Source of the DNA: a virus
Length of the DNA: 64,000 bases
Virus record (IMG/VR): IMGVR_UViG_3300035698_007246
Coordinates: 1 to 64,000 of that record
Strand: one strand, 5' to 3'
Positions 1 through 64,000 of this stretch are shown here, piece by piece (positions within the stretch are counted from its first letter, which is position 1; each line of letters starts with the position of its first letter). The position numbers and the translations under genes were made by a program. The notes beneath the pieces are model-generated. The model was not told the origin of the DNA. It saw only the letters and a list, made by a program, of their open reading frames with translations, and ran no database searches.

Positions 1-85
1 AGTGCTTTTTAAAAGTGCTCAGGATTTTTGTAATTTATATAAATACTTAAATAACAGTAATAATAATAAATTAAGGAGAGGTGAT

Positions 86-1195
86 ATGTCAATATTAGAT
101 AATATGAAAGAATTGTTGGAGAATAAACATTGTTTAAGTGAAAATTATATTATTGAATTGAGTTCAGGTGCTATTAAAAAAGCAATCGCCAAATTTGTTC
201 AACAAGATAATGATGAACAGGAAGTTACTAGTGTGGTAACCAAATTTAATGATTTAGCAAATAGAAAACAAATAAAAGGTGTTGATATATTTCAGATAAA
301 AACATTTGATGAGTTGAAACATATAGTTCAGAAATCTGGGGCGTCAAAATCACGTGGTGAAAAAGAAAAAATAATCAAGGATAAGGAAACAGAGATTGTT
401 TTTAAAAATAATGATGTATTAATTGTTTCTCCAAAAACGAGTGAATCATCAAGAAAATATGGATGTAATACAAAATGGTGTACAGCATCAACAAACCCAA
501 AAATGTGGGATGAATATAGATTAAATGGTGATAAATTATATTATATTATACCAAAAGATGGTGGTGAAAAAACTGCTGTTAAAGTTGAAAGAAATGATGA
601 TATGGAAATTTATGATGAAAAAGATAATGTGAAGGATTACAATTATCTTAAGGGTATTGCAAACCAATATGGTTTTAATGTGGATTTATTTAAACCTCTT
701 GATGACGCAACATATGATAAAATTATAGGTGATATTGAATTAACAGATGAATATTTTAGAAATTTTGTAGTTGATATGCTTCCAACCATAATTCCACCAA
801 CTCACAAAGGATTTGATAATATTGCTAATAAGATGGTTGTTATGATGCAACAAAAATATTATGATATTTTAGATAAACCCAGCAATGAAGAGTTTACTAC
901 GGTTGTAAGGGGTGTGATAGAACAGATTAAAAAAGATACTTCGGGCTTTGAAAATCATATGGATGACGCATTAACTGAATTAAAACGTATGTATGGAATT
1001 GATAATACAAGTGTTAATAATAAAATACATTTAATAGGTGATGTGATAAAAGAAGGTAGTGAGTTATCACATTCAATAAGATATGAACTTGACCCGTGGG
1101 GTATGGAAGATGTTAAAAAACAAATTAAAGATGGTGTGTGGGAAATGATAAGTAATTTAGAATCATTTACAAAACAGTATTATGGAGGTGTTTGA
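86..1195 (+). CDS. hypothetical protein
   Basis: Long ORF. ATG at 86 follows AGGAGAGG RBS. No motif recognised. Confidence 0.5.
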   Translation: MSILDNMKELLENKHCLSENYIIELSSGAIKKAIAKFVQQDNDEQEVTSVVTKFNDLANRKQIKGVDIFQIKTFDELKHIVQKSGASKSRGEKEKIIKDKETEIVFKNNDVLIVSPKTSESSRKYGCNTKWCTASTNPKMWDEYRLNGDKLYYIIPKDGGEKTAVKVERNDDMEIYDEKDNVKDYNYLKGIANQYGFNVDLFKPLDDATYDKIIGDIELTDEYFRNFVVDMLPTIIPPTHKGFDNIANKMVVMMQQKYYDILDKPSNEEFTTVVRGVIEQIKKDTSGFENHMDDALTELKRMYGIDNTSVNNKIHLIGDVIKEGSELSHSIRYELDPWGMEDVKKQIKDGVWEMISNLESFTKQYYGGV

Positions 1196-1320
1196 TAAGT
1201 GATGATGAAGCTAATTCTATAATGGAGTTCTACAAACAATTTGGGGTTGTAGAAAACAAAGATAAAAATCAAGACTTTGAAATAAGTGATAGTATGTATA
1301 GATTACCTAGGAGATAATTA

Positions 1321-1911
1321 ATGAATAAGAATAAGAGTAGAACAATAGCCGATAGAGCGAATCAGTTCTTTTACGAACACATAGTTCATGAGGACTTTAT
1401 AAGTGCCCCACAACCTAAAACGGATTTTGATCCATTCGCACCAAACTATGGCAACACACAACAATCAGTAAAACTACATGTGGGTGATGAAAAGAAACCA
1501 ATGGAAACTGACGTAACAAAGGATGTTGATAATGATATCCCAGACACAGCGGATAAGGATGATTCATCTGAAAAGGGTAATAGAAGTCTTGTTTTAAAAA
1601 TGTATAAAGAAATGGGTACTCTTGTAAAAGAAGTTAATTCTAAATTACGAGTTATTGAAAATAAATTTGTCAAAATAAATAGTGGACTTGATACCGCTCC
1701 GGGTGAAAAAGTTACAGAACTTGATGGAATATCAACTCAACTATATGGTGACATTGAAAAATTTAATGATATTGTTAAAGATGTTGTGGACGCTTTGAAT
1801 TCCGTTGACCTTGGTGGTAAGACTGAAGAACTTCCTACAGAAGTTGTTGACAAAGAAGGTGACCACGAGGAAGAGCAAGAAGAGGACACAGTAGAAGTTG
1901 GAGAAGAATAA
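1321..1911 (+). CDS. hypothetical acidic protein
   Basis: ORF preceded by TAGGAGA RBS. D/E-rich C-terminus. Stop overlaps next start (ATGA junction at 1911). Confidence 0.5.
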   Translation: MNKNKSRTIADRANQFFYEHIVHEDFISAPQPKTDFDPFAPNYGNTQQSVKLHVGDEKKPMETDVTKDVDNDIPDTADKDDSSEKGNRSLVLKMYKEMGTLVKEVNSKLRVIENKFVKINSGLDTAPGEKVTELDGISTQLYGDIEKFNDIVKDVVDALNSVDLGGKTEELPTEVVDKEGDHEEEQEEDTVEVGEE

Positions 1912-3137
1912 TGAGTTTTTATAAACACTATTTTGTTGAAAGAAATCCGAACATTGCGTCATATGAGACGACAGAGGAAATGGTTAAGAAATATAAAGGT
2001 GATGATTATAGTCTTCGTTTTGTTAAGGATTTTGATGATGAATATGGTGATAAAGTTAACAAAGTAGGAGTAAATACTCAGGGGGGGTGGAATAATCCAC
2101 GTGGTATATATGGATATTGGGTTGATGATATTACTGATAACATTGCTGCTGATTATGGTAGAAACTTTTCCAAAGCATATATTTTAAAACGAATTCCTGT
2201 TGGTGAACAAATTATAGATATTGGTAGTTTAGGAAGAGCTGATTATAAAAGATTGAATGAAAAATTGAAAGAATATATAAATGGGTATATGGATGAACAT
2301 AAAATTAAAAATACAAAGGGTGGATTAATCAGTGATGAATTTGAAAAATTTTGGAATAAATTTTTAAAGGACGCTGAATATGCTGCTGATAATAAATCAG
2401 ATGGTGGTATTTTATTTTATAGTATTATATTATTATCTCAAGTGATTGCAAATACAATTGGTAGAAAACCTGATACCATTCAAACTGAGATATGGAGAAA
2501 AGGATTAGGTGTGACTTTTATTGGTGATAAAGGAGCTGGTATAATACATCCTAATGAAAAGGGACAAGTGTTATTTTTATCCCCAAAGGCATATAAAGTT
2601 GTTGATTCCACTGACAATAAGAAAAAATATGATGTATTGAAAGGAACCAATATTAGAGGAGCTATAAGGGCTGCGATATTTAAAGATAATGTTGAATTTT
2701 TTAAAAATATATTTAAAAACTATGGTGAATCAATGGATAATTTTGCACCATCAATAGGAGATATGTATAATAGACATATGAATGGAGTTCTTGACCCAGC
2801 CGAACATCTTATTGATTATTTTATTAAAAATGTAGACAGTAAAGTAGCTAAAAAACAAATATTGCGAAGTGCGATACATTATGGTCGTTTTGAAGATGTT
2901 GAAAAAATTGAAGACCGTATTGGTAAAGTTCGGTGGGGTGGTTCTGAATTAATGTCTGCAATTGATAGTGGTAGCCAAAGCATGATTAATTATGTTATAG
3001 ACAAAGGTGTTCCTATTGATGATGATGTTTTAGATTATGCCATAAATAAAAATACACCACAATTTTTATTAAATTTATTAACTAAAGAAAAAATTAAACA
3101 AGATTTAAAACTGCATAGAAATAAAAAGGATATCTAA
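1911..3137 (+). CDS. hypothetical protein
   Basis: 408-aa ORF translationally coupled to both neighbours. Confidence 0.5.
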   Translation: MSFYKHYFVERNPNIASYETTEEMVKKYKGDDYSLRFVKDFDDEYGDKVNKVGVNTQGGWNNPRGIYGYWVDDITDNIAADYGRNFSKAYILKRIPVGEQIIDIGSLGRADYKRLNEKLKEYINGYMDEHKIKNTKGGLISDEFEKFWNKFLKDAEYAADNKSDGGILFYSIILLSQVIANTIGRKPDTIQTEIWRKGLGVTFIGDKGAGIIHPNEKGQVLFLSPKAYKVVDSTDNKKKYDVLKGTNIRGAIRAAIFKDNVEFFKNIFKNYGESMDNFAPSIGDMYNRHMNGVLDPAEHLIDYFIKNVDSKVAKKQILRSAIHYGRFEDVEKIEDRIGKVRWGGSELMSAIDSGSQSMINYVIDKGVPIDDDVLDYAINKNTPQFLLNLLTKEKIKQDLKLHRNKKDI

Positions 3138-4105
3138 TGAGCAAAGATTTTTATGACCACTATCATGTTGAGGGTGAATGTTGTGAAGATGAAATAGTTT
3201 ATGAAATTGATTTAAATGATTTGACTGGTGAGCAGATGGAATCATTAATTGAAGTTCATAAACGATTCCTCATGACAAAAACAGACCGTGGTAGAATTAA
3301 AAGGGCACGACAAGATATCAGAACTCATCGTAGACAAATACGTTCGAGTGAAGATAGTGAAGGTAATGAAATCATTGAATATGATTTTCGTGCAAATCCA
3401 TCTACTGAATTCCGTAATCATTGGGGATATGTTATTCATGACGGTGATGATATAAAGGAAGTCTTTTGCGATTGTAAAGATTTCTTTTATCGTTTATATG
3501 CTCCAATGGTAAAGAATGGTTTAGCAACGTGGGATATACCTAAAAAATATAAAAAGAGAATGGAAAAATTCATTAAACCACATAATCATGAGTGGACCGA
3601 CAAAACAAACCCGTCAGGAAAGCTTTACATATGCAAGCATTTATATGCTTTGATTCAAGAATTTGTTGGTGAAGGAATTGTAGCTAAACCACTTGCAGGT
3701 GTTAAGATTTCTCCTGAAGTTAAGAAACGTCTTGCTAAAGATAAAGCCACACAAAGAGCTGATGCTGCTAAATCTGACGTAAGTGTTGCAGGTGATGAAC
3801 GTGATGGTGATAAGCATATTGGTACTGATGATGTATTGGATAAGGACGCTATTGCTGCTGATATGGACGTTCACAAAGCCAAAGAAGATGATAAAGCTAA
3901 AGGTGACGAAGAAAACGATAAGGAAGTTGACGCTAAAGCTAATGCTGAAGAGGAAAAGGCTAAAGAAAAAGAAGCCAAGATTAAGGCCAAGGAAAAAGAG
4001 TTAGAAGATAAAGTTAAAGAGAAAGACGCTGAGGAAAAGGAAAAGAAGAAACCGGGTCATGTTAGACGTGCTTGGGATTACATTAAATCCAAATTTAAAA
4101 AATAA
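3137..4105 (+). CDS. SWIM zinc-finger protein with K/E-rich low-complexity tail
   Basis: CxC...CxH pattern (FCDCKDFFYR ... ICKHLYALI) typical of SWIM fingers. C-terminal KAKEKEAKIKAKEKE low-complexity segment. Confidence 0.45.
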   Translation: MSKDFYDHYHVEGECCEDEIVYEIDLNDLTGEQMESLIEVHKRFLMTKTDRGRIKRARQDIRTHRRQIRSSEDSEGNEIIEYDFRANPSTEFRNHWGYVIHDGDDIKEVFCDCKDFFYRLYAPMVKNGLATWDIPKKYKKRMEKFIKPHNHEWTDKTNPSGKLYICKHLYALIQEFVGEGIVAKPLAGVKISPEVKKRLAKDKATQRADAAKSDVSVAGDERDGDKHIGTDDVLDKDAIAADMDVHKAKEDDKAKGDEENDKEVDAKANAEEEKAKEKEAKIKAKEKELEDKVKEKDAEEKEKKKPGHVRRAWDYIKSKFKK

Positions 4106-4147
4106 TGATACTGGATTCTGAATTCATATTAAAAATAATGAAAGATA

Positions 4148-4192
4148 GAGACATCATTTAATGTGATGTCTCTTCTTTTATTGGTATCAAAT
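4148..4192 (+). terminator. rho-independent terminator
   Basis: Inverted repeat AGAGACATCA / TGATGTCTCT followed by TCTTTTATT. Confidence 0.6.
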
Positions 4193-4354
4193 TACCAGAA
4201 CTTCAAAAACTATTTGATGGTGAAATTATTCGTGGGTGGCAAATGATTAAATTGATGAGATTTTTCAAATGCAAGTCTACAATCATATTTAAAATGGAAC
4301 CATCTCCAATAATCCACACCACACCAACCTCAAGAAAATATTTATAAAAAACTG

Positions 4355-4383
4355 TTGACATTGCTTTCCCCATGAACTATATT
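4355..4383 (+). promoter_or_regulatory. sigma70-like promoter (TTGACA-N17-TATATT)
   Basis: TTGACA at 4355-4360, 17-nt spacer, TATATT at 4378-4383. One member of the promoter family repeated through this window. Confidence 0.55.
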
Positions 4384-4409
4384 GTTCTTTTAAAATGATG
4401 GAGAAAATT

Positions 4410-6302
4410 ATGTCTGAAACGTTTAAAGTGTTTAAAGAAGAGTTTGAACTTATTGAATCTATTGACGATAAGATTAAAATTTTAGTAGTTTTTATTGTTG
4501 GGTGTTCCAATGAATATTATGATGATAATTCCAGTCCAGTATCAGATTTTGAATTTGATACAATATGTGAATGGTTAGAAAATATTGACCCCGAAAATGA
4601 AATATTGACCAAGACTGGCTTTGGGTATGAAGTTGGTAAAGATGGAATAAAACATCCATATCATGAAATTGTAGGAATCAGTAATAAAATCAATATCACT
4701 GAGGGGGATATTGTAAATAATGGTGACGCAACAATTAGTTCAAAATATGATGGATGTTCTTTAGAACACTATTATAAGAATAATTATTATTATATGTCAA
4801 TAACCCGTGGTAAAGAAGGTATTGGTAAGGATGTGACCGTTGCTTCACGTAAAAAAGTTCCTCATGAAATTGAAAGATTTCGTGGATATATTCGAGTTGA
4901 AGGAGTTGTCTCTTATACAAATTTCAAGAAATTTCCTGATGGTATGAGAATTCGTAATGCAGTATCTGGTGTTATTGGTGCTAAAACATTGAAACATGAT
5001 TTATTGGAACTCATTGATTTTATTCCTGTTTCTGTTTATAATGCTGATGATGACATTATTTATCATCCAGATACTCAAAAATTTCATGAATATACTAAAG
5101 GGTTTAAGATATGTCCTATTCTACGAGTTGTTGATGGTGATATTAAATTAGATAATGAATTACTTGATAGTATTCGGGAAGATTATGCAGTTGATGGTTT
5201 TGTGTGTTATAAAGACAATGATATTCTTTGTGCTTACAAATACCCAAATGAATATGCTTATCCAAAAGTATTATCAGTTGAATCTAAAACTCAACCAACT
5301 GGTAAAATATTTCCATCTTCTATTCATATTGAACCTACAGAGATATCTGATTGCGTTACTAGTAAGGTGACTGGCAAATCCGGTGAAACTGTTATCAATG
5401 GGAAAATTGGACCTGGTGCTGTGATTGAAATTGTTCGGTCTGGTGAGGTTGTTCCTAATTGGACTAAAAATGTAATTAAAGAATCTGATGATGTGTGGGA
5501 ACCTCATTGTTCTTATGGGTGTGATGATAAATATATCAAGTGGGTTAAAGCAAATTGTTATTGTACGAACCCGGAATGTCCATCTGTTTTTGAAGCGATT
5601 GTTGATAAAACATTACGTCAATTTGCCCCAAAGGGGTTTTCTGATGATATGAGTGATATGGTTATAGAGCATATGAAGAATTGGGTTACAGGTACTGAGT
5701 TGAATGTATTAGAAATGTTTTTAGAATATATGTGTATTCATTATCGTGGATGGGATGGTGGAACTGTTTATCAGAAAAAATTGATTGATGAAACATTTAA
5801 GGTTCTAATTAAAAAAGAAATGACTCTTTATGACCTTGTGACTGTTTGTTCTATTGAAGCATTTGGTAAATCCCTTTCAAGAGATTTGGAACCTAAGTTA
5901 CATGAGTGGACTAAAGGAGCTGGATGTGTTGATAGGGTTAGTTATATATTGATGAATAGAAAGGAATTTACTTCTGACGAAGTGAACAATTCAAAGGCTC
6001 GTGAATCATGGAAGAAAAGACATCACATATTATATAAGATGATGGAAGTTTTTGATATTATTCTTCCCGAAATTAAAGCAGTTGGTAAGAATGGAACTGT
6101 ATGTATTAGTGGAAATCTTCCATCGGGAACGAAGAAGAAAGCGTTTGTCCCTGAAATCGAACAGAGAGGGTACTCTTGGGTCGAATCTCTTAAGAAGGAT
6201 ACCACAATACTTATTTGTGCTAATCTGGCTTCAAATAAGGCTAATAAAGCCAGAAAGAATAAAATAGCTACTATGAGTGAAGAGGAGTTTTTAGCGTTAT
6301 GA
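4410..6302 (+). CDS. ligA: NAD-dependent DNA ligase (LigA-like)
   Basis: KYDGCSL adenylation motif (KxDG). LigA-type zinc finger CYCTNPECP (compare C-TNP-x-CP). C-terminal BRCT-like segment (VCISGNLPSGTKKKAF...ATMSEEEFLAL). Start chosen at ATG after GGAGAAAA RBS, downstream of the promoter. Confidence 0.6.
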   Translation: MSETFKVFKEEFELIESIDDKIKILVVFIVGCSNEYYDDNSSPVSDFEFDTICEWLENIDPENEILTKTGFGYEVGKDGIKHPYHEIVGISNKINITEGDIVNNGDATISSKYDGCSLEHYYKNNYYYMSITRGKEGIGKDVTVASRKKVPHEIERFRGYIRVEGVVSYTNFKKFPDGMRIRNAVSGVIGAKTLKHDLLELIDFIPVSVYNADDDIIYHPDTQKFHEYTKGFKICPILRVVDGDIKLDNELLDSIREDYAVDGFVCYKDNDILCAYKYPNEYAYPKVLSVESKTQPTGKIFPSSIHIEPTEISDCVTSKVTGKSGETVINGKIGPGAVIEIVRSGEVVPNWTKNVIKESDDVWEPHCSYGCDDKYIKWVKANCYCTNPECPSVFEAIVDKTLRQFAPKGFSDDMSDMVIEHMKNWVTGTELNVLEMFLEYMCIHYRGWDGGTVYQKKLIDETFKVLIKKEMTLYDLVTVCSIEAFGKSLSRDLEPKLHEWTKGAGCVDRVSYILMNRKEFTSDEVNNSKARESWKKRHHILYKMMEVFDIILPEIKAVGKNGTVCISGNLPSGTKKKAFVPEIEQRGYSWVESLKKDTTILICANLASNKANKARKNKIATMSEEEFLAL

Positions 6303-6712
6303 AAATGACTAAAAAATATTTAATAGGTATTGTAGTGTGGATTGTTATATCTGCTATTATAATTATTTCAAGTGTTTCAAAACAGGAACCAATTAAAACT
6401 GTTGTGGTGTATGATACAATTAAAGTTGTGTTTGATGATTTGAAATTTGTAGATTTTAAACAAACAGTTGATAGGTTATATTGTCGTTCTGGTAAATTTG
6501 AGATTTTTTCATCCGTGAAGAGTAGGGAATATGACCCATTTAATAATGATTCTATATACCAAATCTATACAATTGTTGTTTTTGAGAAAGGTTCTTGGGT
6601 GAATTATCGTAGTGGTCAATGTAAGAATGGAGAAAAATCAATAATTATTCGAAGACAATTTGATGGTGCAAAGAATTGGTTGAAAACTAAATTGGGGGAC
6701 TATAAAAATTGA
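6299..6712 (+). CDS. membrane-anchored hypothetical protein
   Basis: N-terminal hydrophobic helix (YLIGIVVWIVISAIIIISS). Start overlaps upstream stop. Confidence 0.45.
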   Translation: MKMTKKYLIGIVVWIVISAIIIISSVSKQEPIKTVVVYDTIKVVFDDLKFVDFKQTVDRLYCRSGKFEIFSSVKSREYDPFNNDSIYQIYTIVVFEKGSWVNYRSGQCKNGEKSIIIRRQFDGAKNWLKTKLGDYKN

Positions 6713-7032
6713 AATTAGGTGAGCTGTGCAGACAAGTAGAAGATTTAGAATTGACCGGGGTAGTTTTAATTCCATATAAAAAGACAACTATGTATGTTGA
6801 ACGTATCAGTCAATTCGGTATAATTCCTGTGGTAACAATTAGATTTTCAGAATCTGGTATTGCAACAGGAATTTCTGTCGAAAATTTCCAGGAGGTTATT
6901 CGTGAATTGGTTTCTAATGCTCCGGGTTGGACAAATTATGTTGATATTGAACTTTGGTATGGAGAGGAAAAATGTTATTCGTTAAATGAAACATATCAAG
7001 ACCATGAAAATTTATATTTGTGTATTGGATGA
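6709..7032 (+). CDS. hypothetical protein
   Basis: TTG start overlapping upstream TGA. Translational coupling. Confidence 0.4.
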   Translation: MKLGELCRQVEDLELTGVVLIPYKKTTMYVERISQFGIIPVVTIRFSESGIATGISVENFQEVIRELVSNAPGWTNYVDIELWYGEEKCYSLNETYQDHENLYLCIG

Positions 7033-7047
7033 TGTATAAATATTAGC

Positions 7048-7644
7048 ATGAAAACACAAATATTAAAATTAGACAAACTGAGCAATGTGCTCAAAAAAAG
7101 ACTCGATGATGCAGAGAAAGATATTGAAGCTGGTAACTACAAATCATTTTCTACTGTTGATGAGTTTATGGTAGAAATTACGAGACCGAGACCGTGGCAG
7201 ACACGTCTTAAATGGCGTATGGAACGATACTATGAAGATTGGGTTTCACCAAGCACATGGTATTACAGGTGCCGTAGATTTTATCTATGGTTTTTTAAAT
7301 GGGGATTTGACCCATATGATATCTGGTCATTGGACTATTCAACTGCGAAGTGGATATTACCTCGACTTAAAAAATTAAAAGAAATTAAGTCTGGGGTTCC
7401 TGTGGTTATGTTTGATAATAGAGAATTGTTTAAGGCATATGTGGCAGAACATGGACTCATATATTATAGTGAGGAAGACCGAGCTGAAGTTTTATGGGAG
7501 TTTGTTTTAGATAAAATGATTGAAGGCTTTGAACTCACGATTGAAGATGACTGGGGAAAGTCTGGTGGGTATATCCAACATTGTGAAAAGATTCAGGAAT
7601 GTATGGGTTATTTTGTAAAATATTTTTATTGTTTATGGGATTAA
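7048..7644 (+). CDS. hypothetical protein
   Basis: 198-aa ORF, W/Y-rich, no motif recognised. Confidence 0.45.
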   Translation: MKTQILKLDKLSNVLKKRLDDAEKDIEAGNYKSFSTVDEFMVEITRPRPWQTRLKWRMERYYEDWVSPSTWYYRCRRFYLWFFKWGFDPYDIWSLDYSTAKWILPRLKKLKEIKSGVPVVMFDNRELFKAYVAEHGLIYYSEEDRAEVLWEFVLDKMIEGFELTIEDDWGKSGGYIQHCEKIQECMGYFVKYFYCLWD

Positions 7645-7645
7645 C

Positions 7646-7963
7646 ATGAATTTAAAAGAAGCTAAAATTTTAAATATAAAATCAATGATATTGGAACTTG
7701 GTAAAATCTATCAAAGAATGGGAGATTCTGATTTGAGGAAAGATTTTAAACGGTTCCTTTTCTTCATTCAATCCAACAAAGCCGATTTCAAGTTGGTGTT
7801 GGAGTTTGTAATTAAACGAATAGAAATGTATGGGAAATCTAAAAATACAATTGATGGTCTTGATAATAAAGGGATTATTAATTTTTGGAAAAAGATTAAG
7901 GAATTAATTTTGGGTACATATTTGAAAAATAAAGACATTGATAGGAGTATTGATGGAAGATAA
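7646..7963 (+). CDS. hypothetical protein
   Basis: ORF immediately following previous stop. Confidence 0.4.
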   Translation: MNLKEAKILNIKSMILELGKIYQRMGDSDLRKDFKRFLFFIQSNKADFKLVLEFVIKRIEMYGKSKNTIDGLDNKGIINFWKKIKELILGTYLKNKDIDRSIDGR

Positions 7964-8086
7964 GAAAAAGATTGAAAAGGAAAAAGATGTTAAGTATGAC
8001 ATCAATGGTAAAGAATGTAAAACTCCTAAAAATATTATTTGGGGTAGACGACATAAAAAGTTTGTTAAAAAATAAATTGAGGAGAA

Positions 8087-8689
8087 TTGATGATTACTGT
8101 GTTAATACTGTTGGTTATATTGTTTATTATAATTGGAACTGTTGTTTCTAATTGGAAATATATTGAAGAAAAATATGAATCACACAAAAAGAATTTTGCA
8201 ATAAAGACACATATAAAGAAAAGTCACCAATCTGTTAGAAATAATATTACCAATAGTTTTATTGGTGGTGATGTGGTTGGTGGAAATTCTATAAGCACCA
8301 CACAATCATTTGGCAAGACTACGGTAACTATAAACGGTAAAAAATATACTGGTATGGGTTCTTCTGTTATCAAGAATGGTAACGTTTACATTGGTGGAGA
8401 ACTAATGAATGATGATGATGATGTTGATTTATCAAATCATACCATTTCTGTTGAAGGTGATGTTGCAAGTTTAAGTACTGATTTGTCTGTTGTCGTTAAA
8501 GGTAGAGTTACTGGAGGAATTATTGCAGGTGGTTCTATCACATGTGGTGATGTTGAGGGTGATGTTAATGCACGTGGCGGTTCTGTGAATTGTGATAATG
8601 TCCGTGGGAATGTTGAAGCTCATGGCTCTGTGAATTGTGATAATGTTGGTGGAAATATTGACGCAATGGGGAGTGTGAATCATGGATAA
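8087..8689 (+). CDS. membrane-anchored bactofilin-like (beta-helical G-V/N repeat) protein
   Basis: N-terminal TM helix, then tandem short repeats (GDVEGDVNARGGSVNCDNVRGNVEAHGSVNCDNVGGNID) resembling bactofilin/DUF583-type beta-helix repeats. Confidence 0.4.
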   Translation: MMITVLILLVILFIIIGTVVSNWKYIEEKYESHKKNFAIKTHIKKSHQSVRNNITNSFIGGDVVGGNSISTTQSFGKTTVTINGKKYTGMGSSVIKNGNVYIGGELMNDDDDVDLSNHTISVEGDVASLSTDLSVVVKGRVTGGIIAGGSITCGDVEGDVNARGGSVNCDNVRGNVEAHGSVNCDNVGGNIDAMGSVNHG

Positions 8690-8847
8690 GAGATGTCATA
8701 AATGTACACATAAAAGTGTGTGTTATATACAAATAGAATTTAAAAAGTTTACTATGAAAGTAAGTGATTATTCGATAGCTCGTGGTAATATGAGACGAGC
8801 ATTTGCTGAATTTGCAAAAAATTGTGATAATTATAAGGAGAAAACTG

Positions 8848-9093
8848 ATGAATAATTTTAAGTATTGTTCAAAGTGTGAAGATGAGACTCTTCATGATGG
8901 AGAACAATGTCGTAGATGTATTAATGAACATAAAGTATTTGTGAATATACCAATGGTGGTTCTTGATACTATGGTGCATACATATAAAATGTCAGTGGAT
9001 GAAGCTATTGATGGCATTGTCAAAACTGTTCGTGCGGAAATCAAAAAGAATTATGAACTGTGGTTAGCTGGTAAAGCTAAAGATGATGTGTAA
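8848..9093 (+). CDS. small zinc-ribbon protein
   Basis: CSKCEDE...CRRC four-cysteine ribbon. ATG after AAGGAGAAAA RBS. Confidence 0.45.
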   Translation: MNNFKYCSKCEDETLHDGEQCRRCINEHKVFVNIPMVVLDTMVHTYKMSVDEAIDGIVKTVRAEIKKNYELWLAGKAKDDV

Positions 9094-9096
9094 TGC

Positions 9097-9130
9097 TGAA
9101 GTAAATTGCTTCAGACAATTTTGAAGTAAA
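9097..9130 (+). repeat. intergenic hairpin repeat copy 1 (TGCTTCAG..CAATTTGAAG family)
   Basis: GCTGAAGtaaattGCTTCAGACAATTTTGAAG immediately after a stop codon. Shares its core with three further copies downstream. Confidence 0.5.
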
Positions 9131-9239
9131 TGTTAATAGCAAGAAAGTAAAATAAAGGTTGCCTGGAATAAAGTAGACTTCAGAGCAACCTAAAAATAAC
9201 ACTTAATTTGCAAACTTCAGTTTTGTAGAAAGGATTGTT

Positions 9240-9419
9240 ATGAAAGAAATTTTTAAAAACATATTACAAACAATAGCATGGATGTTGATATTTGATTATT
9301 TCATTTATTTCCAGGCAAAAAGAAAATGTATGAAAAAAGTTGAGAATGTGTTTGATTGGCTTGGTGGTATATTAATGTTACTGTTTATAATATGTGGATT
9401 AATTTGGATTTGGATGTAA
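9240..9419 (+). CDS. small membrane protein (59 aa)
   Basis: Below the ORF-track cutoff. Two hydrophobic segments. Followed by hairpin repeat copy 2. Confidence 0.3.
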   Translation: MKEIFKNILQTIAWMLIFDYFIYFQAKRKCMKKVENVFDWLGGILMLLFIICGLIWIWM

Positions 9420-9423
9420 GATA

Positions 9424-9460
9424 ATGCTGAATTAATTTTCTTCAGAAAAATTGAATGAAA
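9424..9460 (+). repeat. intergenic hairpin repeat copy 2
   Basis: GCTGAATTAATTTTCTTCAGAAAAATTGAATG. Same CTGAA/TTCAG stem and downstream AATTTGAA core. Confidence 0.45.
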
Positions 9461-9468
9461 GGTTATAA

Positions 9469-9620
9469 TGGACCAAGGAACTGTAATAATTAAAAATATT
9501 GAATTACCAGAGAATACAGAAATTTGTATTGATGATATTCATTTTACAGAGGAAACTCTGGCAGAAATTTTGGGACTACAAAGAGATGAAGTTAAAATTG
9601 AATATGATGAAATTGTATAA
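9469..9620 (+). CDS. small hypothetical protein (50 aa)
   Basis: Micro-ORF between repeat copies 2 and 3. RBS AAGGAA upstream. Confidence 0.3.
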
Positions 9621-9656
9621 CCCATGGTTAAACTGCTTCAGTCAGTTTGGAGCGTT
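9621..9656 (+). repeat. intergenic hairpin repeat copy 3
   Basis: CCCATGGTTAAACTGCTTCAGTCAGTTTGGAGCG. Near-identical to copy 4 (CCCATGGTTAAAATGCTTCAGCCAATTTGAAGCA). Confidence 0.55.
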
Positions 9657-9689
9657 TGTTATAAATTTGAAATTAAAGGAAGAGATAAA

Positions 9690-9848
9690 ATGACTTTTGA
9701 AAAATGGTTTAATGAATTGGGCAGCAAAAAGCCGCTAAATAATAGTGAAGATATTAAAGAGATGGCAAAATCAGCTTTTGCAGCTGGGATGATAACAGCA
9801 AAAATACAAGAGATTAATTATCTTTTAGAAAACAAGGGTGATGTATAA
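9690..9848 (+). CDS. small hypothetical protein (52 aa)
   Basis: ATG after AAGGAAGAG RBS. Stop TAA followed directly by repeat copy 4. Confidence 0.35.
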   Translation: MTFEKWFNELGSKKPLNNSEDIKEMAKSAFAAGMITAKIQEINYLLENKGDV

Positions 9849-9883
9849 CCCATGGTTAAAATGCTTCAGCCAATTTGAAGCAA
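9848..9883 (+). repeat. intergenic hairpin repeat copy 4
   Basis: CCCATGGTTAAAATGCTTCAGCCAATTTGAAGCAATGG. Stem TGCTTCA/TGAAGCA. Confidence 0.55.
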
Positions 9884-9918
9884 TGGTTATAATTTAAATT
9901 TAAAAGAAAGTAGGAGAC

Positions 9919-10221
9919 ATGTTTAATTTTTTTGAAATGGGCAATAATTACGAAGAAAGAAAAGTTGCAAATGACAAAGTAAATGGTGCTGTAATAGATA
10001 CTGTCAGTGTTACAGATAGCGATCAGCCTTACGAGACAGGGGTATCACATAAGAAGTATGATAACGGTAGTTGGGTTATTGTTGAAATGCACAATGACCT
10101 AGAAAGTGCTAAAATTGGGCATAAACAATGGTTAGAGATTTTTTCAAAAAAAGAGTTACCAAAAGAACTGCTTGATGTCGGAACCAGTGAAATTGCTAAA
10201 CTTATGAACGTTTTTTGTTAA
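9919..10221 (+). CDS. hypothetical protein
   Basis: ORF after GTAGGAGA RBS. Confidence 0.45.
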   Translation: MFNFFEMGNNYEERKVANDKVNGAVIDTVSVTDSDQPYETGVSHKKYDNGSWVIVEMHNDLESAKIGHKQWLEIFSKKELPKELLDVGTSEIAKLMNVFC

Positions 10222-10278
10222 TTCCTGTATAAGTACAGGTTATGAATATAACAAGTAATTATGTGGAAGGAAATATAA

Positions 10279-11223
10279 ATGAGTTATACAGATGAGTTTG
10301 TAAAGAAAAATAAATTTAAACCCGATGAGTTATTCATCCGGGATAATTTGATTATGGAGTGTGTCATGGGTTCTCAAGCCTATGGTGTTGCTAATAAAGA
10401 TTCTGATATTGACATCATTGGAATCACAATGAATCCACATAAACAATTATTCCCACAGAAATATGGGTATGTTCGTGGGTTTCATGAACCAAAGATGTTT
10501 ACTAATTTAGAAATTAAAGGACCACAGAAACGTATTATTCTTGAGAATGGTATTGATTGTGAAGGTGAATGGCATTCTCTTGTGGATTTTTTTAACCTTG
10601 GGGGGTTGAAAGCCTCTCCGAATGTATTGGAAATTCTTTTTGTTCGAAGACCTTTGGTGACACATGGGTCAAATGTTGCATGGATTCTTAGGGATAATAG
10701 GCGATTGTTTCTTTCAATGAAATGTTTTGATTCATTGAAGAATTATGCACATGCCCAACTTATGCGTATTAAACGTGGGGTTGCTAGATGGGGAAAAGAA
10801 CATACATGTGAAAATTCTAAACGAAAAGAATATTTTGAAAATTTTGGATATGATGTAAAACAGGCTTATCATCCATTGAGATTGCTTGATAATCTTCATC
10901 AGATTCTTACCACTGATGACATTGACCTTATGAAAAACAATAAGGAATGTCAGCGTATGCGTAAGGGTGAACTTTACACATTCACAGAATTCGAACAGTA
11001 TGTTAATGAGAAAATTAACAGTTTGGAAAAAATTGCTGATATGAATAATAGTTTGTCAATCAAGCCACAGAGACAGGCTTTACAACAATTGCTTATTGAT
11101 TGTATCGAAGAGCATTATGGTTCTGAAGAGAATTTTCAGGACAATCAAACTGAATATGTTTCTGTTAAAGAATTGAAAGAACATCTTGATAGAATTGAAA
11201 CTAAAATTGATAAGTTGGGATAG
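10279..11223 (+). CDS. Pol-beta-superfamily nucleotidyltransferase domain protein
   Basis: GSQAYGVANKDSDIDIIG fits the GS-x9-DxD minimal nucleotidyltransferase signature. Long C-terminal extension of unknown function. Confidence 0.45.
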   Translation: MSYTDEFVKKNKFKPDELFIRDNLIMECVMGSQAYGVANKDSDIDIIGITMNPHKQLFPQKYGYVRGFHEPKMFTNLEIKGPQKRIILENGIDCEGEWHSLVDFFNLGGLKASPNVLEILFVRRPLVTHGSNVAWILRDNRRLFLSMKCFDSLKNYAHAQLMRIKRGVARWGKEHTCENSKRKEYFENFGYDVKQAYHPLRLLDNLHQILTTDDIDLMKNNKECQRMRKGELYTFTEFEQYVNEKINSLEKIADMNNSLSIKPQRQALQQLLIDCIEEHYGSEENFQDNQTEYVSVKELKEHLDRIETKIDKLG

Positions 11224-11309
11224 ATATTTATGTTTAACTTTTTATAAATAATAGAGAAGTTTGTAGTAATCGTGAAATTGAGTAGTGTTTGGAAACTTAA
11301 TTTTAGGGG

Positions 11310-11555
11310 GTGCAAATGGATAAACGATTTCAAGAGTTTATTAATGCCGAAATTCAAAAAATTAAAGACGATAAATGGATTGAGGGTGAAAAAATACACC
11401 GTGACCCCGGAGTTGAATATGAAATTGACTGGGTAGATAGATATGCTGAGAATTTTCGCAAAGCATGGAATAAATCAAAGTGTCGGGATTGTATTAAGTG
11501 TGATGAATGTGGTAAGAATACACTGAGTGCATGTGACAATTATGTCGAAAAATAG
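11310..11555 (+). CDS. small Cys-rich protein
   Basis: CRDCIKCDECGKNTLSACDNY cysteine cluster. GGGGG RBS upstream. Confidence 0.4.
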   Translation: MQMDKRFQEFINAEIQKIKDDKWIEGEKIHRDPGVEYEIDWVDRYAENFRKAWNKSKCRDCIKCDECGKNTLSACDNYVEK

Positions 11556-11692
11556 AAAATTGTGGTTTGAAAATATATAAATACTTATATATTTCAATTT
11601 TATAATGAGGAGGACATGGCGTTGCTTCCTTTTTGTGCTACTTCACAAATTACTTCTCATTATCTTTCTTTAACCTAAGTAGGGGTATCAAA

Positions 11693-12613
11693 ATGTCCAA
11701 AAGACGAACTACAAAAGAATTTATTCTCGAAGCGATTATTGTGCATGGTAATAACTATGATTATTCATTAGTCAATTATAAGAATTCTCAATCTAAAGTA
11801 AAAATAATATGTCCTATACATGGTGTTTTTGAACAAAATTCAAATTCACATTTACAGGGTTCTACATGTAAAAAATGTTCAGATTTGATAAAAGGTAAAA
11901 AATGTAGATTGACAACAGAACAGTTTATTGAAAAGGCAAAAAAGATTCATGGTGATAGATATGATTATAGTTTGGTTAAATATGATAATGTTCAGATTAA
12001 GGTGAAGATTATTTGTAAAAAACATGGTGTGTTTGAACAAAAACCAAGAAAGCATCTTTGTGAAAAACAAGGATGTCTTAAATGTAGGATTGATAATACA
12101 AGATGTCCAAATTTTATTGAACAATCAATTAAATTATTTGGTGATAAATTTAATTATGATGATGTTGATTATATTAACACTGATACAAAAGTAAAAATTT
12201 GGTGTAATGAACATAATCAATATTTTTTAAAATCTCCATATAAACATTTAAAAGGCTCAGGTTGCCATAAATGTAGAATGTCTAAAGGGGAACTTAAAAT
12301 TGAAAACTATCTTAAAGAAAATAATATCCAATTCGAAACAGAAAAGAAATTTCTTGATTGTAAAAATATTAAGCCATTACCTTTTGATTTTTATTTACCA
12401 GAAAAAAATGTTTTAATTGAATATGATGGTAATTTACATTTTAAGATAAATGAATATTTTGGTGGTGTTGATGGATTTATTAAAAGAGTTAAAAATGATT
12501 TAATCAAAACTACTTATTGTTTAGATAATGATATTATATTATTAAGAATCCCATATTGGGATTTTAATAAAATTGATGATTTATTATGTGGTATAAATAA
12601 TTTTGTTAAATAA
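11693..12613 (+). CDS. homing-endonuclease-like protein: 3x ~47-aa His/Cys repeat + C-terminal Vsr/DUF559-like PD-(D/E)xK nuclease domain
   Basis: Three tandem repeats (HGxxYDYSLVxYxNxxxKVKIICxxHGVFEQ...C.KC). C-terminal PLPFDFYLP...LIEYDG...H...ILLRIPYWDF resembles Vsr/DUF559-type restriction-endonuclease-fold domains. ATG at 11693 after GGGGTATCAAA. Confidence 0.45.
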   Translation: MSKRRTTKEFILEAIIVHGNNYDYSLVNYKNSQSKVKIICPIHGVFEQNSNSHLQGSTCKKCSDLIKGKKCRLTTEQFIEKAKKIHGDRYDYSLVKYDNVQIKVKIICKKHGVFEQKPRKHLCEKQGCLKCRIDNTRCPNFIEQSIKLFGDKFNYDDVDYINTDTKVKIWCNEHNQYFLKSPYKHLKGSGCHKCRMSKGELKIENYLKENNIQFETEKKFLDCKNIKPLPFDFYLPEKNVLIEYDGNLHFKINEYFGGVDGFIKRVKNDLIKTTYCLDNDIILLRIPYWDFNKIDDLLCGINNFVK

Positions 12614-12644
12614 ATTATTAATTTAATATTATGGAGTGAGTAGT

Positions 12645-13568
12645 ATGAAAACACGAAGAGTGTTATGTCTTAGCGGAGGTGGGTGTCGTGGAATTTCACA
12701 ATTGATTGTTTTAAAAAAATTAGAAGAAGAGTTTGGTAAACCTCTATGTGAAGTTTATGATTTAATTGCAGGAACATCTGTTGGTGCAATAAACGCTGCA
12801 TTGATTGCAAGTGGTAAAATATCGATGGCTGATTTATTAGGTATATATCCTGAAGTTCTTAAGAAAGTTTTCACGAAAAAATGGTATAGACTTAAGAAAC
12901 CTAAGTACCAAAGAAAGTATTTCCGAGAAGAGTGGGATAAGATAGTTGGTAAGGATTTCATGATGTCTGATTCTAAAACTCGATTGATGTTAACATCAGT
13001 TGACCTCGTGAAAGATGAAAATCATTTCTTTAAATCTTGGTATGATGATATGAAAAATGAAAGAATGGTAGATATGGTCTGTCGTTCTTTTGCTGCTCCT
13101 ATGTATTTTGGACATATTGTCGATAATAAAAACAAAAAATGTTGGTCGGATGGTGGCGTTGGTAATGCTAATCTCCCATTAAATGAAGTTAAAACTCAGG
13201 TTGAGTCATTCCAGTGGTATGATAAATGTAGTATATTTGGTGGTAATGATGTGCATATTGACGCTATTGGATGTTTGTATTATGACCCACACCACACATT
13301 CGAAAAAATAAAGAAAAATCGTTGGATAAAACAAATATTTGATTATCTTAATTTAGGTAATGGTGGCTTGGCACGAGCACAAAGTCGTAATGACCAAATC
13401 CGTATGATGAGCTACCTCACCAAAGATAATCACAATATACAGTTTAGATATTGGGATAGAGAAATTCCTAAGAAAATTGATAAGCTCGATGGTGTTAAGT
13501 ATTTGAATGAGTATAAAAAGTATGGAATTGAGATGGCTAAAAAGCCTATGCTTGATTTGACACGATAA
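12645..13568 (+). CDS. patatin-like phospholipase
   Basis: Oxyanion GGGCRG, nucleophile elbow GTSVG, and catalytic DGG (WSDGGVGNANLP). Confidence 0.65.
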   Translation: MKTRRVLCLSGGGCRGISQLIVLKKLEEEFGKPLCEVYDLIAGTSVGAINAALIASGKISMADLLGIYPEVLKKVFTKKWYRLKKPKYQRKYFREEWDKIVGKDFMMSDSKTRLMLTSVDLVKDENHFFKSWYDDMKNERMVDMVCRSFAAPMYFGHIVDNKNKKCWSDGGVGNANLPLNEVKTQVESFQWYDKCSIFGGNDVHIDAIGCLYYDPHHTFEKIKKNRWIKQIFDYLNLGNGGLARAQSRNDQIRMMSYLTKDNHNIQFRYWDREIPKKIDKLDGVKYLNEYKKYGIEMAKKPMLDLTR

Positions 13569-13969
13569 TGAAGGAGAAAGTATTAGTGAATTTGTCTAAA
13601 GAGAGCAACACCCGAAGTAAAGACCAGACTATGAAAACGAGACCGTGCCATTTTCCAGGGTGTAAAGTTGAGTTTTTGGGTCGTGGTAAAACGAAATATT
13701 GTGAAGAACACAGGAAACAAAAATATAAAAAAATATTATATAAAAAAAATGTTAGTGACGGCATTGGGGATTCTAATGTACAAATCAAACATAAAAATTT
13801 AGTCACTACCAAAATAATCAAAGAGTGTGGTTTGGATGGATGTTCTAATGTGTATGGTGTAATATTAATACCTAATCAGTATATTTACTCAAATTATTGT
13901 CACGAACATCGAAATGAATTTAAACGAAAATTATTTCTTAAAAAGAAAGAACATGATGATGAAATATAA
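13568..13969 (+). CDS. Cys/His-rich putative zinc-binding protein
   Basis: CHFPGC...CEEH and CGLDGC...CHEH clusters. Confidence 0.4.
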   Translation: MKEKVLVNLSKESNTRSKDQTMKTRPCHFPGCKVEFLGRGKTKYCEEHRKQKYKKILYKKNVSDGIGDSNVQIKHKNLVTTKIIKECGLDGCSNVYGVILIPNQYIYSNYCHEHRNEFKRKLFLKKKEHDDEI

Positions 13970-14603
13970 AGATTGCATAATTGATTTAGCAAATGCACCG
14001 GGTGATATTGTTACAGCTAATTCGTTAATTAAGCGATTTAAAAAGAAAAATTGCGTTGAGTTTGATTTGAAAATAAATATTGATTATGCTATGAAAGATT
14101 ATGGGATTTATGAAGATGGTGTGCCGGGTGAGATTTCCGTGAATCCTGCTTTAGCGATAGTGGATAATAAGGATTCAAAAGATTTAAATAGTTATCGGGG
14201 TTATACTATTGATTGGACATTATTAGGAGTGACAATGCATGAGTTCGGACATTACTTGTGTTGTGAACTATATGAAGGCATTATCGAAGAGTATACAAAA
14301 GAATTTCCTAAAAATCGACTGTTCTTAGGAGAATATTCTAATGAAAATGTTGATGAAGAGTTAGCTGAGATTATCCGTTTATACATGTTGAATCCTTTAT
14401 TACTTAAATTAGTAGGTGGTGATGTATACAAATATATTAAATCATGGTTTGATTCTCCAAATCCATCATCACAAAAATTTACTGTGTATTTAGTTGAGAA
14501 ATTCCCAGTTTTTATAAAAGAAGATTTGAAACAAACTTGGAATTTGGTTCATGATATTCATTTAAATAAAATTGTAAAGGTGGTAAGTAATGGGAGAAAA
14601 TAA
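13953..14603 (+). CDS. putative HExxH zinc metallopeptidase
   Basis: GVTMHEFGHYLCCELYEG contains HEFGH followed by E. Start uncertain (runs of ATG at 13953-13961). Confidence 0.4.
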   Translation: MMMKYKDCIIDLANAPGDIVTANSLIKRFKKKNCVEFDLKINIDYAMKDYGIYEDGVPGEISVNPALAIVDNKDSKDLNSYRGYTIDWTLLGVTMHEFGHYLCCELYEGIIEEYTKEFPKNRLFLGEYSNENVDEELAEIIRLYMLNPLLLKLVGGDVYKYIKSWFDSPNPSSQKFTVYLVEKFPVFIKEDLKQTWNLVHDIHLNKIVKVVSNGRK

Positions 14604-14859
14604 AGACCTCAACATTTTTAATATATTTATTAAAGATGGAATTCAATTATTTGTTAAACATGATTTGAGGTTGTTTAAAAATGTTAAATCATTAGAACCA
14701 CTATATATGATGGTTGGTATGGTAGAAAAATTTAAACAACAAATATTGGATAGGGTCGAATATATTGAAACCGGTGAAGAAATGGGTGAAGACCTTGATT
14801 TTGATGAGGATATCACTGGATTGTTTGGTGATGGAAACGATAATTGGAATTTAGATTAA
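14590..14859 (+). CDS. hypothetical acidic protein
   Basis: Overlapping start. D/E-rich C-terminus. Confidence 0.4.
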   Translation: MGENKDLNIFNIFIKDGIQLFVKHDLRLFKNVKSLEPLYMMVGMVEKFKQQILDRVEYIETGEEMGEDLDFDEDITGLFGDGNDNWNLD

Positions 14860-14865
14860 AAACTA

Positions 14866-14894
14866 TTGACAAAACCTTTCCCATGTATTATATT
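14866..14894 (+). promoter_or_regulatory. sigma70-like promoter (TTGACA-N17-TATATT)
   Basis: AACTATTGACAAAACCTTTCCCATGTATTATATT. Conserved family member. Confidence 0.55.
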
Positions 14895-14937
14895 ATTTGC
14901 GTATTAATTAAGAGAATGGTTTTTTAAAGGGATGTGA

Positions 14938-15162
14938 ATGCAAGAAGAGCAATTAAGAAAAATAGATATTATCCCCGGGCATATTAATTGGTGTGTTATA
15001 TCTGACGCTATTAAAAAACCAGAAATGCAATTTGAAAATAAAACTGGTGAGACAGCACGTATTGCTGCTATTGTAAGAAGACCAATAGTTGCTAATTATT
15101 TAATAGTTGTGACATTTATTGATGAAAACTGGTCTACAGTTGATGTATTTGAAAAAAAATAA
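14938..15162 (+). CDS. hypothetical protein
   Basis: 74-aa ORF downstream of promoter. Confidence 0.4.
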   Translation: MQEEQLRKIDIIPGHINWCVISDAIKKPEMQFENKTGETARIAAIVRRPIVANYLIVVTFIDENWSTVDVFEKK

Positions 15163-15169
15163 AAAAAGT

Positions 15170-15198
15170 CTTGACAACGAATGTGTCAGGAATTATAT
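15170..15198 (+). promoter_or_regulatory. sigma70-like promoter (TTGACA-N17-TATATT)
   Basis: GTCTTGACAACGAATGTGTCAGGAATTATATT. Confidence 0.5.
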
Positions 15199-15247
15199 TA
15201 AATGGGTCGAAATTAAGGATGTTTAAAAATTTTCAAAGGAGGTGTGC

Positions 15248-15541
15248 ATGATTATTGTTAAATTATTGATGTTTGCTCTTTTCATTTTTCTTGTTATCAA
15301 AGCGATTAAGTTTGGTATTAAAAAAAACAAACAGATTGACCGAGATTTTGATGTTAAAGAACGAATGGAAACTATTCAGGAAGTTGACAAATCAGCAAAA
15401 GAAGTTGATGACTATAAAGTCAAAAATGCTGATACAATTAAAAACCAAAAAGATAACGAAAAAACCATTAATGATTTCAAAAATGGTGTTGTTGATGAAC
15501 CTAAATTGGAACCTGAAGTTGTAAAAGATAAAGTAAGTTAA
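15248..15541 (+). CDS. small membrane-anchored charged protein
   Basis: AAGGAGG RBS then ATG. N-terminal TM helix then K/E/D-rich tail. Confidence 0.45.
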   Translation: MIIVKLLMFALFIFLVIKAIKFGIKKNKQIDRDFDVKERMETIQEVDKSAKEVDDYKVKNADTIKNQKDNEKTINDFKNGVVDEPKLEPEVVKDKVS

Positions 15542-15616
15542 AACACATAGATTTATTGTTAGAGAAGTATTGAACGAAGTATATTAATTGAAGTTAAATT
15601 TATCAAAGGAGTTTTT

Positions 15617-16813
15617 ATGAACTTTAAACAAATTTTGAAAATTGGTGTGTGGGTGGTTATCGGTATAGTGGTAATTGTATTACTCGTTGGCGGGACTTCT
15701 ATGTGGGAGAAAGTCAAAAATACCGAGTATGTAATGCATGAGTCTGCCTTTTCGGGAGAATTGACATCATGGAACACCCCCGGGTGGAAGAAACAGATGT
15801 TTGGTGGTCTTACAAAATACAATAAGACTTATCCAATTTACTTATCTTCAGATAAACTTGATGGTGGTGAAGGTGCCAACGTTCAGGCTGTAAAAGTATT
15901 GTTTCCTGATGGTAATGCCGGTGTAGATATTGCTGGTAGATTCAGATTACCCACAAGCAAAAAATTACAAAAGAAATTACATATTGATTATTCAGGTGAC
16001 CCTGGTGCTGTTGTTTCTATGGTTCGTCAACAATTATTGGAAGCTGCTAAAGCTGCCGGTCCATTGATGTCTTCAGCAGAGGCATACTCTGATAGAAGAG
16101 CTGATTTTATTAAATTCATTCTGGCACAAGCTCATGATGGGATTTACAAAGCGAACAAAACTATCACAACATCTAAGGATAATAATGGTAATGACATTGA
16201 AACTATTACTTATGACGTTGAACGTGATTCTCAACATAACCCAATTATAACTAAACCATCAATTTTGAAGACTTATGGTATTGTGATTTATGAATTTAAT
16301 GTTAAAGACATGGATTTCGACGATAAGACTGAAGCATTGATTAACGCTCGTAAAGAAGCTCAAAAAGCAAAACAGGACGCTATAACGGCAAAGCAGAAGG
16401 GAGAAGCTCTTATCGCAACAGAAAAAGCTACATATGAAGTTGAGAAAATGAGAGAAATTACAATTGCACAAAAAGAAAAAGAAGTTGCGGTATTGAATGC
16501 TCAAAGAGAACGTGATGTTGCTAAATTGAATGCTGATAAAGCAAAACAAGAAGCACTTGGTACGGTAAGAGCTGCTACTGCAAAGAAACAAGAATTGGCT
16601 CTTGCTGATGGTCTGTCAGAACGAGCGAAGTATGAAATTGATAAAAGAACTGAAGCAACTATCGAATCTGCAAAATATTACTCAAAATGGGTAGGACCTC
16701 AAATTGTGGTAAACGGTACAGGTGGTAAAGGTGGAAGTGGACTTGGTGATGTGTTAATGCTTGAAAGATACCAATCTATGTTGGCAAATGGTATTAACGG
16801 GCAAACAAAATAG
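15617..16813 (+). CDS. SPFH/band-7 (flotillin/HflK-like) membrane protein
   Basis: N-terminal TM helix. Long A/E/K-rich coiled region (EAQKAKQDAITAKQKGEALIATEKATYEVEKMREI...) typical of flotillin/HflK C-terminal segments. Confidence 0.5.
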   Translation: MNFKQILKIGVWVVIGIVVIVLLVGGTSMWEKVKNTEYVMHESAFSGELTSWNTPGWKKQMFGGLTKYNKTYPIYLSSDKLDGGEGANVQAVKVLFPDGNAGVDIAGRFRLPTSKKLQKKLHIDYSGDPGAVVSMVRQQLLEAAKAAGPLMSSAEAYSDRRADFIKFILAQAHDGIYKANKTITTSKDNNGNDIETITYDVERDSQHNPIITKPSILKTYGIVIYEFNVKDMDFDDKTEALINARKEAQKAKQDAITAKQKGEALIATEKATYEVEKMREITIAQKEKEVAVLNAQRERDVAKLNADKAKQEALGTVRAATAKKQELALADGLSERAKYEIDKRTEATIESAKYYSKWVGPQIVVNGTGGKGGSGLGDVLMLERYQSMLANGINGQTK

Positions 16814-16838
16814 TGAAATTTCTTAAGAGATAAATATA

Positions 16839-16875
16839 AGAAAAAAGACATAGCTTAGAGCTATGTCTTTTTTGT
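16839..16875 (+). terminator. rho-independent terminator
   Basis: AAGACATAGCT/AGCTATGTCTT palindrome followed by TTTTTTG. Confidence 0.65.
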
Positions 16876-16899
16876 ATTTTAATTTAACAGGAGAATCTG

Positions 16900-17391
16900 T
16901 TGGAAAAGTTTAAATTGTTTTGGGGTGGAGTTTATTCTCAGTGGAATAAGATGAGAATATACGACCCGAAGTTGAAAATGGAATTTAATTGCAATGAGCA
17001 GTGCATGATGTACTTTAAAGCAACATTGTTTGATGATACTGAAATAGCTGATAAGATTATGGGAAGTAGTGATGCCAGACAGCAAAAGAAATACGGAAGA
17101 GAAGTTAAAGATTTTGATGTTGATGTTTGGGAAAAATATGCATTTCTGATTGTTGAAAGAGCAAATTATTTAAAGTTCATGCAGAACAGACTTGCATTAC
17201 AAGAAATGATGGCTGATGTTGACGCAGGATATACTACATTTGTTGAAGCCTCCCCTTTTGATAAGATATGGGGAATTGGATTAGCAGAAGATGACCCGGA
17301 TTGTCTCGATAGAGAAAAATGGCTGGGAAAAAATTGGTTAGGATTGGCAATCACAAGTGTTAAAGATAGAATCATAAAGGAGTTGATGTAA
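16900..17391 (+). CDS. NADAR (YbiA/DUF1768-like) domain protein
   Basis: FWGGVYSQW...FNCNEQCMMYFKATLFDD...SPFDKIWGIGL matches NADAR family landmarks. TTG start after AGGAGA RBS. Confidence 0.55.
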   Translation: MEKFKLFWGGVYSQWNKMRIYDPKLKMEFNCNEQCMMYFKATLFDDTEIADKIMGSSDARQQKKYGREVKDFDVDVWEKYAFLIVERANYLKFMQNRLALQEMMADVDAGYTTFVEASPFDKIWGIGLAEDDPDCLDREKWLGKNWLGLAITSVKDRIIKELM

Positions 17392-18008
17392 TGAAAAAGA
17401 AGGATAAACGTAAAGTCCCCCAAACATCAGATGTGAATTTTGATGATTTGAAAATTGAAGTTACTGATGAAACAAAAAAAGGATTAAAAGGATTACGCAC
17501 ATTTATTGAATATTGGGATAAGGAATTGAAACCATTTCTTATTGAATCTATTCAAGGAGCATTACCGTATTATCTTCACTTATCACAAATATCAGAAAGC
17601 ACTGATAGGTTTGTGGAGCACAATAACATAAATGTCGAATATATAGAAAACGTTCGGCATTATGACACTTACGAAAGTGGAAAACCACTCAAAGATTCTG
17701 ATAAGAAAGTGCTCAATGCTTTCAGAAAACAATCAGATAAAATCTACGATGAAGTAATTGAAAAGAAAATATGTATTGACTTTGGAGGAATCCACGCAAT
17801 AAATACAATGATGTTCGAAGTTGATACTGACATCTCTAATTTCAAAAATCCTGCTTTAAAAATGATTCATGTATTTGGTAATTTCAGTGATGACGAATAT
17901 TACGCTACAGTATTTAAAGGGATTGAAGATTGTAGTGAAGCAAAAACTTATAAAGAAATTGCTAAGAAACTTGAACATGCATTTGGAATACTGAAAGAAG
18001 TTAAATAA
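17391..18008 (+). CDS. hypothetical protein
   Basis: ATGA overlap with upstream stop. Confidence 0.45.
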   Translation: MKKKDKRKVPQTSDVNFDDLKIEVTDETKKGLKGLRTFIEYWDKELKPFLIESIQGALPYYLHLSQISESTDRFVEHNNINVEYIENVRHYDTYESGKPLKDSDKKVLNAFRKQSDKIYDEVIEKKICIDFGGIHAINTMMFEVDTDISNFKNPALKMIHVFGNFSDDEYYATVFKGIEDCSEAKTYKEIAKKLEHAFGILKEVK

Positions 18009-18046
18009 TTTATAATATATTATTTATACAAATTTTGAATTAGGTA

Positions 18047-18075
18047 TTGACTTTTTATAAACAATTAATTATATT
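18047..18075 (+). promoter_or_regulatory. sigma70-like promoter (TTGACT-N17-TATATT)
   Basis: GTATTGACTTTTTATAAACAATTAATTATATT. Confidence 0.5.
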
Positions 18076-18106
18076 TTAAGTTTAATTATTTTGAAAGGTA
18101 ATTTGA

Positions 18107-18607
18107 TTGACTAAAGTAATAAAAATAATCAGTGGGGGGCAATGTGGGTCCGATTCCGGTGGGTTGGCAGCGGCTTATGATTTGGGTATAGAAACAGGTG
18201 GAACTGCTCCTAAAAATTTTAGAACTAAATATGGTTCGAATCCTAAATTGAAAGCTCTGGGGTTGGTTGAACATAAATCATGGGAATACAAACCCAGAAC
18301 TTGGGATAATGTGCAAAATTCTGATGGAACCATTCGTTTTGCGTATGACTTTGAGTCTCCGGGTGAACGGGACACATTGGCAGCAATAATGAAATATACA
18401 AAGCCACATCTTGATATTGATTTAAAAGAACTTGAGATGGGGCATTATCTCCCATTCGACTTCACTGAATTCATAGACGAATATCAAATTTCAGTTCTAA
18501 ACGTTGCTGGTAATGGTGGAAAGGGTAGAGAAGAGTCTTCAAAGATTTTTAGTCTTGTGAGGAGGTATATGAAAATTTGGTTAGGATTTTGTAATAAGGA
18601 TGGATGA
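18107..18607 (+). CDS. SLOG-superfamily (YpsA / putative MoCo-carrier-like) protein
   Basis: IISGGQCGSDSGGLAAAYDLGIETGGTAPKNFRT resembles the GGQTGxD...GGxCPKGR signature of YpsA-like SLOG Rossmann domains. TTG start. Confidence 0.4.
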   Translation: MTKVIKIISGGQCGSDSGGLAAAYDLGIETGGTAPKNFRTKYGSNPKLKALGLVEHKSWEYKPRTWDNVQNSDGTIRFAYDFESPGERDTLAAIMKYTKPHLDIDLKELEMGHYLPFDFTEFIDEYQISVLNVAGNGGKGREESSKIFSLVRRYMKIWLGFCNKDG

Positions 18608-19650
18608 ATATGAAAGTTAGTAGATTTACGGATATAGGGCAATTCCGAAATGTTATTAGAACTATTTGTGATAGAGCAAAATTTGTTGGTTTGGGTGAGG
18701 ATGGTAATCCAATATTGGATGAATCTGCTACAATGCCAATATTAACATTTAAAGGAACTGTAAAACTTCATGGAACAAACGCAAGTGTTGGTTTTAATGA
18801 TGTTGGTATGTATTGTCAAAGCCGAACAGAAATAATAACTATAGACAAAGATAATGCAGGATTTGCATTTTTTGCTGAGTCTAAAAGGGAAATATTTAAA
18901 AATTGGAATAGTACAATTAGACATCACAACAATATAAAAGATTCCACTGTTATGATTTATGGTGAATGGTGTGGTGGTAATATTCAAAAGGGTGTGGCTA
19001 TAAATGGGTTGCCGAAGATGTTTGTAGTGATTGCTATTAAAATAATTCCTGATGATGAAGATGGTGTATCATATTATTTACAACCAAGATATTGGAATGA
19101 TTTAAATTGTCATGAAAAATTAATTTATAACATTTATGATTTTCAGTTGTATCAAATAGATATTGATTTTAATAATCCAAAATTATCACAAAATGAAATT
19201 GTTAAATTGGTTAAATTGGTTGAAGATGAATGTCCTGTTGGAAAATATTTTGGAGTATCTGGTGTTGGTGAGGGGATTGTTTGGGAAGGTTGGTGGAATT
19301 ATGAAAGGTATGTTTTTAAAACTAAAGGTGAAAAACATTCCGTGAGCAAAGTAAAAACAATTGCTGAAGTTGATGTTGAAAAATTAGATTCTATAAATGA
19401 TTTTGTGAAATATTCTGTTACTGATAATCGTCTTAATCAAGCAATTGAGCAGGTGTTTACATGTAAATCATTGAAACCTGATATTAAATACACTGGCGAC
19501 TTTTTACGGTGGTTAGTTAGTGATGTAATAAAAGAAGAGTTTGATACTTTGGTAGAAAATAATTTAGAACCAAAAGATGTTAAAAAAAGTATTAGTGTGT
19601 ATGGTAGAAAATGGTATTTTAAATATTTAAATGATTTGGATATATTATAA
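18604..19650 (+). CDS. RNA ligase, Rnl2-like
   Basis: Nucleotidyltransferase motif I KLHGTN (T4 Rnl2 has KIHGTN). Motif IV-like GEGIVWE. Motif V K-x-K (VFKTKGEKH). Size 348 aa is close to Rnl2. Confidence 0.55.
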   Translation: MNMKVSRFTDIGQFRNVIRTICDRAKFVGLGEDGNPILDESATMPILTFKGTVKLHGTNASVGFNDVGMYCQSRTEIITIDKDNAGFAFFAESKREIFKNWNSTIRHHNNIKDSTVMIYGEWCGGNIQKGVAINGLPKMFVVIAIKIIPDDEDGVSYYLQPRYWNDLNCHEKLIYNIYDFQLYQIDIDFNNPKLSQNEIVKLVKLVEDECPVGKYFGVSGVGEGIVWEGWWNYERYVFKTKGEKHSVSKVKTIAEVDVEKLDSINDFVKYSVTDNRLNQAIEQVFTCKSLKPDIKYTGDFLRWLVSDVIKEEFDTLVENNLEPKDVKKSISVYGRKWYFKYLNDLDIL

Positions 19651-19714
19651 TGGGTAACGAATATGTGTTTAAAGATATTCAAGATGGTGTTTTTGTGGTC
19701 AAGTTTAAAAAGGA

Positions 19715-20197
19715 GTGATGATGGGTGATGGTGACGAAAGAATAGAAGAAGCCTTTGGTTTGAGAGAGTTTTTTAATGAAGTCGCAAAATTAACTAAAAT
19801 ACAACTTGACAGCGGTGATGACCATAATATAATTTACTTTCATATGATGTCTGAGGCAGGTGAAGTTGCCGAGGCTCTTGCTAAGGAAAATGGTAGTTTG
19901 ACTAAGGCTCATAAGGATTTAAGTGAAACTGCTAAAGAAGAGGCTGTTGATGTGATTCAATGTGCTCTTTCTTTATATGTTTCTCTTGGTGGAGATATAA
20001 CACATCTCACCGAGTATGGTAAAAAGAAAAATGCTAAGTGGGAAAAGGCTCAAAAGAAATGTAGAAACATGGAAATGGTCAGTCTTCCGAAACAAGGTAA
20101 AAGTATTGAAGTAACCGAGGAATGGGAAGGCATTGACCCGGAGGAACAATTGCGTCCGATGGATAGTGCTGACCTTAAAGATTATATTATTGAATAG
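19715..20197 (+). CDS. MazG-like nucleotide pyrophosphohydrolase (putative)
   Basis: FHMMSEAGEVAEALAKE resembles the MazG EExxE/EL-EA helix motif. Confidence 0.35.
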   Translation: MMMGDGDERIEEAFGLREFFNEVAKLTKIQLDSGDDHNIIYFHMMSEAGEVAEALAKENGSLTKAHKDLSETAKEEAVDVIQCALSLYVSLGGDITHLTEYGKKKNAKWEKAQKKCRNMEMVSLPKQGKSIEVTEEWEGIDPEEQLRPMDSADLKDYIIE

Positions 20198-20206
20198 GAG
20201 TTTGAT

Positions 20207-20515
20207 ATGTATAGAGGAAACTTAAATATATCATTATTTGTTAATGGTATGGAATTGGATTCTAATAAAAATGTTGAATTGAAAAAAGCTATTTTTGAAA
20301 CTGCTAAAGAAGGTGATGTTATTTCATGGTTTCCTTTTAATCATTTTGGTGATGAAAATTCAGATTTTAAATCTGAATTAGAAGATTATCATGTTAAACC
20401 ACTAAAAATTAAAAAAATAGACCGCAATTATATTGATAGTTGGAATGGTGGTGTTAAAGTTGTGATAAACATTCATTTGGAAATAATTAGAAAGAAAAAA
20501 TGTTCAGTTTGTTAA
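20207..20515 (+). CDS. hypothetical protein
   Basis: ORF with GGAG RBS. Confidence 0.4.
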   Translation: MYRGNLNISLFVNGMELDSNKNVELKKAIFETAKEGDVISWFPFNHFGDENSDFKSELEDYHVKPLKIKKIDRNYIDSWNGGVKVVINIHLEIIRKKKCSVC

Positions 20516-20536
20516 ATTAAAATTTAGGAGTTTATA

Positions 20537-20881
20537 ATGACTTATGTGAGTAAGATGAAAAAATTTAAAGAAAGTCCATTGTTTAATAATTGTTATGACA
20601 AGTTTGTTCGGTTTTTAAAGATGTCTGGACAAACATTTAAATCGAAAGATTTAGAAGTTGTGTTGGGAATACGTGGCACAGAACTTAGACAGCTCGCACA
20701 ACATGCCCGTAGAAGCGGTGTGCTCATTTGTAGTGGTTCATACGGTTATAAGTATGCCAAATCTAAAAATGACGCTGAGAGTACCGTAAAACACCTTAAA
20801 GAGCGTATGAAAAGTCTTCAATCAACAATTAGAGTTATGACACTATCTGACCATTATCAAACTCTAACGAAAGGGAGATAA
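20537..20881 (+). CDS. hypothetical protein
   Basis: ORF after TAGGAG RBS. Confidence 0.45.
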   Translation: MTYVSKMKKFKESPLFNNCYDKFVRFLKMSGQTFKSKDLEVVLGIRGTELRQLAQHARRSGVLICSGSYGYKYAKSKNDAESTVKHLKERMKSLQSTIRVMTLSDHYQTLTKGR

Positions 20882-21309
20882 TGTACACACTTGATGTTAT
20901 TGATAATCGTGATGAAAAAACAATCCAGGGGCAAATTACAAAGTTCAAGGAGGAGCTACTTCAAGAAATTGAATTTTGTCATGATGATAGCAAACTTGAA
21001 ACTAATTTAATTGATTGGATTGTTGCTAATCGTGTTAACCAATCTATTTTGATTGGTGAGCATAAACGTGAAATGGGTTTTGAATCTAATTTAAAAGCGG
21101 ATGATATTTATGATGTCCCGGAATCTGTTATTACTGAATTAGTTTCTCATAGTGAGAAACACAAACATGTTGTTTTTAAATTAACTTATAAACCTCTTGA
21201 TCCTTATGAAGCATGGGTTCGTTATTATAAGAACGGAAAAATGCAACAGTGTGGTGTGGAGATGGTTGTCCCTGATTTTGATGAAAAGAAATTAAAGGTG
21301 ATAGAGTAA
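20881..21309 (+). CDS. hypothetical protein
   Basis: ATGT overlap coupling. Confidence 0.45.
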   Translation: MYTLDVIDNRDEKTIQGQITKFKEELLQEIEFCHDDSKLETNLIDWIVANRVNQSILIGEHKREMGFESNLKADDIYDVPESVITELVSHSEKHKHVVFKLTYKPLDPYEAWVRYYKNGKMQQCGVEMVVPDFDEKKLKVIE

Positions 21310-21322
21310 GATTTAATAGAAG

Positions 21323-21715
21323 ATGAGTTTATTGACTATGTTAAAAATAGGTCTTGATATACATGGTGTTATAGACATCAAACCTAAGATATATTCAAAA
21401 TTATCACGAAGATTGATAGAATTGGGACATCAGGTTCATGTGATTACAGGGCCTCATGTTACAATTGAATTGGTTAAAGAGTTATTTGGATATGGGATTT
21501 CCTATACCCATGTATTTTCTATCTCAGATTACCATAAAATGTGTGATACACCAATGAGATATGATGAAAAAGGCAATCCTTGGATTGATAAAACACTTTG
21601 GAACAAAACCAAAGCCGAATATTGCCATCGGGAAAAAATTGACCTACACATTGATGATAGTGCATACTATGGTCAATACTTCAAATCTACAATTTATTTA
21701 GAAATTAAAAAATAA
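21323..21715 (+). CDS. hypothetical protein (possible HAD-like phosphatase, weak)
   Basis: GLDIHGVIDIKP...IDDSAYY loosely resembles HAD motif I/IV. Not convincing. Confidence 0.3.
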   Translation: MSLLTMLKIGLDIHGVIDIKPKIYSKLSRRLIELGHQVHVITGPHVTIELVKELFGYGISYTHVFSISDYHKMCDTPMRYDEKGNPWIDKTLWNKTKAEYCHREKIDLHIDDSAYYGQYFKSTIYLEIKK

Positions 21716-21718
21716 CTC

Positions 21719-21747
21719 TTGACATCGTTTTCCCCATTAATTATATT
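21719..21747 (+). promoter_or_regulatory. sigma70-like promoter (TTGACA-N17-TATATT)
   Basis: CTCTTGACATCGTTTTCCCCATTAATTATATT. Confidence 0.55.
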
Positions 21748-21790
21748 ATTATAAAATTGAAAGGGTGAAATTTAATTCTGGAGGTTATGT

Positions 21791-22090
21791 GTGAATTTAC
21801 CATTACAACAAAAATTTATAAAAAAAGTTATTGATGAATCTGATTCTTTTATTAAAAGATTACATGTTTATTTTAATAATGGGTATATGATGAGTATAAT
21901 ATATGGGGTAGGAGCATATTCTGATAAGGACAATAACAAATATGAAATTGCGTGTTATGTTAACAACTATATGACTTCTAAATTTTGGTCTGATAAAAGT
22001 GAAGATGTTCTTGAATTTGTAAGTGAAGGTGATGTGATGGGATATATTATGGCTATTGGAAATTCTGAACCTCTACCTGTGGAGATGTAA
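21791..22090 (+). CDS. hypothetical protein
   Basis: GTG start after TGGAGG RBS. Confidence 0.4.
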   Translation: MNLPLQQKFIKKVIDESDSFIKRLHVYFNNGYMMSIIYGVGAYSDKDNNKYEIACYVNNYMTSKFWSDKSEDVLEFVSEGDVMGYIMAIGNSEPLPVEM

Positions 22091-22537
22091 ATGAAAATAA
22101 TAAAAGGTGATTTAATTAAAATGACATTAGATGGTAAATTTGATGTCATCATACATGGCTGCAACTGTTTTGTTGTGATGGGTGGCGGGATAGCCAAGCA
22201 AATTAAAGAAGCATTCCCCGAAGCGTATGCAGCAGACTGTGAAACGGTTAAAGGTGATAAAACGAAATTGGGTATGAATACTTATGCTAAAGTTGGTGAT
22301 GTTATAATTGTTAATGGTTATACTCAATTTACATATCAAAGAAAAGTTAGTGTTGATTATGACGCTATTCGTAGTGTATTCGAGCAGATATATTTTCATT
22401 TTAAAGGAACCACTGCCAGGATTGGGTATCCTCTCATTGGTTGTGGACTTGCTGGTGGTGATTGGGATATTGTTTCTAAAATTATTGATGAGGAATTAAA
22501 AGAACTCGACCATACATTAGTTGAGTGGGATGGTTAA
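22091..22537 (+). CDS. macro domain protein (TARG1/DarG-macro-like ADP-ribose hydrolase)
   Basis: IIHGCNCFVVMGGGIAKQIKEAFPEAY matches the macrodomain Gly-rich ADP-ribose-binding loop. The H-C-x-x-C context resembles the TARG1/OARD1 subfamily. Confidence 0.55.
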   Translation: MKIIKGDLIKMTLDGKFDVIIHGCNCFVVMGGGIAKQIKEAFPEAYAADCETVKGDKTKLGMNTYAKVGDVIIVNGYTQFTYQRKVSVDYDAIRSVFEQIYFHFKGTTARIGYPLIGCGLAGGDWDIVSKIIDEELKELDHTLVEWDG

Positions 22538-22734
22538 ATATGGATATAGTATTTTCTATTCTTTGGTTTGTGTGACTTTTGTTTTCTATAGTTTTGGTGT
22601 TTGAATTTGTTGGATTTTCTGGACTTGTACGTATGTTTCCTGAAGGAAAACGTGTGTGGCATTTTCCAGTTCAATTATTATCATTAGCACATTTTGCATT
22701 GGTAATTTTACTTCATCCATAGGGAGGAAAATAA

Positions 22735-22917
22735 ATGAAAATATTGAAATTCATATTAATGGTTCTTGAAATTTGGGTAGTGTGTACAATATTTATGTGT
22801 TTCAAGTATATTCCAGATTGGGATTTAGCTCAATTTTGTGGTGGGGCGGGGTATGGTGCATATGGAGTAATAAGAATTATCATGTGGAGTAAATATTATA
22901 CGGAGAACAGTAAATGA
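22735..22917 (+). CDS. small membrane protein
   Basis: 60-aa hydrophobic ORF after GGGAGGAAAA RBS. Confidence 0.35.
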   Translation: MKILKFILMVLEIWVVCTIFMCFKYIPDWDLAQFCGGAGYGAYGVIRIIMWSKYYTENSK

Positions 22918-23756
22918 TTTTATTGACTGGGGATACACATAGAAGTGAAGACATACATAAATTGGGAACAAGTTGTTTTCCAGTGGACTGTGATAGACTT
23001 ACAAAAGAAGATTATCTTATTGTGTTGGGTGACTTTGGATTAGTCTGGAGTAGACCGGAATCTAAGTTTTACAAAGAAGAATTATATTGGCAGGGATGGT
23101 TAGCCGATAAGCCGTGGACAACATTGTTTGTTGATGGTAACCATGAGAATCATCCGATGTTGTATGAACTACCTGAAGTGGAAAAGTTTGGTAGCAAGGT
23201 TGGAAAAGTTAATGATTCCATATACCATCTTAAGAGAGGTGAAGTCTATGAAATTGAAGGGCAAACGTTCTTCACAATGGGTGGAGCATTCTCTATTGAT
23301 AGGAATACGAAAGTAAAAGGAGTTAGCTGGTGGGAAGAGGAGATTCCTTCTACTGCTGAGTTCGAATATGGATTGAAAAATCTTGAAGCTCATGGTTGGA
23401 AAGTTGATTACATTTTGGGACATACTTGCCCATATAACATTGGGAGATTATATCTGAAATGTATAACTGACGCAGGTAATAATATACTTCAAAAAATAAA
23501 TATGGATGATGTTGGTGTGTCATTGACAGGTGAACAACTTGCATATTTATCATTTGATGAAGAATATTTTTCTGGAAAATTGGATGGTATTTCAAAATAT
23601 TTTGATACTGTTGTCGAATATACACAGTTTAAAAAGTTTTATTTCGGACATTTTCATGATTCATGGTGTACCAAAGGAGAACGATATATTATGTTGTATG
23701 AAGATATCGTTTTCTTGGATGAAATAAAACCAGAATGGAAATCGGTTTGGGAATAA
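22914..23756 (+). CDS. calcineurin-like metallophosphoesterase
   Basis: GDTHRS (GDxH), LGDFG (GDxxD), DGNHENH (GNHE) motifs in canonical order. Confidence 0.55.
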   Translation: MILLTGDTHRSEDIHKLGTSCFPVDCDRLTKEDYLIVLGDFGLVWSRPESKFYKEELYWQGWLADKPWTTLFVDGNHENHPMLYELPEVEKFGSKVGKVNDSIYHLKRGEVYEIEGQTFFTMGGAFSIDRNTKVKGVSWWEEEIPSTAEFEYGLKNLEAHGWKVDYILGHTCPYNIGRLYLKCITDAGNNILQKINMDDVGVSLTGEQLAYLSFDEEYFSGKLDGISKYFDTVVEYTQFKKFYFGHFHDSWCTKGERYIMLYEDIVFLDEIKPEWKSVWE

Positions 23757-23792
23757 ATAGTAATTTAATTTTTAATTGAAAGGAGATTTGCT

Positions 23793-24617
23793 ATGCAAAA
23801 AAAGGCAATCTTATTAGTAATCGACCCACAGAATGATTTTTGTGACAAGGATAAAGGTTCACTCTATGTAAATGGTGCAGACAAAGATATGGAACGTCTC
23901 GCCACAATGGTAAAAACACATGGTAATGAATTAAAACGTATTGATGTCACTCTCGACTCTCACCATACTGTGCATATTGCACATCCTATTTGGTGGGTGA
24001 ATTCTAAAAATGAACCACCTCCTCCATTTACAGTTATTAGTGTTGAAGATGTGGAAAAGGGTACATGGAGAGCATTGAATCCGGGATTCCAACAATGGAG
24101 TTTGGATTATGTAAAATCTCTTCGTGACAACAAACGTTATGTTCTTTGTATCTGGCCCTATCATTGTAGAATCGGTACTCCTGGTGCAAATGTGTATCCT
24201 GAATTTGAAGCTGCATTGAATGAGTGGGAAATGAAATTTAGAATGGTAAACTATGTTCCAAAAGGAAGTTCAATCTTTACAGAACACTATTCTGCACTTC
24301 GTGCCGATGTTGAGTTTACGGGCTTTCAAGGAATTCCTTCCGACCCAACAACTCAATTGAATACTCCATTTGTTGCGACATTCAAAACAGGTCTTGATAT
24401 TCTTATTGGTGGTGAAGCGATTGATTTTTGCGTTGCTAATACAGCAAGAGATATTGCTAATGAATTTTCAGTTGACCAAATCAAACAAATGGTACTTCTT
24501 GAAGACGCTTCAAGTGCAGTAAATGCACCTGGACTCGAACATCTAAAAGACGATTTCGTTAATGAGATGGTCGGTAAAGGTATGAGAATTTCAAAAACAA
24601 CTGAATATTTTAAATAG
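23793..24617 (+). CDS. pncA: nicotinamidase / isochorismatase-family cysteine hydrolase (PncA-like)
   Basis: LLVIDPQNDFC (catalytic Asp region, DFC as in PncA). GEAIDFCVANTARDIA (nucleophile Cys region). Confidence 0.6.
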   Translation: MQKKAILLVIDPQNDFCDKDKGSLYVNGADKDMERLATMVKTHGNELKRIDVTLDSHHTVHIAHPIWWVNSKNEPPPPFTVISVEDVEKGTWRALNPGFQQWSLDYVKSLRDNKRYVLCIWPYHCRIGTPGANVYPEFEAALNEWEMKFRMVNYVPKGSSIFTEHYSALRADVEFTGFQGIPSDPTTQLNTPFVATFKTGLDILIGGEAIDFCVANTARDIANEFSVDQIKQMVLLEDASSAVNAPGLEHLKDDFVNEMVGKGMRISKTTEYFK

Positions 24618-24621
24618 ACAG

Positions 24622-24662
24622 ATGATTTTAGCAGAGGTGTAATCACAATCCCTCTGCTTGTT
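24622..24662 (+). terminator. rho-independent terminator
   Basis: GCAGAGG...CCTCTGC stem followed by TTGTT. Confidence 0.5.
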
Positions 24663-24698
24663 AATAAAAGTTATAAACAATAATTGAAGGAGAATATA

Positions 24699-25439
24699 AT
24701 GGAAGATAATAATTTCGATATGTCAATGTTCACAACACCAAATAATTTCAAATACTCAGCTATTGAGACTGATAGTCTGAAAGCTGATGGTTATACAATC
24801 GTTAATATCCTTGTTGACACCACAGGAAGTGTGTGGGGAATGGAAAAAGATATTGAAGGATGTATTAAAAAAATAGTTGACTCTTGTAGAAAACATCCAA
24901 GAGCTGAACAATTACTTATCAGGGTTGCATACTTTGATGGTGATAATGGTATTCGTGAAGCTCATGGTTTTACATTAATTTCATCTACACCAGTTGATTA
25001 TAAGATTATTATTGGTGGGATGACACCTTTAATTGATGCTACACTTGATTGTGTAGAAACAATTGAAGGACATTCAAAAACACTTGAAGCTCAAGAGTTC
25101 TCTTCAAATGGTGTATACTTTGTAATTACAGATGGTGGGGAAAATGATTCCAGAATAAAAGACCCTACAAAAATCTTAGACACATTGAAAAGAATCCGCA
25201 AGGAAGAAATTTGTGCAACTATCAAAGGATTTTTGATTGGGCTTAATGATTCTGGTGGTACTGATGTTGAATTACAAGATTTCAAAGAAAAAGCTGGATT
25301 TGAAGAGTACATTTCAATTAATAATGTGACTCCAGGTGCATTAGCAAAGCTCGCACAATGGGTAAGTCAGTCAATCAGTTCGACTTCACAAGCTCTTAAT
25401 TCTGGAGGACCAAGTCAATCAATCGATTTTAATTTGTAA
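24699..25439 (+). CDS. vWA-like domain protein (TerY-like, tentative)
   Basis: VDTTGSV possible MIDAS DxSxS-like motif. Alpha/beta pattern. Sits immediately upstream of the PP2C-like and kinase-like genes. Confidence 0.35.
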   Translation: MEDNNFDMSMFTTPNNFKYSAIETDSLKADGYTIVNILVDTTGSVWGMEKDIEGCIKKIVDSCRKHPRAEQLLIRVAYFDGDNGIREAHGFTLISSTPVDYKIIIGGMTPLIDATLDCVETIEGHSKTLEAQEFSSNGVYFVITDGGENDSRIKDPTKILDTLKRIRKEEICATIKGFLIGLNDSGGTDVELQDFKEKAGFEEYISINNVTPGALAKLAQWVSQSISSTSQALNSGGPSQSIDFNL

Positions 25440-25474
25440 TATTCAGTTTAGATTAATTTTTCAAAGGAGAAAGA

Positions 25475-26359
25475 ATGATAATTAATACTGATTCAATATA
25501 TATTAAAGGGCATAACCATAAGGTATGTGAAGATTATAGTATTGATGGTTCAGTACCAACACTCAATGATAGTTTAGGTGATGTTCATTATGCAATTGTG
25601 TGTGATGGATGTTCGGGTTCTGATGGGTATGTTGATGTTGGTGCACGACTTATTGCACATGGGTTAATTAAATTTCTCAGAAATATGGGAAATTCTGTTC
25701 ATTATTATTACAGAGAACCCACTGGGTTTTATGAAAATTTACAATTTCACATGCAACGAGTAATATATAATTCAGCAGAGAATTTTGGGTTATCAAAACT
25801 TTCATTCGTTGCTACAATACAGGCAATAATTGTTATTAAAGATAAATTATTTCATTTCCATTATGGTGATGGTTCAATAATACATTATTGTGATGGTGAT
25901 ATACATAGGCCATATTATACAGACTTCCCTTCAGGTGCACCATACTATTTTGTAGATAGTTTTGAAGGTCGTGATATGGAAAGATATTGTAAACGATTTG
26001 AAATGAATAAAGTAATTCAGGATGGTGTGGAATTTGATGTTCATGATTATGTTTACGAATGGTCAAATTTCTGGAATGTGATTGATTTGAATACAATGGC
26101 TGATGGAAACAATGTGTTTGCTGTTACCAGTGATGGTATAGAAACGTGTTATTACAATGATGATAACGATAATGGTAAACAAGTTGCTGTTGATTTTGAT
26201 GATACTCTTAATGCAGCATTCTGCTTTAAAAACTTCCAAGGTGAATTTGTTAAACGTAGATTCAATAAGTTTTTCAAGGTAATGGAAGATTCAAAAATTA
26301 AACATTATGATGACATCTCAGTTGCTGCAATCAGTATAAAAAAGGAAGGTGATTTATGA
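25475..26359 (+). CDS. PP2C-family Ser/Thr phosphatase-like protein
   Basis: AIVCDGCSGSDGYVDVGARL (PPM motif 1/2-like DG.GG). HYGDGSIIHY and VTSDGIE (later metal-binding Asp motifs). Confidence 0.45.
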   Translation: MIINTDSIYIKGHNHKVCEDYSIDGSVPTLNDSLGDVHYAIVCDGCSGSDGYVDVGARLIAHGLIKFLRNMGNSVHYYYREPTGFYENLQFHMQRVIYNSAENFGLSKLSFVATIQAIIVIKDKLFHFHYGDGSIIHYCDGDIHRPYYTDFPSGAPYYFVDSFEGRDMERYCKRFEMNKVIQDGVEFDVHDYVYEWSNFWNVIDLNTMADGNNVFAVTSDGIETCYYNDDNDNGKQVAVDFDDTLNAAFCFKNFQGEFVKRRFNKFFKVMEDSKIKHYDDISVAAISIKKEGDL

Positions 26360-26385
26360 TTTTAATAATATTGAATTAACTATTG

Positions 26386-26414
26386 ACATTTATTTGGTCA
26401 TAATTTATATTGGT
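26386..26414 (+). promoter_or_regulatory. sigma70-like promoter (TTGACA-N17-TATATT)
   Basis: ACTATTGACATTTATTTGGTCATAATTTATATT. Confidence 0.5.
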
Positions 26415-26436
26415 TTGAAAATGAAAGGATATAAAA

Positions 26437-28134
26437 ATGAAACCGTTTGATGTTATTCTTGATGGTCGAAATATTAGATTAGATTCTAAGTGTTATTTAA
26501 GTCAAGGTGGACAGGGTGTGATATATTTAAAGAATAATTGTATTTTTAAAATATATCATGACCCAAAGTTATTAATTCCAGAGATGAAAATTGATGAGCT
26601 TCAGGTGTTAAGTGATATGAATAATATAATTATTCCGACAAAATCACTTTACAAAGGACATACCCGAGTTGGATTTGTAATGGAATATGTTCATGATACT
26701 GAGTTTTTGTGTAAAATATTTTCTGGTAATTTTAAAACTAATAATAATATCACACCTCAAATGGTTGTTGATATAATAAAATTTCAACAGGATACTGTTC
26801 AGGGTGTTCATGACCGTGGTGTTATCTTCGGTGATTATAACGAAATGAATCAGCTATTGAGTGCTGATTTCAAAATACCTTATCATATTGATATGGATTC
26901 TGTACAAACCAAGAGTTTTAAATGTAATGCAATTATGGAAAGTGTGCGGGATCGTCAGTTACCGTTTGGTGAATTCAATGAAGGTTCTGATTGGTTCAGT
27001 TGGGCCGTGGTGACATTTCAAATGTATTGTGGAATAAATCCGTACAAAGGCACTCATCCAAAATTCAAAAAATCTGAATGGTCAAAACGGATGGATGCAA
27101 ACATCTCTGTGTTTGATAAAGATGTGAATGTTCCTAAGTTTGTTGATTTCAGTGTGATACCAACCAATCATTTGGAATGGTACAAACAGGTATTTATCAA
27201 TGGTGACCGTTCTATTCCCCCGGCACCAACTGGAGTTTCGAATATTAAAGTTATCAAGAAGATTTATGTTGACGATAAGTCAAGTGTTACTGCTAACCTT
27301 CTTTTCAAATATGATGGGAATATACTGGATGTGGTGTATCGTAATGGCACTTACTTTGTTCTTACATCAGATGGTGTGTATTATGATGATAGAAAAAGAA
27401 TAACTTTTGATAATGAAATTGACAATGGTCATCTCTTGTTCACACCGAATAACGATGTTGTGATTGCAACAAAGGTCGGTGATGAATTTAAAATCTTTGA
27501 TGGTCATAAAACTCAAATTTCAAAATTAACAAGTGGAAAATATTATATATTTAATAACTGTATCTATCTTATTGACAAGAGTGGACTTATTCAATACAGC
27601 TTCGAACGTATAGGAAAGATTAAATGTCTTCCAAGAGTTATCTCTAACGTGAGTTATAACTCAGCAAAAATATATGAAGGTGTTGTATTGCAAGACATCT
27701 TCGGAAAGTATTCAGCACTGATTCCATATGAAATTAATATGTGTAAACGTATTGATATCCTTGAGTTGAGTGGATGTAGAATACTTGACGCAAAGAGACT
27801 TGGGCGTTGGATGTTTGTTGTGTATGAAAAGGCAGGGAAATTCTGTTGTCTTAGTTTGTACTTTGATAAAGAATTTAAATCTTATAAAGCGAATGTTGAA
27901 GAGCATGTTGATTTCAAAAACATCAATGCGATGATAAAAGAAAATAACATGGTTGTCTTTAACAAGGATGATAATACTTTGGAACTGTGTTATGATATGA
28001 GTCAAAGTAAAGTCATGGAGAATACACCAGTGTATAATGACTTGGAACTTGTTTCTGGTAAGGCAACTTGTTTTATGAATGGAAAAGAACTGTATTCATT
28101 GGAGGCGAAAAAAAGTAATGGGAACCAGTATTAG
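26437..28134 (+). CDS. protein-kinase-like domain protein (N-terminal ~220 aa) with large C-terminal domain
   Basis: Gly-rich SQGGQGVIY, then K in KIY, hinge VMEYV. Catalytic-loop-like HDRGVIFGDYNEMNQLL and DMD (DFG-like). Confidence 0.4.
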   Translation: MKPFDVILDGRNIRLDSKCYLSQGGQGVIYLKNNCIFKIYHDPKLLIPEMKIDELQVLSDMNNIIIPTKSLYKGHTRVGFVMEYVHDTEFLCKIFSGNFKTNNNITPQMVVDIIKFQQDTVQGVHDRGVIFGDYNEMNQLLSADFKIPYHIDMDSVQTKSFKCNAIMESVRDRQLPFGEFNEGSDWFSWAVVTFQMYCGINPYKGTHPKFKKSEWSKRMDANISVFDKDVNVPKFVDFSVIPTNHLEWYKQVFINGDRSIPPAPTGVSNIKVIKKIYVDDKSSVTANLLFKYDGNILDVVYRNGTYFVLTSDGVYYDDRKRITFDNEIDNGHLLFTPNNDVVIATKVGDEFKIFDGHKTQISKLTSGKYYIFNNCIYLIDKSGLIQYSFERIGKIKCLPRVISNVSYNSAKIYEGVVLQDIFGKYSALIPYEINMCKRIDILELSGCRILDAKRLGRWMFVVYEKAGKFCCLSLYFDKEFKSYKANVEEHVDFKNINAMIKENNMVVFNKDDNTLELCYDMSQSKVMENTPVYNDLELVSGKATCFMNGKELYSLEAKKSNGNQY

Positions 28135-28192
28135 TGAATGTGTATGTGTGATAACACGAGAAGAGTTGTTGAAGAAACTAATAAAGGGAGTG

Positions 28193-28692
28193 ATGAAATG
28201 ATAAAAGTAATACTGATGATTGGATTACCCGGTAGTGGTAAATCAACAGTGGCTGAGAAAATGTTACTTAGTTCAAAGAAGACAGTGATAGTTAGTCGTG
28301 ACTCTATAAGAGAAATGGTTTGTGGTAAATATAAGAACTACAAATTTACTGACATCAAAGAAGATATGGTAAAGTCAATGGCAACTGCTTGTATTGAAGT
28401 CGCTATTGAACGTGGCTTGAGTGTGATAGTGGATGAAACAAACTTTACAAAGAAGTCCAGAACATACTGGATGAATATGATATCATGCATTTGCGAACGC
28501 AAGGGTGTCAATGTGAAGTACTGTGGTGTGTGGGTTGATACACCAAAGGGTGAGTGTATCAAAAGACGCAAAGCCGACCCTAAAGGAACCAATGATAATT
28601 GGGCTGCCATCATAGGGAATATGTTGAAGTATTGGGATGAACCTGAAGCTGATGAATTTGACAAATTGGAAATTATAACAGACGAGGTATAA
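28193..28692 (+). CDS. polynucleotide 5'-kinase (T4 Pnk kinase-domain-like), no phosphatase domain
   Basis: P-loop ILMIGLPGSGKST, then SRDSIRE and VDETNFTKKSRTYW. Collinear with T4 Pnk kinase domain (ILTIGCPGSGKST...NRDDYRQ...ISDTNLNPERR). Confidence 0.55.
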
Positions 28693-28695
28693 GAG

Positions 28696-29139
28696 ATGTC
28701 TGAACATTTAGAAAAAACTGTAGAAGACGCAATTGTGTTGGCGACACATGCTCTTACTGGACAAAAGGATAAGGTAGGGTTACCAGTAATCCTTCATTCT
28801 ATGAGAGTCATGCTTGCATGTAACACACCAAAACAAATGATGGTTGCTGCTTTACATGATGTGGTAGAAGATTCAACGATTAGTGTTGAAGACCTTCGTA
28901 AAGATGGATATCCAAAAGATGTTTGTGACGCTGTAGACGCAATGAGCAGACGTAATGATGAAACATGGGAAGTATTTATTGAACGTTGTTCTAAGAATTC
29001 ATTGGGAGCTACTGTGAAGCGAATTGACATCTCTGATAACAATAGTCCAATCAGACAGATTGGGTTACCATTGGAGAAACGTGAAAAACTCAGAGCTAAG
29101 TATCAGAAAGCAATCAAATTTTTGGATGGTGTTGAATGA
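28696..29139 (+). CDS. HD-domain phosphohydrolase
   Basis: H...(ILHSMRV)...ALHDVVED...D pattern of HD superfamily. Coupled to the Pnk-like gene. Confidence 0.45.
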   Translation: MSEHLEKTVEDAIVLATHALTGQKDKVGLPVILHSMRVMLACNTPKQMMVAALHDVVEDSTISVEDLRKDGYPKDVCDAVDAMSRRNDETWEVFIERCSKNSLGATVKRIDISDNNSPIRQIGLPLEKREKLRAKYQKAIKFLDGVE

Positions 29140-29486
29140 AAATATTAATACTTGATGATAGTGTATCAAGACAACGCCAATTCAAAAGAAAATATATTGG
29201 GCATGAAGTGACACAGGTTTATACTGCACTTGCATGTGTTCATGCATTACAAACAGATATGTATGACGCAATATTTCTTGACCATGACTTAGGTGGACAA
29301 CAAATGGTTTCATCAGGTCCTGGAACTGGATTTGAAGTTGCTGAGTACTTAAGTAAGAATACAAATCGAGCACCGGAGATTATATTTTTACATTCATTGA
29401 ATACTCCGGGTACTGAAAATATGAAAAAAATACTGGCTACGGCTGGTTTAAATGGAGTTAAAGAACCTTTTTTATGGAAAGAGTGA
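29136..29486 (+). CDS. stand-alone response-regulator receiver (CheY-like) domain protein
   Basis: MKILILDDS (acidic pocket). AIFLDHDLGG (phospho-acceptor Asp position). About 116 aa. Confidence 0.4.
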   Translation: MKILILDDSVSRQRQFKRKYIGHEVTQVYTALACVHALQTDMYDAIFLDHDLGGQQMVSSGPGTGFEVAEYLSKNTNRAPEIIFLHSLNTPGTENMKKILATAGLNGVKEPFLWKE

Positions 29487-29493
29487 GGGAAAT

Positions 29494-29895
29494 ATGTTAA
29501 GTGGAATTTTAATTGTTTGTGGTTTGTGGTTTTTATTTTGGTTTAGTAATTATCTTCATACAAAATTACCTTCAAAATATATGGACGTTTGTTTTCTTGT
29601 GATGTGGGTATTGTTTATAGCTGGTTTGATGTTTACATTTGCAGTACCTTTGAATTATTATACTGCAATTGATAGAAAAATTGAAATGGAAACAACTCAG
29701 AAAGTGTTTGATGAATCAAGAGAACGATTTAAGAATAATGAAAGTCCTGCTGTGTGTTTAGAAGCTGTTGGTATCACTGAGAAGATTGCTGAATTGAATT
29801 CGAAATTAGCAAAATCTCAGTACTATGCAACTGAATCATTCTGGAGATTTTTCATGAATGTTGATGTGGTGATGTCAACAAAACCTATTAATTGA
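29494..29895 (+). CDS. membrane protein
   Basis: Two N-terminal TM helices. Start chosen after GAGGGAAAT RBS. Confidence 0.4.
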   Translation: MLSGILIVCGLWFLFWFSNYLHTKLPSKYMDVCFLVMWVLFIAGLMFTFAVPLNYYTAIDRKIEMETTQKVFDESRERFKNNESPAVCLEAVGITEKIAELNSKLAKSQYYATESFWRFFMNVDVVMSTKPIN

Positions 29896-30012
29896 GGATA
29901 TGATGATTTTTGAATTTGGTTTGACGTTGTGTCAGGTGTGGGTATTTTATATAGCATTACCTGTATTGGTTATATTTGGAACATTATATGTTCTTAGGAA
30001 AAGGAAAACAAA

Positions 30013-30828
30013 ATGAAAATTAATTTTTTAGGTGCTGGTTCTGCATTTACTATGAAGGGATTCCAAACGAATTTCCTCATACAAGAAAACGGAAAGAATT
30101 TATTGATTGACGCTGGTGGAGATATACGATTCTCCTTGGCTAAACAGGGATTATCATATAAAGATATTGATGCTCTGTATTTAAGTCATGAACACGGTGA
30201 CCATTGTGGTGGGGTAGAAACTCTTGCGTCCTGTACATACTTTGACCCAACTGTCAAGGATACTATTCAACTGTTTGGAAATACCAAACTGTTGAGAAAT
30301 ATGTGGAAGAGTACACTATCTGGTGGTTTGAAATCAATTCAAGGTAAGGTAATGGGGTTGGATGATTACTTTGATGTTAATATGATTCCACCTAACAAAC
30401 AGTTTATTTGGGAAGATATAAAATTTGAAATTGTACAATCCGTTCATGTTATGAATGGTCGTGAGATTGTACCATCATATGGGTTAATGATGACTACACC
30501 GGAAAAGGTGAAGGTATATTTCACAGGTGATACCCAATTCAATCCTAATCAGATTATAGATTTCTATGAGGAAGCTGATTTTATTATTCAGGATTGTGAA
30601 ACATATCCTTTTAAGTCTGGTGTTCATGCTCATGTTGAAGAGTTAAAGACATTACCAAAACACATAAAAGAAAAGATGTTGCTTGTTCATATCAATGATA
30701 ATGTCCTTGATGATAATGGTGTTGTAAGTGCTGATTTTATGAACAAGGTCAGTGACTTTTATAGCGTTGCTTGTACAGGATTTGAAGTTGAAATGGCTAT
30801 TATAAAAAAAATAAAAGATAAGTCTTGA
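30013..30828 (+). CDS. metallo-beta-lactamase-fold hydrolase (possible phosphodiesterase)
   Basis: SHEHGDHCGG (HxHxDH). Later H and D residues in MBL order. Confidence 0.5.
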   Translation: MKINFLGAGSAFTMKGFQTNFLIQENGKNLLIDAGGDIRFSLAKQGLSYKDIDALYLSHEHGDHCGGVETLASCTYFDPTVKDTIQLFGNTKLLRNMWKSTLSGGLKSIQGKVMGLDDYFDVNMIPPNKQFIWEDIKFEIVQSVHVMNGREIVPSYGLMMTTPEKVKVYFTGDTQFNPNQIIDFYEEADFIIQDCETYPFKSGVHAHVEELKTLPKHIKEKMLLVHINDNVLDDNGVVSADFMNKVSDFYSVACTGFEVEMAIIKKIKDKS

Positions 30829-30853
30829 CATCACATTTCCCATTAGCTATATT
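30825..30853 (+). promoter_or_regulatory. sigma70-like promoter (TTGACA-N17-TATATT)
   Basis: GTCTTGACATCACATTTCCCATTAGCTATATT. The -35 box overlaps the upstream stop codon. Confidence 0.55.
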
Positions 30854-30918
30854 GGGTTCGTAATAAAAAAGTTACAATTAAGTGACAAATTTTTAAAATT
30901 TTTTGATGGAGGTCGTTT

Positions 30919-31338
30919 ATGACAAATAAAACAATAGTAAGTAATGTATTTCTCGGTGGAACATGTGCAACCAGTCATTGGAGAGAGGACCTAATTCCAA
31001 TGCTTACTAAATCATATTTCAATCCTGTTGTTGATGATTGGACATCGGAATGTCAAGCTGAAGAAATCCGGCAACGTGAAACAGCAAACTTTTGTTTGTT
31101 TGTAATCACTCCTAATCTTGAAGGTTTCTTTTCAATTGCAGAAGTAATTGATGATAGCAACAAACATCCAGAGAAAACAATCTTCTGTGTTCTTCAATCT
31201 GATAGTAAACATGGTGAAGCAACTGAATTCAATGTAAAACAATTAAAATCATTACAAGCTGTTGGAGAGATGGTTCTACGTAATGGTGGTATATGGTGTA
31301 AGAATTTAGAAGAAGTTGCAGCTTGTTTAAATACATAA
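30919..31338 (+). CDS. hypothetical protein
   Basis: 139-aa ORF after GGAGG RBS. No clear motif. Confidence 0.4.
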   Translation: MTNKTIVSNVFLGGTCATSHWREDLIPMLTKSYFNPVVDDWTSECQAEEIRQRETANFCLFVITPNLEGFFSIAEVIDDSNKHPEKTIFCVLQSDSKHGEATEFNVKQLKSLQAVGEMVLRNGGIWCKNLEEVAACLNT

Positions 31339-31400
31339 AATTTTAGGGGAGAAATCCCCAACACCGGAAGGTAAGATGGAAAAAAAGAAAGAGGATTATT

Positions 31401-31715
31401 GTGCGAGAACTACTTGATGAATTGAATTTGCTTGAAGCTGAAGCAAATGAAGACAAGTTGATATGTGATGGGTGTAATGATGTACATCCAGAACTATTTA
31501 CATTGACGGTTAAAGAGAAAACTATTCTTATATGTGAACAGTGTAAAGAAAGTTTATCAGGAATAATAGATAATGAAAACAAAGAAACTGTTCATCAAAT
31601 AGCTTCTGATATGTTTAATGATATTTTTAATTCAAGAATACAAAATAACAGTTCTGGTGATGGTGGTTCTGGATATGATACTGCCCGGTACACTGAAGAC
31701 CATATGGATTGTTAG
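31401..31715 (+). CDS. zinc-ribbon protein
   Basis: CDGCNDVHP...CEQCKE cysteine pairs. GTG start after AAGAGGA RBS. Confidence 0.35.
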   Translation: MRELLDELNLLEAEANEDKLICDGCNDVHPELFTLTVKEKTILICEQCKESLSGIIDNENKETVHQIASDMFNDIFNSRIQNNSSGDGGSGYDTARYTEDHMDC

Positions 31716-31799
31716 GAGAATAAATGATTGAAGATTTAACAACAGATGATTTAGTTGTAATTAGAGATACACCTGTAAAAATAAAAAGAAAACGGAATA

Positions 31800-32426
31800 A
31801 TGGTAACTAAAAAGAATATATGGTATATTGCGGATTTACACTGGGACCACAGACGAATCATTGATTTAAGTGATAGACCATTTCATGATTTAAACCATAT
31901 GCAACATACCATTATTGATAACTGGAATAAAGTCGTTAATGATAGAGATGATGTATATGTGTTGGGTGATACGTGTTTTAGGGTTGATATGTTATTGAAA
32001 TTATTAGGAAAGTTAAATGGACATATTCATTTACTTAGAGGGAATCATGATTATGATGCGGTATCTAAACTTGATAAAGAGTATAAATTTGATAATATAA
32101 TAATTCATCAACAAGATATTGTTATTATAAAAGATGGTAATCGTGGAGTTGTCTTATGTCATTATCCAATTTTTGAATGGATTAAGTGGTATAATGGATA
32201 TTATCATATATTTGCCCACATTCATGGTAATATTAATGGTAATGAAAATAAATCACGAAGTTTTAGACTAAGAGCATATGATGCTGGTGTTGATGTTAAT
32301 AATTATACACCAACAACATTAGATGAATTTATAAATAGAAAATTAACATGTAGTGAATGTATGCATTTTTCTGTTTGTAAATATTCAGATGAAATCAATA
32401 GACATCAGTGTACGTATTTGAAATAG
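31800..32426 (+). CDS. metallophosphoesterase (calcineurin-like)
   Basis: ADLHWDH, LGDTCF (GDxx), RGNHD (GNHD/E). Confidence 0.5.
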   Translation: MVTKKNIWYIADLHWDHRRIIDLSDRPFHDLNHMQHTIIDNWNKVVNDRDDVYVLGDTCFRVDMLLKLLGKLNGHIHLLRGNHDYDAVSKLDKEYKFDNIIIHQQDIVIIKDGNRGVVLCHYPIFEWIKWYNGYYHIFAHIHGNINGNENKSRSFRLRAYDAGVDVNNYTPTTLDEFINRKLTCSECMHFSVCKYSDEINRHQCTYLK

Positions 32427-32486
32427 AAAGGTATTTTGGTGGTTGGAATTGGTATAATTGTAAGAATGTAATTAAGGAGAAAAGAA

Positions 32487-32822
32487 ATGATTTTAGAAAT
32501 TGACCCGGATAGACCGGAAATGTTTGATGAGAAGGTATTAACTGTGGAGTTTGCTATTGTAGATTTCCACGCTTCTTGGTGTGCCCCATGTAAGATATTT
32601 AAAAAGATATTTATTAGGTTTGCAGAAAAATTAAAAGCATATCCACAGATTAAGTTATTCACTATCAACAGTGATAAACACCCGGAGATTTGCTACAAGT
32701 ATAATGTTGCTTCCGTACCAACGCTTATATATTTTAAAAATGGTCGTGTGTTTAAATCCGTTTCAGGGATACAAACTGAAGAGCAGATGGTTGTTGCTAT
32801 TAATGAAATGAAAAAGTCTTAG
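32487..32822 (+). CDS. trx: thioredoxin
   Basis: WCAPCK active-site motif (WCxPC). Size 111 aa. AAGGAGAAAAG RBS. Confidence 0.7.
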   Translation: MILEIDPDRPEMFDEKVLTVEFAIVDFHASWCAPCKIFKKIFIRFAEKLKAYPQIKLFTINSDKHPEICYKYNVASVPTLIYFKNGRVFKSVSGIQTEEQMVVAINEMKKS

Positions 32823-32837
32823 AAAGAGTGGATTGAT

Positions 32838-33470
32838 ATGAAAGCTGCATTGATTCCTTGGAGTGGTGGATTGGACTCAACATATTCAGTGTTGACATAT
32901 CTTAAAAAAGGATACCGAGTTGACGCCCCATATTTCACCATTCAAAACAATGACAGAAAAGTTAAATGTGAAATAGAAACCATTAAAAGATTCAGAGATA
33001 TGGAACCATTCAAAACATATATCGACAATGGTAAATTGTGTGTGTATGAAAGTTCATCAGTTGAAATTTTAACAGACAGTGATTGTGTTGTTGAATTAAC
33101 TCAACCTCCTATATGGTTACTTGCTTCATTTTTTTGTGTTGGGTGGAGAAAACCTGTTGATGAATTGGTGATATCATATGTTTTGAATGATTGTGCCGTT
33201 TCATATGTTGATGATTTGAGACGTGTGTGGGAATCGTTGAGAGGGTTTGTTGGAATTGAAAATAGAAAACATTACCCGGAATTAAAATTTCCATTATTGA
33301 AAACGAATAAATTGAATATCATAGATGGTTATATAAATCAATTTGATAATGGGCATGATATATTGAATAATGTTTGGTGGTGTGAAAATCCAGAGGATGG
33401 AAAACTTTGTGGTTCTTGCACTCCTTGTAAAAGATATAAGGAAATATCTTACTTTGATGATAAATTTTAG
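32838..33470 (+). CDS. PP-loop ATP pyrophosphatase, QueC-like (7-cyano-7-deazaguanine synthase family, tentative)
   Basis: SGGLDST PP-loop near N-terminus. C-terminal Cys cluster CGSCTPC as in QueC zinc site. Confidence 0.4.
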   Translation: MKAALIPWSGGLDSTYSVLTYLKKGYRVDAPYFTIQNNDRKVKCEIETIKRFRDMEPFKTYIDNGKLCVYESSSVEILTDSDCVVELTQPPIWLLASFFCVGWRKPVDELVISYVLNDCAVSYVDDLRRVWESLRGFVGIENRKHYPELKFPLLKTNKLNIIDGYINQFDNGHDILNNVWWCENPEDGKLCGSCTPCKRYKEISYFDDKF

Positions 33471-33510
33471 TTTTCTTTAAAAAGAATTTAAATTTTAATT
33501 AAAAAAACTC

Positions 33511-33539
33511 TTGACTTCGATATGAACATAACATATCTT
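33511..33539 (+). promoter_or_regulatory. sigma70-like promoter (TTGACT, weaker -10)
   Basis: CTCTTGACTTCGATATGAACATAACATATCTT. Confidence 0.4.
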
Positions 33540-33581
33540 TAAAGCGTAATTAAAATTTAAATTCTTTCAAGGGAGATTCAA

Positions 33582-34451
33582 ATGAATAACAACACAAAAG
33601 TAAAATTCGAAGACCGTATAGACACTGCACAAGAAGCACTTGAAGCTGCTGGTTTGAATTATACTGTTGCACAAGCTGAAATTATGAACACTACTACTGG
33701 TACTGTTTCTGATAAATGTAAGTCTTTGTATCGCACTGATACAAATCAAGAGCTTGGTATTGTTGGTAAAAAATATGAACCGGTTCAAAACCACAAAGCA
33801 TTCTCCTACTTCGACACTATTTGTGAAATGCATGGTGCTCGATATTCTGAAGCAATCTCTTTCAATGGTGGAGAGAAAGTAATCCTCAAAGCTGAATTCC
33901 CCCGTCCAGAAGTTGTTGGTCGCAATGATGAGATTAAGAAACAATTCTGTCTTATCAATGGTTTCAATGGTGGTGTTGGAGTCATGGCTACATTTATGGT
34001 CAATAGGCTTATATGTTCTAACGGTCTTCGTGGTACGGTTCGTGACGCAAAGAATTCATTTCGATTCAAACATACTACTAATGTAAATTTTCGTATGGAA
34101 GAGGCTCTCAAGGTACTTGCTGCTGGAACTGATTATTTTAATCAATTCATACGTATGGCAAATGAATTGACACAGAAACAAATTGATTCTGCAATGGTTG
34201 ATAAGTTTTTGGTAAGTGTATTTGGTGACCCTCAATCAACACGTGGTGCAAATAAACAGGAAGAGATTAAAGGGTACATTGAAAGTGGTATTGGTAACTC
34301 TGGAAGCACTGCATGGGATTTATATAATGGTGTAACTGAGTATGTGAGTCATCATCATGGCAAAGATGAAATGAAACGTCTTGAGTATGCTAACTTTGGT
34401 GCTGGTGTTCAACTTTCTGAAACTGCATTTAAAGTTGCGTATAATCTTTAA
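33582..34451 (+). CDS. hypothetical protein
   Basis: 289-aa ORF with strong GGGAGA RBS. Own promoter and terminator, which suggests high expression. Confidence 0.5.
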   Translation: MNNNTKVKFEDRIDTAQEALEAAGLNYTVAQAEIMNTTTGTVSDKCKSLYRTDTNQELGIVGKKYEPVQNHKAFSYFDTICEMHGARYSEAISFNGGEKVILKAEFPRPEVVGRNDEIKKQFCLINGFNGGVGVMATFMVNRLICSNGLRGTVRDAKNSFRFKHTTNVNFRMEEALKVLAAGTDYFNQFIRMANELTQKQIDSAMVDKFLVSVFGDPQSTRGANKQEEIKGYIESGIGNSGSTAWDLYNGVTEYVSHHHGKDEMKRLEYANFGAGVQLSETAFKVAYNL

Positions 34452-34455
34452 TTCA

Positions 34456-34480
34456 AAGGGGAGCAATCCCCTATTTTAAT
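34456..34480 (+). terminator. rho-independent terminator
   Basis: AGGGGAGCAATCCCCT followed by ATTTT. Confidence 0.5.
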
Positions 34481-34528
34481 TGGGAGGTGCAATATGTCAA
34501 ATTTTTTAAAAACATTGGAACCATTATT

Positions 34529-34714
34529 ATGAAAAGAAAAAAATTATTAAATACAAAAATTAAATGCAATTCCTGTAAAAAGGAATTCGCGTATACTGGT
34601 AAGACTGGTGATATTCAATTTAGACCGTATCCATATATGGTAGAAATAGAAGGTGATAACACCAAATTTTGGTTATGTGATGATTGTTGTAATAGAAATG
34701 CTGAGGAAATATGA
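34529..34714 (+). CDS. small zinc-ribbon protein
   Basis: CNSCKKE...CDDCC cysteine pairs. Confidence 0.35.
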   Translation: MKRKKLLNTKIKCNSCKKEFAYTGKTGDIQFRPYPYMVEIEGDNTKFWLCDDCCNRNAEEI

Positions 34715-34995
34715 AAAAACACACAATAGAATGTACTCGAATTATAGTTATGTTAATATCATTGATATTTTATTTGGTTGTGATTGCGTGGAGAATGGAT
34801 GGTGTTGACTTATCAATGATGAATTTGGCATGTGGGGCACCAACGATGTTCTACTTGATGTTTGTGGTAACAAAGAATCGGGAACCGTATCATATATTTT
34901 CTTGTCTGTTAGGGATTCCGTTGTTTATGTTTATGGTAATTGATGTTTTAATTTTAACAATAACAGGTAGTTGGAAAACTACATTGGGGGTGTAA
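34711..34995 (+). CDS. membrane protein
   Basis: Three hydrophobic helices. ATGA coupling. Confidence 0.4.
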   Translation: MKKHTIECTRIIVMLISLIFYLVVIAWRMDGVDLSMMNLACGAPTMFYLMFVVTKNREPYHIFSCLLGIPLFMFMVIDVLILTITGSWKTTLGV

Positions 34996-34999
34996 AGAT

Positions 35000-35209
35000 A
35001 TGAGTAAATTAAATGAAAATGAATTTAAAGAAGTAACTAAAACATTTATAAACAGATTGAGTAATGAAATGTCAACCGCAGGGTGTAATGATTTGGATGA
35101 TGATGAATTTCCTACAACTGTTTGTGAGAAGTTTGATTCTGATTTTGAGTTATTATACGAGTGGAGTAGTATGATAGTTAAACAAAAGGAATTAAAAGAT
35201 GAAAAATGA
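35000..35209 (+). CDS. small acidic protein
   Basis: 69-aa ORF. Confidence 0.35.
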   Translation: MSKLNENEFKEVTKTFINRLSNEMSTAGCNDLDDDEFPTTVCEKFDSDFELLYEWSSMIVKQKELKDEK

Positions 35210-35942
35210 TAGTTTAGGTGATAGAATGAAGGGATATGAACACATATCCAGAATATTATTAACTCGTAGAATGCCACTCATCATCCGTGTGGATGGAAAA
35301 GCGTTCCACTCATTGACAAAGAAAATGGATAAACCATATGATATCACGTTTAGTCACTGCATGATGAGGACTGCACGTTTTCTTCTTGAGAACATTATGG
35401 GTGCAAAGCTCGCTTATGTTCAATCAGATGAGATTTCTGTATTGTTGACAGACTACGATTCATTGTCAACAGAGCCTTGGTTTCAAAAGAATATACAGAA
35501 AATCGTTAGTGTGTCTGCAAGTATGGCGACCATGAAATTTAATGAGTTGTATCGTACACATGTTCATTCATCAAAGAAAGTCAAAGATTATGGATTGTTT
35601 GATTCCAGAGTATTTGTTATTCCGAAGGAAGAGGTGTGTAATTATTTTATTTTTCGACAGCAAGACGCTGTTCGTAATTCCATTCAGGGATTAGGGCAAG
35701 CTCATTTCTCTCACAAAGAACTTCAAGGAAAGTCTTGTAATGCGATTCAGGATATGCTGATGGTTGATAAGAAAATCAATTGGAATGATATAAGCCCATA
35801 TTTTAAACGTGGTGGGTGTTTCTATCGCAACTTAAGCATTGATACTGATGAAAATACAAACAATGTTGTTACTGATGTTGCACCTCCGACATTCACACAA
35901 GACCGTGATTATATTGAGAAGTATTTGTTTCTCGAAAAATAA
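35199..35942 (+). CDS. Thg1-like protein (tRNA-His guanylyltransferase family, 3'-5' nucleotidyltransferase)
   Basis: N-terminal GYEHISRILLTRRMPLIIRVDGKAFHSLTKKMDKPYD ... AYVQSDEISVLL matches the Thg1/TLP palm-domain landmarks (RIDG+FH, carboxylate-bearing SDE). Confidence 0.55.
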   Translation: MKNDSLGDRMKGYEHISRILLTRRMPLIIRVDGKAFHSLTKKMDKPYDITFSHCMMRTARFLLENIMGAKLAYVQSDEISVLLTDYDSLSTEPWFQKNIQKIVSVSASMATMKFNELYRTHVHSSKKVKDYGLFDSRVFVIPKEEVCNYFIFRQQDAVRNSIQGLGQAHFSHKELQGKSCNAIQDMLMVDKKINWNDISPYFKRGGCFYRNLSIDTDENTNNVVTDVAPPTFTQDRDYIEKYLFLEK

Positions 35943-35945
35943 CAC

Positions 35946-35974
35946 TTGACAAGACTTGTACCATTAATTATATT
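35946..35974 (+). promoter_or_regulatory. sigma70-like promoter (TTGACA-N17-TATATT)
   Basis: CACTTGACAAGACTTGTACCATTAATTATATT. Confidence 0.55.
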
Positions 35975-36005
35975 GGTAGGGTAAATTAAATTGAAAGGAA
36001 TTATT

Positions 36006-36338
36006 ATGAATAAAAAGTTATTAGGGTTTTACATTTTTTTGGCGTTGGTTATTTTGAATGCTTCATATAAATCATTCATGGCTCCATCTTTAAATGAAAT
36101 ATCAATCACAAATTTAACAAAAGAATTGAAAGAATTGAAAGAAACAGTTGTTACTATTAAAAAAGAAGCACATGTTATTAAAGAGATGTCTTACTTTGAA
36201 GGTCAACGTGACGCTATTACTGGAGATATTCGTATTGAGGAAATTGAAAAAGGAACCGGGAAATATAAATGGGGTAAATCACCGTGGGATAGCGGTGAAA
36301 GTCCAGTATATAAAATAGATGAGAAATTAACTAATTAA
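36006..36338 (+). CDS. membrane-anchored protein
   Basis: AAAGGA RBS. N-terminal TM helix. Confidence 0.4.
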   Translation: MNKKLLGFYIFLALVILNASYKSFMAPSLNEISITNLTKELKELKETVVTIKKEAHVIKEMSYFEGQRDAITGDIRIEEIEKGTGKYKWGKSPWDSGESPVYKIDEKLTN

Positions 36339-36362
36339 ATAAATTAACAACGGAGGTTCTTT

Positions 36363-36989
36363 ATGAGACCAATTGTTTGGGTAGTTGATACTCAAAAAGA
36401 TTTTATTGATGAAGACGGAAAATTATCTGTGCCTGGTGCAGTTGATATAAGACAAAATATTCTTTCTACACTTTTGACAGCAGAAAAGTTTGATGTTTCT
36501 ATTTATGGAAGCGTGGACGCACATGAAAAAAATGATGTGGAATTTTTAGATTATCCAGTTCATTGTGTGATTGATACAGATGGTCAAAAGAATATACCTG
36601 AAAGTATTATCAGTCACCCGGATAACGTATACTATGTCCCAAACAATGGGCAGGGAGTTGACATGTCTTCGTTTGAAGGGGCACGTCAAGTGTACTTTGA
36701 GAAGCAGTGTGTCAATATATGGGATAAGTGTAAAGGACAGCCCGACAATATTCAAACGCTTCTCCGTATGACTGACATCACTGATGTGTATGTTGTTGGT
36801 GTGGCTACAGAACTATGTGTTCTTGAAGCTGTATTGGGTTTTCTTGCTCGTGACTATAACGTATTCGTTGTTGAAGACGCAACAAAAGGATTAAGTGTTG
36901 ACGGTGAAGTACAAGCTAAAGATAAAATGGCGTCTTTTGGAGCTGAGTTTATCACAACAAAACAATTAGAATGTATGTTTGACAAATAG
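36363..36989 (+). CDS. isochorismatase-family cysteine hydrolase (second copy)
   Basis: VWVVDTQKDFIDEDG (DxQxDF). VVGVATELCVLEA (nucleophile Cys). Confidence 0.5.
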   Translation: MRPIVWVVDTQKDFIDEDGKLSVPGAVDIRQNILSTLLTAEKFDVSIYGSVDAHEKNDVEFLDYPVHCVIDTDGQKNIPESIISHPDNVYYVPNNGQGVDMSSFEGARQVYFEKQCVNIWDKCKGQPDNIQTLLRMTDITDVYVVGVATELCVLEAVLGFLARDYNVFVVEDATKGLSVDGEVQAKDKMASFGAEFITTKQLECMFDK

Positions 36990-37015
36990 TGATAACTTTT
37001 TCAAAGGAGTATTAA

Positions 37016-37864
37016 ATGGATTATAAAAAAGTATATGAAAATATTCAAAATAATTTTAGACAGTATCTATTTAAGTCTGGATTGAAAGCCGTAGTCATTG
37101 GTGAGAGTGGTGGTCTTGATAGTGGTGCGATTAGTGCACTTGCTCGTCCGGTATGCGATGAGCTTGGTGTGAAACTTATTGGTAGATACATTGGAATTGA
37201 AACCAATGGTGATGACGAGTTAGAACGTGCTAATGCTATTGGTAAAGCCTTTTGTCATGATTATAAAGTAATTGATATGTCCCACATCTCTGTAGATTTG
37301 CGTACTTTCGTAGAAGAGATGGAAGGAATGGAAACTGATTTTAAAGCAATACCAAGAAAAATACGTAATGGTAATACTAAAGCCAGACTTCGTATGATTT
37401 ATCTTTACAATCTTGCTCAGTTACATGGTGGAATGGTTCTCAGTACAGATAATTTGACAGAGTTTATGTTAGGGTTTTGGACATTACATGGTGATGTTGG
37501 GGATTATGGGATGATTCAATATCTTAAGAAGACTGATGTGTTTGGTCTTGTTAAGTGGATTGCATTAAATGTCTGTGGTGGCACAGGTAGTGTTTGTCGC
37601 AATGTTTTACTTGCATGTTATGACGCAATACCAAAAGATGGTCTTGGTATTAGTAAATCTGATGTGGAGCAATTAGGTGCAGAAGATTATTATGAAGTTG
37701 ATGACGTTCTATATGGTTTTATTGACGCTGTGATTGATGATGACCTTGGTACGGCAGAGAAGTTGAAACCACATCCTGTTGTCCAAAGACATTTTGCGTC
37801 TCAATTCAAAAGGAGTAATCCATATAATATTCCAGAGGGTGAGCTTACACGGGGGGCAACATAA
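37016..37864 (+). CDS. nadE: NH3-dependent NAD+ synthetase (NadE-like)
   Basis: AVVIGESGGLDSGAISALA PP-loop in the NadE position. Length 282 aa. Confidence 0.55.
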   Translation: MDYKKVYENIQNNFRQYLFKSGLKAVVIGESGGLDSGAISALARPVCDELGVKLIGRYIGIETNGDDELERANAIGKAFCHDYKVIDMSHISVDLRTFVEEMEGMETDFKAIPRKIRNGNTKARLRMIYLYNLAQLHGGMVLSTDNLTEFMLGFWTLHGDVGDYGMIQYLKKTDVFGLVKWIALNVCGGTGSVCRNVLLACYDAIPKDGLGISKSDVEQLGAEDYYEVDDVLYGFIDAVIDDDLGTAEKLKPHPVVQRHFASQFKRSNPYNIPEGELTRGAT

Positions 37865-38034
37865 TGGGGAGAATTGGATTATACGGTGGGTCTTCAACAA
37901 TGATTCGTGAAGCAGTCTGGAACATGGAAACGAAGGGACTCCCACCAAAATTCTTTGATTGGTGTGATGTTAATGTGTTTACTCAAATTTATAACGAAAA
38001 ATTATATACACCTTGTAGTTAGGAAGTGGAAGAG

Positions 38035-39537
38035 ATGTCTGATTTGAAACAAGAAAAAAATGATGTGAGTGCAGTTGAAGCTGAAGCGGTTACAATGACT
38101 GAAGAAAAGATTGTAGTACCGAAGAAGATGTTTAAAAGAGACAGTCTTTTTAAACATCTCTATGACTCATATGGAAACATTTCAAATGTGTTGGGTCTTA
38201 TCGACATGTTATTTAAAAATGGTGAGAATGAAAATGGAGTTTATAAAGCGGTAAAACGATACACACCGTTTGCGTTATTCGGATATGACCTCGGTGGTCG
38301 TATAAAAGATTTTTACAAAAACCAAAACAGAGATGTTTCCGATGATAGGAGCGACAGAATTAGAGCCATTTTGGAAATTGAGCAAACTAATAATTACTGG
38401 ACGCATGATGATGATGGATGTAAATTAAATTCAGAAATTCTTGAATGGTTACTTAAGTCTCCTTTAGTACACAAATTTAAAATATTAAAATATGTTGAGC
38501 TTAATGAAAACAAAGTGATGAGCTATGTTGGTTCTGTAGAGAACTTTTCTGAGATATCAATGGTGATTGAATACAAAGAAGTTAAGATTTTAATAAATTG
38601 CAATGTGTCAGGCGGCAATGATAGTATCAAAAGAAAATTTTGTTCGTTTAATGGTTTATGTGTCGAACGTTCAGTAAAGTTTAATAGATTTGAATTTTTG
38701 AAATCAATCTATCTTGAATACCTTGAGACTCTCAATTTTAGAGAGAACGTATTATCATATGACCATGATATTAAAAAACGTTCTCGTATTAAAGATTGTG
38801 ATTTTGATTTTCAAACATTGAATTTCAAGAAATTGAAGAGTGAAATAATCACCACTCTTGATAATGGGGAACGTAGAGGTTATATTCTTGCTGGGAATCC
38901 CGGAACAGGTAAGACTTCTGTTCTGTTGAGATTGGAAAAGGAATTAACAAAATACCCAATTCTGTATGTGGCTCCTCATAATTTACAGAGTGACAACACA
39001 ATTAGTATTCTTTTCTCGTTTCTAAAAACAATCAGTCCTTGTCTCGTGGTTTTGGAAGACATGGATAGTTATGCACTGAATGATAAGAATGAACGTACTG
39101 GTGCGTTGTTATCTTATATTGATAACAGTAAGGACCCTATCGAGGTAGTGTTCATTGCAACTATTAATGACAGTTGTAAGTTGAATTATTCTATTGTACG
39201 TCCGGGACGTTTTGATGAAATAATTGATGTACAAGAGCCGAAGTTCAATGGAGAAATTTATAATGTGATGAAGACACATTACAATAAACAGAAATTGAAA
39301 AATAAACATTATGCTGATAAAGAGTTTATAAAACAAAGTAAAATTTCTTGGATGACATTCTGGAGACTAAAGAAATATAAATTCACTCAAGCTGAGTATT
39401 GTGAAATAGCTCAGAAAATAATGTTACAAAAATGGAATTTCAATAATAAAACTTTTATTAACAGTCGTGATAAGTTATTGGATTCTCGTAAATCAATTAA
39501 GAAATATAAAAGAGAAAATAACAAAGGTAGAGGTTAA
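38035..39537 (+). CDS. AAA+ ATPase (classic AAA clade)
   Basis: Walker A GNPGTGKT, Walker B VVLEDMD, second-region-of-homology RPGRFDE. Confidence 0.55.
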   Translation: MSDLKQEKNDVSAVEAEAVTMTEEKIVVPKKMFKRDSLFKHLYDSYGNISNVLGLIDMLFKNGENENGVYKAVKRYTPFALFGYDLGGRIKDFYKNQNRDVSDDRSDRIRAILEIEQTNNYWTHDDDGCKLNSEILEWLLKSPLVHKFKILKYVELNENKVMSYVGSVENFSEISMVIEYKEVKILINCNVSGGNDSIKRKFCSFNGLCVERSVKFNRFEFLKSIYLEYLETLNFRENVLSYDHDIKKRSRIKDCDFDFQTLNFKKLKSEIITTLDNGERRGYILAGNPGTGKTSVLLRLEKELTKYPILYVAPHNLQSDNTISILFSFLKTISPCLVVLEDMDSYALNDKNERTGALLSYIDNSKDPIEVVFIATINDSCKLNYSIVRPGRFDEIIDVQEPKFNGEIYNVMKTHYNKQKLKNKHYADKEFIKQSKISWMTFWRLKKYKFTQAEYCEIAQKIMLQKWNFNNKTFINSRDKLLDSRKSIKKYKRENNKGRG

Positions 39538-39832
39538 TGGATGTTAAACAAGTAATTGTTAGGTGACTTGTGATAATATTGATGTTATGTTAGAAAAATC
39601 AGTGTATGGTATTCTAATTAAGTTAATATTATTTTTTAAACAGAATTCATTTTTTATTTTATCATTATGTTGATGTAATTATTTTCAAAGTTTGGGAGGT
39701 TGTGATGTATAAAGGAATTGCTGGTGCTATTAAAATATTGTTTATTATTTGTTGTATAAGGAAATTAGTTGAGATAGCAATATGGTTATTTAACCATGTA
39801 AGTATAAATTGGAAATAAAGGAGTAACAAACA

Positions 39833-40312
39833 ATGATTCAAGAAGCTGTGAACACAATTGTTGAAAAGATTGCAGATGCAGAAGTAAAAGCTGCTGTTAA
39901 AGAAAAAGTTGATAACAGAATTGACTCTTTGGTAACAACTCAAATCAATAAGGTTTTGGAAAAAGGTATTGCAGGTGCAATTGAAAAGACCCTCACTAAA
40001 AAGTTCAACCCAATCTTGAAACAGATTGAGAAAATAGATGTTACGTCTATTGTTGCTAATATTGCTAAAATTAGTCTTGGTGATGAAATTGATGGGATGA
40101 TTACAGAGTTGAGTGGCATTATCAAATTAAAAATCAAAACTGGTATTGAACAAGCAAAACTCATTGAAGTTGACGTATCCTCTGTGAACGTGAAAGCCAA
40201 TGAAATAATTGCGGAAGAGATTGAAGACATCCTTGATGATGATGACGATGTTAAAGATGTGATTCAAAGGGGTGTGGTGAATCATCTTAAAGAAAAATTG
40301 AAGGTGGAATAG
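39833..40312 (+). CDS. hypothetical protein (amphipathic/coiled)
   Basis: GGAG RBS. I/K/E-rich. Confidence 0.45.
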   Translation: MIQEAVNTIVEKIADAEVKAAVKEKVDNRIDSLVTTQINKVLEKGIAGAIEKTLTKKFNPILKQIEKIDVTSIVANIAKISLGDEIDGMITELSGIIKLKIKTGIEQAKLIEVDVSSVNVKANEIIAEEIEDILDDDDDVKDVIQRGVVNHLKEKLKVE

Positions 40313-40314
40313 TT

Positions 40315-40737
40315 ATGGGTTATAAAACATCCTTTAGTGGGTCATTTAAATTAAATAAACAACTTTCAGTAGAACATCTCAAGAAGTACAGAGACTTTTG
40401 TAACACCCGACATGAGAATGAATGGACTGCAAAGGTAGGTTCTATGTATTGTCAGTGGATAGCAAACGAAGATGGTACTGAGATTGAAGCTGAAGGTCAA
40501 ATATTTTATGAGTTTCAGAAATGGATTAAGTTTTTGATTGCTAATTTCTTTACCACTCATGGATATTCTTTAACAGGGATTGTTAAGTGGCAAGGTGAAG
40601 AGATTGGTGATATTGGAATAATTGCAATAAAAGATAATGAAGTAAAGATACTATTCTTTGATTTGTTTGAAAAGTCGGATGATAAAATCTTTGCTTCGAT
40701 GTTTCCCGACCCTGTTACTATTGAAAATAAAAAATAA
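40315..40737 (+). CDS. hypothetical protein
   Basis: Starts 3 nt after previous stop. Confidence 0.45.
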   Translation: MGYKTSFSGSFKLNKQLSVEHLKKYRDFCNTRHENEWTAKVGSMYCQWIANEDGTEIEAEGQIFYEFQKWIKFLIANFFTTHGYSLTGIVKWQGEEIGDIGIIAIKDNEVKILFFDLFEKSDDKIFASMFPDPVTIENKK

Positions 40738-40749
40738 ACATTGACATTG

Positions 40750-40788
40750 AAATCCCCCTGAATTAATTTTAGGGGGATTTCTTTTTAT
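40750..40788 (+). terminator. rho-independent terminator
   Basis: AAATCCCCCT...AGGGGGATTT followed by CTTTTT. Confidence 0.7.
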
Positions 40789-40815
40789 GGTGGTCAAATA
40801 AAAATAAAATAAGTC

Positions 40816-40844
40816 TTGACATTGATTTGACCAAATATTATATT
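40816..40844 (+). promoter_or_regulatory. sigma70-like promoter (TTGACA-N17-TATATT)
   Basis: GTCTTGACATTGATTTGACCAAATATTATATT. Confidence 0.55.
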
Positions 40845-40883
40845 AAGTTTGAAATTTTAAAGTACTTGAAAGTTGGTGGAATA

Positions 40884-41936
40884 ATGAGTCTTTGGTATGA
40901 TGATGTAGTTGAAATTGAAAAACGTTTTAATGATGGTCGTAATAAGCTACAGTTCTTAAATGACCTATTTGATGAAAGAAATATTGCTGGTTATGACCGT
41001 GAAGAAAGACTATCTGAGTTTTATATATTGTATCAATGGAGTTTAGATACATGTGGTAATGCGTTGAAAATTACTAATTATGATAGAATGATTTTGGGTA
41101 AGCCGGATTTTGGATTACCTGATATTTTAATTCAAACAAGAGAGCAGATATTTGAAGAGTTAAAAGCTCATGGGATTGATAGTGTTTGTGCTGAAAGTAG
41201 TTCAGATTTACCTGCACATGATATCCAGTGTTCAGTGTGTGGTGATATGTGGAACATCGACAACTGCACAGACGTTCATGTTGGTAGTGATTATGAGATG
41301 TTTGATTTGAAAGACTATGTTGGGAAACCAATTAGCTTTGTTCAGGAAGAATTAAAAAAGAAACGAAACGCGGAATATAGATTGTTCTGGGGTGACAGCA
41401 ATACCAGTATTAAAAATACAAAATATATTGATTTGACTCCTGAATATAAAAACCCGAAAAGTGATTATCAAAAACGATGTGTCTTGAATAAAAATGGATG
41501 GATTGGTAAAAAATACGCTGATGAACATTTCGAAGGTGAATATATTATTCAGGGGGGTGATGAAGCCAATATCATTATTTATAAGTACAGACACAAAAAA
41601 TGCAAACGTAATAGTATGGTGGAAAACAATTTAGAATTCTTTAAAGAAATTTTCAAAGAAGCAGGAATAGAAATTGTTAAAATAGCAAACATTCGGAATC
41701 AATATTGTGATTGTATTGAATGCTCACCGTGGTTAACTGTTACAACTAAAAAGGGTGATATCACTCTTGGGTGGAGAAAACGAGTAATCAATATAGATTT
41801 TGGTGCTATGAATGATACAGTTGATATACCGACTGTGTTTGCAAAGGAAGACGTGACAACAAGTTCTAATTCTATTCATGCATGGGGTAAAGACAAATGC
41901 GTTGAATATTTGAAGACATTTTATAATTTAATATAA
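40884..41936 (+). CDS. hypothetical Cys-rich protein
   Basis: ATG after GGTGGA RBS, downstream of the promoter. The ATG at 40827 lies inside the promoter. Confidence 0.45.
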   Translation: MSLWYDDVVEIEKRFNDGRNKLQFLNDLFDERNIAGYDREERLSEFYILYQWSLDTCGNALKITNYDRMILGKPDFGLPDILIQTREQIFEELKAHGIDSVCAESSSDLPAHDIQCSVCGDMWNIDNCTDVHVGSDYEMFDLKDYVGKPISFVQEELKKKRNAEYRLFWGDSNTSIKNTKYIDLTPEYKNPKSDYQKRCVLNKNGWIGKKYADEHFEGEYIIQGGDEANIIIYKYRHKKCKRNSMVENNLEFFKEIFKEAGIEIVKIANIRNQYCDCIECSPWLTVTTKKGDITLGWRKRVINIDFGAMNDTVDIPTVFAKEDVTTSSNSIHAWGKDKCVEYLKTFYNLI

Positions 41937-41964
41937 TTCAAAAATCTTTTTCAAAGGGGGATGT

Positions 41965-42477
41965 ATGAATAATAGTTGGTTAATGTATTGGATATTAATA
42001 CTGGTTATAATGTTTGGTGCATTTGATTCTGATGGTGCAACATTTTCAGGAAACAATTATCCAGACTCACTTAAATTGTATGAACCAATTAAAAGTGATT
42101 ATCAAAATAAGCATAGACCGTTCATTGATGTGGACTTCTATCTTAAGGGTAAAGTAATTGAGTCAAAAGAGACAACAATTTCTGATGATTATGTGCCTGT
42201 GACATACTATTGGTTGTTTGTTAATACAAAAAAGGGAATTGCTAATTGTAAAGTTGTTGATAGTATTTATAACAAATATGATGTTGGTAATAAAATTGGT
42301 GTGGATACAGCAAAACCTAAAGCCGAAATAAATCAGGGAAATTCTGACAATACACAACCACCACAAGATGATGATGTCCGTGGTTATGGTATCATAGTAA
42401 CTATATTTATTGCGTTTATAAGTGCTGTGTTATTATTTGGAATAATTACATTTTTTATATCAATGTTGGAGGCGTAA
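41965..42477 (+). CDS. membrane protein (N- and C-terminal TM helices)
   Basis: GGGGGA RBS. Hydrophobic termini. Confidence 0.4.
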   Translation: MNNSWLMYWILILVIMFGAFDSDGATFSGNNYPDSLKLYEPIKSDYQNKHRPFIDVDFYLKGKVIESKETTISDDYVPVTYYWLFVNTKKGIANCKVVDSIYNKYDVGNKIGVDTAKPKAEINQGNSDNTQPPQDDDVRGYGIIVTIFIAFISAVLLFGIITFFISMLEA

Positions 42478-42478
42478 T

Positions 42479-43699
42479 ATGAAATTATTTAGGAAACATT
42501 GTATTGAATCATTAGCGGATACAGATTTATATAAATTAACTATGTTGTATGTATTCTGGAAAAAATATAGAGACCATAAAGGTACATATAAATACACTTG
42601 TCGTAGTGACCATAATTTGATACCTTATAAATCAGAAATATTTAAAGAAATTCATCACCTATCTACATTAAAATTTCAAAAAACAGAATTGGAATACATT
42701 AAAAATCTTGGTTTATTTAATAATGATTTTATGGAATATTTAAAGACATTTCAATTGAATATTAAAGATTTAAATATATTTGAACATAATGGTAAATTAC
42801 AAATAGAAGTAACAGGAAATGTTATAAATTCTATGATGTATGAAGTATACATTTTAGCAATCGTATCTGAAGTATATAATAGAAATGTGTATGACGGTAT
42901 AGATATAACTGAAGGTGAGAAAAGATTAAAGACTAAAGTTGAAACTATACATAGTTCTAATATTGTTGGAATATATGCAAAATATGTTGATATGGGAACT
43001 CGTAGACGATTTTCTCATTTGTGGCAAGAATATACTATTAAATATCAATTAGATTACATTAAAAATCTTGGTTTATTTAATAATGATTTTATTGGCACAA
43101 GTAATGTATATTTTGCTATGAAATTTGGGTGTAAATGTTACGGAAGTCAGGCTCATGAAATTCAAAGTTTTTATCAATCCATGTGTCATGTTAAAGATTC
43201 ATTAAAAAAATGTTTTGATGATTGGATTGATGTGTATGGAGCTACGTTAGGAACTGTATTGTCTGATACATTAACAGTTGATGTGTTTTTAAAAAATTTT
43301 GATAAAAAATATGCAATATTATTTAATTCTGTCAGAGAAGATTCTGCTAATAATTTGGAAGAGTTTGTGGACAAAATAATAAATCATTATAAAAAATTGG
43401 ATATTGTCCCAACAACAAAATCTATAATATTTAGTAATAGTTTAAATTTTAATAAAGCAATACATATTGCAACCTATTGTAATGGTAAAATAGGATGTTC
43501 GTTTGGAATAGGGACAAATCTTACTAATGATATGGGTGATGATGTTACTCCAGTACAAAGTGTAATGAAACTTATTTTTGCAGGTAAAGAATTTAATGAT
43601 ATGAGACCTGTTTGTAAACTTTCGGATATATCAGAAAAAAGTTGTGGTGGCTCTCAACAACAAATTGATTATGTTAAGCATGAACTTGGATTAATTTAG
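42479..43699 (+). CDS. pncB: type II phosphoribosyltransferase, nicotinate/nicotinamide PRTase family (PncB-like)
   Basis: N-terminal LADTDLYKLTM (compare PncB LDTDAYKLHM), GTRRRFS, GTSNVYFA...GSQAHE in PncB order. 406 aa. Contains a 37-nt perfect internal direct repeat. Confidence 0.55.
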   Translation: MKLFRKHCIESLADTDLYKLTMLYVFWKKYRDHKGTYKYTCRSDHNLIPYKSEIFKEIHHLSTLKFQKTELEYIKNLGLFNNDFMEYLKTFQLNIKDLNIFEHNGKLQIEVTGNVINSMMYEVYILAIVSEVYNRNVYDGIDITEGEKRLKTKVETIHSSNIVGIYAKYVDMGTRRRFSHLWQEYTIKYQLDYIKNLGLFNNDFIGTSNVYFAMKFGCKCYGSQAHEIQSFYQSMCHVKDSLKKCFDDWIDVYGATLGTVLSDTLTVDVFLKNFDKKYAILFNSVREDSANNLEEFVDKIINHYKKLDIVPTTKSIIFSNSLNFNKAIHIATYCNGKIGCSFGIGTNLTNDMGDDVTPVQSVMKLIFAGKEFNDMRPVCKLSDISEKSCGGSQQQIDYVKHELGLI

Positions 43700-43744
43700 T
43701 AATATGTTTTTTAAAATATCATTTATGTTATTAAAATTTCAATA

Positions 43745-43753
43745 TGGTATAAT
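43745..43753 (+). promoter_or_regulatory. extended -10 promoter (TGGTATAAT)
   Basis: TGnTATAAT 36 nt upstream of the next ATG. No -35 needed. Confidence 0.4.
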
Positions 43754-43788
43754 ATATATTTGTTTAAAAATGAATAGGAGATATAATT

Positions 43789-44043
43789 ATGATAACTGTA
43801 TTAACAAAGGAAGAATGCATACAATTTAATTGTGAGAGTTATGCTAAAGAAAAGAAGTTTCTTGAGGTATTAGATTATCATAAAACTAATAACACTGGGA
43901 AAACATTAAAAGTTTCATCAGAGCAATTCGATTTGGGTGAAAAGAAAATAGACCCAATGGATGTGGACTTTATTGAACAAGAAAATCGAAAGTATTATTC
44001 TGAAGTGGGTACTGCTATCAAAAATTTGATTGGAGATTTGTAA
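43789..44043 (+). CDS. hypothetical protein
   Basis: TAGGAGA RBS. Confidence 0.4.
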   Translation: MITVLTKEECIQFNCESYAKEKKFLEVLDYHKTNNTGKTLKVSSEQFDLGEKKIDPMDVDFIEQENRKYYSEVGTAIKNLIGDL

Positions 44044-44627
44044 TGGTTAAGAATTTACATACAGCAAATGTCAGGAACAAATTGTCTCCGTTACAATTGG
44101 TTATTGATTTGCTTACAAATAAAGATTCTAAAGTGACTCTTGAATTTATACAAGAAGTTGCTAAGCAGGGGAAGACATCAATCCTTGGGATTTTAAAAGA
44201 GCTTGATGGAATAGAAGCTCATGGTAATGAGGTTATCGAGAATCCCCTTATTGAAAAGGCTACTGATAGAATATTGCCTACCAATCTCGAAGATGTGCTT
44301 ATTGATATAATGAGAACTGCTACTCCAGAATCTTGTACGAAATTTAAAAATGTCCCTGAAGACATGTGTGGTGATGGTGGGTATGTTTTCAATGGTCGTG
44401 CTATGAGAAATAATTATGACCTGTGGATTAAATCTGATATTACAAAATGGTTTGCCGAACGCAATGTATTTTATGCTGATGACTCATGTGTTATTATTTT
44501 CAGGGCATTGTGGTATAAGTTAAATGGGAAAGAATATGATATGGAACCTGATGTTAAAAGATTTCAAGCACATTGGGATTCACTTAATCATGATATTAAA
44601 AAAGAATATAACGAAAGGAATATATAA
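44043..44627 (+). CDS. hypothetical protein
   Basis: ATGG overlap coupling. Confidence 0.4.
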   Translation: MVKNLHTANVRNKLSPLQLVIDLLTNKDSKVTLEFIQEVAKQGKTSILGILKELDGIEAHGNEVIENPLIEKATDRILPTNLEDVLIDIMRTATPESCTKFKNVPEDMCGDGGYVFNGRAMRNNYDLWIKSDITKWFAERNVFYADDSCVIIFRALWYKLNGKEYDMEPDVKRFQAHWDSLNHDIKKEYNERNI

Positions 44628-44663
44628 TTATGAGTCATTTTTGCAGTATTAGTAGTTGGAGAT

Positions 44664-45335
44664 ATGATGTTTAAATATTTGGGAATTACAGGGGCACCTG
44701 CCTGTGGTAAAAGTTATTTCAGCAAAATGGTTGTTGAAGTATGTAAAGAATATTTCATAGAAGTTCATCACATTGATTTTGATAAACTCGCTCATGATAT
44801 ATACGTTGATGATTATATGGGAGTGTGTTATAAAATTAAAGAACAATGGAATGGTGTTGTTAAAGTTAATAATCTCAACACATGGATTCAATCAGCTACT
44901 GTTGACAGAAAGAAACTCGGTGAGATTGTTTTTAATAATCCTGGTTGTCTTAGTACGTTAGATGATATTATGAAGGAACCAATGAAATGTAAAATAAAAG
45001 AAACTCTTAAAGATAAGACTGGTCTTATTCTTATGGATTGTGCTTTAATGGCGGAACATAAGTTGTTTGATTATTGTGGTGGTAAATGTGTTGTGATTGA
45101 TGTTCCAAAAGAAATTCAACACAAACGATTAAAAGAGCGTGGGCTTTCTGATGATTTCATTGAAAATATGTTGGGTAGCCAATTGCTTAGTAAAGGTAAA
45201 ATGAAAAGGTTGGTAGATAATGATGTTAATGTTTGGTATGAAGATTTATATCATAAAAGGAAACCAACGGTTCAGAAATTAGTTATAAGAAATATATTAA
45301 GAAATTTGGTTTTTAATGAAGGGGACTTGTTGTAA
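44664..45335 (+). CDS. P-loop nucleotide/nucleoside kinase-like protein
   Basis: LGITGAPACGKSYFSK Walker A at extreme N-terminus (dephospho-CoA kinase / nucleoside kinase-like architecture). Confidence 0.35.
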   Translation: MMFKYLGITGAPACGKSYFSKMVVEVCKEYFIEVHHIDFDKLAHDIYVDDYMGVCYKIKEQWNGVVKVNNLNTWIQSATVDRKKLGEIVFNNPGCLSTLDDIMKEPMKCKIKETLKDKTGLILMDCALMAEHKLFDYCGGKCVVIDVPKEIQHKRLKERGLSDDFIENMLGSQLLSKGKMKRLVDNDVNVWYEDLYHKRKPTVQKLVIRNILRNLVFNEGDLL

Positions 45336-46820
45336 ATGGAACAAATCATATGGACTGATGAACAGGAAGCAATCATCGGAAGCGAAGGAGACATCAAAGT
45401 GAATGCGATAGCTGGGTCAGGTAAGACATCAGTGTTGGTTGAATACTGTAGAAGACGACCGGATGTAAAGTTTTTATATCTGGTATTCAATGCTTCAGCC
45501 AAAGCAGACGCTATTATTAAATTTAAAAATGCAGGTGTTAGTAATGTGGAAGTGTACACTGCACATTCATTAGCATATCGAAAAATTGTATTCCTACATG
45601 GATACAAGGTTAAGAACACTTATAATGCTTACGAAATTAAAAATATTTTAGGACTTGAAGGTATTGGATATTTTGGTTTCATTTTAGCGACTCATGTAAG
45701 CCGTTTGATGGAGCTTTACTTTAATTCAACATATGAGTCCCCTGATGAATTAAAAGACCGTTATAAACATGCTCTGTCGTCTGAGGAGGCAGTGGTATTC
45801 TATACAGCTAATAAAGATATTATTATGAGTGGTGTTAAGGAATTAATAAATCGAATGGATGATGGTGACATGCCTGTGACCCATTCATTTTATCTTAAGA
45901 AATATCAATTGGGTAATCCTAAATTACCGTATGATTGTGTACTCTATGATGAAATGCAAGATAGTTCAGGTGTTATGATTGATATTTTCATGAAACAAAA
46001 ATGTCAAAAAATCTGTGTTGGGGATGATAATCAGGCAATATATGGATGGAGAGGTGCTGTAAATGCTTTAAAGGGTATACATTTTAAAGAATTACCATTA
46101 ACATATAGTTTCAGATTCAATCAGAACATTGCTGATAAAGCAATGAGGTGTCTTGATTTGAAAAAGATTGTTAATCCTAAGTTTGAAAGGTCTGATATTG
46201 TTGGGACTAATACTAATCCTTCAAAAGAAAATTCAGCAACGGCTGTGCTTGCCAGAACAAATCTTTTATTATTTGAGGAAGCTATGTGTGTTGTGGTTAA
46301 TGATGATACTAAAAAGATTTATTTTGAAGGTGATTTAAAAAGTTATACATTCATGAATGGAATATCTATTTATGATGTGTATAATTTACATTATGGTAAC
46401 AAGTCTTACATTAGAAATCCTCTTATAAAAATGATGAAGAAACCGTCTGACTTGGATGATTATATTAAAAAAACTGAGGATAAAAACTTAGAGATGTTGG
46501 TGAAGATTGTAAACAAATATGGTAAAAGTTTACCATCGAAGTTCAAAAGATTGGGTGAAATCAATCTTCCAAAAGATAAACGACATGAAGCAGATATAGT
46601 GTTTACTACAATTCATAAGGCCAAGGGCTTAGAATACCACACTGTCAAGCTAATGGATGATTTCATCACAAAGGCAAGTATTTATGAGAAAAAGAAAAAG
46701 AAAACAGATAAAATTAATATTGCTGGGATTATAGAAGAATGTAATATACTTTACGTTGCAATTACCCGTGTTAAAAATGAATTAATTTTACCTGAATCTT
46801 TAGAATTTTTAAATGAATAG
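45336..46820 (+). CDS. SF1 UvrD/PcrA-like DNA helicase
   Basis: Walker A AIAGSGKTS after EQEAII (motif I). Motif VI TIHKAKGLEYHTVKL. Confidence 0.5.
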   Translation: MEQIIWTDEQEAIIGSEGDIKVNAIAGSGKTSVLVEYCRRRPDVKFLYLVFNASAKADAIIKFKNAGVSNVEVYTAHSLAYRKIVFLHGYKVKNTYNAYEIKNILGLEGIGYFGFILATHVSRLMELYFNSTYESPDELKDRYKHALSSEEAVVFYTANKDIIMSGVKELINRMDDGDMPVTHSFYLKKYQLGNPKLPYDCVLYDEMQDSSGVMIDIFMKQKCQKICVGDDNQAIYGWRGAVNALKGIHFKELPLTYSFRFNQNIADKAMRCLDLKKIVNPKFERSDIVGTNTNPSKENSATAVLARTNLLLFEEAMCVVVNDDTKKIYFEGDLKSYTFMNGISIYDVYNLHYGNKSYIRNPLIKMMKKPSDLDDYIKKTEDKNLEMLVKIVNKYGKSLPSKFKRLGEINLPKDKRHEADIVFTTIHKAKGLEYHTVKLMDDFITKASIYEKKKKKTDKINIAGIIEECNILYVAITRVKNELILPESLEFLNE

Positions 46821-46869
46821 ATAATTATCTATATGTGACACATTATCATTTCTTGAATTATGAATTAAT

Positions 46870-46990
46870 TTAATGATTAGATTTAATTAAATTTTCTTCT
46901 GCGGTTAAAATTTGTAAATTAGAATAATGAAAACAATGTTGTTGCTCTTCAGGCTTTGATAAATTAAAAGAAGTACATGGTTTAACGTGG
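46870..46990 (-). pseudogene. C-terminal fragment of HNH homing endonuclease
   Basis: Encodes only IDHVKPCTSFNLSKPEEQQHCFHYSNLQILTAEENLIKSNH. About 80% nt identity to the 3' end of the HNH pseudogene at 59966-60544. Confidence 0.45.
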
Positions 46991-47240
46991 TCAATATAAT
47001 ACAAAAGGAGAAGTTGATAAATGGAAACGGAAACAGAAAAATTAAAAGAAAATGATTGCAAGTTAACCGACGCTAAAGGAGTAGTTGTGAAAACATTTAG
47101 ATTGCAGAAAATATTGGGAATATTTGGAAATGCTTTAATGATTTATTTGTTGCTTGGGTTTGTGGAACCAAATCGAATGTTTCAAGTTGCATTAATGTTG
47201 GGATGTTTTGGATATGTTAATGCAACGATTTGGAGAAATT

Positions 47241-48230
47241 ATGGATAAATCAATTTTAATTACAGGTGGATGTGGATTCATTGGAAGTAATCTCGTAAGG
47301 ATGGTTGCTAACCGATTTCCTACATCAAGTTTAATTGTTGTAGATAGTTTGACATATGCCGGAGATAGAAAAAATATTGAAGGTGTTGATGTTATATTTC
47401 ATCAGTTTGATATTACAAATTCTGTTGAAATGGAATTCTTGTTTGCTAATTATGACATTAGGATGGTGTTTCATTTGGCAGCGGAAAGTTTTGTAGATAA
47501 TTCAATTGATTCATCTAATGTGTTTGCGAAAACAAATGTTCTTGGTACTCATACATTGATTGATGTTTCTAATAGATATTGGAAAAAGATTGATTATGGT
47601 GAATGTAAATTTATTCATGTGTCTACAGATGAAGTATATGGTGCATTAGGTAAATATGATGAGTCATGGACGGAAGAGTCTCCATATTTACCAAACAATC
47701 CATATTCAGCGTCAAAAGCTGCGTCTGATATGTTTGTTAGAGCATATGTTAATACATATGGGTTTCCAGCTATCATTACACATTGTAGTAATAATTATGG
47801 CATTTATCAACATACCGAAAAATTAATACCAACAGTTATTGAACGTATATATAATGATGAACCTATTCCAGTGTATGGACAAGGATTACAAATACGAGAT
47901 TGGATTCCGGTTGATAAACACTGTGATGCATTAATATTCATTGCTAATAAAGGACGTGATGGGGAAGTTTATAATATTGGTGCAGATAATGAAGTGACTA
48001 ATATTGATTTGGTTAAAAAGATATGTGAGATTATGGGAAGAGAACCTGAAACTCTAATATCATATGTCAAAGACCGCCTTGGGCATGATTTTAGATACTC
48101 TATAAATAGTTCGAAGTTACAGGGGCTTGGGTGGAAACCTTGTGTTGAATTTAAATTAGGATTGGAAGAAACTGTTAAATGGTATGTTGATAAATTAAAT
48201 AAGGAGTGTAGTGATGGGACCAACGTATAA
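47241..48230 (+). CDS. NAD-dependent sugar-nucleotide epimerase/dehydratase (RmlB-like dTDP-glucose 4,6-dehydratase family)
   Basis: ILITGGCGFIGSNL Rossmann motif and YSASKAASD (YxxxK) catalytic motif. Start at ATG after GGAGAAA. Confidence 0.6.
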   Translation: MDKSILITGGCGFIGSNLVRMVANRFPTSSLIVVDSLTYAGDRKNIEGVDVIFHQFDITNSVEMEFLFANYDIRMVFHLAAESFVDNSIDSSNVFAKTNVLGTHTLIDVSNRYWKKIDYGECKFIHVSTDEVYGALGKYDESWTEESPYLPNNPYSASKAASDMFVRAYVNTYGFPAIITHCSNNYGIYQHTEKLIPTVIERIYNDEPIPVYGQGLQIRDWIPVDKHCDALIFIANKGRDGEVYNIGADNEVTNIDLVKKICEIMGREPETLISYVKDRLGHDFRYSINSSKLQGLGWKPCVEFKLGLEETVKWYVDKLNKECSDGTNV

Positions 48231-48630
48231 AGAAGCTGATGTACAATGGAAGTTGCTAACTGATAGGATTGCAACTATTAAGAGAAGTGTGGGATATCTA
48301 ATTAAAGAACATATCTTGTATAGTGTGGTTCAAGAAAGTGTTGACCACATTGATGAGATATTAAATGATTTGATTACGTTCACTGAAAAACAAATCGGTG
48401 AAGATTTCAATGTTGTGTTGACTGATGTTGGTATTAAAACGATTCAAGTAATAAAATTAGTGAGAGAGCTTACTGGTAAAGGATTACGTGATTCTAAAGA
48501 GATTGTTGATAACGTTAATTTTGGTGATAGCCCAATGTGTATTGGTACTTTTAAATTGTGTGTGGCTTCTGATATTAGAGATAGATTTATCAAAGTTGGT
48601 GCAACTGTTTCAATTGAGGGGGTTAAGTGA
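48211..48630 (+). CDS. protein with ribosomal bL12 (L7/L12) C-terminal-domain-like fold
   Basis: VIKLVRELTGKGLRDSKEIVD closely parallels the bL12 CTD helix VIKAVRxxTGLGLKEAKDLVE. The C-terminal beta-alpha segment (KVGATVSIEG) also fits. Confidence 0.45.
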   Translation: MMGPTYKEADVQWKLLTDRIATIKRSVGYLIKEHILYSVVQESVDHIDEILNDLITFTEKQIGEDFNVVLTDVGIKTIQVIKLVRELTGKGLRDSKEIVDNVNFGDSPMCIGTFKLCVASDIRDRFIKVGATVSIEGVK

Positions 48631-48884
48631 TTATGAACATAATTGGAATTATATTAATAATAATGTTTTTGGTGACATGTATCACTATGTGGGTTTTCAT
48701 TGCAAAGATTTGTGCAGTACTAAGAACATTGAAAGCTATCCAGTCTGGTGTTGCAGTGTCAGTACGAGGTGTTGGAACAATAGTTGATGGTAAACTTAAG
48801 GACTATAAGTTATCAGGGTTTGATGTTGTAAAGGGTATTGTAAAAGGAAAAGATTTTTTGAAAGGGAAGATGAAAAATGATTGA
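48627..48884 (+). CDS. small membrane protein
   Basis: N-terminal TM helix. Confidence 0.4.
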   Translation: MIMNIIGIILIIMFLVTCITMWVFIAKICAVLRTLKAIQSGVAVSVRGVGTIVDGKLKDYKLSGFDVVKGIVKGKDFLKGKMKND

Positions 48885-49371
48885 AATATTAAAGAGTGAG
48901 ATTAAAGACGCAATGCGAAGCAGTCAATCTATCAGATTAAAATTGTTGAGAATGGTGATGTCCGAAATACAAAAGGTTGCCATCTCAGAGAAGCGTAAAG
49001 ACATCACTGAGGATGATTTAATCAAAGCGGTGACTTCTGGTATCTCTGAAAGAAAGAATGCTATTCTTAAATTCGATAAAGGTATTGCTGACATCATTAC
49101 AAAGAATGGTAGTATTGATAAAGAAACTGAAGATAAATCTAATCAAGGTATTGCAAAAATCAATGCTGAGATTGAGGTGTACAAAGAATTCCTTCCATTA
49201 CAATTGACTGATGATGAAGTTGAAGTATTGGTTGACAAGGCTATAGCTGGCACAGGTGCGACTTTAAGGAAAGAAATGGGACGTATAATATGTCGGGTTA
49301 AAACTGAAATACAATCTGGTGCTTATGAAATGAAGAGGTTATCGAAGATGGTGATGTCAAAACTTAATTAG
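48877..49371 (+). CDS. GatB/YqeY-domain protein
   Basis: LKSEIKDAMRSSQSIRLKLLRMVMSEIQK resembles the YqeY/GatB-C helical domain signature (LKxAMKAKDKxRLxVLRMLLSAIQ). Confidence 0.45.
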   Translation: MIEILKSEIKDAMRSSQSIRLKLLRMVMSEIQKVAISEKRKDITEDDLIKAVTSGISERKNAILKFDKGIADIITKNGSIDKETEDKSNQGIAKINAEIEVYKEFLPLQLTDDEVEVLVDKAIAGTGATLRKEMGRIICRVKTEIQSGAYEMKRLSKMVMSKLN

Positions 49372-49379
49372 GAGCAAGT

Positions 49380-49964
49380 ATGAAAGAAGAATTACGTTAT
49401 GATGAAAACACTAAGAAAGTGGTTACTCAAGATGAGTATGTCAAACAATATTTAAACAAGGAAGAAGACTCTGTTGAGAAGTTTAAAGGGTTGCCAATTG
49501 CAATTATTGGGTTTGATAGTGAAGCTGAAACCCTTAAGCATATCAAACGGGTTAATGATTTATTGTTAATGATGTCAAAGAAGTTAATTGACAGAGCAAG
49601 TGCTCATGATGCTTCAAAACTTAAGACTCAGGAGAAGGAACTCTTTGATATGTATACTCCTCGGTTAAAGGATGTGAAGTTTAATGATGATAATGAAGAG
49701 TATAATGAGCAGAAGAAAGATTTGGAACCTGCATTAAAACATCACTATCAAAATAATAGACATCACCCAGAGTATCATAAAGATGGTGTCAATGATATGA
49801 CATTGATTGATTTGGTTGAAATGCTTGTTGATTGGAAGGCAACAAATGAACGTCAACCCGATGGTAATGTGTTGAATTCAATTGATACATTAAAAGAGAC
49901 ATTTAAATTAACTAAACAGTTGGCTGACATTCTTAAGAATACAGTCAAGGATTATTTACAATAA
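49380..49964 (+). CDS. hypothetical protein
   Basis: 194 aa. His-rich patch HHYQNNRHHPEYH. Confidence 0.4.
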   Translation: MKEELRYDENTKKVVTQDEYVKQYLNKEEDSVEKFKGLPIAIIGFDSEAETLKHIKRVNDLLLMMSKKLIDRASAHDASKLKTQEKELFDMYTPRLKDVKFNDDNEEYNEQKKDLEPALKHHYQNNRHHPEYHKDGVNDMTLIDLVEMLVDWKATNERQPDGNVLNSIDTLKETFKLTKQLADILKNTVKDYLQ

Positions 49965-49974
49965 GGTTGAATAA

Positions 49975-50172
49975 ATGTTAGAAATTATTGGAGTAATTGC
50001 AATTATCATCTTGTTCTGTGTTATAGCTGTTGCTGCATGTGCGGTTTTAATGTTGGGTGGGTTTACAGATGACCGGGGGGTTATCTTGATTGGTCTTGGA
50101 TTAGCAGTGATTGATATATTAATGCTGTGGTTTGCAGTGGGTGATAGAATTGTTTTATTTTTTACAGGTTAA
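49975..50172 (+). CDS. small membrane protein
   Basis: Two TM helices. Confidence 0.4.
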   Translation: MLEIIGVIAIIILFCVIAVAACAVLMLGGFTDDRGVILIGLGLAVIDILMLWFAVGDRIVLFFTG

Positions 50173-50206
50173 GGGGAAAACGTTGAAAGAGTGAAAGAGG
50201 GATAAC

Positions 50207-50611
50207 ATGAAGAAGTCTACAGGACTTGAAGTAAGAAAGTTAGAGAATCAAATTGCCAGCATTGATTCAAAGATTGGTATTCTTCAAAACGATGTGGTAG
50301 TAAAAATAACTGAGCTTAAAATTCTACGGAGTAGACGACAGGCTTATCAAGATAGATTAAATCAAATCAACAATGTTGAGTTGACAGTATCAGACCATGC
50401 GTTGATTAGATATATGGAAAGGGTTCTGGGGTATGATGTTGAATCACTTCGACAGGAAATACAGAGAAGTGCCAATCCATTGTTTAGTCAGTTGAAGGTT
50501 GACTGTCAAATCCCAACAAGAAATGAGCATGGAAAATTCAAAGTTATAATAAAACATAATAATATAGTCTCGGTTATTCCGGGGATAGGAAGTAAACATG
50601 AAAAAAAGTAA
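50207..50611 (+). CDS. hypothetical coiled-coil protein
   Basis: GAGGGA RBS. Heptad-like N-terminus. Confidence 0.4.
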   Translation: MKKSTGLEVRKLENQIASIDSKIGILQNDVVVKITELKILRSRRQAYQDRLNQINNVELTVSDHALIRYMERVLGYDVESLRQEIQRSANPLFSQLKVDCQIPTRNEHGKFKVIIKHNNIVSVIPGIGSKHEKK

Positions 50612-50769
50612 GTTATATTTTTTAAGCGTAATGCCTTTTGGGTTGGTTATAATGCCATTTATGTTATTAATTGGTGGAACACTTGGGTGGATACTGTTAG
50701 GTATTCAGCTTACACTGTTGGCTGTGCAGTTATGTGCAGCAATTCTTTATGCGAAATCTTAAAAAATCC

Positions 50770-50798
50770 TTGACTTGGATTTAAGAAAATATTAAATT
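50770..50798 (+). promoter_or_regulatory. sigma70-like promoter (TTGACT, -10 TAAATT)
   Basis: TCCTTGACTTGGATTTAAGAAAATATTAAATT. Confidence 0.4.
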
Positions 50799-50813
50799 AT
50801 AATTATTTAAAAA

Positions 50814-52991
50814 ATGGAGATTGATGTGAAATATATCAAATTTGGTAATGGTTATCTTGTTCAGCAAGAAGTACAAAGCCAAGCAACAACAACTAAGAAG
50901 GTTAAAGAAAAAACGAACCATATTTGGATTTATGATAGAAGTTATTCAATGTCATATGAATTACCCAATATGATTAATCAGTTGGTTACATTGTCGGAGA
51001 ACCTTCCAAAAGGTGATACTATTACTCTTGGCTACTTTTCCAGTGAAGGTGAGTACAAGTTTATCATCAAGGGTTTTAAAATCACTAACAAGGCTGATTA
51101 TGCTTTTCTTGAAGCAACAATCAGAAAGAACTCTCGTCCTATTGGGTGCACATGTTTTAGTGAGATTATTAATGAAACTGATGAAGTCATCGAAGACTTG
51201 TCCTTGTTCTCAAAGACATTCAGTTTTGCTTTCTTTACAGATGGGTATCCTGTGGTTCACAATTACCAAAAAGAGATTGACAATATCAGAATTGGTATTG
51301 ACAAAATCAAAGGTAAGCTCACCACAGCAATGTTTATTGGGTGTGGTCATTTTTACAACAAACCGTTGATGACAAAGATGGCAGAACGTATTGGTGGAAT
51401 GCTCATCCATAATGATTCCATTAAAGAGTTCACTCCTACCATCACTCGTCTTGTTCAACTGTCTGAATCGTCAGAACCTAAGATTGAAGTGAAGTCACCG
51501 TTTGAAAAACCTGTTGCGGTTTACACAGTGACAGACCAAGGTGTCGTACTTAATGATATCGAAGATGGTAAGCTATCAGTTTCACCTGAAACTGGTAAGT
51601 CAGTGAAGTTATACTACATCGTTGATGATGTGAGTGGTCTCGCTGCAAAAAAGGTTACTCCAGTGGAACTTGGAGTTGAAGCTGTTTATGGTGGAACGTT
51701 GGTGTTATGTCAACAGATGAAGACTGATAAGGCAATGGAACTTGTTGGTATTGTTGGTGATAAGTATTTCATTGACAAACTTACAAATGCATTCGTGATT
51801 GACGAATACGGTAAAGTTGAAAATGAATTGAATGATGCTATTCATAACGAAGACGAACGTTTTAAGAATGGTGCTGATAAGAATTATCTCCCTAAGTCTG
51901 ATGCTTTTAATGTTTTTGAGTTACTTAATATATTAAAAGATGATGATAATTCAGTTTTTTATCCTTATGACAAGCGTTTTAAGTATGAAAAGATTTCTAA
52001 GGGAACTGTGCTTGAAGATGGCTATTCAAAATTTAAACCATCTTCTGATAACGAATGTTCTTTTAATGAATTGGTGTGGCATAAGTCAAGACTGAATTTA
52101 TCAGTCAGAATTACATCAAAGGGAACTATTGAGTTACAAGAACGTGATGGTAAGAATGCAGGGGATTATGGTTTTACCCAGATTTTTCCAACATGGGTAT
52201 ATCGAAATTATAGTTTTGTGAAAGATGGTAGACCTAATATTAAAAAGTTTTATGTTGGTACTTCTAAAGAAACGTATGAAACATTGAAGAGTCATGGTAT
52301 TGTAGTTGATGATACATTTAAAAAGAATGGTATTTATGGATTAGATATTTCAAACTTACCTTCTATGAATCGTGGTATGGCAAATGGTAATACAAATGGT
52401 ACTGAACTTTGTAGAAATGTTTATTCTGAATTAGATTTGATGGCTCAATTAAAAGTGTATAAATGGTTTCTTAAAGAAGAATTTCCAGATGATGATAAAG
52501 ACCCAACATCATTTTCAGAAGAGCAGAAAGGATTTCTTGAAGCTAATGGAATTTTGGTTGACAAAGGAGGAGTATATGCACCACCTGTGAAATCTGGAAT
52601 AGAAAGTTTTGATTATTATATGGTTAAGCGTTTCGAAATTAAAGTTAAAAGTTTAACCAGTTTACCATCTTTGAATGCAGTGTACAAGAAATTGAACTCT
52701 GGTAAGAAGTTGACATTATCTGAATCATTATTAAATGAGTCTATTGAAAAGTATGATTCATATAAAGATGACAATGATAGTTTACTTGAAAGGAAAAAGT
52801 ATCTTGAGGATACGATTACTCAATTGAAAATTAAATTGAAACCGATTAGGAATGATATTCAAAAATGTAAATTTGCTATCATACTTGGGAGACAGTGGTT
52901 TCAAGAATTTTCAAGTCGAGAACAAACTCAACTTGAAGTTGATGGTAATACATTTAATTTTCTTTTAAGTGACGAAAAGGTTAAGATATAG
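50814..52991 (+). CDS. large vWA-domain protein
   Basis: N-terminal IWIYDRSYSMS (MIDAS DxSxS) followed by about 500 aa without recognised motif. Confidence 0.4.
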   Translation: MEIDVKYIKFGNGYLVQQEVQSQATTTKKVKEKTNHIWIYDRSYSMSYELPNMINQLVTLSENLPKGDTITLGYFSSEGEYKFIIKGFKITNKADYAFLEATIRKNSRPIGCTCFSEIINETDEVIEDLSLFSKTFSFAFFTDGYPVVHNYQKEIDNIRIGIDKIKGKLTTAMFIGCGHFYNKPLMTKMAERIGGMLIHNDSIKEFTPTITRLVQLSESSEPKIEVKSPFEKPVAVYTVTDQGVVLNDIEDGKLSVSPETGKSVKLYYIVDDVSGLAAKKVTPVELGVEAVYGGTLVLCQQMKTDKAMELVGIVGDKYFIDKLTNAFVIDEYGKVENELNDAIHNEDERFKNGADKNYLPKSDAFNVFELLNILKDDDNSVFYPYDKRFKYEKISKGTVLEDGYSKFKPSSDNECSFNELVWHKSRLNLSVRITSKGTIELQERDGKNAGDYGFTQIFPTWVYRNYSFVKDGRPNIKKFYVGTSKETYETLKSHGIVVDDTFKKNGIYGLDISNLPSMNRGMANGNTNGTELCRNVYSELDLMAQLKVYKWFLKEEFPDDDKDPTSFSEEQKGFLEANGILVDKGGVYAPPVKSGIESFDYYMVKRFEIKVKSLTSLPSLNAVYKKLNSGKKLTLSESLLNESIEKYDSYKDDNDSLLERKKYLEDTITQLKIKLKPIRNDIQKCKFAIILGRQWFQEFSSREQTQLEVDGNTFNFLLSDEKVKI

Positions 52992-53235
52992 ATTCGTTTA
53001 AAATTGATTCAATGTTTTTGAATTTATGATATGGAATTCTGATAAGCTGGATATTGTTTTGTTTACAATATTCAGTTTTGATTTTATCATTATGTTGTGT
53101 TTCTCCACCAAATTGGATAATTGATTTATAATGTTGCACACCGTCATATTCAATGAGTGTACCGTGTTGTAGTAAATAGAAATCAAATGGGAGAGTGGAT
53201 TTATTTTTTACAACCTCTAAATTAACTATTGACAT
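52981..53235 (-). pseudogene. truncated PD-(D/E)xK (Vsr/DUF559-like) homing-endonuclease remnant
   Basis: LPFDFYL...LIEYDGVQH...LIRIPY is homologous to the C-terminal domain of the 11693-12613 product. Lone minus-strand ORF. Its 5' end runs into the + strand promoter. Confidence 0.4.
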
Positions 53236-53257
53236 CACCTATACCATTAATTATATT
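53229..53257 (+). promoter_or_regulatory. sigma70-like promoter (TTGACA-N17-TATATT)
   Basis: ACTATTGACATCACCTATACCATTAATTATATT. Confidence 0.55.
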
Positions 53258-53280
53258 CTTTTGGATAGGAGGAATATATT

Positions 53281-53793
53281 ATGAAATATTGTGACTGTGG
53301 TGCAGAGTTACCAACAAATAGACATCGTGTTTGTGATGATTGTAAGAAAAAAAAGAGACGAGAATATGTGGTTGATTATCGTAAAAAGAATATTGATAAA
53401 ATTCGAGAACGAACCAAAGAATATAGTGTTGTGTATTATAAGAAAAATAAAGATAAAATATCAGAATGTGCTAAAAAATATTATGAGAAAAATAAAGATA
53501 AATTTAAAGAATATAGTGATGATTATTATGAGAAAAATAAAGATAAAATATTAGAACGTGATAAAAAATATTATGAGAAAAATAAAGATAAAAAATTAGA
53601 ACGTGTTAAAAAATATTATAAAGACAATAAAGATAAAAAAATAGATTATGATAAAGAATATTATAATAACAATAAAGATAAAATAATAGAACATCATAAA
53701 GAATATCGTAGATTAAAATCAGTCCCATCAAAAGAATATTGGGATTTGAAGGATGAAATAGATTTAACAAAGGAGATGATTAAAAATGGCTAA
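53281..53793 (+). CDS. zinc-ribbon protein with tandem 15-aa KEYYxxNKDKIxERxK repeats (copy 1)
   Basis: N-terminal CDCG...CDDC ribbon, then about 8 tandem 45-nt repeats. C-terminal RRLKSVPSKEYWDL. Paralog of 54005-54595. Confidence 0.5.
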   Translation: MKYCDCGAELPTNRHRVCDDCKKKKRREYVVDYRKKNIDKIRERTKEYSVVYYKKNKDKISECAKKYYEKNKDKFKEYSDDYYEKNKDKILERDKKYYEKNKDKKLERVKKYYKDNKDKKIDYDKEYYNNNKDKIIEHHKEYRRLKSVPSKEYWDLKDEIDLTKEMIKNG

Positions 53794-53795
53794 GA

Positions 53796-53969
53796 AGTTT
53801 TCATTATATAATGAAGCTACAGAATCAATAGAAGCATTGTCCGAAGCAAGAGAATAATTTCGTAAATGTGATATTTCTGTTAACGAAATCAAACAGCATG
53901 TGAATGTTACTAATACTATGAGTAAAGCGATTAAAGCTAAAATTGATGTTGAAAAATTACAACAGGGAT
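53796..53969 (+). pseudogene. disrupted paralog of small gene 54588-54773
   Basis: MAKKFSLYNEATESIEALSEARE then a premature TAA. The downstream homolog segment (ISVNEIKQHVNVTNTMSKAIKAKIDVEKLQQG) is in another frame. Confidence 0.4.
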
Positions 53970-54004
53970 AATTTAAGATAGAGATTGATGTCGGGGAATA
54001 TATT

Positions 54005-54595
54005 ATGAAATATTGTGACTGTGGTGCAGAGTTACCATCAATAAGACATCACATTTGTAGTGATTGTAAGAAAAAAAAGAGGCAACAATATATAGTTGAT
54101 TATCGTAAAAAGAATATTGATAAAATATCAGAATGTGGTAAAGAATATTATAAAAACAATAAAGATAAAATAACAGAACGTCATAAAGGATATTGTGAAA
54201 ACAATAAAGATAAAATATCAAAATGTCATAAAGAATATCGTAATAACAATAAAGATAAAATATCAGAATGTGGTAAAGAATATTATAAAAACAATAAGGG
54301 CGAAATAGTAGAACGAAGTAAAGAATATTATAATAACAATAAAGATAAAATAACAGAACGTAATAAAGGATATCGTGAAAACAATAAAGATAAAATAGCA
54401 GAACGTAATAAAGGATATCGTGAAAACAATAAAGATAAAATAGCAGAACGTAGTAAAGAATATTATAATAACAATAAAGATAAAATAACAGAACGTCATA
54501 AAGGACGTCGTAGATTAAAATCAGTTCCAGTAAAAGAATATTGGGATTTAATAGATGAAATAAATTTAACAAAGGAGTTAATTAAAAATGGCTAA
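54005..54595 (+). CDS. zinc-ribbon protein with tandem 15-aa NKDKI repeats (copy 2)
   Basis: Same architecture as 53281-53793 with about 9 repeats. Confidence 0.5.
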   Translation: MKYCDCGAELPSIRHHICSDCKKKKRQQYIVDYRKKNIDKISECGKEYYKNNKDKITERHKGYCENNKDKISKCHKEYRNNNKDKISECGKEYYKNNKGEIVERSKEYYNNNKDKITERNKGYRENNKDKIAERNKGYRENNKDKIAERSKEYYNNNKDKITERHKGRRRLKSVPVKEYWDLIDEINLTKELIKNG

Positions 54596-54773
54596 GAAAT
54601 TTTCAATAAGTAAAGAATCTGAATTATCAATCCAAGCACTGTCTGAAGCAAGAGAAATGTTTCGTAATGATGAGCTTGATGTTAATCAAGTTAAGCAACA
54701 TATAAATCTTGCGAATGCTATGAGTAAAGCACTAAAGGCAAATGTTGAAATTGAAAAATTGAAACAAGTTTAA
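54588..54773 (+). CDS. small hypothetical protein (intact copy)
   Basis: MAKKFSISKESELSIQALSEAREMF... Overlaps previous stop (ATGGCTAAG within ...AATGGCTAAG). Confidence 0.4.
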   Translation: MAKKFSISKESELSIQALSEAREMFRNDELDVNQVKQHINLANAMSKALKANVEIEKLKQV

Positions 54774-54789
54774 ATTGTTGACTTGCTCG

Positions 54790-54816
54790 GTGACTTGCCC
54801 GGGCAAGTCAGTTTAA
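54790..54816 (+). terminator. rho-independent terminator
   Basis: GACTTGCCCGGGCAAGTC perfect palindrome then AGTTT. Confidence 0.55.
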
Positions 54817-54833
54817 AATAAAAAGGATTTAAT

Positions 54834-55079
54834 ATGGAAATTAGAGATACCGATGGACACCAACATACAGTACATGATTTGAAGTTAATGTATAACAGCA
54901 ATGAAATAGGTAGAAGAAATATGATATCATATTTAAATGATTATCATAATGGTATTAATGAAATACTTGACGATGTGTGCTCTTCTGATGAACAGTTATT
55001 GAAAATAAAGGTATTGAATGATACATTGCATGGCTTTTACAAACATAGATGTGAAGAGCAAACGGAGATGAAAGTATGA
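54834..55079 (+). CDS. hypothetical protein
   Basis: AAAGGA RBS. Confidence 0.4.
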   Translation: MEIRDTDGHQHTVHDLKLMYNSNEIGRRNMISYLNDYHNGINEILDDVCSSDEQLLKIKVLNDTLHGFYKHRCEEQTEMKV

Positions 55080-55242
55080 AAAAAGGCTTGATGCATGTAC
55101 ATGGAATTATTAGAAATATCCCTGTAACTATTGTTAATGAAACTGATGAGTACTGGGAATATACTTCAGACCATGATAAGAATACAAAAAGGGTTTATAA
55201 AAAAGATAACCCATATAGTTCTATTGATATACAGGAGTAATT

Positions 55243-55494
55243 ATGAACAAAGAACAAGAACATGTGTTTAATGATATTCTTCAGTTGGCACATACTGTTG
55301 TGAGATTAGGTTCATGGTTTCAAAATGATTTTCAAACCATGCTTAATAACGGAGATGCAAATATAAATGATTTGAAACTCACTAGAACTAAAATGGAACA
55401 TCACTTTGATAGTGTGGTTGGTGAGATAAACAAATTAAAAGAACGTGGTGTTGATGTAATGGATGGTATTATTGTGGTGGAGGAAAAAAGATGA
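55243..55494 (+). CDS. hypothetical protein
   Basis: CAGGAG RBS. Confidence 0.4.
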   Translation: MNKEQEHVFNDILQLAHTVVRLGSWFQNDFQTMLNNGDANINDLKLTRTKMEHHFDSVVGEINKLKERGVDVMDGIIVVEEKR

Positions 55495-56255
55495 GCTGGA
55501 TTTTAACAGATGGATATATCAGAGATACAATAGGACTTGGTGAGTCTGCTGTATGTCAATTTAGAAATACACCAGAACTTCATGGGGAAGACTTTGATAA
55601 AAAGGTTTACAAAATTGTAACTGATAATGACGAGGTGTTTAACTTCTTTAATTGTTTGTTTATGAAAAATAAAAAACATAGAATAGAAACATTAATCCTT
55701 GATAATAAAACATGGTTTAAAGAAAAAACATATATTAATGGACTTGCTAAAGAAAAAGTCACGAATATAAAAGGTCCTGATTTAGAATCAAAGTATCTAT
55801 ACATCTATAATTCTCAAACAAAATTGGCAACCATCATGCGGAATGGTCATCTTGATAAACATTATATGTATTATGATGATGGTAAACTGTTTAAATTGAT
55901 AGATTCGGATGTGGTTATTGGTTATGAGTATGATGACAAAGGGAATTTAATAATAAAGAGATTCGAATACAAACAGGGAAAAAATATATTATATTATCAT
56001 GTGTATGATGATGATAACAATTTAGTTGCAATGACAACCACCAATGGTGGGTGGGCACACTATACATATAATAATAAGGGGAGTGTGTTGACACATACTA
56101 ATTCTACACAACGTTTTGAATATACATATGCTGCTGATGGTGTGACAAAGATTGGAATGGTCAAAGGATATGATAGATGGGATTACATTAAAGGTACAAA
56201 GAATGGAAAGCTATTAAAATTTGATGTATCAAAGACAATAATACATAGGAGATAG
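55491..56255 (+). CDS. hypothetical protein
   Basis: ATGA coupling. Y/D-rich. Confidence 0.45.
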   Translation: MSWILTDGYIRDTIGLGESAVCQFRNTPELHGEDFDKKVYKIVTDNDEVFNFFNCLFMKNKKHRIETLILDNKTWFKEKTYINGLAKEKVTNIKGPDLESKYLYIYNSQTKLATIMRNGHLDKHYMYYDDGKLFKLIDSDVVIGYEYDDKGNLIIKRFEYKQGKNILYYHVYDDDNNLVAMTTTNGGWAHYTYNNKGSVLTHTNSTQRFEYTYAADGVTKIGMVKGYDRWDYIKGTKNGKLLKFDVSKTIIHRR

Positions 56256-56455
56256 TGGTGGAACATATACCAGACCCGTTAGAAATGATGGAAGAGTTAA
56301 TGGAAAGACACATGGCTATGGTTGATGAGAATAATACATATCCATGTTATCATTGTGGTAAACGTTTTGATATTGATGATATGCTTACGATTAATGAACG
56401 ACCGGATTCACCATTAACATGTGTAAACTGTTGTGAACACAAAAGAATTAAGTGA
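56255..56455 (+). CDS. small zinc-ribbon protein
   Basis: CYHCGKRF...CVNCCEH. GTG start. Confidence 0.35.
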   Translation: MVEHIPDPLEMMEELMERHMAMVDENNTYPCYHCGKRFDIDDMLTINERPDSPLTCVNCCEHKRIK

Positions 56456-57087
56456 TGGATATAAGAAAGACTCGGAACTATTCTTTTTATGTTCGAGACA
56501 ATGTAGAAGTTAGATGTTATCCTGTTAAAATTGCATTGACATTAAATACGTATGAGTTTAAATATAATACAGACGCATTGATTTGTTTTGCGTCAAATCA
56601 AGATATACTTCCTAAGCTCTATGATGTTTATCATTTGGATACATTTTTGCAGAATGGGTTTCAAGCAGTGGCAGGAATGAAACGTGGGTATGTTGGTATT
56701 GATAAATCGGATGGCCTTACCAATGATACAATTGGTAAATTATATGATAATAGTATTAATTCATTTAAACATAATTATGATGGTGCGAATCTTATCTGGG
56801 GAACTAAAATACTACACGATGGGTGTATAGAGATGATACCGGGATATGCTAAAGGTGTTGATATGATACATAATTACTTTGTGTTCAGATACCTCTACCA
56901 TAATCTGTATAGTGAAGGGTGTGGTCGTAGACGGGAGATATCTATCATCCTTGAAAAACGATTTCAACATTTAGAAAGCTGTGGTGTTTTACGATATGAA
57001 ATATCACGTCATGATTTCCATACTAAATTTGATTTTAAATTTATAAATGAAATCACAACCTATATAATAAACATAGGAGATGAATAA
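56452..57087 (+). CDS. hypothetical protein
   Basis: Coupled ORF. Confidence 0.4.
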   Translation: MMDIRKTRNYSFYVRDNVEVRCYPVKIALTLNTYEFKYNTDALICFASNQDILPKLYDVYHLDTFLQNGFQAVAGMKRGYVGIDKSDGLTNDTIGKLYDNSINSFKHNYDGANLIWGTKILHDGCIEMIPGYAKGVDMIHNYFVFRYLYHNLYSEGCGRRREISIILEKRFQHLESCGVLRYEISRHDFHTKFDFKFINEITTYIINIGDE

Positions 57088-57090
57088 AAT

Positions 57091-57735
57091 ATGCCAATAA
57101 AAATGCAGTGCTTTCAATGTGAGATTGAACACAAGTGTAAAAACAAACCACAGTCTGAATGTGTGGATTATAATTTGTTTTCTTCTGGTGGTGTGAAGGA
57201 ACTTCCAAATGCTGAACAAAAGAAGGCTCTTGCTGCACGTGGAGTTGAAGTTGATGAATATGGAATCGTAAAACTGAATGACAACTTTTCAATGGGGGAA
57301 TGTCATTTCTGTCATCGTGTTGACCACACGTTGATGTATCAGTATCTTGGTGAGAACATTTATTGTTGTAATGAATGTAAAGAAAAGATGGTTGCTAACA
57401 ATGATGACGCAACAATGAAACTCATTGATATGATATTTGCTGCTGAAAAGTTTGCGAAATATGAAAGGGTCGAACGTGGGATAGAAAGTATTGTGTGCGT
57501 GTTTGCAGGTGCGATACGTAAGTTCATGATGGGTGATACTAAACCACTACTTGATATGTGTAACATCACACAGGCAGTTGGTACAAAAGCAGGTGTGGTA
57601 GAATTAATTGATAGCGGTCTACTGAATAAGAAAGAATTAGATTATCTTAAAGCAGACATTGAAGCTCAAGGTGACCGTATTGAATACGAGCAGTCTCTTA
57701 AGTTAACAGATGAGAGTGGGGATGATGATGACTAA
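57091..57735 (+). CDS. Cys-rich protein (paralog A)
   Basis: CFQCEIEHKC and CHFCHRV...CCNECKEK clusters. C-terminal region similar to the next ORF (LLDMCNITQAVG versus LVDMANMSQALI). Confidence 0.4.
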   Translation: MPIKMQCFQCEIEHKCKNKPQSECVDYNLFSSGGVKELPNAEQKKALAARGVEVDEYGIVKLNDNFSMGECHFCHRVDHTLMYQYLGENIYCCNECKEKMVANNDDATMKLIDMIFAAEKFAKYERVERGIESIVCVFAGAIRKFMMGDTKPLLDMCNITQAVGTKAGVVELIDSGLLNKKELDYLKADIEAQGDRIEYEQSLKLTDESGDDDD

Positions 57736-58105
57736 AGAAGGTGTGTGTGATTTCTGTGGTGAATTTAAAGATGTTAATAGATTAAATACAGGACAGGTTA
57801 TTTGTGCCGACTGTATTAAAACTGAAGTTGGGTATAGTGTACAGAACACAACAAAGGTATCCGATGATATAATGCAATTGGCGGTGTTTAGTATTGAGGG
57901 AGATATAAACCCCACACTTAAAGTTATCATGGCTACATTGGGAGAAGCTCTTCGTTTGATGATATTAAAGAATAATATAGAACCATTGGTTGACATGGCA
58001 AATATGTCACAGGCTTTGATAGATAGACATTTCCCGTATGTGACCGACCCTAACTTGAAATCTGATGATAAGGATAGTAATGACAAATTACAAGACAAGA
58101 ATTAA
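57710..58105 (+). CDS. Cys-rich protein (paralog B)
   Basis: CDFCGEF...CADCIK. Overlaps upstream gene end. Confidence 0.4.
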   Translation: MRVGMMMTKEGVCDFCGEFKDVNRLNTGQVICADCIKTEVGYSVQNTTKVSDDIMQLAVFSIEGDINPTLKVIMATLGEALRLMILKNNIEPLVDMANMSQALIDRHFPYVTDPNLKSDDKDSNDKLQDKN

Positions 58106-58856
58106 GATTAAACATGATGGGGTAAAGAAGTACAATTTCTATACAAAGTCTGGTGAACAGGTTGCGATTGGTTATAACCGAATAGTATTTGGTGGTAGGG
58201 GTCCTTATATGGAGTTTACAAGAGAACAAATGATAAACTCTGCTATACATATTCCTAAAAGTAAAAAATGGAAGATGGAAGCTAAACATAAGGATACCGT
58301 CTTTTACTTTGAATTGAGAACCAACAAGGATGATGTGAAGGTTTACTATCAGAGAAGGTGTGTTGACTATGCTGATTACAAAGTAAACTATTTCTACATC
58401 TCCTCTTTTGATTTGTATGATAGTCATGAGAATGTTTTAATAGAACCATTACAACCAAAAACAATTCTTAACCCAAAGCCTAAGCGTGACCGTATCACTA
58501 AAGCACAACGTGATGGTTGTTATGATACAATCCATGAAGCGTTGACTGAACGGTTTGCAAAGCAGGATAAAATAAATAAAGACATGGTTAAGTTTTACTC
58601 CGGGAAGAAAAGTATCTTAGGTCACAAGTTAAAAGAAAAGGACAAGGTACTCAGTGTTTGTGTAATCCATACTGATAATATTATGTGTGAAGATTCTTAT
58701 GTGTCAGTTAGTTTTAAAAGTGTATTGTTGAGTGAGATTGATAGTATCAGTAAGAAATATTATCTTGTGACTAATGATAGAGATGATGTGGTGATTGTTG
58801 AATTTGAATATATGTTTATGGAAATATCTAAGAAGAAAATATTACAGGAGTATTAA
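58065..58856 (+). CDS. hypothetical protein
   Basis: 263-aa ORF overlapping the upstream gene. Confidence 0.4.
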   Translation: MIRIVMTNYKTRIKIKHDGVKKYNFYTKSGEQVAIGYNRIVFGGRGPYMEFTREQMINSAIHIPKSKKWKMEAKHKDTVFYFELRTNKDDVKVYYQRRCVDYADYKVNYFYISSFDLYDSHENVLIEPLQPKTILNPKPKRDRITKAQRDGCYDTIHEALTERFAKQDKINKDMVKFYSGKKSILGHKLKEKDKVLSVCVIHTDNIMCEDSYVSVSFKSVLLSEIDSISKKYYLVTNDRDDVVIVEFEYMFMEISKKKILQEY

Positions 58857-58857
58857 G

Positions 58858-59514
58858 ATGGAACAGTTAAAGAAAAGTGAAATGTATATCACACAAGAAG
58901 TCAGAGTTGTGCGGGTGGGTGATGGTAAAAATTTTTATGGAAAACTACGTGCACTAAGTGTAAAGAAAATTAAGATTATAAATAATGGATGTGTGCGTGA
59001 TTGGTTCTGGGGGGAGGTTGAAGTTTACAAAGCCGAACCTGATATATATATATATTATTGTGATGTTGATGGATGTAAAGCGAAAGCTGATTACTTTTAT
59101 GAGAAGGATGGTAAAGACTTTCATATTTGTGAACACCATAAAAATGAATCTGAAGATATAGATGAAGGCAAACTTTATATTCTTGAACAAACGGAATTAA
59201 AATTGGTGGAGAAGAAAACAGAACGTGGTTTTTCTACCATCGAATTCAAAGATAGATACAATGATAAGTGTAGTTTACAGAAGAGTAGTCTTGCAACAGA
59301 GAATGCTATCTGGTTTGGGATTGCTGACCCGAACCCACAGATAATGGCAAGTAAGACACCACAGGGTGGAACTGGATGGGTTTCATACAAAATACCAAGT
59401 GATGTGATGTTGTCAACTCGAATGCATTTATCACAGCTTCAGGTGAGACAATTGTTGCCAGTGCTTAAACATTTTGCAGAAACCGGAGAGGTTGATGGCA
59501 ATCCGAAAAGTTAA
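58858..59514 (+). CDS. hypothetical protein
   Basis: ATG one nt after upstream TAA. CDVDGC...CEHH cluster. Confidence 0.4.
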   Translation: MEQLKKSEMYITQEVRVVRVGDGKNFYGKLRALSVKKIKIINNGCVRDWFWGEVEVYKAEPDIYIYYCDVDGCKAKADYFYEKDGKDFHICEHHKNESEDIDEGKLYILEQTELKLVEKKTERGFSTIEFKDRYNDKCSLQKSSLATENAIWFGIADPNPQIMASKTPQGGTGWVSYKIPSDVMLSTRMHLSQLQVRQLLPVLKHFAETGEVDGNPKS

Positions 59515-59992
59515 AAAACAAAAGAAATTAAAAACAATAGATATTGAACTTGCGATAGTAAATTCTTTATTTAAAGTTAGGCGGTATTTAGTTACTCCTA
59601 ATGTATATTGGGGATTAAATTTTCACTATGAACTTGATATGGTTGTCGTTACGGGTGCTCGTTATGCATATGAGATAGAAATCAAAACAAGTAAAGCTGA
59701 TACTATAAGAGATAAAAAGAAGGCACATCAGCACATATCAAACAAAATCAAGTATCTTTACTTTGCTATACCCGACTATGGTGAAGATTGGATAGAACAT
59801 ATCCCGGAACGAGCTGGGATTATTTTAATTAAAAAGAAAAATAATGGTCATTTATTTGGTGAAATTGTTAGAAAACCTAAAATGAATAAAGGATGTCGAA
59901 AATTAACCGACCAAGAATATATGAAACTTGGTCAGCTAAATTCAATGAGATTATGGAATTTGAAGAAAAAATTAAAGAAGTTGAGTATCTGA
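59495..59992 (+). CDS. PD-(D/E)xK nuclease-fold protein (putative)
   Basis: ELDMVVV ... AYEIEIKTSKAD provides D...E-x-K in the usual spacing. Confidence 0.35.
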   Translation: MAIRKVKKQKKLKTIDIELAIVNSLFKVRRYLVTPNVYWGLNFHYELDMVVVTGARYAYEIEIKTSKADTIRDKKKAHQHISNKIKYLYFAIPDYGEDWIEHIPERAGIILIKKKNNGHLFGEIVRKPKMNKGCRKLTDQEYMKLGQLNSMRLWNLKKKLKKLSI

Positions 59993-60544
59993 TTTAATTA
60001 AGTTGTCTTGAGCTGATAATATCTGAAGATTGGAATAGTGGAAGCATTGTTCCTGCTCTTCAGGTTTAGATAAATCAAAAGAAATACATGGTTTGATATG
60101 GTCAACATGAAATTCTTGACCTGTATAGTTATTAATATCAAAGTCAGTGTATCCATTATCAATTGCGGTTTGTTGGAGATGTTCTTTGAGGTATTCAATT
60201 GAACAGCCTAACAGTTTAATTGTTGAATTTGATTTGTTTTTGCCTTCAAGGGCATACCATATTCTATTTCTTAAATTACATTTTAATTTGTAATTAATAT
60301 CTGACTTACGTTTTTTAATGTTTCTTTTTGATTGCTTTTGATTTAACTTTGTTTTATTTTTATTGTAGTATTGTTTATTGGTGTTTAAAATTTTATTTTT
60401 GTTTTCAACATAATTTTGTTTATGCCAATCTTTTCTACATATTTTGCAGTGGTTTCAATAACCATCTTTAGACGCTTTTCTTTTGTAAAATTCAGAAATG
60501 GGTTTAGTTTGATTGCACTTGGTGCATGTTTTTGTAGTAATCAT
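59966..60544 (-). pseudogene. HNH homing endonuclease with in-frame nonsense codon
   Basis: Minus-strand reading: MITTKTCTKCNQTKPISEFYKRKASKDGY-stop-NHCKICRK...FHVDHIKPCISFDLSKPEEQEQCFHYSNLQILSAQDNLIKSD. TGA where TGG is expected (DGYWNHC). Only non-+ gene of this size. Confidence 0.5.
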
Positions 60545-60665
60545 TGTAGATACTCCCTAATTAAGTTAAAAATAAATGAGAAGTAATCTTTTGAATTAGG
60601 CAAAAGAAATGGCTTGCAATCCACTGTCCTTCTCATATAATTATTTATACAAATTCAAATTAACT

Positions 60666-60695
60666 ATTGACATCATTTACACAATTAATTATATT
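60666..60695 (+). promoter_or_regulatory. sigma70-like promoter (TTGACA-N18-TATATT)
   Basis: ACTATTGACATCATTTACACAATTAATTATATT. Confidence 0.5.
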
Positions 60696-60722
60696 TTTTA
60701 TTTTAGAAAGGAGAGTTAGTTA

Positions 60723-61367
60723 GTGGTAGCAAAATGTTCGTATGTGATGCCATACAAAGAAATAACTAAAAAAAAAGAGCATGAATTAATATCAAATATA
60801 AAAACTGGATGTAAAGAATCTGAAAAGGAATTGTTTAATAATAAAATCAATCTTATTATAAAACTCATACAAAAATATTCTTTAAATAGTAATTGGATTG
60901 AAATGAATGACTTAATTCACGAGGCATATTTTGGGTTTAGGAAAGCTGTTGATAAATATAATGGGGAGTTTGCATTCAATACATATCTTCGTCAATGGGT
61001 TATCGCCAAAGCTCAAATGTTTTACCATAGAATCAAAGGTGGTATGAGCAATAAGACTCCGTATGTTAATAAACAGGTGTATATATTTGTTGGTGGGGAT
61101 ACTGGATATGATTTAATGTATTCTGATTACGATACAGAACCTGGATGGATGAGAGAACCTGACCCCATTGATTTTAATAGGTTCACTGAATTAACTAAAG
61201 GTGAACGGAGAGCTATTGATTTATATATTAATAAAAAGAAAACTGTGATTCAGATGGCAAAGGATAGGGGTGTGACGAAACAAGCTATATTTGGTGCGGT
61301 GTTGCGAGCCAAAACTAAATTAAAGAAACATTTTTTAAAAAATGTATTGACATACCCATCCCCATAA
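60723..61367 (+). CDS. sigma-70-family RNA polymerase sigma factor (regions 2 and 4)
   Basis: Region 2-like DLIHEAYFGFRKAVDKYNGEFAFNTYLRQWVIAKAQ. Region 4 HTH-like LTKGERRAIDLYINKKKTVIQMAKDRGVTKQAIFGAVLRAKTKLKK. AGGAGA RBS. Confidence 0.5.
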   Translation: MVAKCSYVMPYKEITKKKEHELISNIKTGCKESEKELFNNKINLIIKLIQKYSLNSNWIEMNDLIHEAYFGFRKAVDKYNGEFAFNTYLRQWVIAKAQMFYHRIKGGMSNKTPYVNKQVYIFVGGDTGYDLMYSDYDTEPGWMREPDPIDFNRFTELTKGERRAIDLYINKKKTVIQMAKDRGVTKQAIFGAVLRAKTKLKKHFLKNVLTYPSP

Positions 61368-61420
61368 CATATCTTTTAATGCGTATTGATTATTGTTGAA
61401 ATTTTAACAAAGGTGGTTCG

Positions 61421-61765
61421 ATGAGTTTTGTTGATAAAGATGGTAATGAAATTGAAACAGGTGATGTAGTTTATAGTATTTCATCTCCAAAGGTTCTTCG
61501 AGTTATTTCTAATGTTGAAGATGACCTTATTGGATTGTCTGATACTATGGATGTGAAAGGTATTCCATTTACCCAGAAAGCATTTCTTAATACAAAATGG
61601 CGTAAAAGGTTATCAACTTTCTTAGACGCTGACGGATATCCAGTATCGGTAAGCGACATCATTTATAATAAACAATTACCCAAATGTGAGAAAATAGTTA
61701 CTATATCATTTGATGATTCTATTATCATTGATGATAATACTACATTGTCTTCAGACCCACATTGA
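61421..61765 (+). CDS. hypothetical protein
   Basis: AAAGGTGG RBS. Confidence 0.4.
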   Translation: MSFVDKDGNEIETGDVVYSISSPKVLRVISNVEDDLIGLSDTMDVKGIPFTQKAFLNTKWRKRLSTFLDADGYPVSVSDIIYNKQLPKCEKIVTISFDDSIIIDDNTTLSSDPH

Positions 61766-61888
61766 TACAATCAAACAGAATTTAAAACATCTCAATGGAG
61801 AAAGAAGTTATATGAATAAATGTCCTGTATGTGGTGAACAATCCGAAGTAACATGTAAATGTCCTGCAAGTGAAAGTGACATGGTAAA

Positions 61889-62119
61889 ATGAAATTAAGA
61901 ACTCATAAAGGTAAATTCGTAACAATGTTCTTTGTGTGGGTGTATGCTATGGTGATGGTATTGCTTGCTCCAAACGGGTACTATGCTATGCGTAAAATAA
62001 TACATAATGATGGGTGGGTGTTAATTGGAGTTATTATTTCCGCGATTCATATAGTAACATTTGGAGTTTTAATTGTCTTCTTAATTATATGTGTTGTAAA
62101 ATGGTATACAAAATTATAA
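61889..62119 (+). CDS. small membrane protein
   Basis: Two TM helices. Confidence 0.4.
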   Translation: MKLRTHKGKFVTMFFVWVYAMVMVLLAPNGYYAMRKIIHNDGWVLIGVIISAIHIVTFGVLIVFLIICVVKWYTKL

Positions 62120-62127
62120 AATAACTA

Positions 62128-62156
62128 TTGACGTCACTTGTGTCATTAATTATATT
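62128..62156 (+). promoter_or_regulatory. sigma70-like promoter (TTGACG-N17-TATATT)
   Basis: ACTATTGACGTCACTTGTGTCATTAATTATATT. Confidence 0.5.
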
Positions 62157-62196
62157 GATGTATAAATTAATTAAACGTTTTCAAAGGAATTTAAAT

Positions 62197-62643
62197 ATGA
62201 AACAAAGAATTTATTTTATTAGTGGTCATCGAAAATTTAACGGTGACGATATTACAGGTGAAAAGTTTTTGGAACACTATCAAGAACAACTTGATAAGGC
62301 ATTAGAGAATCCTAATGCAAGGTTTGTTGTTGGAGACTGTAGCGGGATTGACTCATTTGCTCAATACTACTTAAAGTCTGCTGGTGCAGAGAATGTTGTT
62401 GTGTTCCACATGGGTGAAGACCCACGTAACAATGTTGGCTTTCCAACTATTAGTGGATTTAAAACTGATGAGAGCAGAGACAGTGCAATGACGGATGTTT
62501 CTGATGAAGACATCCTTTGGGTTGCTCCGAGTGCAGAAAATTCTGGTACAGACCAGAATCGTGTTCGTAGATTAAATCCTGCTAATACTTACATGCAGAA
62601 ATGTGTTAGACGCAATCATGAGATTGTTGTTGCAGGTCGATAG
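62197..62643 (+). CDS. hypothetical protein (possible SLOG/Rossmann-like, weak)
   Basis: IYFISGHRK ... FVVGDCSGIDSFAQ pattern. ATG after AAAGGAA RBS downstream of the promoter. Confidence 0.3.
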   Translation: MKQRIYFISGHRKFNGDDITGEKFLEHYQEQLDKALENPNARFVVGDCSGIDSFAQYYLKSAGAENVVVFHMGEDPRNNVGFPTISGFKTDESRDSAMTDVSDEDILWVAPSAENSGTDQNRVRRLNPANTYMQKCVRRNHEIVVAGR

Positions 62644-62992
62644 GTCGATAATGAATAAATCAAATATAATTAGATTGTTAATAGCGTTCGTGTTATTTAT
62701 TTTAATGATAACAATTGAGATTGATATCATTCAAGTTATATGTTTCTTCGGTGTGATATTTTTAAATGTCGAACCCTTATGGTATGGGTTAGTTCAAATA
62801 TTTAAAAGGAAGTAACATGGCAAGACGTAAGTGTGGTATTGAAAGTTGTGATGAGTTAGCAGAGTTCATAGATGATATGGATAACTATGTCTGTGAAGAC
62901 CACATGGAACAATCCATTGAGGAAGATGGAAAGGAAGCAGGGGATTTCGATTCGTTGTCTTCATTACCAGAGGAGTTTAGATATGAAATTTA

Positions 62993-63417
62993 AATCAAAT
63001 GTTGATTGGGGAGATTATGATTTGTGTAATGGGTATGCAAATCATAATATAACAACTGATGTTCATGGTAGTAAAGAAACTGCGTTCGCTATTTGTAAAA
63101 TGCTAAAGCGTGATGGTTTTGGTGGTCAGAAGGAACACTTCCCTAAGAAAGTATGGGTGAGTTGTATCTGTGATAAAGCAGAGGTGCGTGAGATTGTTGA
63201 GTATCAAAAACAATATGGTCTTGGGTATGCCGACGAATATAAACAAGTTAGTGATTGGTTAGAATCATTTGGTGATGAGTTTGAGTATGATTTTTTCTTA
63301 TGTAAAGTTGGTGAGATGAGGTCTTGTAAACTGGCATGTAGTGTTGGTAGATTCATTAATCCATTCTTACTTAGGATGAAGAAATATAGAAAAGGAAAAG
63401 ACTGGAAGGTCATTTAA
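62993..63417 (+). CDS. hypothetical Cys-rich protein
   Basis: ATG after AGGAG RBS. Preceded by a 58-aa Cys-containing micro-ORF (62817-62993). Confidence 0.35.
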
Positions 63418-63439
63418 ATTTAACAAAGGAGTAAAAGTT

Positions 63440-64000
63440 ATGGTCAACTTATTAGTTGGGGTTATTGTAGTAATCTTGTTGTATGTATTCAGAAAACAAA
63501 TACAAGCTATGTTCATTACAGGACAGAAGTTTGTGGATGCCCGCACTGATACATCAGTGAAAATTGAACAAGCAATCCGTATGCTTGCAAAGAAAAAAGA
63601 TAGTCTTATGACGACACATAAGTCAGTCAATGTTCAGATTGGGAAGTTAAAGATTCAGTGTTATAAGGAAATGGATACTGCAATGCAGACTGGTGGATTT
63701 AAAGTTGTTGCAATAGAAGACTGTACAAGTCCTCACCATGCAAATGAATTTATTGTTAAAGGTCGGGAATATGTTGTAGAGAAATTTTCTAAAGACGATA
63801 TGAAATATTATTCCTTTAAAGGATTTAAAACAAACTTTAGTATTAATATATTCGATATCGTAACTGAAAGCAAACATTTGAAACGCCAGAAGAGTTTGGT
63901 GAATCTTGTTAGTAAATACGAAAAACGATGTGGTGATGTTGTTTCAACAGTTAAAAAAATCAAAGGCCAGATTAGTTCACTTGAAGCTGATAAAGCATAC
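63440..64000 (+). CDS. membrane-anchored protein (3' partial, runs off window)
   Basis: AAGGAG RBS. N-terminal TM helix. No stop before the window end. Confidence 0.4.
   Translation, partial: MVNLLVGVIVVILLYVFRKQIQAMFITGQKFVDARTDTSVKIEQAIRMLAKKKDSLMTTHKSVNVQIGKLKIQCYKEMDTAMQTGGFKVVAIEDCTSPHHANEFIVKGREYVVEKFSKDDMKYYSFKGFKTNFSINIFDIVTESKHLKRQKSLVNLVSKYEKRCGDVVSTVKKIKGQISSLEADKAY

Follow-up and report, generated by a model that had tools for sequence, protein, structure and literature searches.

Motif copies and the genes that follow them

The window analysed here, a stretch of 64,000 nucleotides, comes from a divergent, metagenomic lineage of huge phages and includes genes for counter-defence, NAD salvage and the repair of nucleic acids. 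Along its plus strand we found a repeated motif in which TTGACA and TATATT are separated by 17 nucleotides (N17). Copies are named below by the start of TTGAC and delimited from -45 to -7, the second hexamer being numbered -12 to -7. Hexamers are TTGACA and TATATT unless given otherwise, the five bases in brackets are those at -21 to -17, and bit values are leave-one-out scores.

Copy 4355 (4345–4383; AAAAAACTG-TTGACA-N17(CCCAT)-TATATT; 41 bits) is followed by the gene for an NAD-dependent DNA ligase (4410–6302). Two copies lie close together, 14866 (14856–14894; CCCAT; 34 bits) before a 74-aa ORF and 15171 (15161–15199; cTTGACA, GTCAG; 32 bits) before a 97-aa ORF and an SPFH/Band7 gene. Downstream of copy 18047 (18037–18075; TTGACT, ACAAT; 21 bits) are a cpYpsA/SLOG gene and an RNA ligase gene. 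The copy closest to the consensus, 21719 (21709–21747; AAAATAACTC-TTGACA-N17(CCCAT)-TATATT; 52 bits), precedes a 99-aa ORF, a Macro-domain gene and a metallophosphatase gene, and copy 26383 (26373–26411; GTCAT; 30 bits) precedes a 565-aa kinase-like gene. The -35 hexamer of copy 30825 (30815–30853; CCCAT; 38 bits) overlaps the stop codon of an Apyc1-like gene, and a nucleoside deoxyribosyltransferase-like gene follows. Copy 33511 (33501–33539; TTGACT, AACAT, TATCTT; 31 bits) is found before a DUF932 gene.

Copy 35946 (35936–35974; ACCAT; 40 bits) precedes a 110-aa ORF and then nicotinamidase, NAD synthase and AAA genes, and copy 40816 (40806–40844; ACCAA; 40 bits) a 350-aa ORF and a block running from NAPRTase to UvrD; both have orthologues in a relative (L065:384 and L065:5200). 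Copy 50770 (50760–50798; TTGACT, AGAAA, TAAATT), upstream of a 721-aa vWA-like gene, is marginal at 7.9 bits; its orthologous site, L044:9933, reads TTGACA, CCCAA and TAATTT. Copy 53229 (53219–53257; AATTAACTA-TTGACA-N17(ACCAT)-TATATT; 47 bits) stands before a gene for a 170-aa tandem-repeat protein, and copy 60667 (60657–60695; AATTAACTA-TTGACA-N17(ACAAT)-TATATT; 41 bits) adjoins a phage sigma-factor gene on its 5' side. Within the final codons of that gene lies the -35 hexamer of copy 61347 (61337–61375; CCCAT, TATCTT; 26 bits; orthologue L049:3643), which precedes a 114-aa ORF. The last copy, 62128 (62118–62156; AAATAACTA-TTGACG-N17(GTCAT)-TATATT; 40 bits), precedes a 148-aa ORF. Genes served by the family are of early type, among them DNA and RNA ligases, an NAD salvage set and a helicase, together with the counter-defence genes Macro, Apyc1-like and Thg1-like.

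Copies lie between genes or across the stop codon of the gene before them, and in every case 23–65 nucleotides separate the end of the -10 hexamer from a plus-strand start codon with a strong SD.

Significance of the family

A search for TTGACA-N16-18-TATATT returned 10 exact matches in the window, all on the plus strand and all with the 17-nucleotide spacer, whereas shuffled windows averaged 0.26 and never gave more than 2. With a 39-nucleotide weight matrix the copies score 23–54 bits, compared with a shuffle maximum of 14.3, and the minus strand of the window has no family match. In leave-one-out scoring, 14 of 15 copies reach 21 bits or more, the exception being 50770. An independent repeat finder recovered the same family as repeat D2, with 13 copies. 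Outside the window, one further copy (L005:4112) is located 2.6 kb upstream, and the 4.6 kb to the right contain none.

The first-pass annotation had listed 14 copies, and all 14 are present in the sequence and recovered by the matrix. Three of its coordinates were shifted by 1–3 nucleotides, with TTGAC truly starting at 15171 rather than 15170, at 26383 rather than 26386, and at 60667 rather than 60666. Four of the 14 (18047, 33511, 50770 and 62128) have one or two hexamer mismatches. The scan adds copy 61347, a good match, and a doubtful one, 40741 (40731–40769, plus strand; TTGACA-N17-TAATTT). The spacer and -10 hexamer of the latter make up the 5' arm plus the loop of a terminator hairpin (40749–40781), and L065:5127 shows the same arrangement.

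Conserved positions and a probable reading

TTGAC is invariant in all 16 copies, as are A-11 and T-7, and the hexamers are near-perfect examples of the group-1 sigma type. The extended -10 element TGn occurs in none of the 16. Bases flanking the hexamers had also been described as shared. This conservation is real, but position-wise information relative to intergenic background shows it to be narrower than claimed: upstream it comprises A-44/A-43, A-40/A-39, C-38 (1.6 bit), T-37 and c-36, and in the spacer C-20 (1.36), C-19 (2.15), A-18 (1.33) and T-17 (0.56). The exact string CCATTAATTATATT is found in three copies, and AACTATTGACAT is a subfamily marker present in about five.

T-8 is likewise invariant (TATATT rather than TATAAT) across all 29 promoters compared from this phage and its relatives. 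This invariance exceeds what a generic sigma-70 -10 element requires, a point against the host-sigma reading given next.

On sequence evidence, the earlier proposal of a single primary-sigma-type family (-35, 17-nucleotide spacer, -10) is supported. Every copy runs in the direction of the genes and lies just 5' of one; these downstream genes are of early type and include that of a phage sigma factor. We infer promoter activity, and consider it quite probable that the copies act as strong promoters for host RNA polymerase with its primary (sigma-70/SigA-type) sigma, most likely firing straight after infection. Four elements are combined in each copy, namely an A-rich upstream segment that would act as a proximal UP-element-like sequence (AAAATAA, approximately -46 to -39), an extended -35 (cTc-TTGACA-t), the exact 17-nucleotide spacer and the TATATT -10.

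A constrained block in the spacer

A conserved spacer element, CCATTAATT, had been noted previously. Its CCAT portion is kept in orthologous promoters of L065, a relative with 77% amino acid identity, whereas TAAT, which is weakly conserved among our copies (0.4–0.6 bit), is AAAC there; the spacer constraint is thus limited to [C/A]CCAT at -21 to -17. At -19 to -17, 11 of 16 copies carry the trinucleotide CAT, whose frequency per position in intergenic DNA is 1.4% (P ~1e-17); among the promoters of relatives, 5 of 13 carry it there. Between copy 35946 and L065:384, TTGACA, CCAT and TATATT are retained and the 5' half of the spacer and TAAT are changed. Orthologous or similar copies also occur in L044, L049 and L066. 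In L054, which is more distantly related, AAAACTC-TTGACT-N17-TATATT occurs five times, and most of its promoters are missing CCAT despite the same extended -35 and TATATT.

These comparisons bear on whether the flank similarity reflects common descent only, through duplicated or recombined cassettes like the T4 PeSL modules, with CCAT and AACT as relics. Some strings are indeed shared well beyond the hexamers, namely AATTAACTATTGACAT in copies 14866, 26383, 53229, 60667 and 62128, and TATACAAA (repeat D4) near -55 in 18047, 60667 and 62128. However, the 5' half of the spacer and the sequence past -7 are randomised between copies while specific positions are fixed, L065 keeps CCAT with its adjacent bases changed, and a stem-loop adjoins only 4 of 16 copies. 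We regard descent alone as improbable.

The Z-elements of the T7 A1 (AACCT) and A2 (AACAT) promoters end four nucleotides before the -10 hexamer, as checked on the T7 genome, and CCAT is in the same register. AACAT itself occurs there in copy 33511, L066:8532 and L054:21939. The Z-element is contacted by the beta' zipper of RNA polymerase (Yuzenkova et al. 2011, PMC3173786). It has a loose consensus in which single substitutions have less than twofold effects, and with Thermus RNA polymerase it has little effect beside a strong -35 and -10 (PMC3173786). By analogy, [C/A]CCAT would most likely be a spacer contact of RNA polymerase itself, read by the beta' zipper and aiding competition for polymerase. 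As to the reader, polymerase core or sigma is a plausible though tentative choice, with an effect through DNA shape or otherwise taking up what weight a separate protein leaves.

The additional factor-binding site suggested at first is possible but not required, because CCAT sits at a known contact position of the polymerase core. In such a scheme the host primary sigma would still read the promoters, and CCAT, with or without AAC at -40 to -38, would bind a further protein, candidates being a phage activator, injected or made early, and a repressor that turns early transcription off. CCAT is selected independently of the hexamers, and the published Z-element is loosely defined and modest in effect, so that conservation this strong beside perfect hexamers is not obviously predicted by that model (PMC3173786). 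CCAT is also lineage-specific, being found in the window, L065, L049 and L044; a lineage-specific factor fits because L054 shares the rest of the design yet mostly lacks CCAT. Phage factors, Alt among them, that modulate some T4 early promoters via non-canonical positions offer a precedent. Against this, just three to four bases are constrained, they have no dyad symmetry, and only 5 of 16 copies show CCA...TGG as an inverted repeat on either side of the -10. Covariation between AAC (-40 to -38) and CCA (-20 to -18) is not visible across copies, and the window, sigma factor aside, yielded no candidate DNA-binding protein. A separate protein at CCAT seems rather unlikely to us.

The phage sigma factor and the polymerase in use

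The gene downstream of copy 60667 (60723–61367, plus strand) encodes a minimal sigma-70-family factor of 214 aa. It matches Pfam Sigma70_r2 with 27 bits (cutoff 24), TIGR02937 with 48.8 (cutoff 42.9) and phrog_351 at 1e-17, and is far under every RpoD/SigA cutoff. It would be transcribed from copy 60667, as an early-to-late cascade predicts, and the factor presumably diverts host core enzyme to promoters used later. Because the factor is minimal and so far under the RpoD/SigA cutoffs, pre-existing host holoenzyme would have to start the cascade.

Alternatively, the family could be read by this factor with host core and represent a middle, late or autoregulated class. Relatives also encode one or two sigma-70-family proteins, the invariant T-8 and the extra conserved positions could mean a non-host specificity, and a copy before the sigma gene would permit positive autoregulation. 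Nevertheless, hexamers, spacing and flanks are all of group-1 sigma type, whereas the protein meets only generic superfamily cutoffs. Characterised phage sigmas of similar size, such as SPO1 gp28 and gp34 and T4 gp55, read non-canonical motifs. Moreover, expression of the sigma gene from the family would itself need a starter, and the family stands before early-type genes. We regard this arrangement, too, as improbable.

A virion-packaged multisubunit RNA polymerase, as in jumbo phages of the AR9/PBS1 and phiKZ-like kinds, might instead read the AT-rich AATTATATT as its key element. The AR9 early consensus, AAATATATATTAT-N6-G (PMC5312081), resembles AATTATATT(AT) in several copies, and the best cultured-phage matches of the vWA-like protein are in PBS1/AR9, at 27% identity. 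However, an invariant TTGAC at exactly 17 nucleotides is foreign to promoters of such polymerases, and positions -6/-5 (AT, required in AR9) and -16 to -13 are weakly or not constrained here. Pfam searches covering about 75 kb of this phage genome (probably >200 kb) and about 200 kb at the loci of relatives found no RNA polymerase beta/beta'-like genes. Sigma-70-family genes imply use of host core, and on the sequence covered a packaged polymerase is very improbable. Host holoenzyme carrying the primary sigma remains our preferred reader.

Organization of transcription

The promoters would drive co-directional transcription into at least 15 early-type gene blocks. The region had been divided into more than 13 transcription units; 15–16 start points are indeed present, but a strong intrinsic terminator lies upstream of only about four promoters. 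These plus-strand terminators are at 4142–4177 (dG -17.5; about 180 nucleotides upstream of copy 4355), at 16841–16873 (dG -16.9; after the SPFH gene, ending the unit begun at 14866/15171), at 40749–40781 (the strongest, dG -21.7; 35 nucleotides upstream of copy 40816) and at 53044–53078 (dG -14.1; after the vWA-like gene and upstream of copy 53229). Since strong terminators are so few and seven promoters begin 4–9 nucleotides past the preceding stop codon, the transcripts are probably nested read-through products rather than 13 discrete units.

Comparison with known phage systems

Near-perfect housekeeping-type promoters are the usual route by which large phages capture host RNA polymerase early. 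In the sigma cascade of Bacillus phage SPO1, host SigA reads the early promoters, and gp28 and then gp33/34 follow. Like SPO1 (PMC13401047), the large phage described here would use strong promoters of the host primary-sigma type for its early genes, and one of these encodes a phage sigma that presumably takes over host core for later classes. The comparison is one of design. SPO1 groups its early promoters in the terminal redundancy, whereas those described here are spread over a single-strand gene array of at least 65 kb.

T4 early promoters (Pe) are 'uber' UP/-35/TGn/-10 promoters, with consensus positions described beyond the canonical elements (Hinton 2010, PMC2988021). Both phages place many co-oriented, much-better-than-average host sigma-70-type promoters before early genes. 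In each, the upstream region is rich in A/T and further consensus positions lie outside the canonical hexamers, and the promoters serve, here presumably, to out-compete those of the host. Early products of both include factors that reprogram RNA polymerase for later classes, again presumably in the phage described here. Unlike Pe, our promoters have no TGn, their -10 is TATATT rather than TATAAT, and their extra conserved block is CCAT. The later switch, by AsiA/MotA and gp55 in T4, would here depend on a sigma-70-family phage sigma.

AR9 early promoters have no -35 element, require TATATTAT-N6-G and are read by a phage multisubunit RNA polymerase (Lavysh et al. 2017, PMC5312081). As in AR9 and phiKZ, a highly conserved AT-rich motif with TATATT, here putatively early, recurs tens of times in the DNA of a giant phage; unlike there, TTGACA at 17 nucleotides is invariant, and phage RNA polymerase genes were not found in the roughly 75 kb examined.

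The closest parallel to the spacer block is the T7 A1/A2 Z-element, likewise five nucleotides long, C-containing, ending four nucleotides before the -10 and part of phage promoters that are strong, early and used by host RNA polymerase, here presumably so, with AACCT and AACAT in T7 corresponding to [C/A]CCAT here and some copies being exactly AACAT. In contrast to that loosely defined element of modest effect, the block described here reaches 2.15 bits beside a perfect -35 and -10. The conserved CCAT is a less usual detail of what would otherwise be a known promoter strategy.

The promoter family

All 14 sites that the first-pass annotation listed as copies of one promoter design (TTGACA, 17 nt, TATATT) are present in the window; three of their coordinates are shifted by 1–3 nt, and in four the hexamers deviate at one or two bases. 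The pattern TTGACA-N16–18-TATATT has 10 matches in the window, each of them on the + strand and with a spacer of 17 nt, compared with 0.26 in shuffled sequences. Scored with a 39-nt weight matrix, the copies reach 23–54 bits against a shuffle maximum of 14.3, and leave-one-out scores are at least 21 bits with the exception of the copy at 50770 (7.9 bits; copies are named by the start of the -35 hexamer). The matrix scan added a copy at 61347 and a doubtful one at 40741, which overlaps a terminator hairpin, and found no family copies on the minus strand of the window. Another is found 2.6 kb before the window begins, at position 4112 of a contig that extends it leftward (L005:4112), and the 4.6 kb to the right of the window contain none. 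A generic repeat finder retrieved the family independently, as repeat family D2. The earlier observation is confirmed and slightly extended; its interpretation is partly supported.

All 16 copies lie on the coding strand, either in intergenic regions or overlapping the stop codon of the upstream gene, with 23–65 nt between the end of the -10 hexamer and a + strand start codon. The spacer is exactly 17 nt in every copy. In the -35 hexamer TTGAC is invariant (16/16), followed by A in 12 copies, T in three and G in one. The -10 hexamer is TATATT in 13 copies, TATCTT in two and TAAATT in one, with A-11 and T-7 invariant (numbering places this hexamer at -12 to -7). At the fifth base every copy has T where the consensus has A, and TATAAT is absent from family copies. 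Across this phage and its relatives (L044, L049, L050, L054, L065 and L066, loci on related metagenomic contigs), -8 is T in 29 of 29 promoters, the form being TATATT and never TATAAT.

Conserved positions outside the hexamers

Information content was computed against the AT-rich intergenic background. Beyond the hexamers, the informative positions are A-44/A-43, A-40/A-39, C-38 (1.6 bit), T-37, a weaker c-36 and T-29, together with a spacer block of C-20 (1.36 bit), C-19 (2.15), A-18 (1.33) and T-17 (0.56). The adjoining 'TAAT' at -16 to -13 carries only 0.4–0.6 bit. The A residues at -44, -43, -40 and -39 exceed the AT-rich background within an A/T-rich UP element (-40 to -60); the region is A-rich to about -50, and its distal part shows no position-specific conservation. 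Positions -15/-14 are mostly AA, and a TGn extended -10 (-15 to -13) occurs in no family copy. Downstream of -7 there is no fixed-register conservation among copies.

Three further candidate elements were rejected. A motif in variable register downstream of the promoters (OOPS model, 129 bits versus 106 ± 4 for shuffles) is an extended Shine-Dalgarno sequence, TTGAAAGGAG, and not a promoter element. A dyad-symmetric operator, CCA-N10-TGG, around the -10 hexamer is found in only 5 of 16 copies and was dropped as a general feature. The blocks of an overlapping ECF-like promoter, AAC (-40 to -38)-N17-CCA (-20 to -18), do not covary across copies.

Related loci and the phylogenetic footprint

The locus L044, whose vWA-like protein is 56% identical to that of the window, is syntenic and carries promoters of the same design, one of them orthologously placed before the vWA-like gene. 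Orthologues of the promoters at 35946 and 40816 are found in L065 (AAA protein 77% identical) and an orthologue of 61347 in L049 (sigma protein 66% identical). One copy is present in L066 (48%), and L054 (47%) has five of the form AAAACTC-TTGACT-N17/18-TATATT. Since all five loci share the design, the extended -35 (AACTc-TTGAC) and TATATT are clade-wide.

Comparison of 35946 with its orthologue at L065:384 provides a footprint: TTGACA, CCAT and TATATT are kept, seven of nine positions in the 5' half of the spacer differ, and TAAT is replaced by AAAC. The conserved spacer element proposed earlier, 'CCATTAATT', is thus upheld in its CCAT portion, but not in the remainder, which both changes in this pair and is poor in information. 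The same footprint contradicts pure common descent of duplicated cassettes, which is an unlikely origin for the resemblance among copies. CAT at -19 to -17 occurs in 11 of 16 copies of this phage versus 1.4% expected per position (P about 1e-17) and in 5 of 13 promoters of relatives; in L054 it is in register in only one of five copies.

Scanning IMG/VR and JGI metagenomes with TTGACA-N11-CATTAATTATATT gave 3 and 28 single matches, respectively, none of which reached the weight-matrix threshold; these are chance matches and yielded no new relatives. A protein-based scan of IMG/VR with the single vWA-like protein as query found nothing. With an alignment of vWA-like proteins as query, 13 loci were recovered, of which only L054, L059 and L052 have sigma-70-like promoter sets.

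A Z-element-like block in the spacer

[quoted passage not shown] The Z-element has been mapped to -22 to -18 of T7 A1 (AACCT), with AACAT in the same place in T7 A2, and acts through the β' zipper of core RNA polymerase (RNAP) in Thermus, E. coli and B. subtilis enzymes (Yuzenkova et al., PMC3173786). We checked on the T7 genome (NC_001604) that each of the two ends 4 nt ahead of its -10 hexamer; [C/A]CCAT likewise ends 4 nt ahead of TATATT. CAT is common to the block and T7 A2, and C-19 and T-17 are common to the block and both T7 promoters. The published consensus is a loose one (PMC3173786). Exact AACAT in that register occurs at 33511 in the window and in two relatives (L066:8532 and L054:21939). 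Because CCAT matches the T7 register and these three promoters carry AACAT itself, direct contact by RNAP would be enough to account for the conservation of the block.

The first-pass annotation had instead proposed a binding site for an additional factor. Conservation of CCAT is indeed stronger than the loose Z-element consensus predicts and is specific to this sublineage, but the block lacks dyad symmetry and does not covary with the upstream AAC, and the window has no candidate binding protein apart from the sigma factor. A factor-binding site in the spacer would be compatible with reading of the family by the host primary sigma, but is rather unlikely. A broader proposal that we regard as similarly speculative is that CCAT, perhaps together with the invariant T at -8, is a lineage-specific mark by which this sublineage distinguishes its own early promoters, either through a spacer-binding factor that is phage-encoded or injected, or through a near-obligatory contact between spacer and core RNAP. 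In the latter case, the family would become the first natural example of promoters whose Z-type element is conserved as strongly as the hexamers.

Transcription units and terminators

Strong intrinsic terminators lie upstream of only 4355, 40816, 53229 and perhaps 50770; others that close units are at 16841–16873 and about 34457. Seven promoters start 4–9 nt past the previous stop codon. The window had been described as divided into more than 13 transcription units. The many start points stand, but few units are insulated by a terminator. Since few strong terminators precede the promoters and seven begin directly after stop codons, it is more likely that most promoters add to read-through, giving nested co-directional transcripts and not 13 insulated units.

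At 40731–40781, immediately before the genuine promoter at 40816, a promoter-like sequence, TTGACAT-N-TAATTT, contributes its spacer and -10 to the strongest terminator hairpin, as 5' arm and loop. The 77% relative retains this arrangement (L065:5117–5160). The element may be either a decayed copy or a promoter occluded by the terminator.

Gene content, lineage and repeats

The G+C content of the window is 31%, with a strong skew towards G over C, and every one of its roughly 107 ORFs is on the + strand; tRNA and Rfam scans of the window returned nothing. Predicted products include an NAD-dependent DNA ligase, a metallophosphatase, a kinase-like protein, a nucleoside deoxyribosyltransferase, thioredoxin, DUF932, CoaE, a UvrD helicase, an epimerase and a vWA-like protein of 721 aa. 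The region 18107–43699 is probably a dense counter-defence and repair gene set under family promoters. It holds an RNA ligase, a cpYpsA/SLOG protein (18107–18607), a Macro domain protein (22091–22537), a PNK-like P-loop kinase (28138–28692), an Apyc1-like metallo-beta-lactamase (30013–30828), a Thg1-like protein (35199–35942) and a complete NAD salvage set of nicotinamidase, NAD synthase and NAPRTase (36363–36989, 37016–37864 and 42479–43699).

No cultured phage is closely related: PBS1/AR9 and Vi1-like phages give the highest tblastn identities, about 27%. Several metagenome assemblies (ENA ERZ27316532 and others, JGI 3300005935 and 3300031227) contain identical stretches, and relatives of the vWA-like protein lie on contigs of up to several hundred kb. 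For these reasons the window is part of an uncultured huge-phage lineage, with gene content of the early, counter-defence and nucleotide-metabolism type. More distant vWA-like relatives (38–46% identity) are found on L071 (JBDIBI010000001.1, a 946,942-bp contig labelled Blastocatellia), P0087 (548 kb) and P0050 (497 kb), which are either very large phage genomes or a sign that the gene also resides in bacterial chromosomes or prophages. Host labels from MAG-binned relatives at 38–39% (Acidobacteria, Clostridia, Blastocatellia) were uninformative. A long Shine-Dalgarno sequence, TT(G/C)AAAGGAG, precedes start codons window-wide (for example 18090–18100, 21770–21780, 35990–36000 and 62180–62190) and is complementary to the extended 3' tail of 16S rRNA. 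It points to a host in which Shine-Dalgarno pairing is of great importance, and thus probably not to a member of the Bacteroidota.

Several other repeats were observed. D1 is a 45-nt (15-aa) unit repeated in tandem about 13 times on the + strand (53344–53823 and 54011–54625), in adjacent ORFs (53281–53793 and 54005–54595), neither with a family match. The two copies of D3, a 138-nt direct repeat of 75% identity (46860–46997 and 59971–60108), occupy long, 'empty' gaps between genes; D3 may represent a non-coding element or RNA and has no Rfam match. D5, a 99-nt direct repeat of 72% identity (39574–39672 and 52999–53097), follows a large gene in each case, and its second copy includes a terminator hairpin (53044–53078). 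Small minus-strand ORFs in D3 and D5 were rejected as hidden genes, their translations not being homologous. An 85-aa minus-strand ORF at D5 (52981–53238) has sub-threshold matches to DUF2726/DUF5889 (endonuclease-like) and would be the sole candidate minus-strand gene of the window. D9, an intergenic cassette of 80% identity (9614–9682 and 9842–9910), lies between tandem small ORFs (9094–9918). It has the form CCCATGGTTAAA-hairpin(GCTTCAG...TTGAAGC)-TGnTATAA-like -10 and may be a second, extended -10 type of promoter or a terminator module. D17, a 46-nt direct repeat of 96% identity, occurs twice, 360 nt apart, in the NAPRTase gene (42687–42732 and 43047–43092); unusual for coding sequence, it may have arisen by duplication within the gene or as an artefact of assembly.

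Which polymerase reads the family

The family has a -35 near TTGACA, a -10 of the type TAnnnT near TATAAT and a spacer within 17 ± 1 nt, upstream of and co-oriented with genes, as do promoters of group-1 primary sigma factors. Judged from sequence, the hexamers, exact 17-nt spacing and A-rich upstream segment are together the signature of a primary-sigma holoenzyme. Compilations of E. coli promoters (Hawley and McClure 1983; Harley and Reynolds 1987) reportedly give the consensus 'tcTTGACat', and the family flanks, c-T-c-TTGACA-t, resemble it. When searched for in the literature, the classical extended -35 string, TCTTGACAT, turned up in primers only.

A phage sigma-70-family protein of 214 aa is encoded directly downstream of the copy at 60667 (60723–61367, +). 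It matches Pfam Sigma70_r2 (27 bits, cutoff 24), TIGR02937 (48.8, cutoff 42.9) and phrog_351, and has only two close homologues in a database of 5.8 billion proteins. At the corresponding place, the 56% relative has two tandem sigma-like genes (L044:15007–16357). The protein is minimal: it falls far under every RpoD/SigA model, and region 2 alone aligns to solved sigmas. That this sigma itself reads the family is quite improbable. In the simplest scheme, the host primary sigma would fire the family promoters first and the phage sigma would then serve a different promoter class, which the window does not show; no class read by the phage sigma was found there. We favour this order because the sigma gene itself is predicted to be expressed from a family copy, and because the promoters serve early-type genes. 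The family is, on this prediction, one of strong host-sigma early promoters of large phages, a known kind.

The result provides an initial, predicted transcription map for a lineage of uncultured huge phages, with about 16 predicted early starts, a small number of terminators and a sigma gene that would be controlled by an early promoter. Such a map is useful for annotation and in the search for the later, phage-sigma-dependent promoter class. The family does not overturn current understanding. It is a natural experiment in promoter optimisation, in which certain non-hexamer positions are fixed while their neighbours drift, and its members, about 45 nt long, are candidate strong, compact parts for low-GC hosts. 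The details worth a bench test are the Z-element-like CCAT and the invariant T at -8; with CCAT in the T7 register, the copies are a ready sequence set for testing RNAP-core spacer contacts as a selected promoter element.

Comparison with other phage promoters

Reading of the family by a virion RNAP of the AR9/phiKZ type is highly improbable. The AR9 early consensus, AAATATATATTAT-N6-G, has a TATATT-like character in common with the family. However, it has no -35 element, which is invariant here, and positions that AR9 requires are free in this family: -6/-5 and -16 to -13 are weakly constrained or unconstrained, and the orthologue L065:384 reads AAACTATATTGA. Pfam annotations of about 75 kb of this phage (an incomplete genome) and of the relatives' loci include no split β/β'-like RNAP subunit genes.

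The mobile PeSL cassettes of T4-type phages reportedly consist of an early promoter and a stem-loop (Arbiol et al. 2010). In PeSL the promoter is physically tied to a conserved stem-loop, as a repeated unit, whereas the family in the window is not: a strong hairpin lies within 200 nt upstream of only 4 of 16 copies, and these hairpins are mutually unrelated in sequence.

According to a review of T4 (PMC2988021), the consensus of its early promoters extends outside the canonical elements, and these promoters prevail over those of the host in competition. The A/T-rich UP element of the T4 'uber' early promoters (-40 to -60) is also present in the window family. In contrast, the T4 promoters have TGn at -15 to -13, which the family lacks. 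The proposed early-to-late sigma scheme would follow the same logic as those of T4 and SPO1.

What the first reader, a model, noticed from the sequence alone, without database searches (positions are those of the whole stretch)
9094..9890. Cluster of micro-ORFs each terminated by a member of a conserved hairpin repeat family
Four consecutive small genes (about 50-80 aa, two of them below the ORF-caller cutoff) each end just before an element with a CTGAAG/CTTCAG stem and a conserved downstream CAATTTGAAG core. Copies 3 and 4 share 30 of 34 nt including CCCATGGTTAAA. These could be RNase processing or terminator sites, translational operator sites, or target sites of a mobile micro-element that shuffles small-gene cassettes, analogous to promoter-stem-loop cassettes in other large phages.
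Basis: seen in the sequence. Interest (0 to 1): 0.5.

Follow-up and report, generated by a model that had tools for sequence, protein, structure and literature searches.

The report
Repeated promoter-like spacers between phage mini-genes
Four look-alike spacers of 50-70 bases sit between tiny accessory genes in a block this uncultured large phage has inserted but its relatives lack; they most resemble the promoter-plus-hairpin cassettes already known from T4-like phages, so this is a modest new example, not a new kind of element.

Summary
The repeat family is real. Four copies (9082-9142, 9412-9474, 9609-9669, 9836-9896) plus a decayed fifth (9202-9244) fill the spacers between five small co-oriented genes. 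A profile of the copies finds nothing else in the 64-kb window or in about 45 kb of related phages.

The whole block, 9094-10278, is a lineage-specific insertion. In three related phage lineages the Zn-ribbon gene abuts the nucleotidyltransferase gene directly.

Public data hold one further copy. It lies in an unrelated phage contig (L037), directly upstream of the only known homologue of the 52-aa gene. So the element travels with the downstream gene.

The hairpins are weak, with z-scores of -1.4 to -1.9 (one copy +1.1), and only copy 3 is followed by a T-rich tail. The phage's ordinary terminators score z -4 to -7. The feature kept in register is TTCAGn, 17 nt, then (G)GTTATAAT, followed by a ribosome-binding site and ATG.

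Best reading (confidence about 0.5): composite spacer cassettes made of a short stem-loop and a sigma-70-type extended -10 promoter. They may also serve as portable homology for swapping orphan genes, like PeSLs of T4-like phages. No transcription or recombination was measured.

Terminator and integron-attC readings are not supported.

The parts
8848..9093 (+). Zn-ribbon gene (81 aa), the conserved left flank of the insertion. Its last codons, GATGATGTGTAA, resemble the 5' box of the repeat (GATGTRTAA).
   Evidence: Homologues in L001, L009 and L013 directly abut or overlap the nucleotidyltransferase gene.
9082..9142 (+). Repeat copy 1. CTGAAG (9096-9101) pairs with CTTCAG (9109-9114). An alternative partner is TGAAG (9122-9126). 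The -10-like box is degenerate: GTTAATAG (9132-9139).
   Evidence: MFE -10.6 kcal/mol, z -1.8; E 2.6e-12
9156..9191 (+). Strong hairpin, GGTTGCCTGGAA...TTCAGAGCAACC. Its inner stem is again CTGGA/TTCAG. No T-tract follows on the + strand. Read on the - strand it is followed by TTTATTTTACTTT.
   Evidence: MFE -14.9 kcal/mol, z -4.7; 0 of 200 shuffles fold as well
9202..9244 (+). Decayed fifth copy: CTTAAT-N7-CTTCAG (9215-9220), 16 nt, then GTTATGAA (9237-9244). The box contains the start codon of orf59.
   Evidence: Read by eye. It has the same CTTCAG-to-GTTAT spacing as copy 2. nhmmer does not detect it.
9240..9419 (+). orf59, a small hydrophobic protein. No homologue in the relatives or elsewhere in the window.
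9412..9474 (+). Repeat copy 2. CTGAAT (9427-9432) pairs with CTTCAG (9440-9445). TTCAGA, 17 nt, TATAAT (9441-9469). The -10-like box overlaps the orf50 start codon (9468).
   Evidence: 10 of 12 consensus match; z +1.1, no significant hairpin; E 4.5e-12
9468..9620 (+). orf50, an acidic orphan gene.
   Evidence: In 1.84 billion representative proteins only the query itself matches over its full length. The two other hits cover short stretches of long proteins.
9609..9682 (+). Repeat copy 3. Stop codon in TATAAC, small TAACC-CAT-GGTTA hairpin, then GCTTCAG (9635-9641) paired with TTTGGAGC. TTCAGT, 17 nt, TATAAA, preceded by TG (GTTATAAA at 9658-9665). Ribosome-binding site follows; ATG at 9690.
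   Evidence: D2; z -1.4; E 2.2e-14
9690..9848 (+). orf52, a real gene under purifying selection. Its only known homologue is in L037 (88% aa identity).
   Evidence: 10 synonymous against 6 non-synonymous codon differences
9836..9910 (+). Repeat copy 4. TATAACC (stop codon region) can pair with GGTTATA. Inner stem TGCTTCA/TGAAGCA. TTCAGC, 17 nt, TATAAT (GTTATAAT at 9886-9893). Ribosome-binding site AGGAG follows; ATG at 9919.
   Evidence: D2, I4; MFE -12.3 kcal/mol, z -1.9; E 4.6e-16
9919..10221 (+). orf100, a member of a small phage gene family scattered among unrelated phage contigs. None of those contigs carries the repeat.
10222..10278 (+). Last spacer of the insertion. Same layout with a different stem: CCTGTA-TAAG-TACAGG (10224-10239), GTTATGAA (10239-10246), ribosome-binding site, ATG at 10279.
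   Evidence: (z -0.8)
10279..11223 (+). RlaP-type nucleotidyltransferase gene, the conserved right flank of the insertion.

Best explanation
**What it is.** 9094-10278 is a lineage-specific 'hyperplastic' insertion of five small accessory genes. It sits inside a roughly 10-kb early-type operon of an uncultured AT-rich large phage. Each spacer in the insertion is one composite regulatory cassette.

**Layout of one cassette.**
- The stop codon of the upstream gene, inside a conserved GATGTRTAAY box.
- One or two short AT-rich stem-loops built on the invariant CTTCAG.
- A sigma-70-type promoter with a weak -35 (TTCAGn), a 17-nt spacer and a strong -10 preceded by G at -14 ((G)GTTATAAT).
- 16-32 nt further on, the ribosome-binding site and ATG of the next gene.

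**How it most likely works (inferred).**
- Each cassette gives its downstream mini-gene some transcription of its own.
- The stem-loop, on read-through RNA, attenuates or stabilises the upstream message.
- The 45-70 bp of shared sequence give homologous recombination a foothold. Stop-to-stop modules (cassette plus gene) can then be gained, lost or exchanged without breaking reading frames.

**Shown.** The repeat family, its position, its fixed register, the indel, and the association of the element with the downstream gene in a second phage.

**Inferred.** Promoter activity, any RNA role of the hairpins, and recombination at the repeats.
For: 1. **Fixed register.** TTCAGn, exactly 17 nt, then TATAAT, TATAAA or TATAAT in copies 2-4. 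L037 has the same spacing with TATAAC.
2. **G at -14.** It is invariant in the five aligned family copies and also present in the GTTATRA boxes of three further spacers read. TGT precedes the box in copy 3 and in two further L037 spacers.
3. **Position.** In copies 3 and 4, the L037 copy, the 10239 box and two other L037 spacers, the box lies 16-32 nt before the start codon with the ribosome-binding site in between.
4. **Constraint.** Between window copy 3 and L037 the core GTTAAAyTGCTTCAGnCAnTTTGrA is 21/25 identical and GTTATAA 7/7. That is as conserved as the coding sequence (88% aa identity; 10 synonymous and 6 non-synonymous codon changes). The stretch between the box and the ATG is unalignable. 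This is the pattern expected of a DNA signal upstream of a transcription start.
5. **Travels with the downstream gene.** The upstream genes differ (orf50 here, an 84-aa protein in L037). The copy downstream of orf52 is absent in L037.
6. **Insertion.** The block is absent from L001, L009-L012 and L013, where the two flanking genes touch. In L005-L008 a different small gene sits upstream of the nucleotidyltransferase gene.
7. **Similarity confined to spacers.** The genes between the repeats are unrelated to one another.
8. **Mosaic repeat.** The left half of the L037 repeat is copy-1-like (26 of 27 nt, one gap), while its gene is the one that follows copy 3 here. A crossover inside the repeat would give this.
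9. **Published precedent.** PeSLs include subclasses whose stem-loop overlaps the -35 or lies between -35 and -10, as here (PMC2839356; PMC4122927).
Against: - **No expression data** were available.
- **Weak -35.** It matches only 3-4 of 6 positions. Generic sigma-70-like sites are no more frequent than in shuffled sequence in this AT-rich DNA: 82 against 69.8 +/- 9.7, and 23 against 19.4 +/- 3.9. Consensus resemblance alone therefore proves nothing.
- **Two copies cannot drive their own gene.** In copy 2 and the decayed copy at 9237 the -10-like box overlaps the start codon of the next gene.
- **Copy 1** has a poor -10 (TTAATA).
- **A different main promoter family exists.** The phage has 13 copies of cTTGACA, 17 nt, TATATT in the window. 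The CTTCAG family is not that genome-wide system.
- **Too few copies.** Four or five copies in 64 kb, all in one place, compare poorly with about 50 PeSLs per genome.
- **Unexplained spacer conservation.** CAATTTGAAG is not explained by sigma-70 recognition.
- **Few independent observations.** The recombination evidence rests on a single second genome, and copies 3 and 4 are probably recent duplicates.
Confidence: 0.5

Rival explanations
1. RNA-level element only. The conserved CTTCAG hairpins, with the possible closing stem ATAAC...GTTAT, act on the polycistronic transcript. They would be processing sites, 3'-end protectors or weak attenuators between cistrons. The TATAAT-like box would then be conserved as part of that structure, not as a promoter.
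For: - CTTCAG can pair in every copy, with an upstream arm in copies 1, 2 and L037 and a downstream arm in copies 1, 3 and 4.
- Copy 3 keeps its stem through a G-U pair, which works in RNA but not in duplex DNA.
- The L037 copy folds into two hairpins at z -4.9, and another L037 spacer at z -4.9 with ATAACA/TGTTAT as its closing stem.
- The hairpin at 9156-9191 reuses the CTGGA/TTCAG stem and is strong, z -4.7.
- In copy 2 and at 9237 the box cannot be a promoter for the next gene.
Against: - The window copies fold no better than shuffles by usual standards: z -1.4 to -1.9, and copy 2 at +1.1.
- No compensatory changes are seen. Which hairpin forms is not conserved between window copy 3 and L037, whereas the linear sequence is.
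- TTATAA is its own reverse complement. A stop-codon context of TATAA therefore pairs with a -10 box automatically.
- Only copy 3 is followed by a T-rich tail, unlike this phage's real terminators.
Confidence: 0.2
2. Operator sites. The inverted repeats CTGAAG-N7/8-CTTCAG, or CTTCA-N7-TGAAG, would be bound by a phage or host DNA-binding dimer that controls a promoter overlapping them.
For: - The stem sequence itself is conserved, not merely the ability to pair.
- A conserved spacer block, CAATTTGAAG, lies between -35 and -10, where repressors commonly bind.
Against: - The two palindromes have opposite half-site orientation and differ in which copies carry them. No single operator geometry is shared by all copies.
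- Copy 3 breaks the DNA palindrome (TGGAGC).
- No candidate regulator was identified.
- This reading is an add-on to the promoter model rather than an alternative to it.
Confidence: 0.1
3. Functionless residue of local duplication. One spacer would have been copied by unequal crossing-over or slippage while the genes between were replaced.
For: - All window copies lie within 0.8 kb and nowhere else in the window.
- Copies 3 and 4 are 80-86% identical.
Against: - The core is as conserved as coding sequence between two phages that share nothing else over L037's 3.4 kb, while the adjacent 5' leader has diverged beyond alignment.
- Similarity stops sharply at the gene boundaries, although non-coding DNA should decay faster than coding DNA.
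Confidence: 0.12
4. Site-specific recombination sites of an integron-like or other hairpin-recognising system. Each spacer would be an imperfect inverted repeat with AAC...GTT ends (GTATAAC ... GTTATAA), resembling attC R''/R' core sites between small co-oriented, promoter-less cassettes.
For: - ATAAC...GTTAT closing pairs recur around different inner hairpins: window copies 3 and 4, and L037 spacers 1, 2 and 4.
- Stop codons lie in the 5' box and start codons shortly after the 3' box, as in integron cassettes (my own knowledge of attC architecture).
Against: - In integrons the attC downstream of an ORF moves with it. Here the upstream element moved with orf52 and the downstream one did not.
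- The cores fit RYYYAAC and GTTRRRY only 5-6 of 7.
- The length, about 48 nt, is below the known attC range.
- No tyrosine recombinase or transposase domain was found in 68 window proteins, nor in L037.
- Palindromic TTATAA explains the pairing trivially.
Confidence: 0.05

Closest known systems
PeSLs (promoter-early stem-loops) of T4-like myoviruses RB49/phi1, PST and nt-1 (Arbiol et al. 2010, PMC2839356; Comeau et al. 2014, PMC4122927)
   Same: [quoted passage not shown]
- They combine a sigma-70-like -35, 17 nt and a -10 with a stem-loop that may overlap the -35 or lie in the spacer.
- They sit in front of orphan mini-genes in hyperplastic regions.
- They are associated with indels between related phages.
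- Chimeric repeats suggest crossovers within the motif.
   Different: - There are only 4-5 copies, all in one 1.2-kb block, against about 50 per genome.
- The -35 is weak and the -10 is of the extended type, not near-consensus.
- The stems are AT-rich, weak and sequence-conserved, not G/C-tract terminators.
- The phage has a separate 13-copy consensus promoter family that is the better counterpart of P-early.
- No T4 core genes were seen in the window.
- Promoter, terminator and mini-circle activities are untested here.
Morons of lambdoid and other phages: a promoter, an accessory gene and a terminator inserted between conserved genes (my own knowledge)
   Same: - Small accessory genes, each with its own promoter-like signal, are inserted between two genes that are adjacent in relatives.
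- One such gene (orf100) is widely scattered among unrelated phages.
   Different: - Morons are usually single, each with an unrelated promoter and a proper terminator.
- Here five genes in a row share one repeated spacer family and lack convincing terminators.
Integron attC sites and cassette arrays
   Same: - The array holds small co-oriented ORFs separated by imperfect inverted repeats with AAC...GTT ends.
- Stop codons lie inside the 5' box.
   Different: - The site does not travel with the upstream ORF.
- The fit to the core consensus is poor and the element is too short.
- No integrase was found.
T4 middle promoters: MotA box (a/t)3TGCTTyA plus a -10 (my own knowledge; the Mot-box TGCTT is mentioned in PMC4122927)
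   Same: Four of the five aligned copies read (A/T)3-4 n TGCTTCA, which matches the MotA-box consensus letter for letter.
   Different: - The box ends 19 nt before TATAAT. To my knowledge the T4 distance is about 11-13 nt.
- No TAnnnT lies at the T4 distance.
- No MotA or AsiA homologue was looked for or seen.
Rho-independent terminators
   Same: A stem-loop sits just after a stop codon. Copy 3 passes a lenient terminator scan.
   Different: The real terminators in this window have 10-14-bp stems, z -4 to -7, and T-tracts. Of the CTTCAG hairpins only copy 3 has a T-rich tail, and all have weak stems.

Membership tests
PeSL (promoter-early stem-loop cassette) | [quoted passage not shown] | tested here: met
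   The copy 3/4 repeat spans 9614-9682 and 9842-9910, from the last two codons of the upstream gene to the ribosome-binding site (D2).
PeSL (promoter-early stem-loop cassette) | Contains a sigma-70-like promoter (-35, about 17 nt, -10) | tested here: inconclusive
   The 17-nt register is fixed, the -10 matches 5-6 of 6 and G at -14 is present, but the -35 matches only 3-4 of 6. Consensus sites are not enriched over shuffles. Two copies overlap the next start codon. No activity data exist.
PeSL (promoter-early stem-loop cassette) | Contains a stable stem-loop that acts as a terminator or attenuator | tested here: inconclusive
   Stems are present, but z is only -1.4 to -1.9 and copy 2 scores +1.1. 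Only copy 3 has a T-rich tail. The L037 copy is stable, z -4.9.
PeSL (promoter-early stem-loop cassette) | Many copies per genome, concentrated in hyperplastic regions | tested here: not met
   The only copies lie in 9082-9896. There are none elsewhere in the 64 kb or in four related loci. The rest of the genome was not available.
PeSL (promoter-early stem-loop cassette) | Flanks orphan genes that differ between related phages (indels or replacements) | tested here: met
   The block 9094-10278 is absent from L001, L009-L012 and L013 and replaced in L005-L008. orf50 is an orphan and orf52 has one homologue.
PeSL (promoter-early stem-loop cassette) | Recombination between copies (chimeric motifs, mini-circles) | tested here: inconclusive
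   The L037 repeat is a mosaic of copy-1-like and copy-3-like parts, and module homology runs from stop codon to stop codon. This is one case only. Mini-circles cannot be tested here.
PeSL (promoter-early stem-loop cassette) | Host genome is a T4-like myovirus | not tested
   The window holds accessory genes such as ligases, NAD metabolism genes, Apyc1 and Thg1. No structural or replication core genes were available to classify the phage.
Integron attC site | Inverse core RYYYAAC and core GTTRRRY at the two ends of an imperfect hairpin of 57-141 nt | tested here: not met
   GTATAAC (6 of 7) and GTTATAA (5 of 7) lie about 48 nt apart.
Integron attC site | The site lies 3' of its ORF and moves with it | tested here: not met
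   In L037 the orf52 homologue keeps the upstream element and loses the downstream one.
Integron attC site | An integron integrase (tyrosine recombinase) nearby | tested here: not met
   No recombinase family appears among the Pfam hits of 68 window proteins. One of the 26 families found was not displayed. The rest of the genome is unseen.
Intrinsic (Rho-independent) terminator | G+C-rich stem followed directly by a T-tract | tested here: not met
   Only copy 3 passes a lenient scan. The other copies have no T-rich tail and all have weak stems. Compare the true terminators at 4147-4183, 16846-16873 and 40749-40786.
T4-type middle (MotA-dependent) promoter | MotA box TGCTTyA centred near -30, about 12 nt upstream of TAnnnT | tested here: not met
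   The box sequence is present in four of five aligned copies, but it ends 19 nt before the -10 and no TAnnnT lies at 11-13 nt. The T4 spacing is from my own knowledge.
Rfam RNA families | Match to any curated covariance model | tested here: not met
   There were no matches at the gathering threshold in the window or L037. In 8800-10400 the only hit at E <= 1 was a chance snoRNA match, E 0.85.

The most novel reading that the evidence does not exclude
The spacers would be recognition sites of a dedicated, still unseen phage enzyme, either a recombinase or nuclease acting on folded hairpins or a sequence-specific RNA or DNA binder of the CTGAAG/CTTCAG stem. That would make the block a phage-borne 'mini-integron' that captures orphan genes at ATAAC...GTTAT-bounded hairpins.
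Probability: 0.05. Interest if true: 0.8.

Novelty: new member of a known kind. Interest (0 to 1): 0.3.

Why it matters
If the reading is right, modular shuffling of orphan genes on repeated promoter/stem-loop spacers is not peculiar to T4-like coliphages and vibriophages. It would also operate in an unrelated, uncultured AT-rich large phage.

It also provides a compact, well-bounded test case: five mini-genes, a clean empty site in relatives, and one module shared with another phage. That could be used to study how phages acquire and express orphan accessory genes.

The practical value is modest. These spacers mark gene boundaries that ORF callers may miss, and they flag the block as horizontally acquired.

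Tried and rejected
- **Near-identical DNA in 50,697 GenBank phages:** no match.
- **Exact and degenerate motif scans.** In IMG/VR and in 185,579 genomes there were only single chance hits, mostly inside higher-GC contigs. Only L026 (the same phage) and L037 were genuine.
- **nhmmer profile of the five copies** against the window, four relatives, L037 and six orf100 loci: no further members.
- **Rfam:** nothing.
- **Paralogy among the small genes, or homologues in relatives:** none.
- **Relatives of L037** through its portal protein in IMG/VR: none.
- **Promoter built on the conserved TTGAAG as the -35:** rejected, because no -10 lies at 16-18 nt.
- **T4 MotA-type promoter:** rejected on spacing.
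- **T4 late-type TATAAATA:** only copy 3 fits.
- **Coding potential of the repeat.** The ATG in CCCATGG opens a 74-aa frame in copy 3, but the same frame stops after 8 codons in copy 4, and L037 has no ATG there. Rejected.
- **Restriction-site idea.** From my own knowledge, CTGAAG is the Eco57I/AcuI site. The hexamer is not avoided in the window (31 + 17 occurrences), so I dropped the idea.
- **Variant contig L065.** It may be a real variant or an assembly chimera.
Full report
**Setting**

The window is 31% G+C and has strong positive GC skew. Essentially every gene lies on the + strand. It encodes accessory functions typical of large phages:
- an NAD-ligase-like protein, RNA ligase and an RlaP nucleotidyltransferase;
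- patatin, NADAR, NAD-salvage enzymes, Thg1 and the anti-Pycsar protein Apyc1;
- an HNH homing endonuclease.

No GenBank phage is near-identical over 8000-12000. The same sequence, 100% identical, occurs in ENA and Logan assemblies. JGI contig L026 carries the same three motif copies at the same spacing.

**Observation**

Four consecutive small genes each stop 0-4 nt before a member of a repeat family:
- the Zn-ribbon gene, 8848-9093;
- orf59, 9240-9419;
- orf50, 9468-9620;
- orf52, 9690-9848.

The repeat finder aligns four copies of 43 nt and finds an 80% match of 69 nt between copies 3 and 4. MAFFT shows these invariant blocks: TAA, TAA(A), CTTCAG, A, TT, A, GTTA, A.

The family is far beyond chance and is confined to this spot:
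- The 18-mer core with up to 3 mismatches hits 3 times, all here, against 0.32 expected.
- Six of the 17 CTTCAG in 64 kb fall within 811 nt; P = 4.5e-8.
- An nhmmer profile scores the four copies at E = 1e-12 to 1e-16. Nothing else in the window scores below E = 0.6.
- By eye, a decayed fifth copy lies at 9202-9244.
- The strong hairpin at 9156-9191 reuses a CTGGA/TTCAG stem.

The hairpin part of the description needs correcting:
- CTGAAG/CTTCAG pairs only in copies 1 and 2.
- In copies 3 and 4, CTTCAG pairs with the downstream TTTGRAGC.
- The folds are not significantly better than shuffles: z = -1.8, +1.1, -1.4, -1.9.

**What is kept in register**

In every copy, TTCAGn is followed after exactly 17 nt by a -10-like hexamer. 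These are TATAAT in copies 2 and 4, TATAAA in copy 3 and TTAATA in copy 1. The hexamer is preceded by GT, that is, G at -14.

In copies 3 and 4 the ribosome-binding site and ATG follow 24-25 nt later.

The last spacer of the block (10222-10278) has the same layout with a different stem. It reads CCTGTA-TAAG-TACAGG, then GTTATGAA, then a ribosome-binding site and ATG.

This is the anatomy of a promoter with a weak -35 and an extended -10, with a stem-loop overlapping the -35 and spacer.

Caveats:
- Such consensus matches are not enriched over shuffles in this AT-rich DNA.
- In copy 2 and at 9237 the box overlaps the next start codon.
- Copy 1 has a poor -10.

**Comparison with the phage's own signals**

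The window has a different, 13-copy, about 60-nt promoter family: AATAACTMTTGACAT...CCCATTAATTATATT, an 11/12 consensus match. One copy at 4355-4383 heads the operon that contains this cluster.

Its recognisable terminators have long stems and T-tracts, and fold at z = -3.9 to -6.9. The CTTCAG hairpins are nothing like them. A terminator reading is therefore unsupported.

**Comparative evidence**

I retrieved relatives through nucleotidyltransferase homologues.
- In L001 (65% aa identity), L009-L012 (67%) and L013 (66%) the Zn-ribbon gene overlaps or touches the nucleotidyltransferase gene. So 9094-10278, with its five genes, is an insertion.
- In the closest relative (85%, L005-L008) a different small gene precedes the nucleotidyltransferase gene. 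Four independent assemblies all break at about the same point, 172-182 nt upstream of it.

None of the small genes has a paralogue in the window or a homologue in the relatives.
- orf100 belongs to a family of 26 small proteins found in otherwise unrelated phage contigs (36-51% G+C). None of these contigs carries the repeat.
- orf50 is an orphan.
- orf52 has a single homologue.

**The second copy-bearing phage**

L037 is a 3.4-kb phage contig with a portal gene followed by small genes. It shares with the window only 9627-9857, at 79% nucleotide identity.

That shared segment is the repeat, orf52 and the GATGTATAAC box after its stop codon. Within it:
- the repeat core is 21/25 identical and GTTATAA is 7/7 identical;
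- the leader between the box and the ATG is unalignable;
- the coding sequence shows 10 synonymous against 6 non-synonymous codon differences.

The genes upstream of the repeat differ between the two phages, and L037 lacks the copy downstream of orf52.

Three things follow:
- The element is under constraint.
- It belongs functionally to the downstream gene, as a 5' regulatory signal. It is neither the upstream gene's terminator nor an attC-type 3' site.
- The shared module runs from stop codon to stop codon.

The left half of the L037 repeat is copy-1-like (26 of 27 nt, one gap), although its gene follows copy 3 here. A crossover within the repeat would produce this mosaic.

Other L037 spacers show the same stop / hairpin / TTGTTATRAT / ribosome-binding site / ATG layout with other stems.

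**Interpretation**

The best-supported reading is a locally repeated composite regulatory spacer (stem-loop plus sigma-70-type promoter) in front of each orphan mini-gene of a horizontally acquired block.

This matches the published description of PeSLs in T4-like phages:
- the motif extends from the stop codon to the ATG;
- the stem-loop may overlap the -35 or lie between the boxes;
- the motifs sit before orphan genes in hyperplastic regions;
- recombination between motifs causes indels.

Membership is only partial:
- copy number and genome-wide distribution are not met within 64 kb;
- stem stability and promoter strength are inconclusive;
- the phage type is unknown.

I therefore say it works like a PeSL or moron cassette, without claiming it is one.

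**Rivals**
- An RNA-only structural role (confidence 0.2).
- An operator add-on to the promoter (0.1).
- Functionless duplication residue (0.12).
- An integron-like recombination site (0.05). The last is contradicted by which repeat travels with orf52. No recombinase domain was found in 68 window proteins.

**Verdict**

The 'cassette' interpretation is partly supported, and the terminator interpretation is not. This is a new member of a known kind and of modest interest (0.3). Every functional statement remains an inference from sequence.

Noticed in passing
window 4324-4386, 14835-14897, 15140-15202, 18016-18078, 21688-21750, 26352-26414, 30794-30856, 35915-35977, 40710-40772, 40785-40847, 53198-53260, 60636-60698, 62097-62159: A 13-copy family of about 60 nt, AATAACTMTTGACAT-N-CCCATTAATTATATT. 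It has a near-consensus sigma-70 promoter with an A-rich upstream part and a conserved spacer. This is the phage's main promoter family and the closer counterpart of T4-type P-early/PeSL motifs. Some copies carry a stem overlapping the -35, for example 15169-15191.
   Followed up: partly
window 53344-54625: 13 in-register copies spaced 45 nt apart (60-79% identity), in two blocks inside the ORFs 53281-53793 and 54005-54595. These look like tandem 15-residue coding repeats.
   Followed up: no
window 46860-46997 and 59971-60108; 39574-39672 and 52999-53097: Two further pairs of dispersed repeats, 138 nt at 75% and 99 nt at 72%, in long apparently non-coding stretches. The first pair contains GCTCTTCAGG...ACATGGTTT. 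They could be minus-strand paralogues or regulatory regions.
   Followed up: no
window 11633-12613: An HNH/DUF723 homing-endonuclease gene lies between the 79-aa gene and the patatin gene. It is absent at that place in L005, L009 and L013, so it is a second lineage-specific insertion 1.4 kb downstream of the cluster.
   Followed up: partly
L005-L008, first 182 nt: Four independent assemblies of the 85% relative (ENA, JGI twice, Logan) all end at about the same point, 172-182 nt upstream of the nucleotidyltransferase gene. Three end at exactly the same base (CAGTTTATAAACC...). The end follows a small gene that, by eye, looks helix-turn-helix-like. This suggests a genome end, a repeat or population heterogeneity exactly at the site where the window phage carries its insertion.
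   Followed up: no
It is either a population variant of the cassette block or an assembly chimera.
   Followed up: partly
window 9156-9191: A strong hairpin (-14.9 kcal/mol, z -4.7) has no T-tract on the + strand. On the - strand it is followed by TTTATTTTACTTT, so it reads as an intrinsic terminator for the strand that carries no genes.
   Followed up: no
L037 about 1450-1612 (minus strand): A spacer of about 160 nt after the portal gene has long-range complementary segments (GGACTGTCGA...TCGACAGTC and GCCCTG...CAGGGC). It may be a structured RNA. There was no Rfam match at the gathering threshold.
   Followed up: partly
window 8531-8668: Three tandem 45-nt coding repeats lie within the 200-aa ORF 8087-8689 (phrog_3163), giving a repetitive G-x-V-x-C-D-N-V protein motif.
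   Followed up: no
window 24618-24700: The only other spacer in the window with the layout stop / terminator-like hairpin (GCAGAGG...CCTCTGC) / GTTATAAA / ribosome-binding site / ATG.
   Followed up: no

Follow-up and report, generated by a model that had tools for sequence, protein, structure and literature searches.

A 64,000-nucleotide stretch of a large uncultured low-GC phage genome (the window) appears to encode five or six RNA-end repair enzymes dispersed over an accessory counter-defence island at ~10–38 kb, together with an HD protein that is probably a small alarmone hydrolase; judging by homology, we give this reading, including the repair workflow proposed below, a probability of about 60%. 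The theme of the island is NAD/ADP-ribose and nucleotide-signal counter-defence, and the neighbours of the repair genes are NADAR, cpYpsA-SLOG, Macro, two isochorismatase-like genes, NadE, Apyc1 and a Nuc_deoxyribosyltransferase-like gene. An earlier note on this DNA had described a dispersed RNA/tRNA repair set of ligase, kinase, HD hydrolase and Thg1-like polymerase. All four ORFs are present on the plus strand, the set is real and scattered, and three of the four calls (ligase, 5'-kinase and 3'-5' polymerase) stand; the profile searches and structure prediction that had been proposed as checks bore out the families of the ligase and the Thg1-like protein and gave no computational ground for rejecting them. 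Genes for cREC, RlaP, a MazG-like protein next to the ligase, a Macro protein and two metallophosphoesterase-like proteins had been overlooked (Table 1).

Table 1 Predicted genes discussed in the text, with their positions in the window
Feature	Position	Strand	Basis or remark
RlaP-family Pol-beta nucleotidyltransferase (RNA-ligase-associated)	10279..11223	+	PF10127
Rnl2-like ATP-dependent RNA ligase	18604..19650	+	nucleotidyltransferase domain and helical C-terminal domain
MazG-like pyrophosphatase candidate	19715..20197	+	directly 3' of ligase
Macro domain protein	22091..22537	+	PF01661, 38 bits
Calcineurin-type metallophosphoesterase	22914..23756	+	PF00149, 32.7 bits
Stand-alone Pnk-type 5'-OH polynucleotide kinase domain, without phosphatase domain	28198..28692	+	AAA_33, phrog_505, T4 Pnk
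Small alarmone hydrolase (predicted), RelA/SpoT-type HD, Aph1 family	28696..29139	+	PDB 7smg, phrog_990
cREC (cyclic-phosphate-processing receiver-like) domain protein	29136..29486	+	PF20274
Second putative metallophosphoesterase	31800..32426	+	sequence features only
Thg1-like protein (TLP), template-dependent 3'-5' RNA polymerase	35199..35942	+	PF04446

The ligase carries the KLHGTN motif at residues 54–59, scores 46.5 bits against Pfam RNA_ligase (PF09414; cutoff 27) and matches phrog_548 over its full length (190 bits). Its nucleotidyltransferase motifs are complete, with K54/H56/G57/N59, E121, G224 and K239/K241 invariant in the family and E223 of motif IV kept in at least 90% of it. The top PDB match of the AlphaFold 2 model (pLDDT 90.1), across both domains, is full-length T4 RNA ligase 2 (gp24.1; PDB 2hvq/2hvr; E 7.5e-12 and 353 columns for 2hvr), DNA ligases being far weaker, and the call as Rnl2-like is thereby borne out. 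The protein thus models as an RNA ligase of Rnl2 type and as neither a DNA ligase nor a capping enzyme. Although the two ligases are of comparable size (~340 aa), the window ligase is only ~17% identical to T4 RNA ligase 2, gave no match to PDB ligases by phmmer, scores 19.5 bits against the NCBIfam Rnl2 equivalog (cutoff 197) and falls in a different, very large family (phrog_548; 6,291 homologues). To our knowledge, T4 Rnl2 has no known biological role. The ligase probably starts at M3 (18610), because gene calling on the source contig yields a protein of 346 aa; read from 18604, its start overlaps the cpYpsA/SLOG stop codon. Around the ligase of two distant phage contigs no repair genes could be recognised. 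The gene downstream matched phrog_1247 ("MazG-like") at 30.8 bits and nothing in a Pfam search; the long ORF contains a promoter-like site that matches at all 12 of 12 positions (19806–19833), and translation may in fact begin near 19844. This gene adjoins the ligase in the relative L023 too (64% identity), and its membership in the repair set is speculative.

The kinase had been described as a stand-alone Pnk kinase domain at 28193–28692, and profile, PDB and fold matches agree with that description. A start at 28193 would leave 500 nt, which is not in frame. The reading frame is open from 28138, and the true start is almost certainly the ATG at 28198, since a ribosome-binding site (AAAGGGAG) lies 8 nt upstream and the homologues are all 164–168 aa. 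The protein scores 68 bits against AAA_33 and 102 bits against phrog_505 ("polynucleotide kinase"), covering only the N-terminal half of the latter profile; its nearest solved relative is the kinase domain of T4 Pnk (1ly1, E 1.5e-7), and its AlphaFold 2 model (pLDDT 90.8) has T4 Pnk 2ia5 as the top match (TM 0.74, rmsd 2.4 Å). G9, P11, G12, G14, K15, D35 and R38 are invariant in the family, and K15, D35 and R38 are the same in the homologous domain of T4 Pnk. Unlike T4 Pnkp, the window kinase has no fused HAD 3'-phosphatase domain, so that for the 3'-healing enzyme only candidates can be named.

Among these candidates, cREC (54.7 bits against PF20274, cutoff 27; acidic residues D7, D8 and D49 present) is predicted to open 2',3'-cyclic phosphates and, equally, to act on cyclic ADP-ribose phosphates, according to PMC7824862 and PMC9503650, the latter of which records no experimental characterisation in the literature; it is a better published candidate than the HD protein for opening cyclic phosphates. 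The calcineurin-type metallophosphoesterase, kept in every relative that covers its position (L008, L018 and L020), may be an alternative 3'-end healing enzyme. The second one, a weak candidate for a 3' phosphatase, had no Pfam match at E 0.01; its gene is kept in L008 and L020, and the L020 homologue matches Metallophos_2 weakly. RlaP, which lies outside the coordinates of the earlier note, scores 33.5 bits against PF10127 (cutoff 23), has a 67% identical copy in L023, whose contig also bears the ligase, and is predicted to add one or two nucleotides to damaged RNA 3' ends, as Pseudomonas RlaP enzymes do with NMPs (PMC12776372). The Macro protein possibly processes ADP-ribose phosphate, and Macro has been linked to Thg1/PNK/ligase neighbourhoods (PMC2904730).

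The coordinates, HD motif and kinase adjacency given earlier for the HD gene were right, but the role suggested for it, healing of 2',3'-cyclic or 3'-phosphate ends, is unsupported: the protein is no established healing enzyme for 2',3'-cyclic phosphates and falls in the Aph1/small alarmone hydrolase family. It aligns end to end with the (p)ppApp hydrolase Aph1 (PDB 7smg; E 5.9e-23; 147 versus 149 aa), matches Mesh1 (3nqw, E 5e-6) as well, and retains H34, H54-D55 and D111, the HD metal-site motifs agreeing with those of Aph1. Its homologues carry PF13328 (HD_4), it scores 117 bits against phrog_990, and it groups with the small alarmone hydrolases Aph1, Mesh1 and ATfaRel. From its sequence the protein is predicted to be a 3'-pyrophosphohydrolase, and most likely it stands outside cyclic-phosphate healing. 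Aph1, likewise phage-encoded, hydrolyses (p)ppApp (PMC10083569), and small alarmone hydrolases reverse the pyrophosphorylation of tRNA CCA ends (bioRxiv 10.1101/2021.04.30.441581). Unlike the gene for Aph1, the window HD gene is flanked by neither a (p)ppApp synthetase toxin nor a MuF toxin and is translationally coupled to the Pnk-type kinase and cREC.

This coupling would speak for an unlikely alternative, in which kinase, HD protein and cREC form a split end-healing module whose HD protein removes the 2',3'-cyclic or 3'-phosphate and feeds the Rnl2-like ligase. The junctions are tight, as the HD gene begins 3 nt past the kinase stop codon and the cREC start overlaps the HD stop codon by 4 nt (ATGA); the kinase–HD adjacency is found in three lineages (the window, L008/9 and L029/30) with HD identity down to 48–70%, and cREC adjoins the HD gene in L008/L009 as well (52% identity). 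In Vequintavirinae, a kinase-annotated gene overlaps and lies directly upstream of an HD homologue that is ~6 kb or less from a Macro gene and a homologous RNA ligase, with 42% identical Macro copies between the HD and ligase genes in phages Av-05 and KE22, but this "thymidylate kinase" has no detectable similarity to the window kinase and no Pfam match. RelA/SpoT-type HD enzymes use ribose 3'-(pyro)phosphates, some of them at tRNA 3' ends (bioRxiv 10.1101/2021.04.30.441581), and HD-like phosphatases are occasional components of phage RNA repair (PMC7824862); on the other hand, the nearest characterised relative is specific for (p)ppApp, and the family of 10,518 representatives consists overwhelmingly of stand-alone proteins of 140–160 aa in many unrelated contexts. 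A local phmmer search with the kinase or cREC found no match in the 148 nearest representatives, a Pfam scan of the ten longest of these found HAD, CHAD or unassigned extensions and no kinase or cREC domain, and among the relatives L018 and L020 have the kinase but no HD gene, and L013 the reverse. Such a module would be a functional analogue of bacterial HD-Pnk or T4 Pnkp.

It is similarly improbable that kinase, HD, cREC and Apyc1 serve to scavenge nucleotide signals against CBASS, Pycsar, Thoeris or alarmone-type immunity, with RNA ends uninvolved and a small nucleotide or an ADP-ribose derivative as the kinase substrate. Apyc1 (102.7 bits) lies ~500 nt 3' of cREC in the window and directly after it in L008, NAD/ADP-ribose enzymes are encoded all around, and both the alarmone hydrolase assignment and the second predicted substrate class of cREC would fit. 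However, the kinase is nearest by sequence, PHROG and fold to polynucleotide/tRNA kinases (T4 Pnk, PSTK, CthPnkp and mammalian PNKP), the acceptor-activating D35 and R38 of Pnk are invariant in its family, and it survives in relatives that lack HD, cREC and Apyc1 but have RlaP and the ligase.

The Thg1-like protein scores 109 bits against PF04446 and 307 bits against phrog_4717, and residues 4–246 match the Bacillus thuringiensis TLP (PDB 4kgk, E 3.9e-71), a 5'-repair enzyme to which it is ~50% identical. The coordinates given earlier were right, and the palm carboxylates are all intact (D32, D77 and E78); E14, R30, D32, D77 and E78 correspond to the identical residues E12, R28, D30, D75 and E76 of the B. 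thuringiensis enzyme. Its supposed rarity in phages holds only in relative terms, as homologues turn up in 164 of the 50,697 deposited phage records, where most are already labelled tRNA-His guanylyltransferase, and PHROG has a family for them. A 58% identical copy occupies the matching position in L008. Within 4 kb of the TLP gene of XacN1 and of Bacillus phages, homologues of the kinase, the ligase and Macro are all missing. That the TLP matures rather than repairs, by G-1 addition to or 5' finishing of a phage tRNA-His or other tRNA encoded elsewhere and independently of ligase and kinase, is very unlikely: phage homologues are usually solitary, many large TLP-bearing phages have tRNA arrays too, the alternative was raised before for phage 201phi2-1 (PMC2904730), and the gene closes a small block of its own, bounded by a terminator-like site (34457) on one side and a promoter-like site (35946) on the other, but no tRNA genes were found in the window, and according to PMC3061083 the B. 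thuringiensis enzyme is characterised for templated 5'-end repair, not G-1 addition, and bacterial G-1 is normally genome-encoded.

The repair genes are split over at least three blocks, with strong promoter-like sites and a single terminator-like site between them, and apparently belong to separate transcription units. That the window shows neither tRNA genes nor Rfam matches also counts against the repair reading. The subset of these genes differs among six related metagenomic phage lineages, so that they are no co-inherited module: L023 retains RlaP, cpYpsA, ligase, the MazG-like gene, Macro and kinase; L008 retains kinase-HD-cREC-Apyc1 and the TLP, with no ligase at the cpYpsA position; and L029 has kinase and HD without cREC. 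Gain and loss in related phages affect each gene on its own, which makes the set a repertoire rather than a fixed module. That they together constitute a tRNA repair kit, as previously proposed, is something we infer and is not borne out by this promoter-delimited, independently varying arrangement.

In the favoured explanation, cREC and/or a metallophosphoesterase would open and remove the cyclic phosphate, which is the weakest step; the Pnk-type kinase would phosphorylate the 5'-OH, RlaP would put back one or two lost 3' nucleotides, and the Rnl2-like ligase would seal the 3'-OH/5'-P nick. Separately, the TLP would rebuild 5'-truncated acceptor stems, for which the 5'-phosphate could come from the same kinase. 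The HD protein would strip 3'-pyrophosphates, its substrates being (p)ppApp/(p)ppGpp or, possibly, tRNAs whose CCA ends toxSAS/CapRel-type defences have modified.

Like T4 Pnkp and Rnl1, which evade the PrrC anticodon nuclease, the window has a phage 5'-kinase and an ATP-dependent RNA ligase at separate loci, the ligase being Rnl2-like and not Rnl1. In Runella slithyformis, the HD-Pnk studied by the Shuman laboratory reportedly combines an HD phosphoesterase with a Pnk-type kinase and is linked to a ligase; in the window, kinase and HD are separate genes in the reverse order (kinase, then HD), and the HD protein is of RelA/SpoT (HD_4) type. In bacterial Thg1 neighbourhoods, PNK-family kinases are the most persistent partners, and Macro and RNA ligase genes also occur (Anantharaman, Iyer & Aravind 2010; PMC2904730). 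A PNK-type kinase, Macro and an RNA ligase share the region here too, but the setting is a phage, and the partners stand 7–17 kb from the TLP gene and, rather than sharing an operon with it, belong to other transcription blocks. The systems of Iyer et al. (Viruses 2021, 2022), so far as the available parts describe them, differ in that neither sirtuin nor KptA was found among the scanned ORFs of the window, and those parts make no mention of a small alarmone hydrolase between kinase and cREC. They are alike in the Rnl2-family ligase, polynucleotide kinase, cREC, MazG-like protein, calcineurin-like phosphoesterase, RlaP and sporadic Thg1, among NADAR, SLOG and Macro genes. The idea of such a kit has precedents (PMC2904730, PMC7824862, PMC9503650), and phage gene sets of similar make-up are already published, PMC7824862 describing Rnl2, Pnk, cREC and RlaP, with Thg1 appearing sporadically, as phage repertoires.

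By sequence comparison and structural modelling, six proteins of the window are identified as an RNA ligase, a polynucleotide kinase (Pnk)-type kinase, a small alarmone hydrolase of the HD superfamily, a cREC receiver-like protein, a Thg1-like protein (TLP) and an RlaP nucleotidyltransferase, with intact active sites.

Coordinates of the genes and sites discussed, in the window unless a contig is named
Feature	Position	Particulars
Divergent NAD-dependent DNA ligase-like protein	4395-6302	adenylation, OB and BRCT domains, all under Pfam gathering scores
RlaP	10279-11223	PF10127, 33.5 bits (cutoff 23)
Patatin-like phospholipase	12636-13568	91.9 bits; 69% identity copy in L023
NAD/ADP-ribose genes	16900-18607, 22091-22537, 23793-24617, 36363-37864; one ORF in 39.8-64 kb	NADAR, cpYpsA-SLOG, Macro, two isochorismatase (nicotinamidase-like) genes, NadE; NAPRTase within 39.8-64 kb
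Ligase	18604-19650	PF09414 (RNA_ligase), 46.5 bits; phrog_548 ("RNA ligase"), 190 bits over the entire length
MazG-like ORF		directly after the ligase
Macro domain gene		between ligase and kinase
One or two metallophosphoesterases		between ligase and kinase
vWA-like gene	24684-25439	no Pfam match
PP2C phosphatase	25475-26359	
Pkinase-like protein	26437-28134	565 aa
Kinase	28198-28692	164 aa
HD protein	28696-29139	
cREC	29136-29486	PF20274, 54.7 bits (cutoff 27)
Apyc1 homologue	30013-30828	anti-Pycsar metallo-beta-lactamase; PF23023, 102.7 bits
TLP	35199-35942	PF04446, 109.4 bits (cutoff 29.2); phrog_4717, 307 bits
Ribosomal L7/L12 C-terminal domain protein	48211-48630	45.7 bits
YqeY-like (GatB-tail-like) protein	48877-49371	83.4 bits
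Strong intergenic promoter-like sites	18047, 21719-21747, 26383-26411, 30825-30853, 35946-35974	most TTGACA-17-TATATT (near-perfect sigma-70-like)
Promoter-like site inside the MazG-like ORF	19806-19833	perfect, 12/12
Terminator-like hairpin	34457	
TLP gene of contig L008	13173-14468	called 431 aa; C-terminal extension of ~170 aa without Pfam match
Repeat protein of contig L029	1402-2163	~20-residue repeats (YTYDDKGNKIKYEKSNGYWET...)
RF-1-domain (ArfB-like peptidyl-tRNA hydrolase) genes	L008 9435-9794; L018 11634-11996; L020 8383-8754	near the kinase/HD/Apyc1 block
RF-1 domain of Tunturiibacter phage Tunturi_4	L014 6105-6452	~700 nt downstream of the HD homologue

The ligase had been called Rnl2-like in the earlier note, and this is a fair label. 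The protein carries the nucleotidyltransferase motifs I, III, IIIa, IV and V (K54-L-H-G-T-N59, of the form KxHGxN; G120-E121; F140-K146; E223-G224; K239-x-K241), and in a 40-sequence family alignment K54, H56, G57, N59, E121, G224, K239 and K241 are invariant and at least 90% of the members share E223 of motif IV. The top PDB match of its AlphaFold (AF2) model (pLDDT 90.1) is full-length T4 RNA ligase 2 (Rnl2; 2hvr, E 7.5e-12), aligned over 353 columns including the helical C-terminal domain, followed by trypanosome REL1 (TbREL1) and Naegleria Rnl (NgrRnl); TM-scores are no higher than 0.46-0.50, as the two domains are oriented differently. DNA ligases appear at E-values of at least 1e-3, and on the fold ranking we reject a DNA ligase or a capping enzyme. 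Since the score against the curated Rnl2 equivalog TIGR02307 (19.5 bits) is far under its cutoff of 197 and phmmer matched the protein to no solved ligase, we regard it as Rnl2-like in fold and motifs and not as an Rnl2 orthologue. Its family comprises 6,291 database homologues and is found in 154 phage records, many of them annotated "RNA ligase 2".

The family assignment of the kinase, a stand-alone Pnk kinase domain as previously suggested, held at the levels of sequence, profile and fold, while the start had to be moved: the proposed position 28193 does not lie in the frame of the ORF, which begins at 28138, and the ATG at 28198, preceded by a AAAGGGAG ribosome-binding site, yields the 164-168 aa typical of all homologues. 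The protein matches AAA_33/KTI12 in Pfam and covers positions 1-147 of the 295-position polynucleotide kinase profile phrog_505, that is, its N-terminal half only. T4 Pnk is both the best solved relative by sequence (E 1.5e-7) and the top Foldseek match (2ia5; TM 0.74, rmsd 2.4 Å, 27% identity), ahead of PSTK, Clostridium Pnkp (CthPnkp) and mammalian PNKP. The P-loop G9-x-x-G12-x-G14-K15-S16 and the RDxxR motif R34-D35-x-x-R38, containing the acceptor-activating Asp35 and Arg38, are present; K15, S16, D35 and R38 even bear the same numbers as in T4 Pnk, and among 13 kinase homologues K15, D35 and R38 are invariant and S16 is at least 90% conserved. Whereas T4 Pnkp is bifunctional, combining the kinase with a HAD 3'-phosphatase, the window protein and its close homologues lack the fused C-terminal phosphatase domain, and we thus assign it, from sequence and model, as a kinase-only Pnk of the T4 type. 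A tblastn search of phages gave 1,932 matches, and those listed are annotated as polynucleotide kinase.

The HD protein is where our analysis departs from the earlier note, which suggested that it could be a healing enzyme acting on 2',3'-cyclic or 3'-phosphates. It aligns from end to end with Aph1, a (p)ppApp hydrolase encoded by phage (7smg; E 5.9e-23, residues 8-143), and more weakly with Mesh1 and the Rel/SpoT hydrolase domains, its best NCBIfam match is spoT_relA (E 1e-6), and its metal site has the H...HD...D arrangement (H34, H54-D55, E58-D59, D111). The score against Pfam HD_4 (PF13328) is 14.1 bits, under the cutoff of 27.2, and a precomputed PF13328 match is carried by 10 of its 16 database homologues (self-hit excluded). 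All this identifies it, at the sequence level, as an Aph1-like small alarmone hydrolase with a RelA/SpoT-type HD domain. Because Aph1 removes the 3'-pyrophosphate from (p)ppApp (PMC10083569) and other small alarmone hydrolases strip the 3'-pyrophosphate that toxSAS enzymes add to tRNA CCA ends (bioRxiv 10.1101/2021.04.30.441581), its chemistry is most likely 3'-pyrophosphate removal and not cyclic-phosphate opening, and by analogy the substrate is most likely alarmones or tRNA 3'-pyrophosphate.

In end-healing enzymes of the HD-Pnk type the HD phosphoesterase lies N-terminal to Pnk in one polypeptide, whereas the window has separate genes, kinase then HD, and the RelA/SpoT affinity argues indirectly against placing the HD protein in the 2',3'-phosphoesterase clade of HD-Pnk. 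Kinase-HD or HD-cREC fusions were not seen among the 148 nearest HD representatives, which gave no phmmer match to the window kinase or cREC; a Pfam scan of ten long representatives found HAD, CHAD or Ogg-like domains or unassigned N-termini and extensions, and no kinase domain. The family is large (10,518 representatives in a 50%-clustered library), mostly stand-alone and 140-160 aa long, and in deposited phages and bacteria its members lie in unrelated contexts with neither the kinase nor cREC nearby. In Vequintavirinae phages an HD homologue, Macro and the ligase family of the window occur together within ~7 kb. The "thymidylate kinase" of these phages, adjacent to and upstream of the HD homologue, has no BLAST similarity to the window kinase and no Pfam match; since the two are not detectably related, the pair cannot be counted as a conserved kinase-HD arrangement.

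The TLP is far closer to the Bacillus thuringiensis Thg1-like protein (BtTLP, 4kgk; E 3.9e-71) than to human, yeast and Candida Thg1 (about 1e-8 to 2e-8), and these E-values put it in the bacterial TLP (repair) branch and not with eukaryotic Thg1 (G-1 addition). Its palm carboxylates D32, D77 and E78, which the earlier note had expected, are intact and align with BtTLP D30, D75 and E76, and E14 and R30 correspond to BtTLP E12 and R28. Such proteins had also been called rare in phages; they are uncommon, but not new, as homologues are found in 164 phage records (Bacillus 46, Prevotella 15, Caulobacter 13, Mycobacterium 11, and others), and most of the matches listed already bear the annotation tRNA-His guanylyltransferase. 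In Bacillus phages and XacN1, the 4 kb on either side of the TLP showed no homologue of the kinase, the ligase or Macro. The long TLP of the related contig L008 may be either a real fusion or an error of gene calling.

Two further candidate repair genes were missed in the first reading, as were the MazG-like, Macro and metallophosphoesterase genes. The cREC gene overlaps the HD stop codon and its product has the acidic residues D7, D8 and D49; no histidine kinase partner was found among the ORFs scanned, and tblastn detected no phage homologues. In two phage surveys by the Aravind group, the cREC receiver-like domain is predicted to act as an opener of 2',3'-cyclic phosphates or of cyclic ADP-ribose phosphates, and phage cREC is reported to be linked to RNA ligases, a nucleotide kinase, MazG and calcineurin-like phosphoesterases (PMC7824862, PMC9503650); the latter describes it as lacking experimental characterisation. 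At the cREC position, the related contig L029 has a repeat protein with no similarity to the window. The second gene, RlaP, lies 7.4 kb upstream of the ligase, and both are kept in contig L023; in Pseudomonas, RlaP enzymes extend the 3' ends of damaged RNA by one or two nucleotides (PMC12776372).

Whether these genes form one system was addressed from their layout and distribution. Promoter-like sites in total (113, against a shuffled expectation of 104.5) are not above chance, and the analysis relied on the strongest intergenic matches alone. Together with the terminator-like hairpin, these weakly suggest at least three putative transcription blocks: cpYpsA to ligase, the Pkinase-like gene through kinase and HD to cREC, and a small one with the TLP as its last gene. 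The perfect promoter-like site within the MazG-like ORF suggests that this gene really starts near 19844. Across six related metagenomic lineages, which share roughly 35-85% protein identity over common genes, the backbone is kept and these genes differ. Kinase, HD and cREC genes are all present in the window and in L008/9, which has a TLP and no ligase after cpYpsA; L029/30 have kinase and HD without cREC; L013 has only HD; and only the kinase of the three is found in L018/19/23, with RlaP, ligase and the MazG-like gene upstream, and in L020/21, with no TLP at the equivalent position. As the lineages carry different subsets, the repair genes are best seen as independently exchangeable accessory genes. 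Kinase-HD adjacency is not obligate; it recurs in three lineages, so a functional link between these two is possible. In relatives without HD, the ORFs considered as functional stand-ins (171 aa in L020; 113, 110 and 111 aa in L018) gave no family matches.

The long ORFs of the 64-kb window all lie on the + strand, GC is ~32% and GC skew is positive throughout. The gene content, including the NAD-dependent DNA ligase, UvrD, a sigma factor, Apyc1 and individual genes with rIIA/B-type phage relatives, points to a large uncultured tailed phage. A near-identity search of 50,697 deposited phage records with the 17-kb stretch returned a single chance-like match of 52 nt, and by this measure the phage has no close cultured relative; identical or near-identical pieces of the region occur in metagenomic contigs only, and a search of IMG/VR for related loci with the HD and Pkinase-like proteins gave no matches. 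No tRNA genes, Rfam matches or Y-RNA-like partners were found within the window.

The repair genes lie among NAD/ADP-ribose and signal-degrading genes (NADAR, cpYpsA-SLOG, isochorismatase-like genes, NadE, Apyc1 and a Nuc_deoxyribosyltransferase-like gene). The NAD/ADP-ribose set is dense and could give the phage a Preiss-Handler route of its own for salvaging NAD+, with which it would counter NAD-depleting defences. Apyc1 lies ~500 nt downstream of cREC, has 74-78% identity to its counterparts in L008 and L013, and is missing from L018 and L020. The consecutive vWA-like, PP2C and Pkinase-like genes are kept in all related contigs directly upstream of the Pnk-type kinase, with which they possibly share a transcription block (promoter-like site at 26383); we take the trio to resemble the "TerY-P triad" (vWA, PP2C and Ser/Thr kinase) of the Aravind literature. 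The L7/L12-domain and YqeY-like genes, two genes apart, encode translation- or tRNA-related domains unusual in phage. An RF-1-domain gene, absent from the window, recurs in three related contigs and in the unrelated phage Tunturi_4, and could be a ribosome-rescue companion of the tRNA-related genes.

Judging from the biochemistry of their relatives, the enzymes could act in sequence on broken RNA. The kinase would supply the 5'-phosphate ends on which ATP-dependent ligases and TLPs alike depend (PMC2904730); RlaP would restore lost 3' nucleotides, the ligase would seal, and the TLP would rebuild 5'-truncated acceptor stems. For 3' healing the candidates are cREC, by prediction only, and the metallophosphoesterases, the HD protein being the least likely. 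We consider it improbable that a recruited Aph1-type hydrolase, the kinase and cREC make up a translationally coupled trio healing tRNA 3' and 5' ends, which could also strip the 3'-pyrophosphate left by CapRel/toxSAS-type defences on tRNA CCA ends. If they did, the phage would have, together with RlaP, the ligase and the Thg1-like polymerase, one enzyme for each known kind of tRNA end damage, namely anticodon-loop breaks, 3' truncation, 5' truncation and 3' pyrophosphorylation.

Should these enzymes cooperate, the phage would offer, in compact and natural form, a full set of tools for RNA-end repair and a handle for identifying tRNA-targeting defences of its host. In practical terms this is of modest value; the ligase (of a very abundant, uncharacterised family with no solved structure), cREC and the phage TLP are each a reasonable biochemical target, and the searched literature contained no study of any phage Thg1-like enzyme.

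Most of this has precedents in published work. Bacterial Thg1 was associated in 2010 with PNK-type kinases, Macro domains and RNA ligases, and it was suggested then that phages could use Thg1 to repair RNA in the face of host defences (PMC2904730). The 2021-22 catalogues list phage Rnl1/Rnl2, Pnk, cREC, RlaP, "HD-like" phosphatases and sporadic Thg1 (PMC7824862, PMC9503650). The tight kinase-alarmone hydrolase-cREC arrangement is the sole feature of the locus that does not appear in the available text of these 2010 and 2021-22 papers, and its mosaic distribution speaks against giving it much weight. The locus thus extends the known picture of phage RNA repair repertoires that include Thg1, and does not change that picture.
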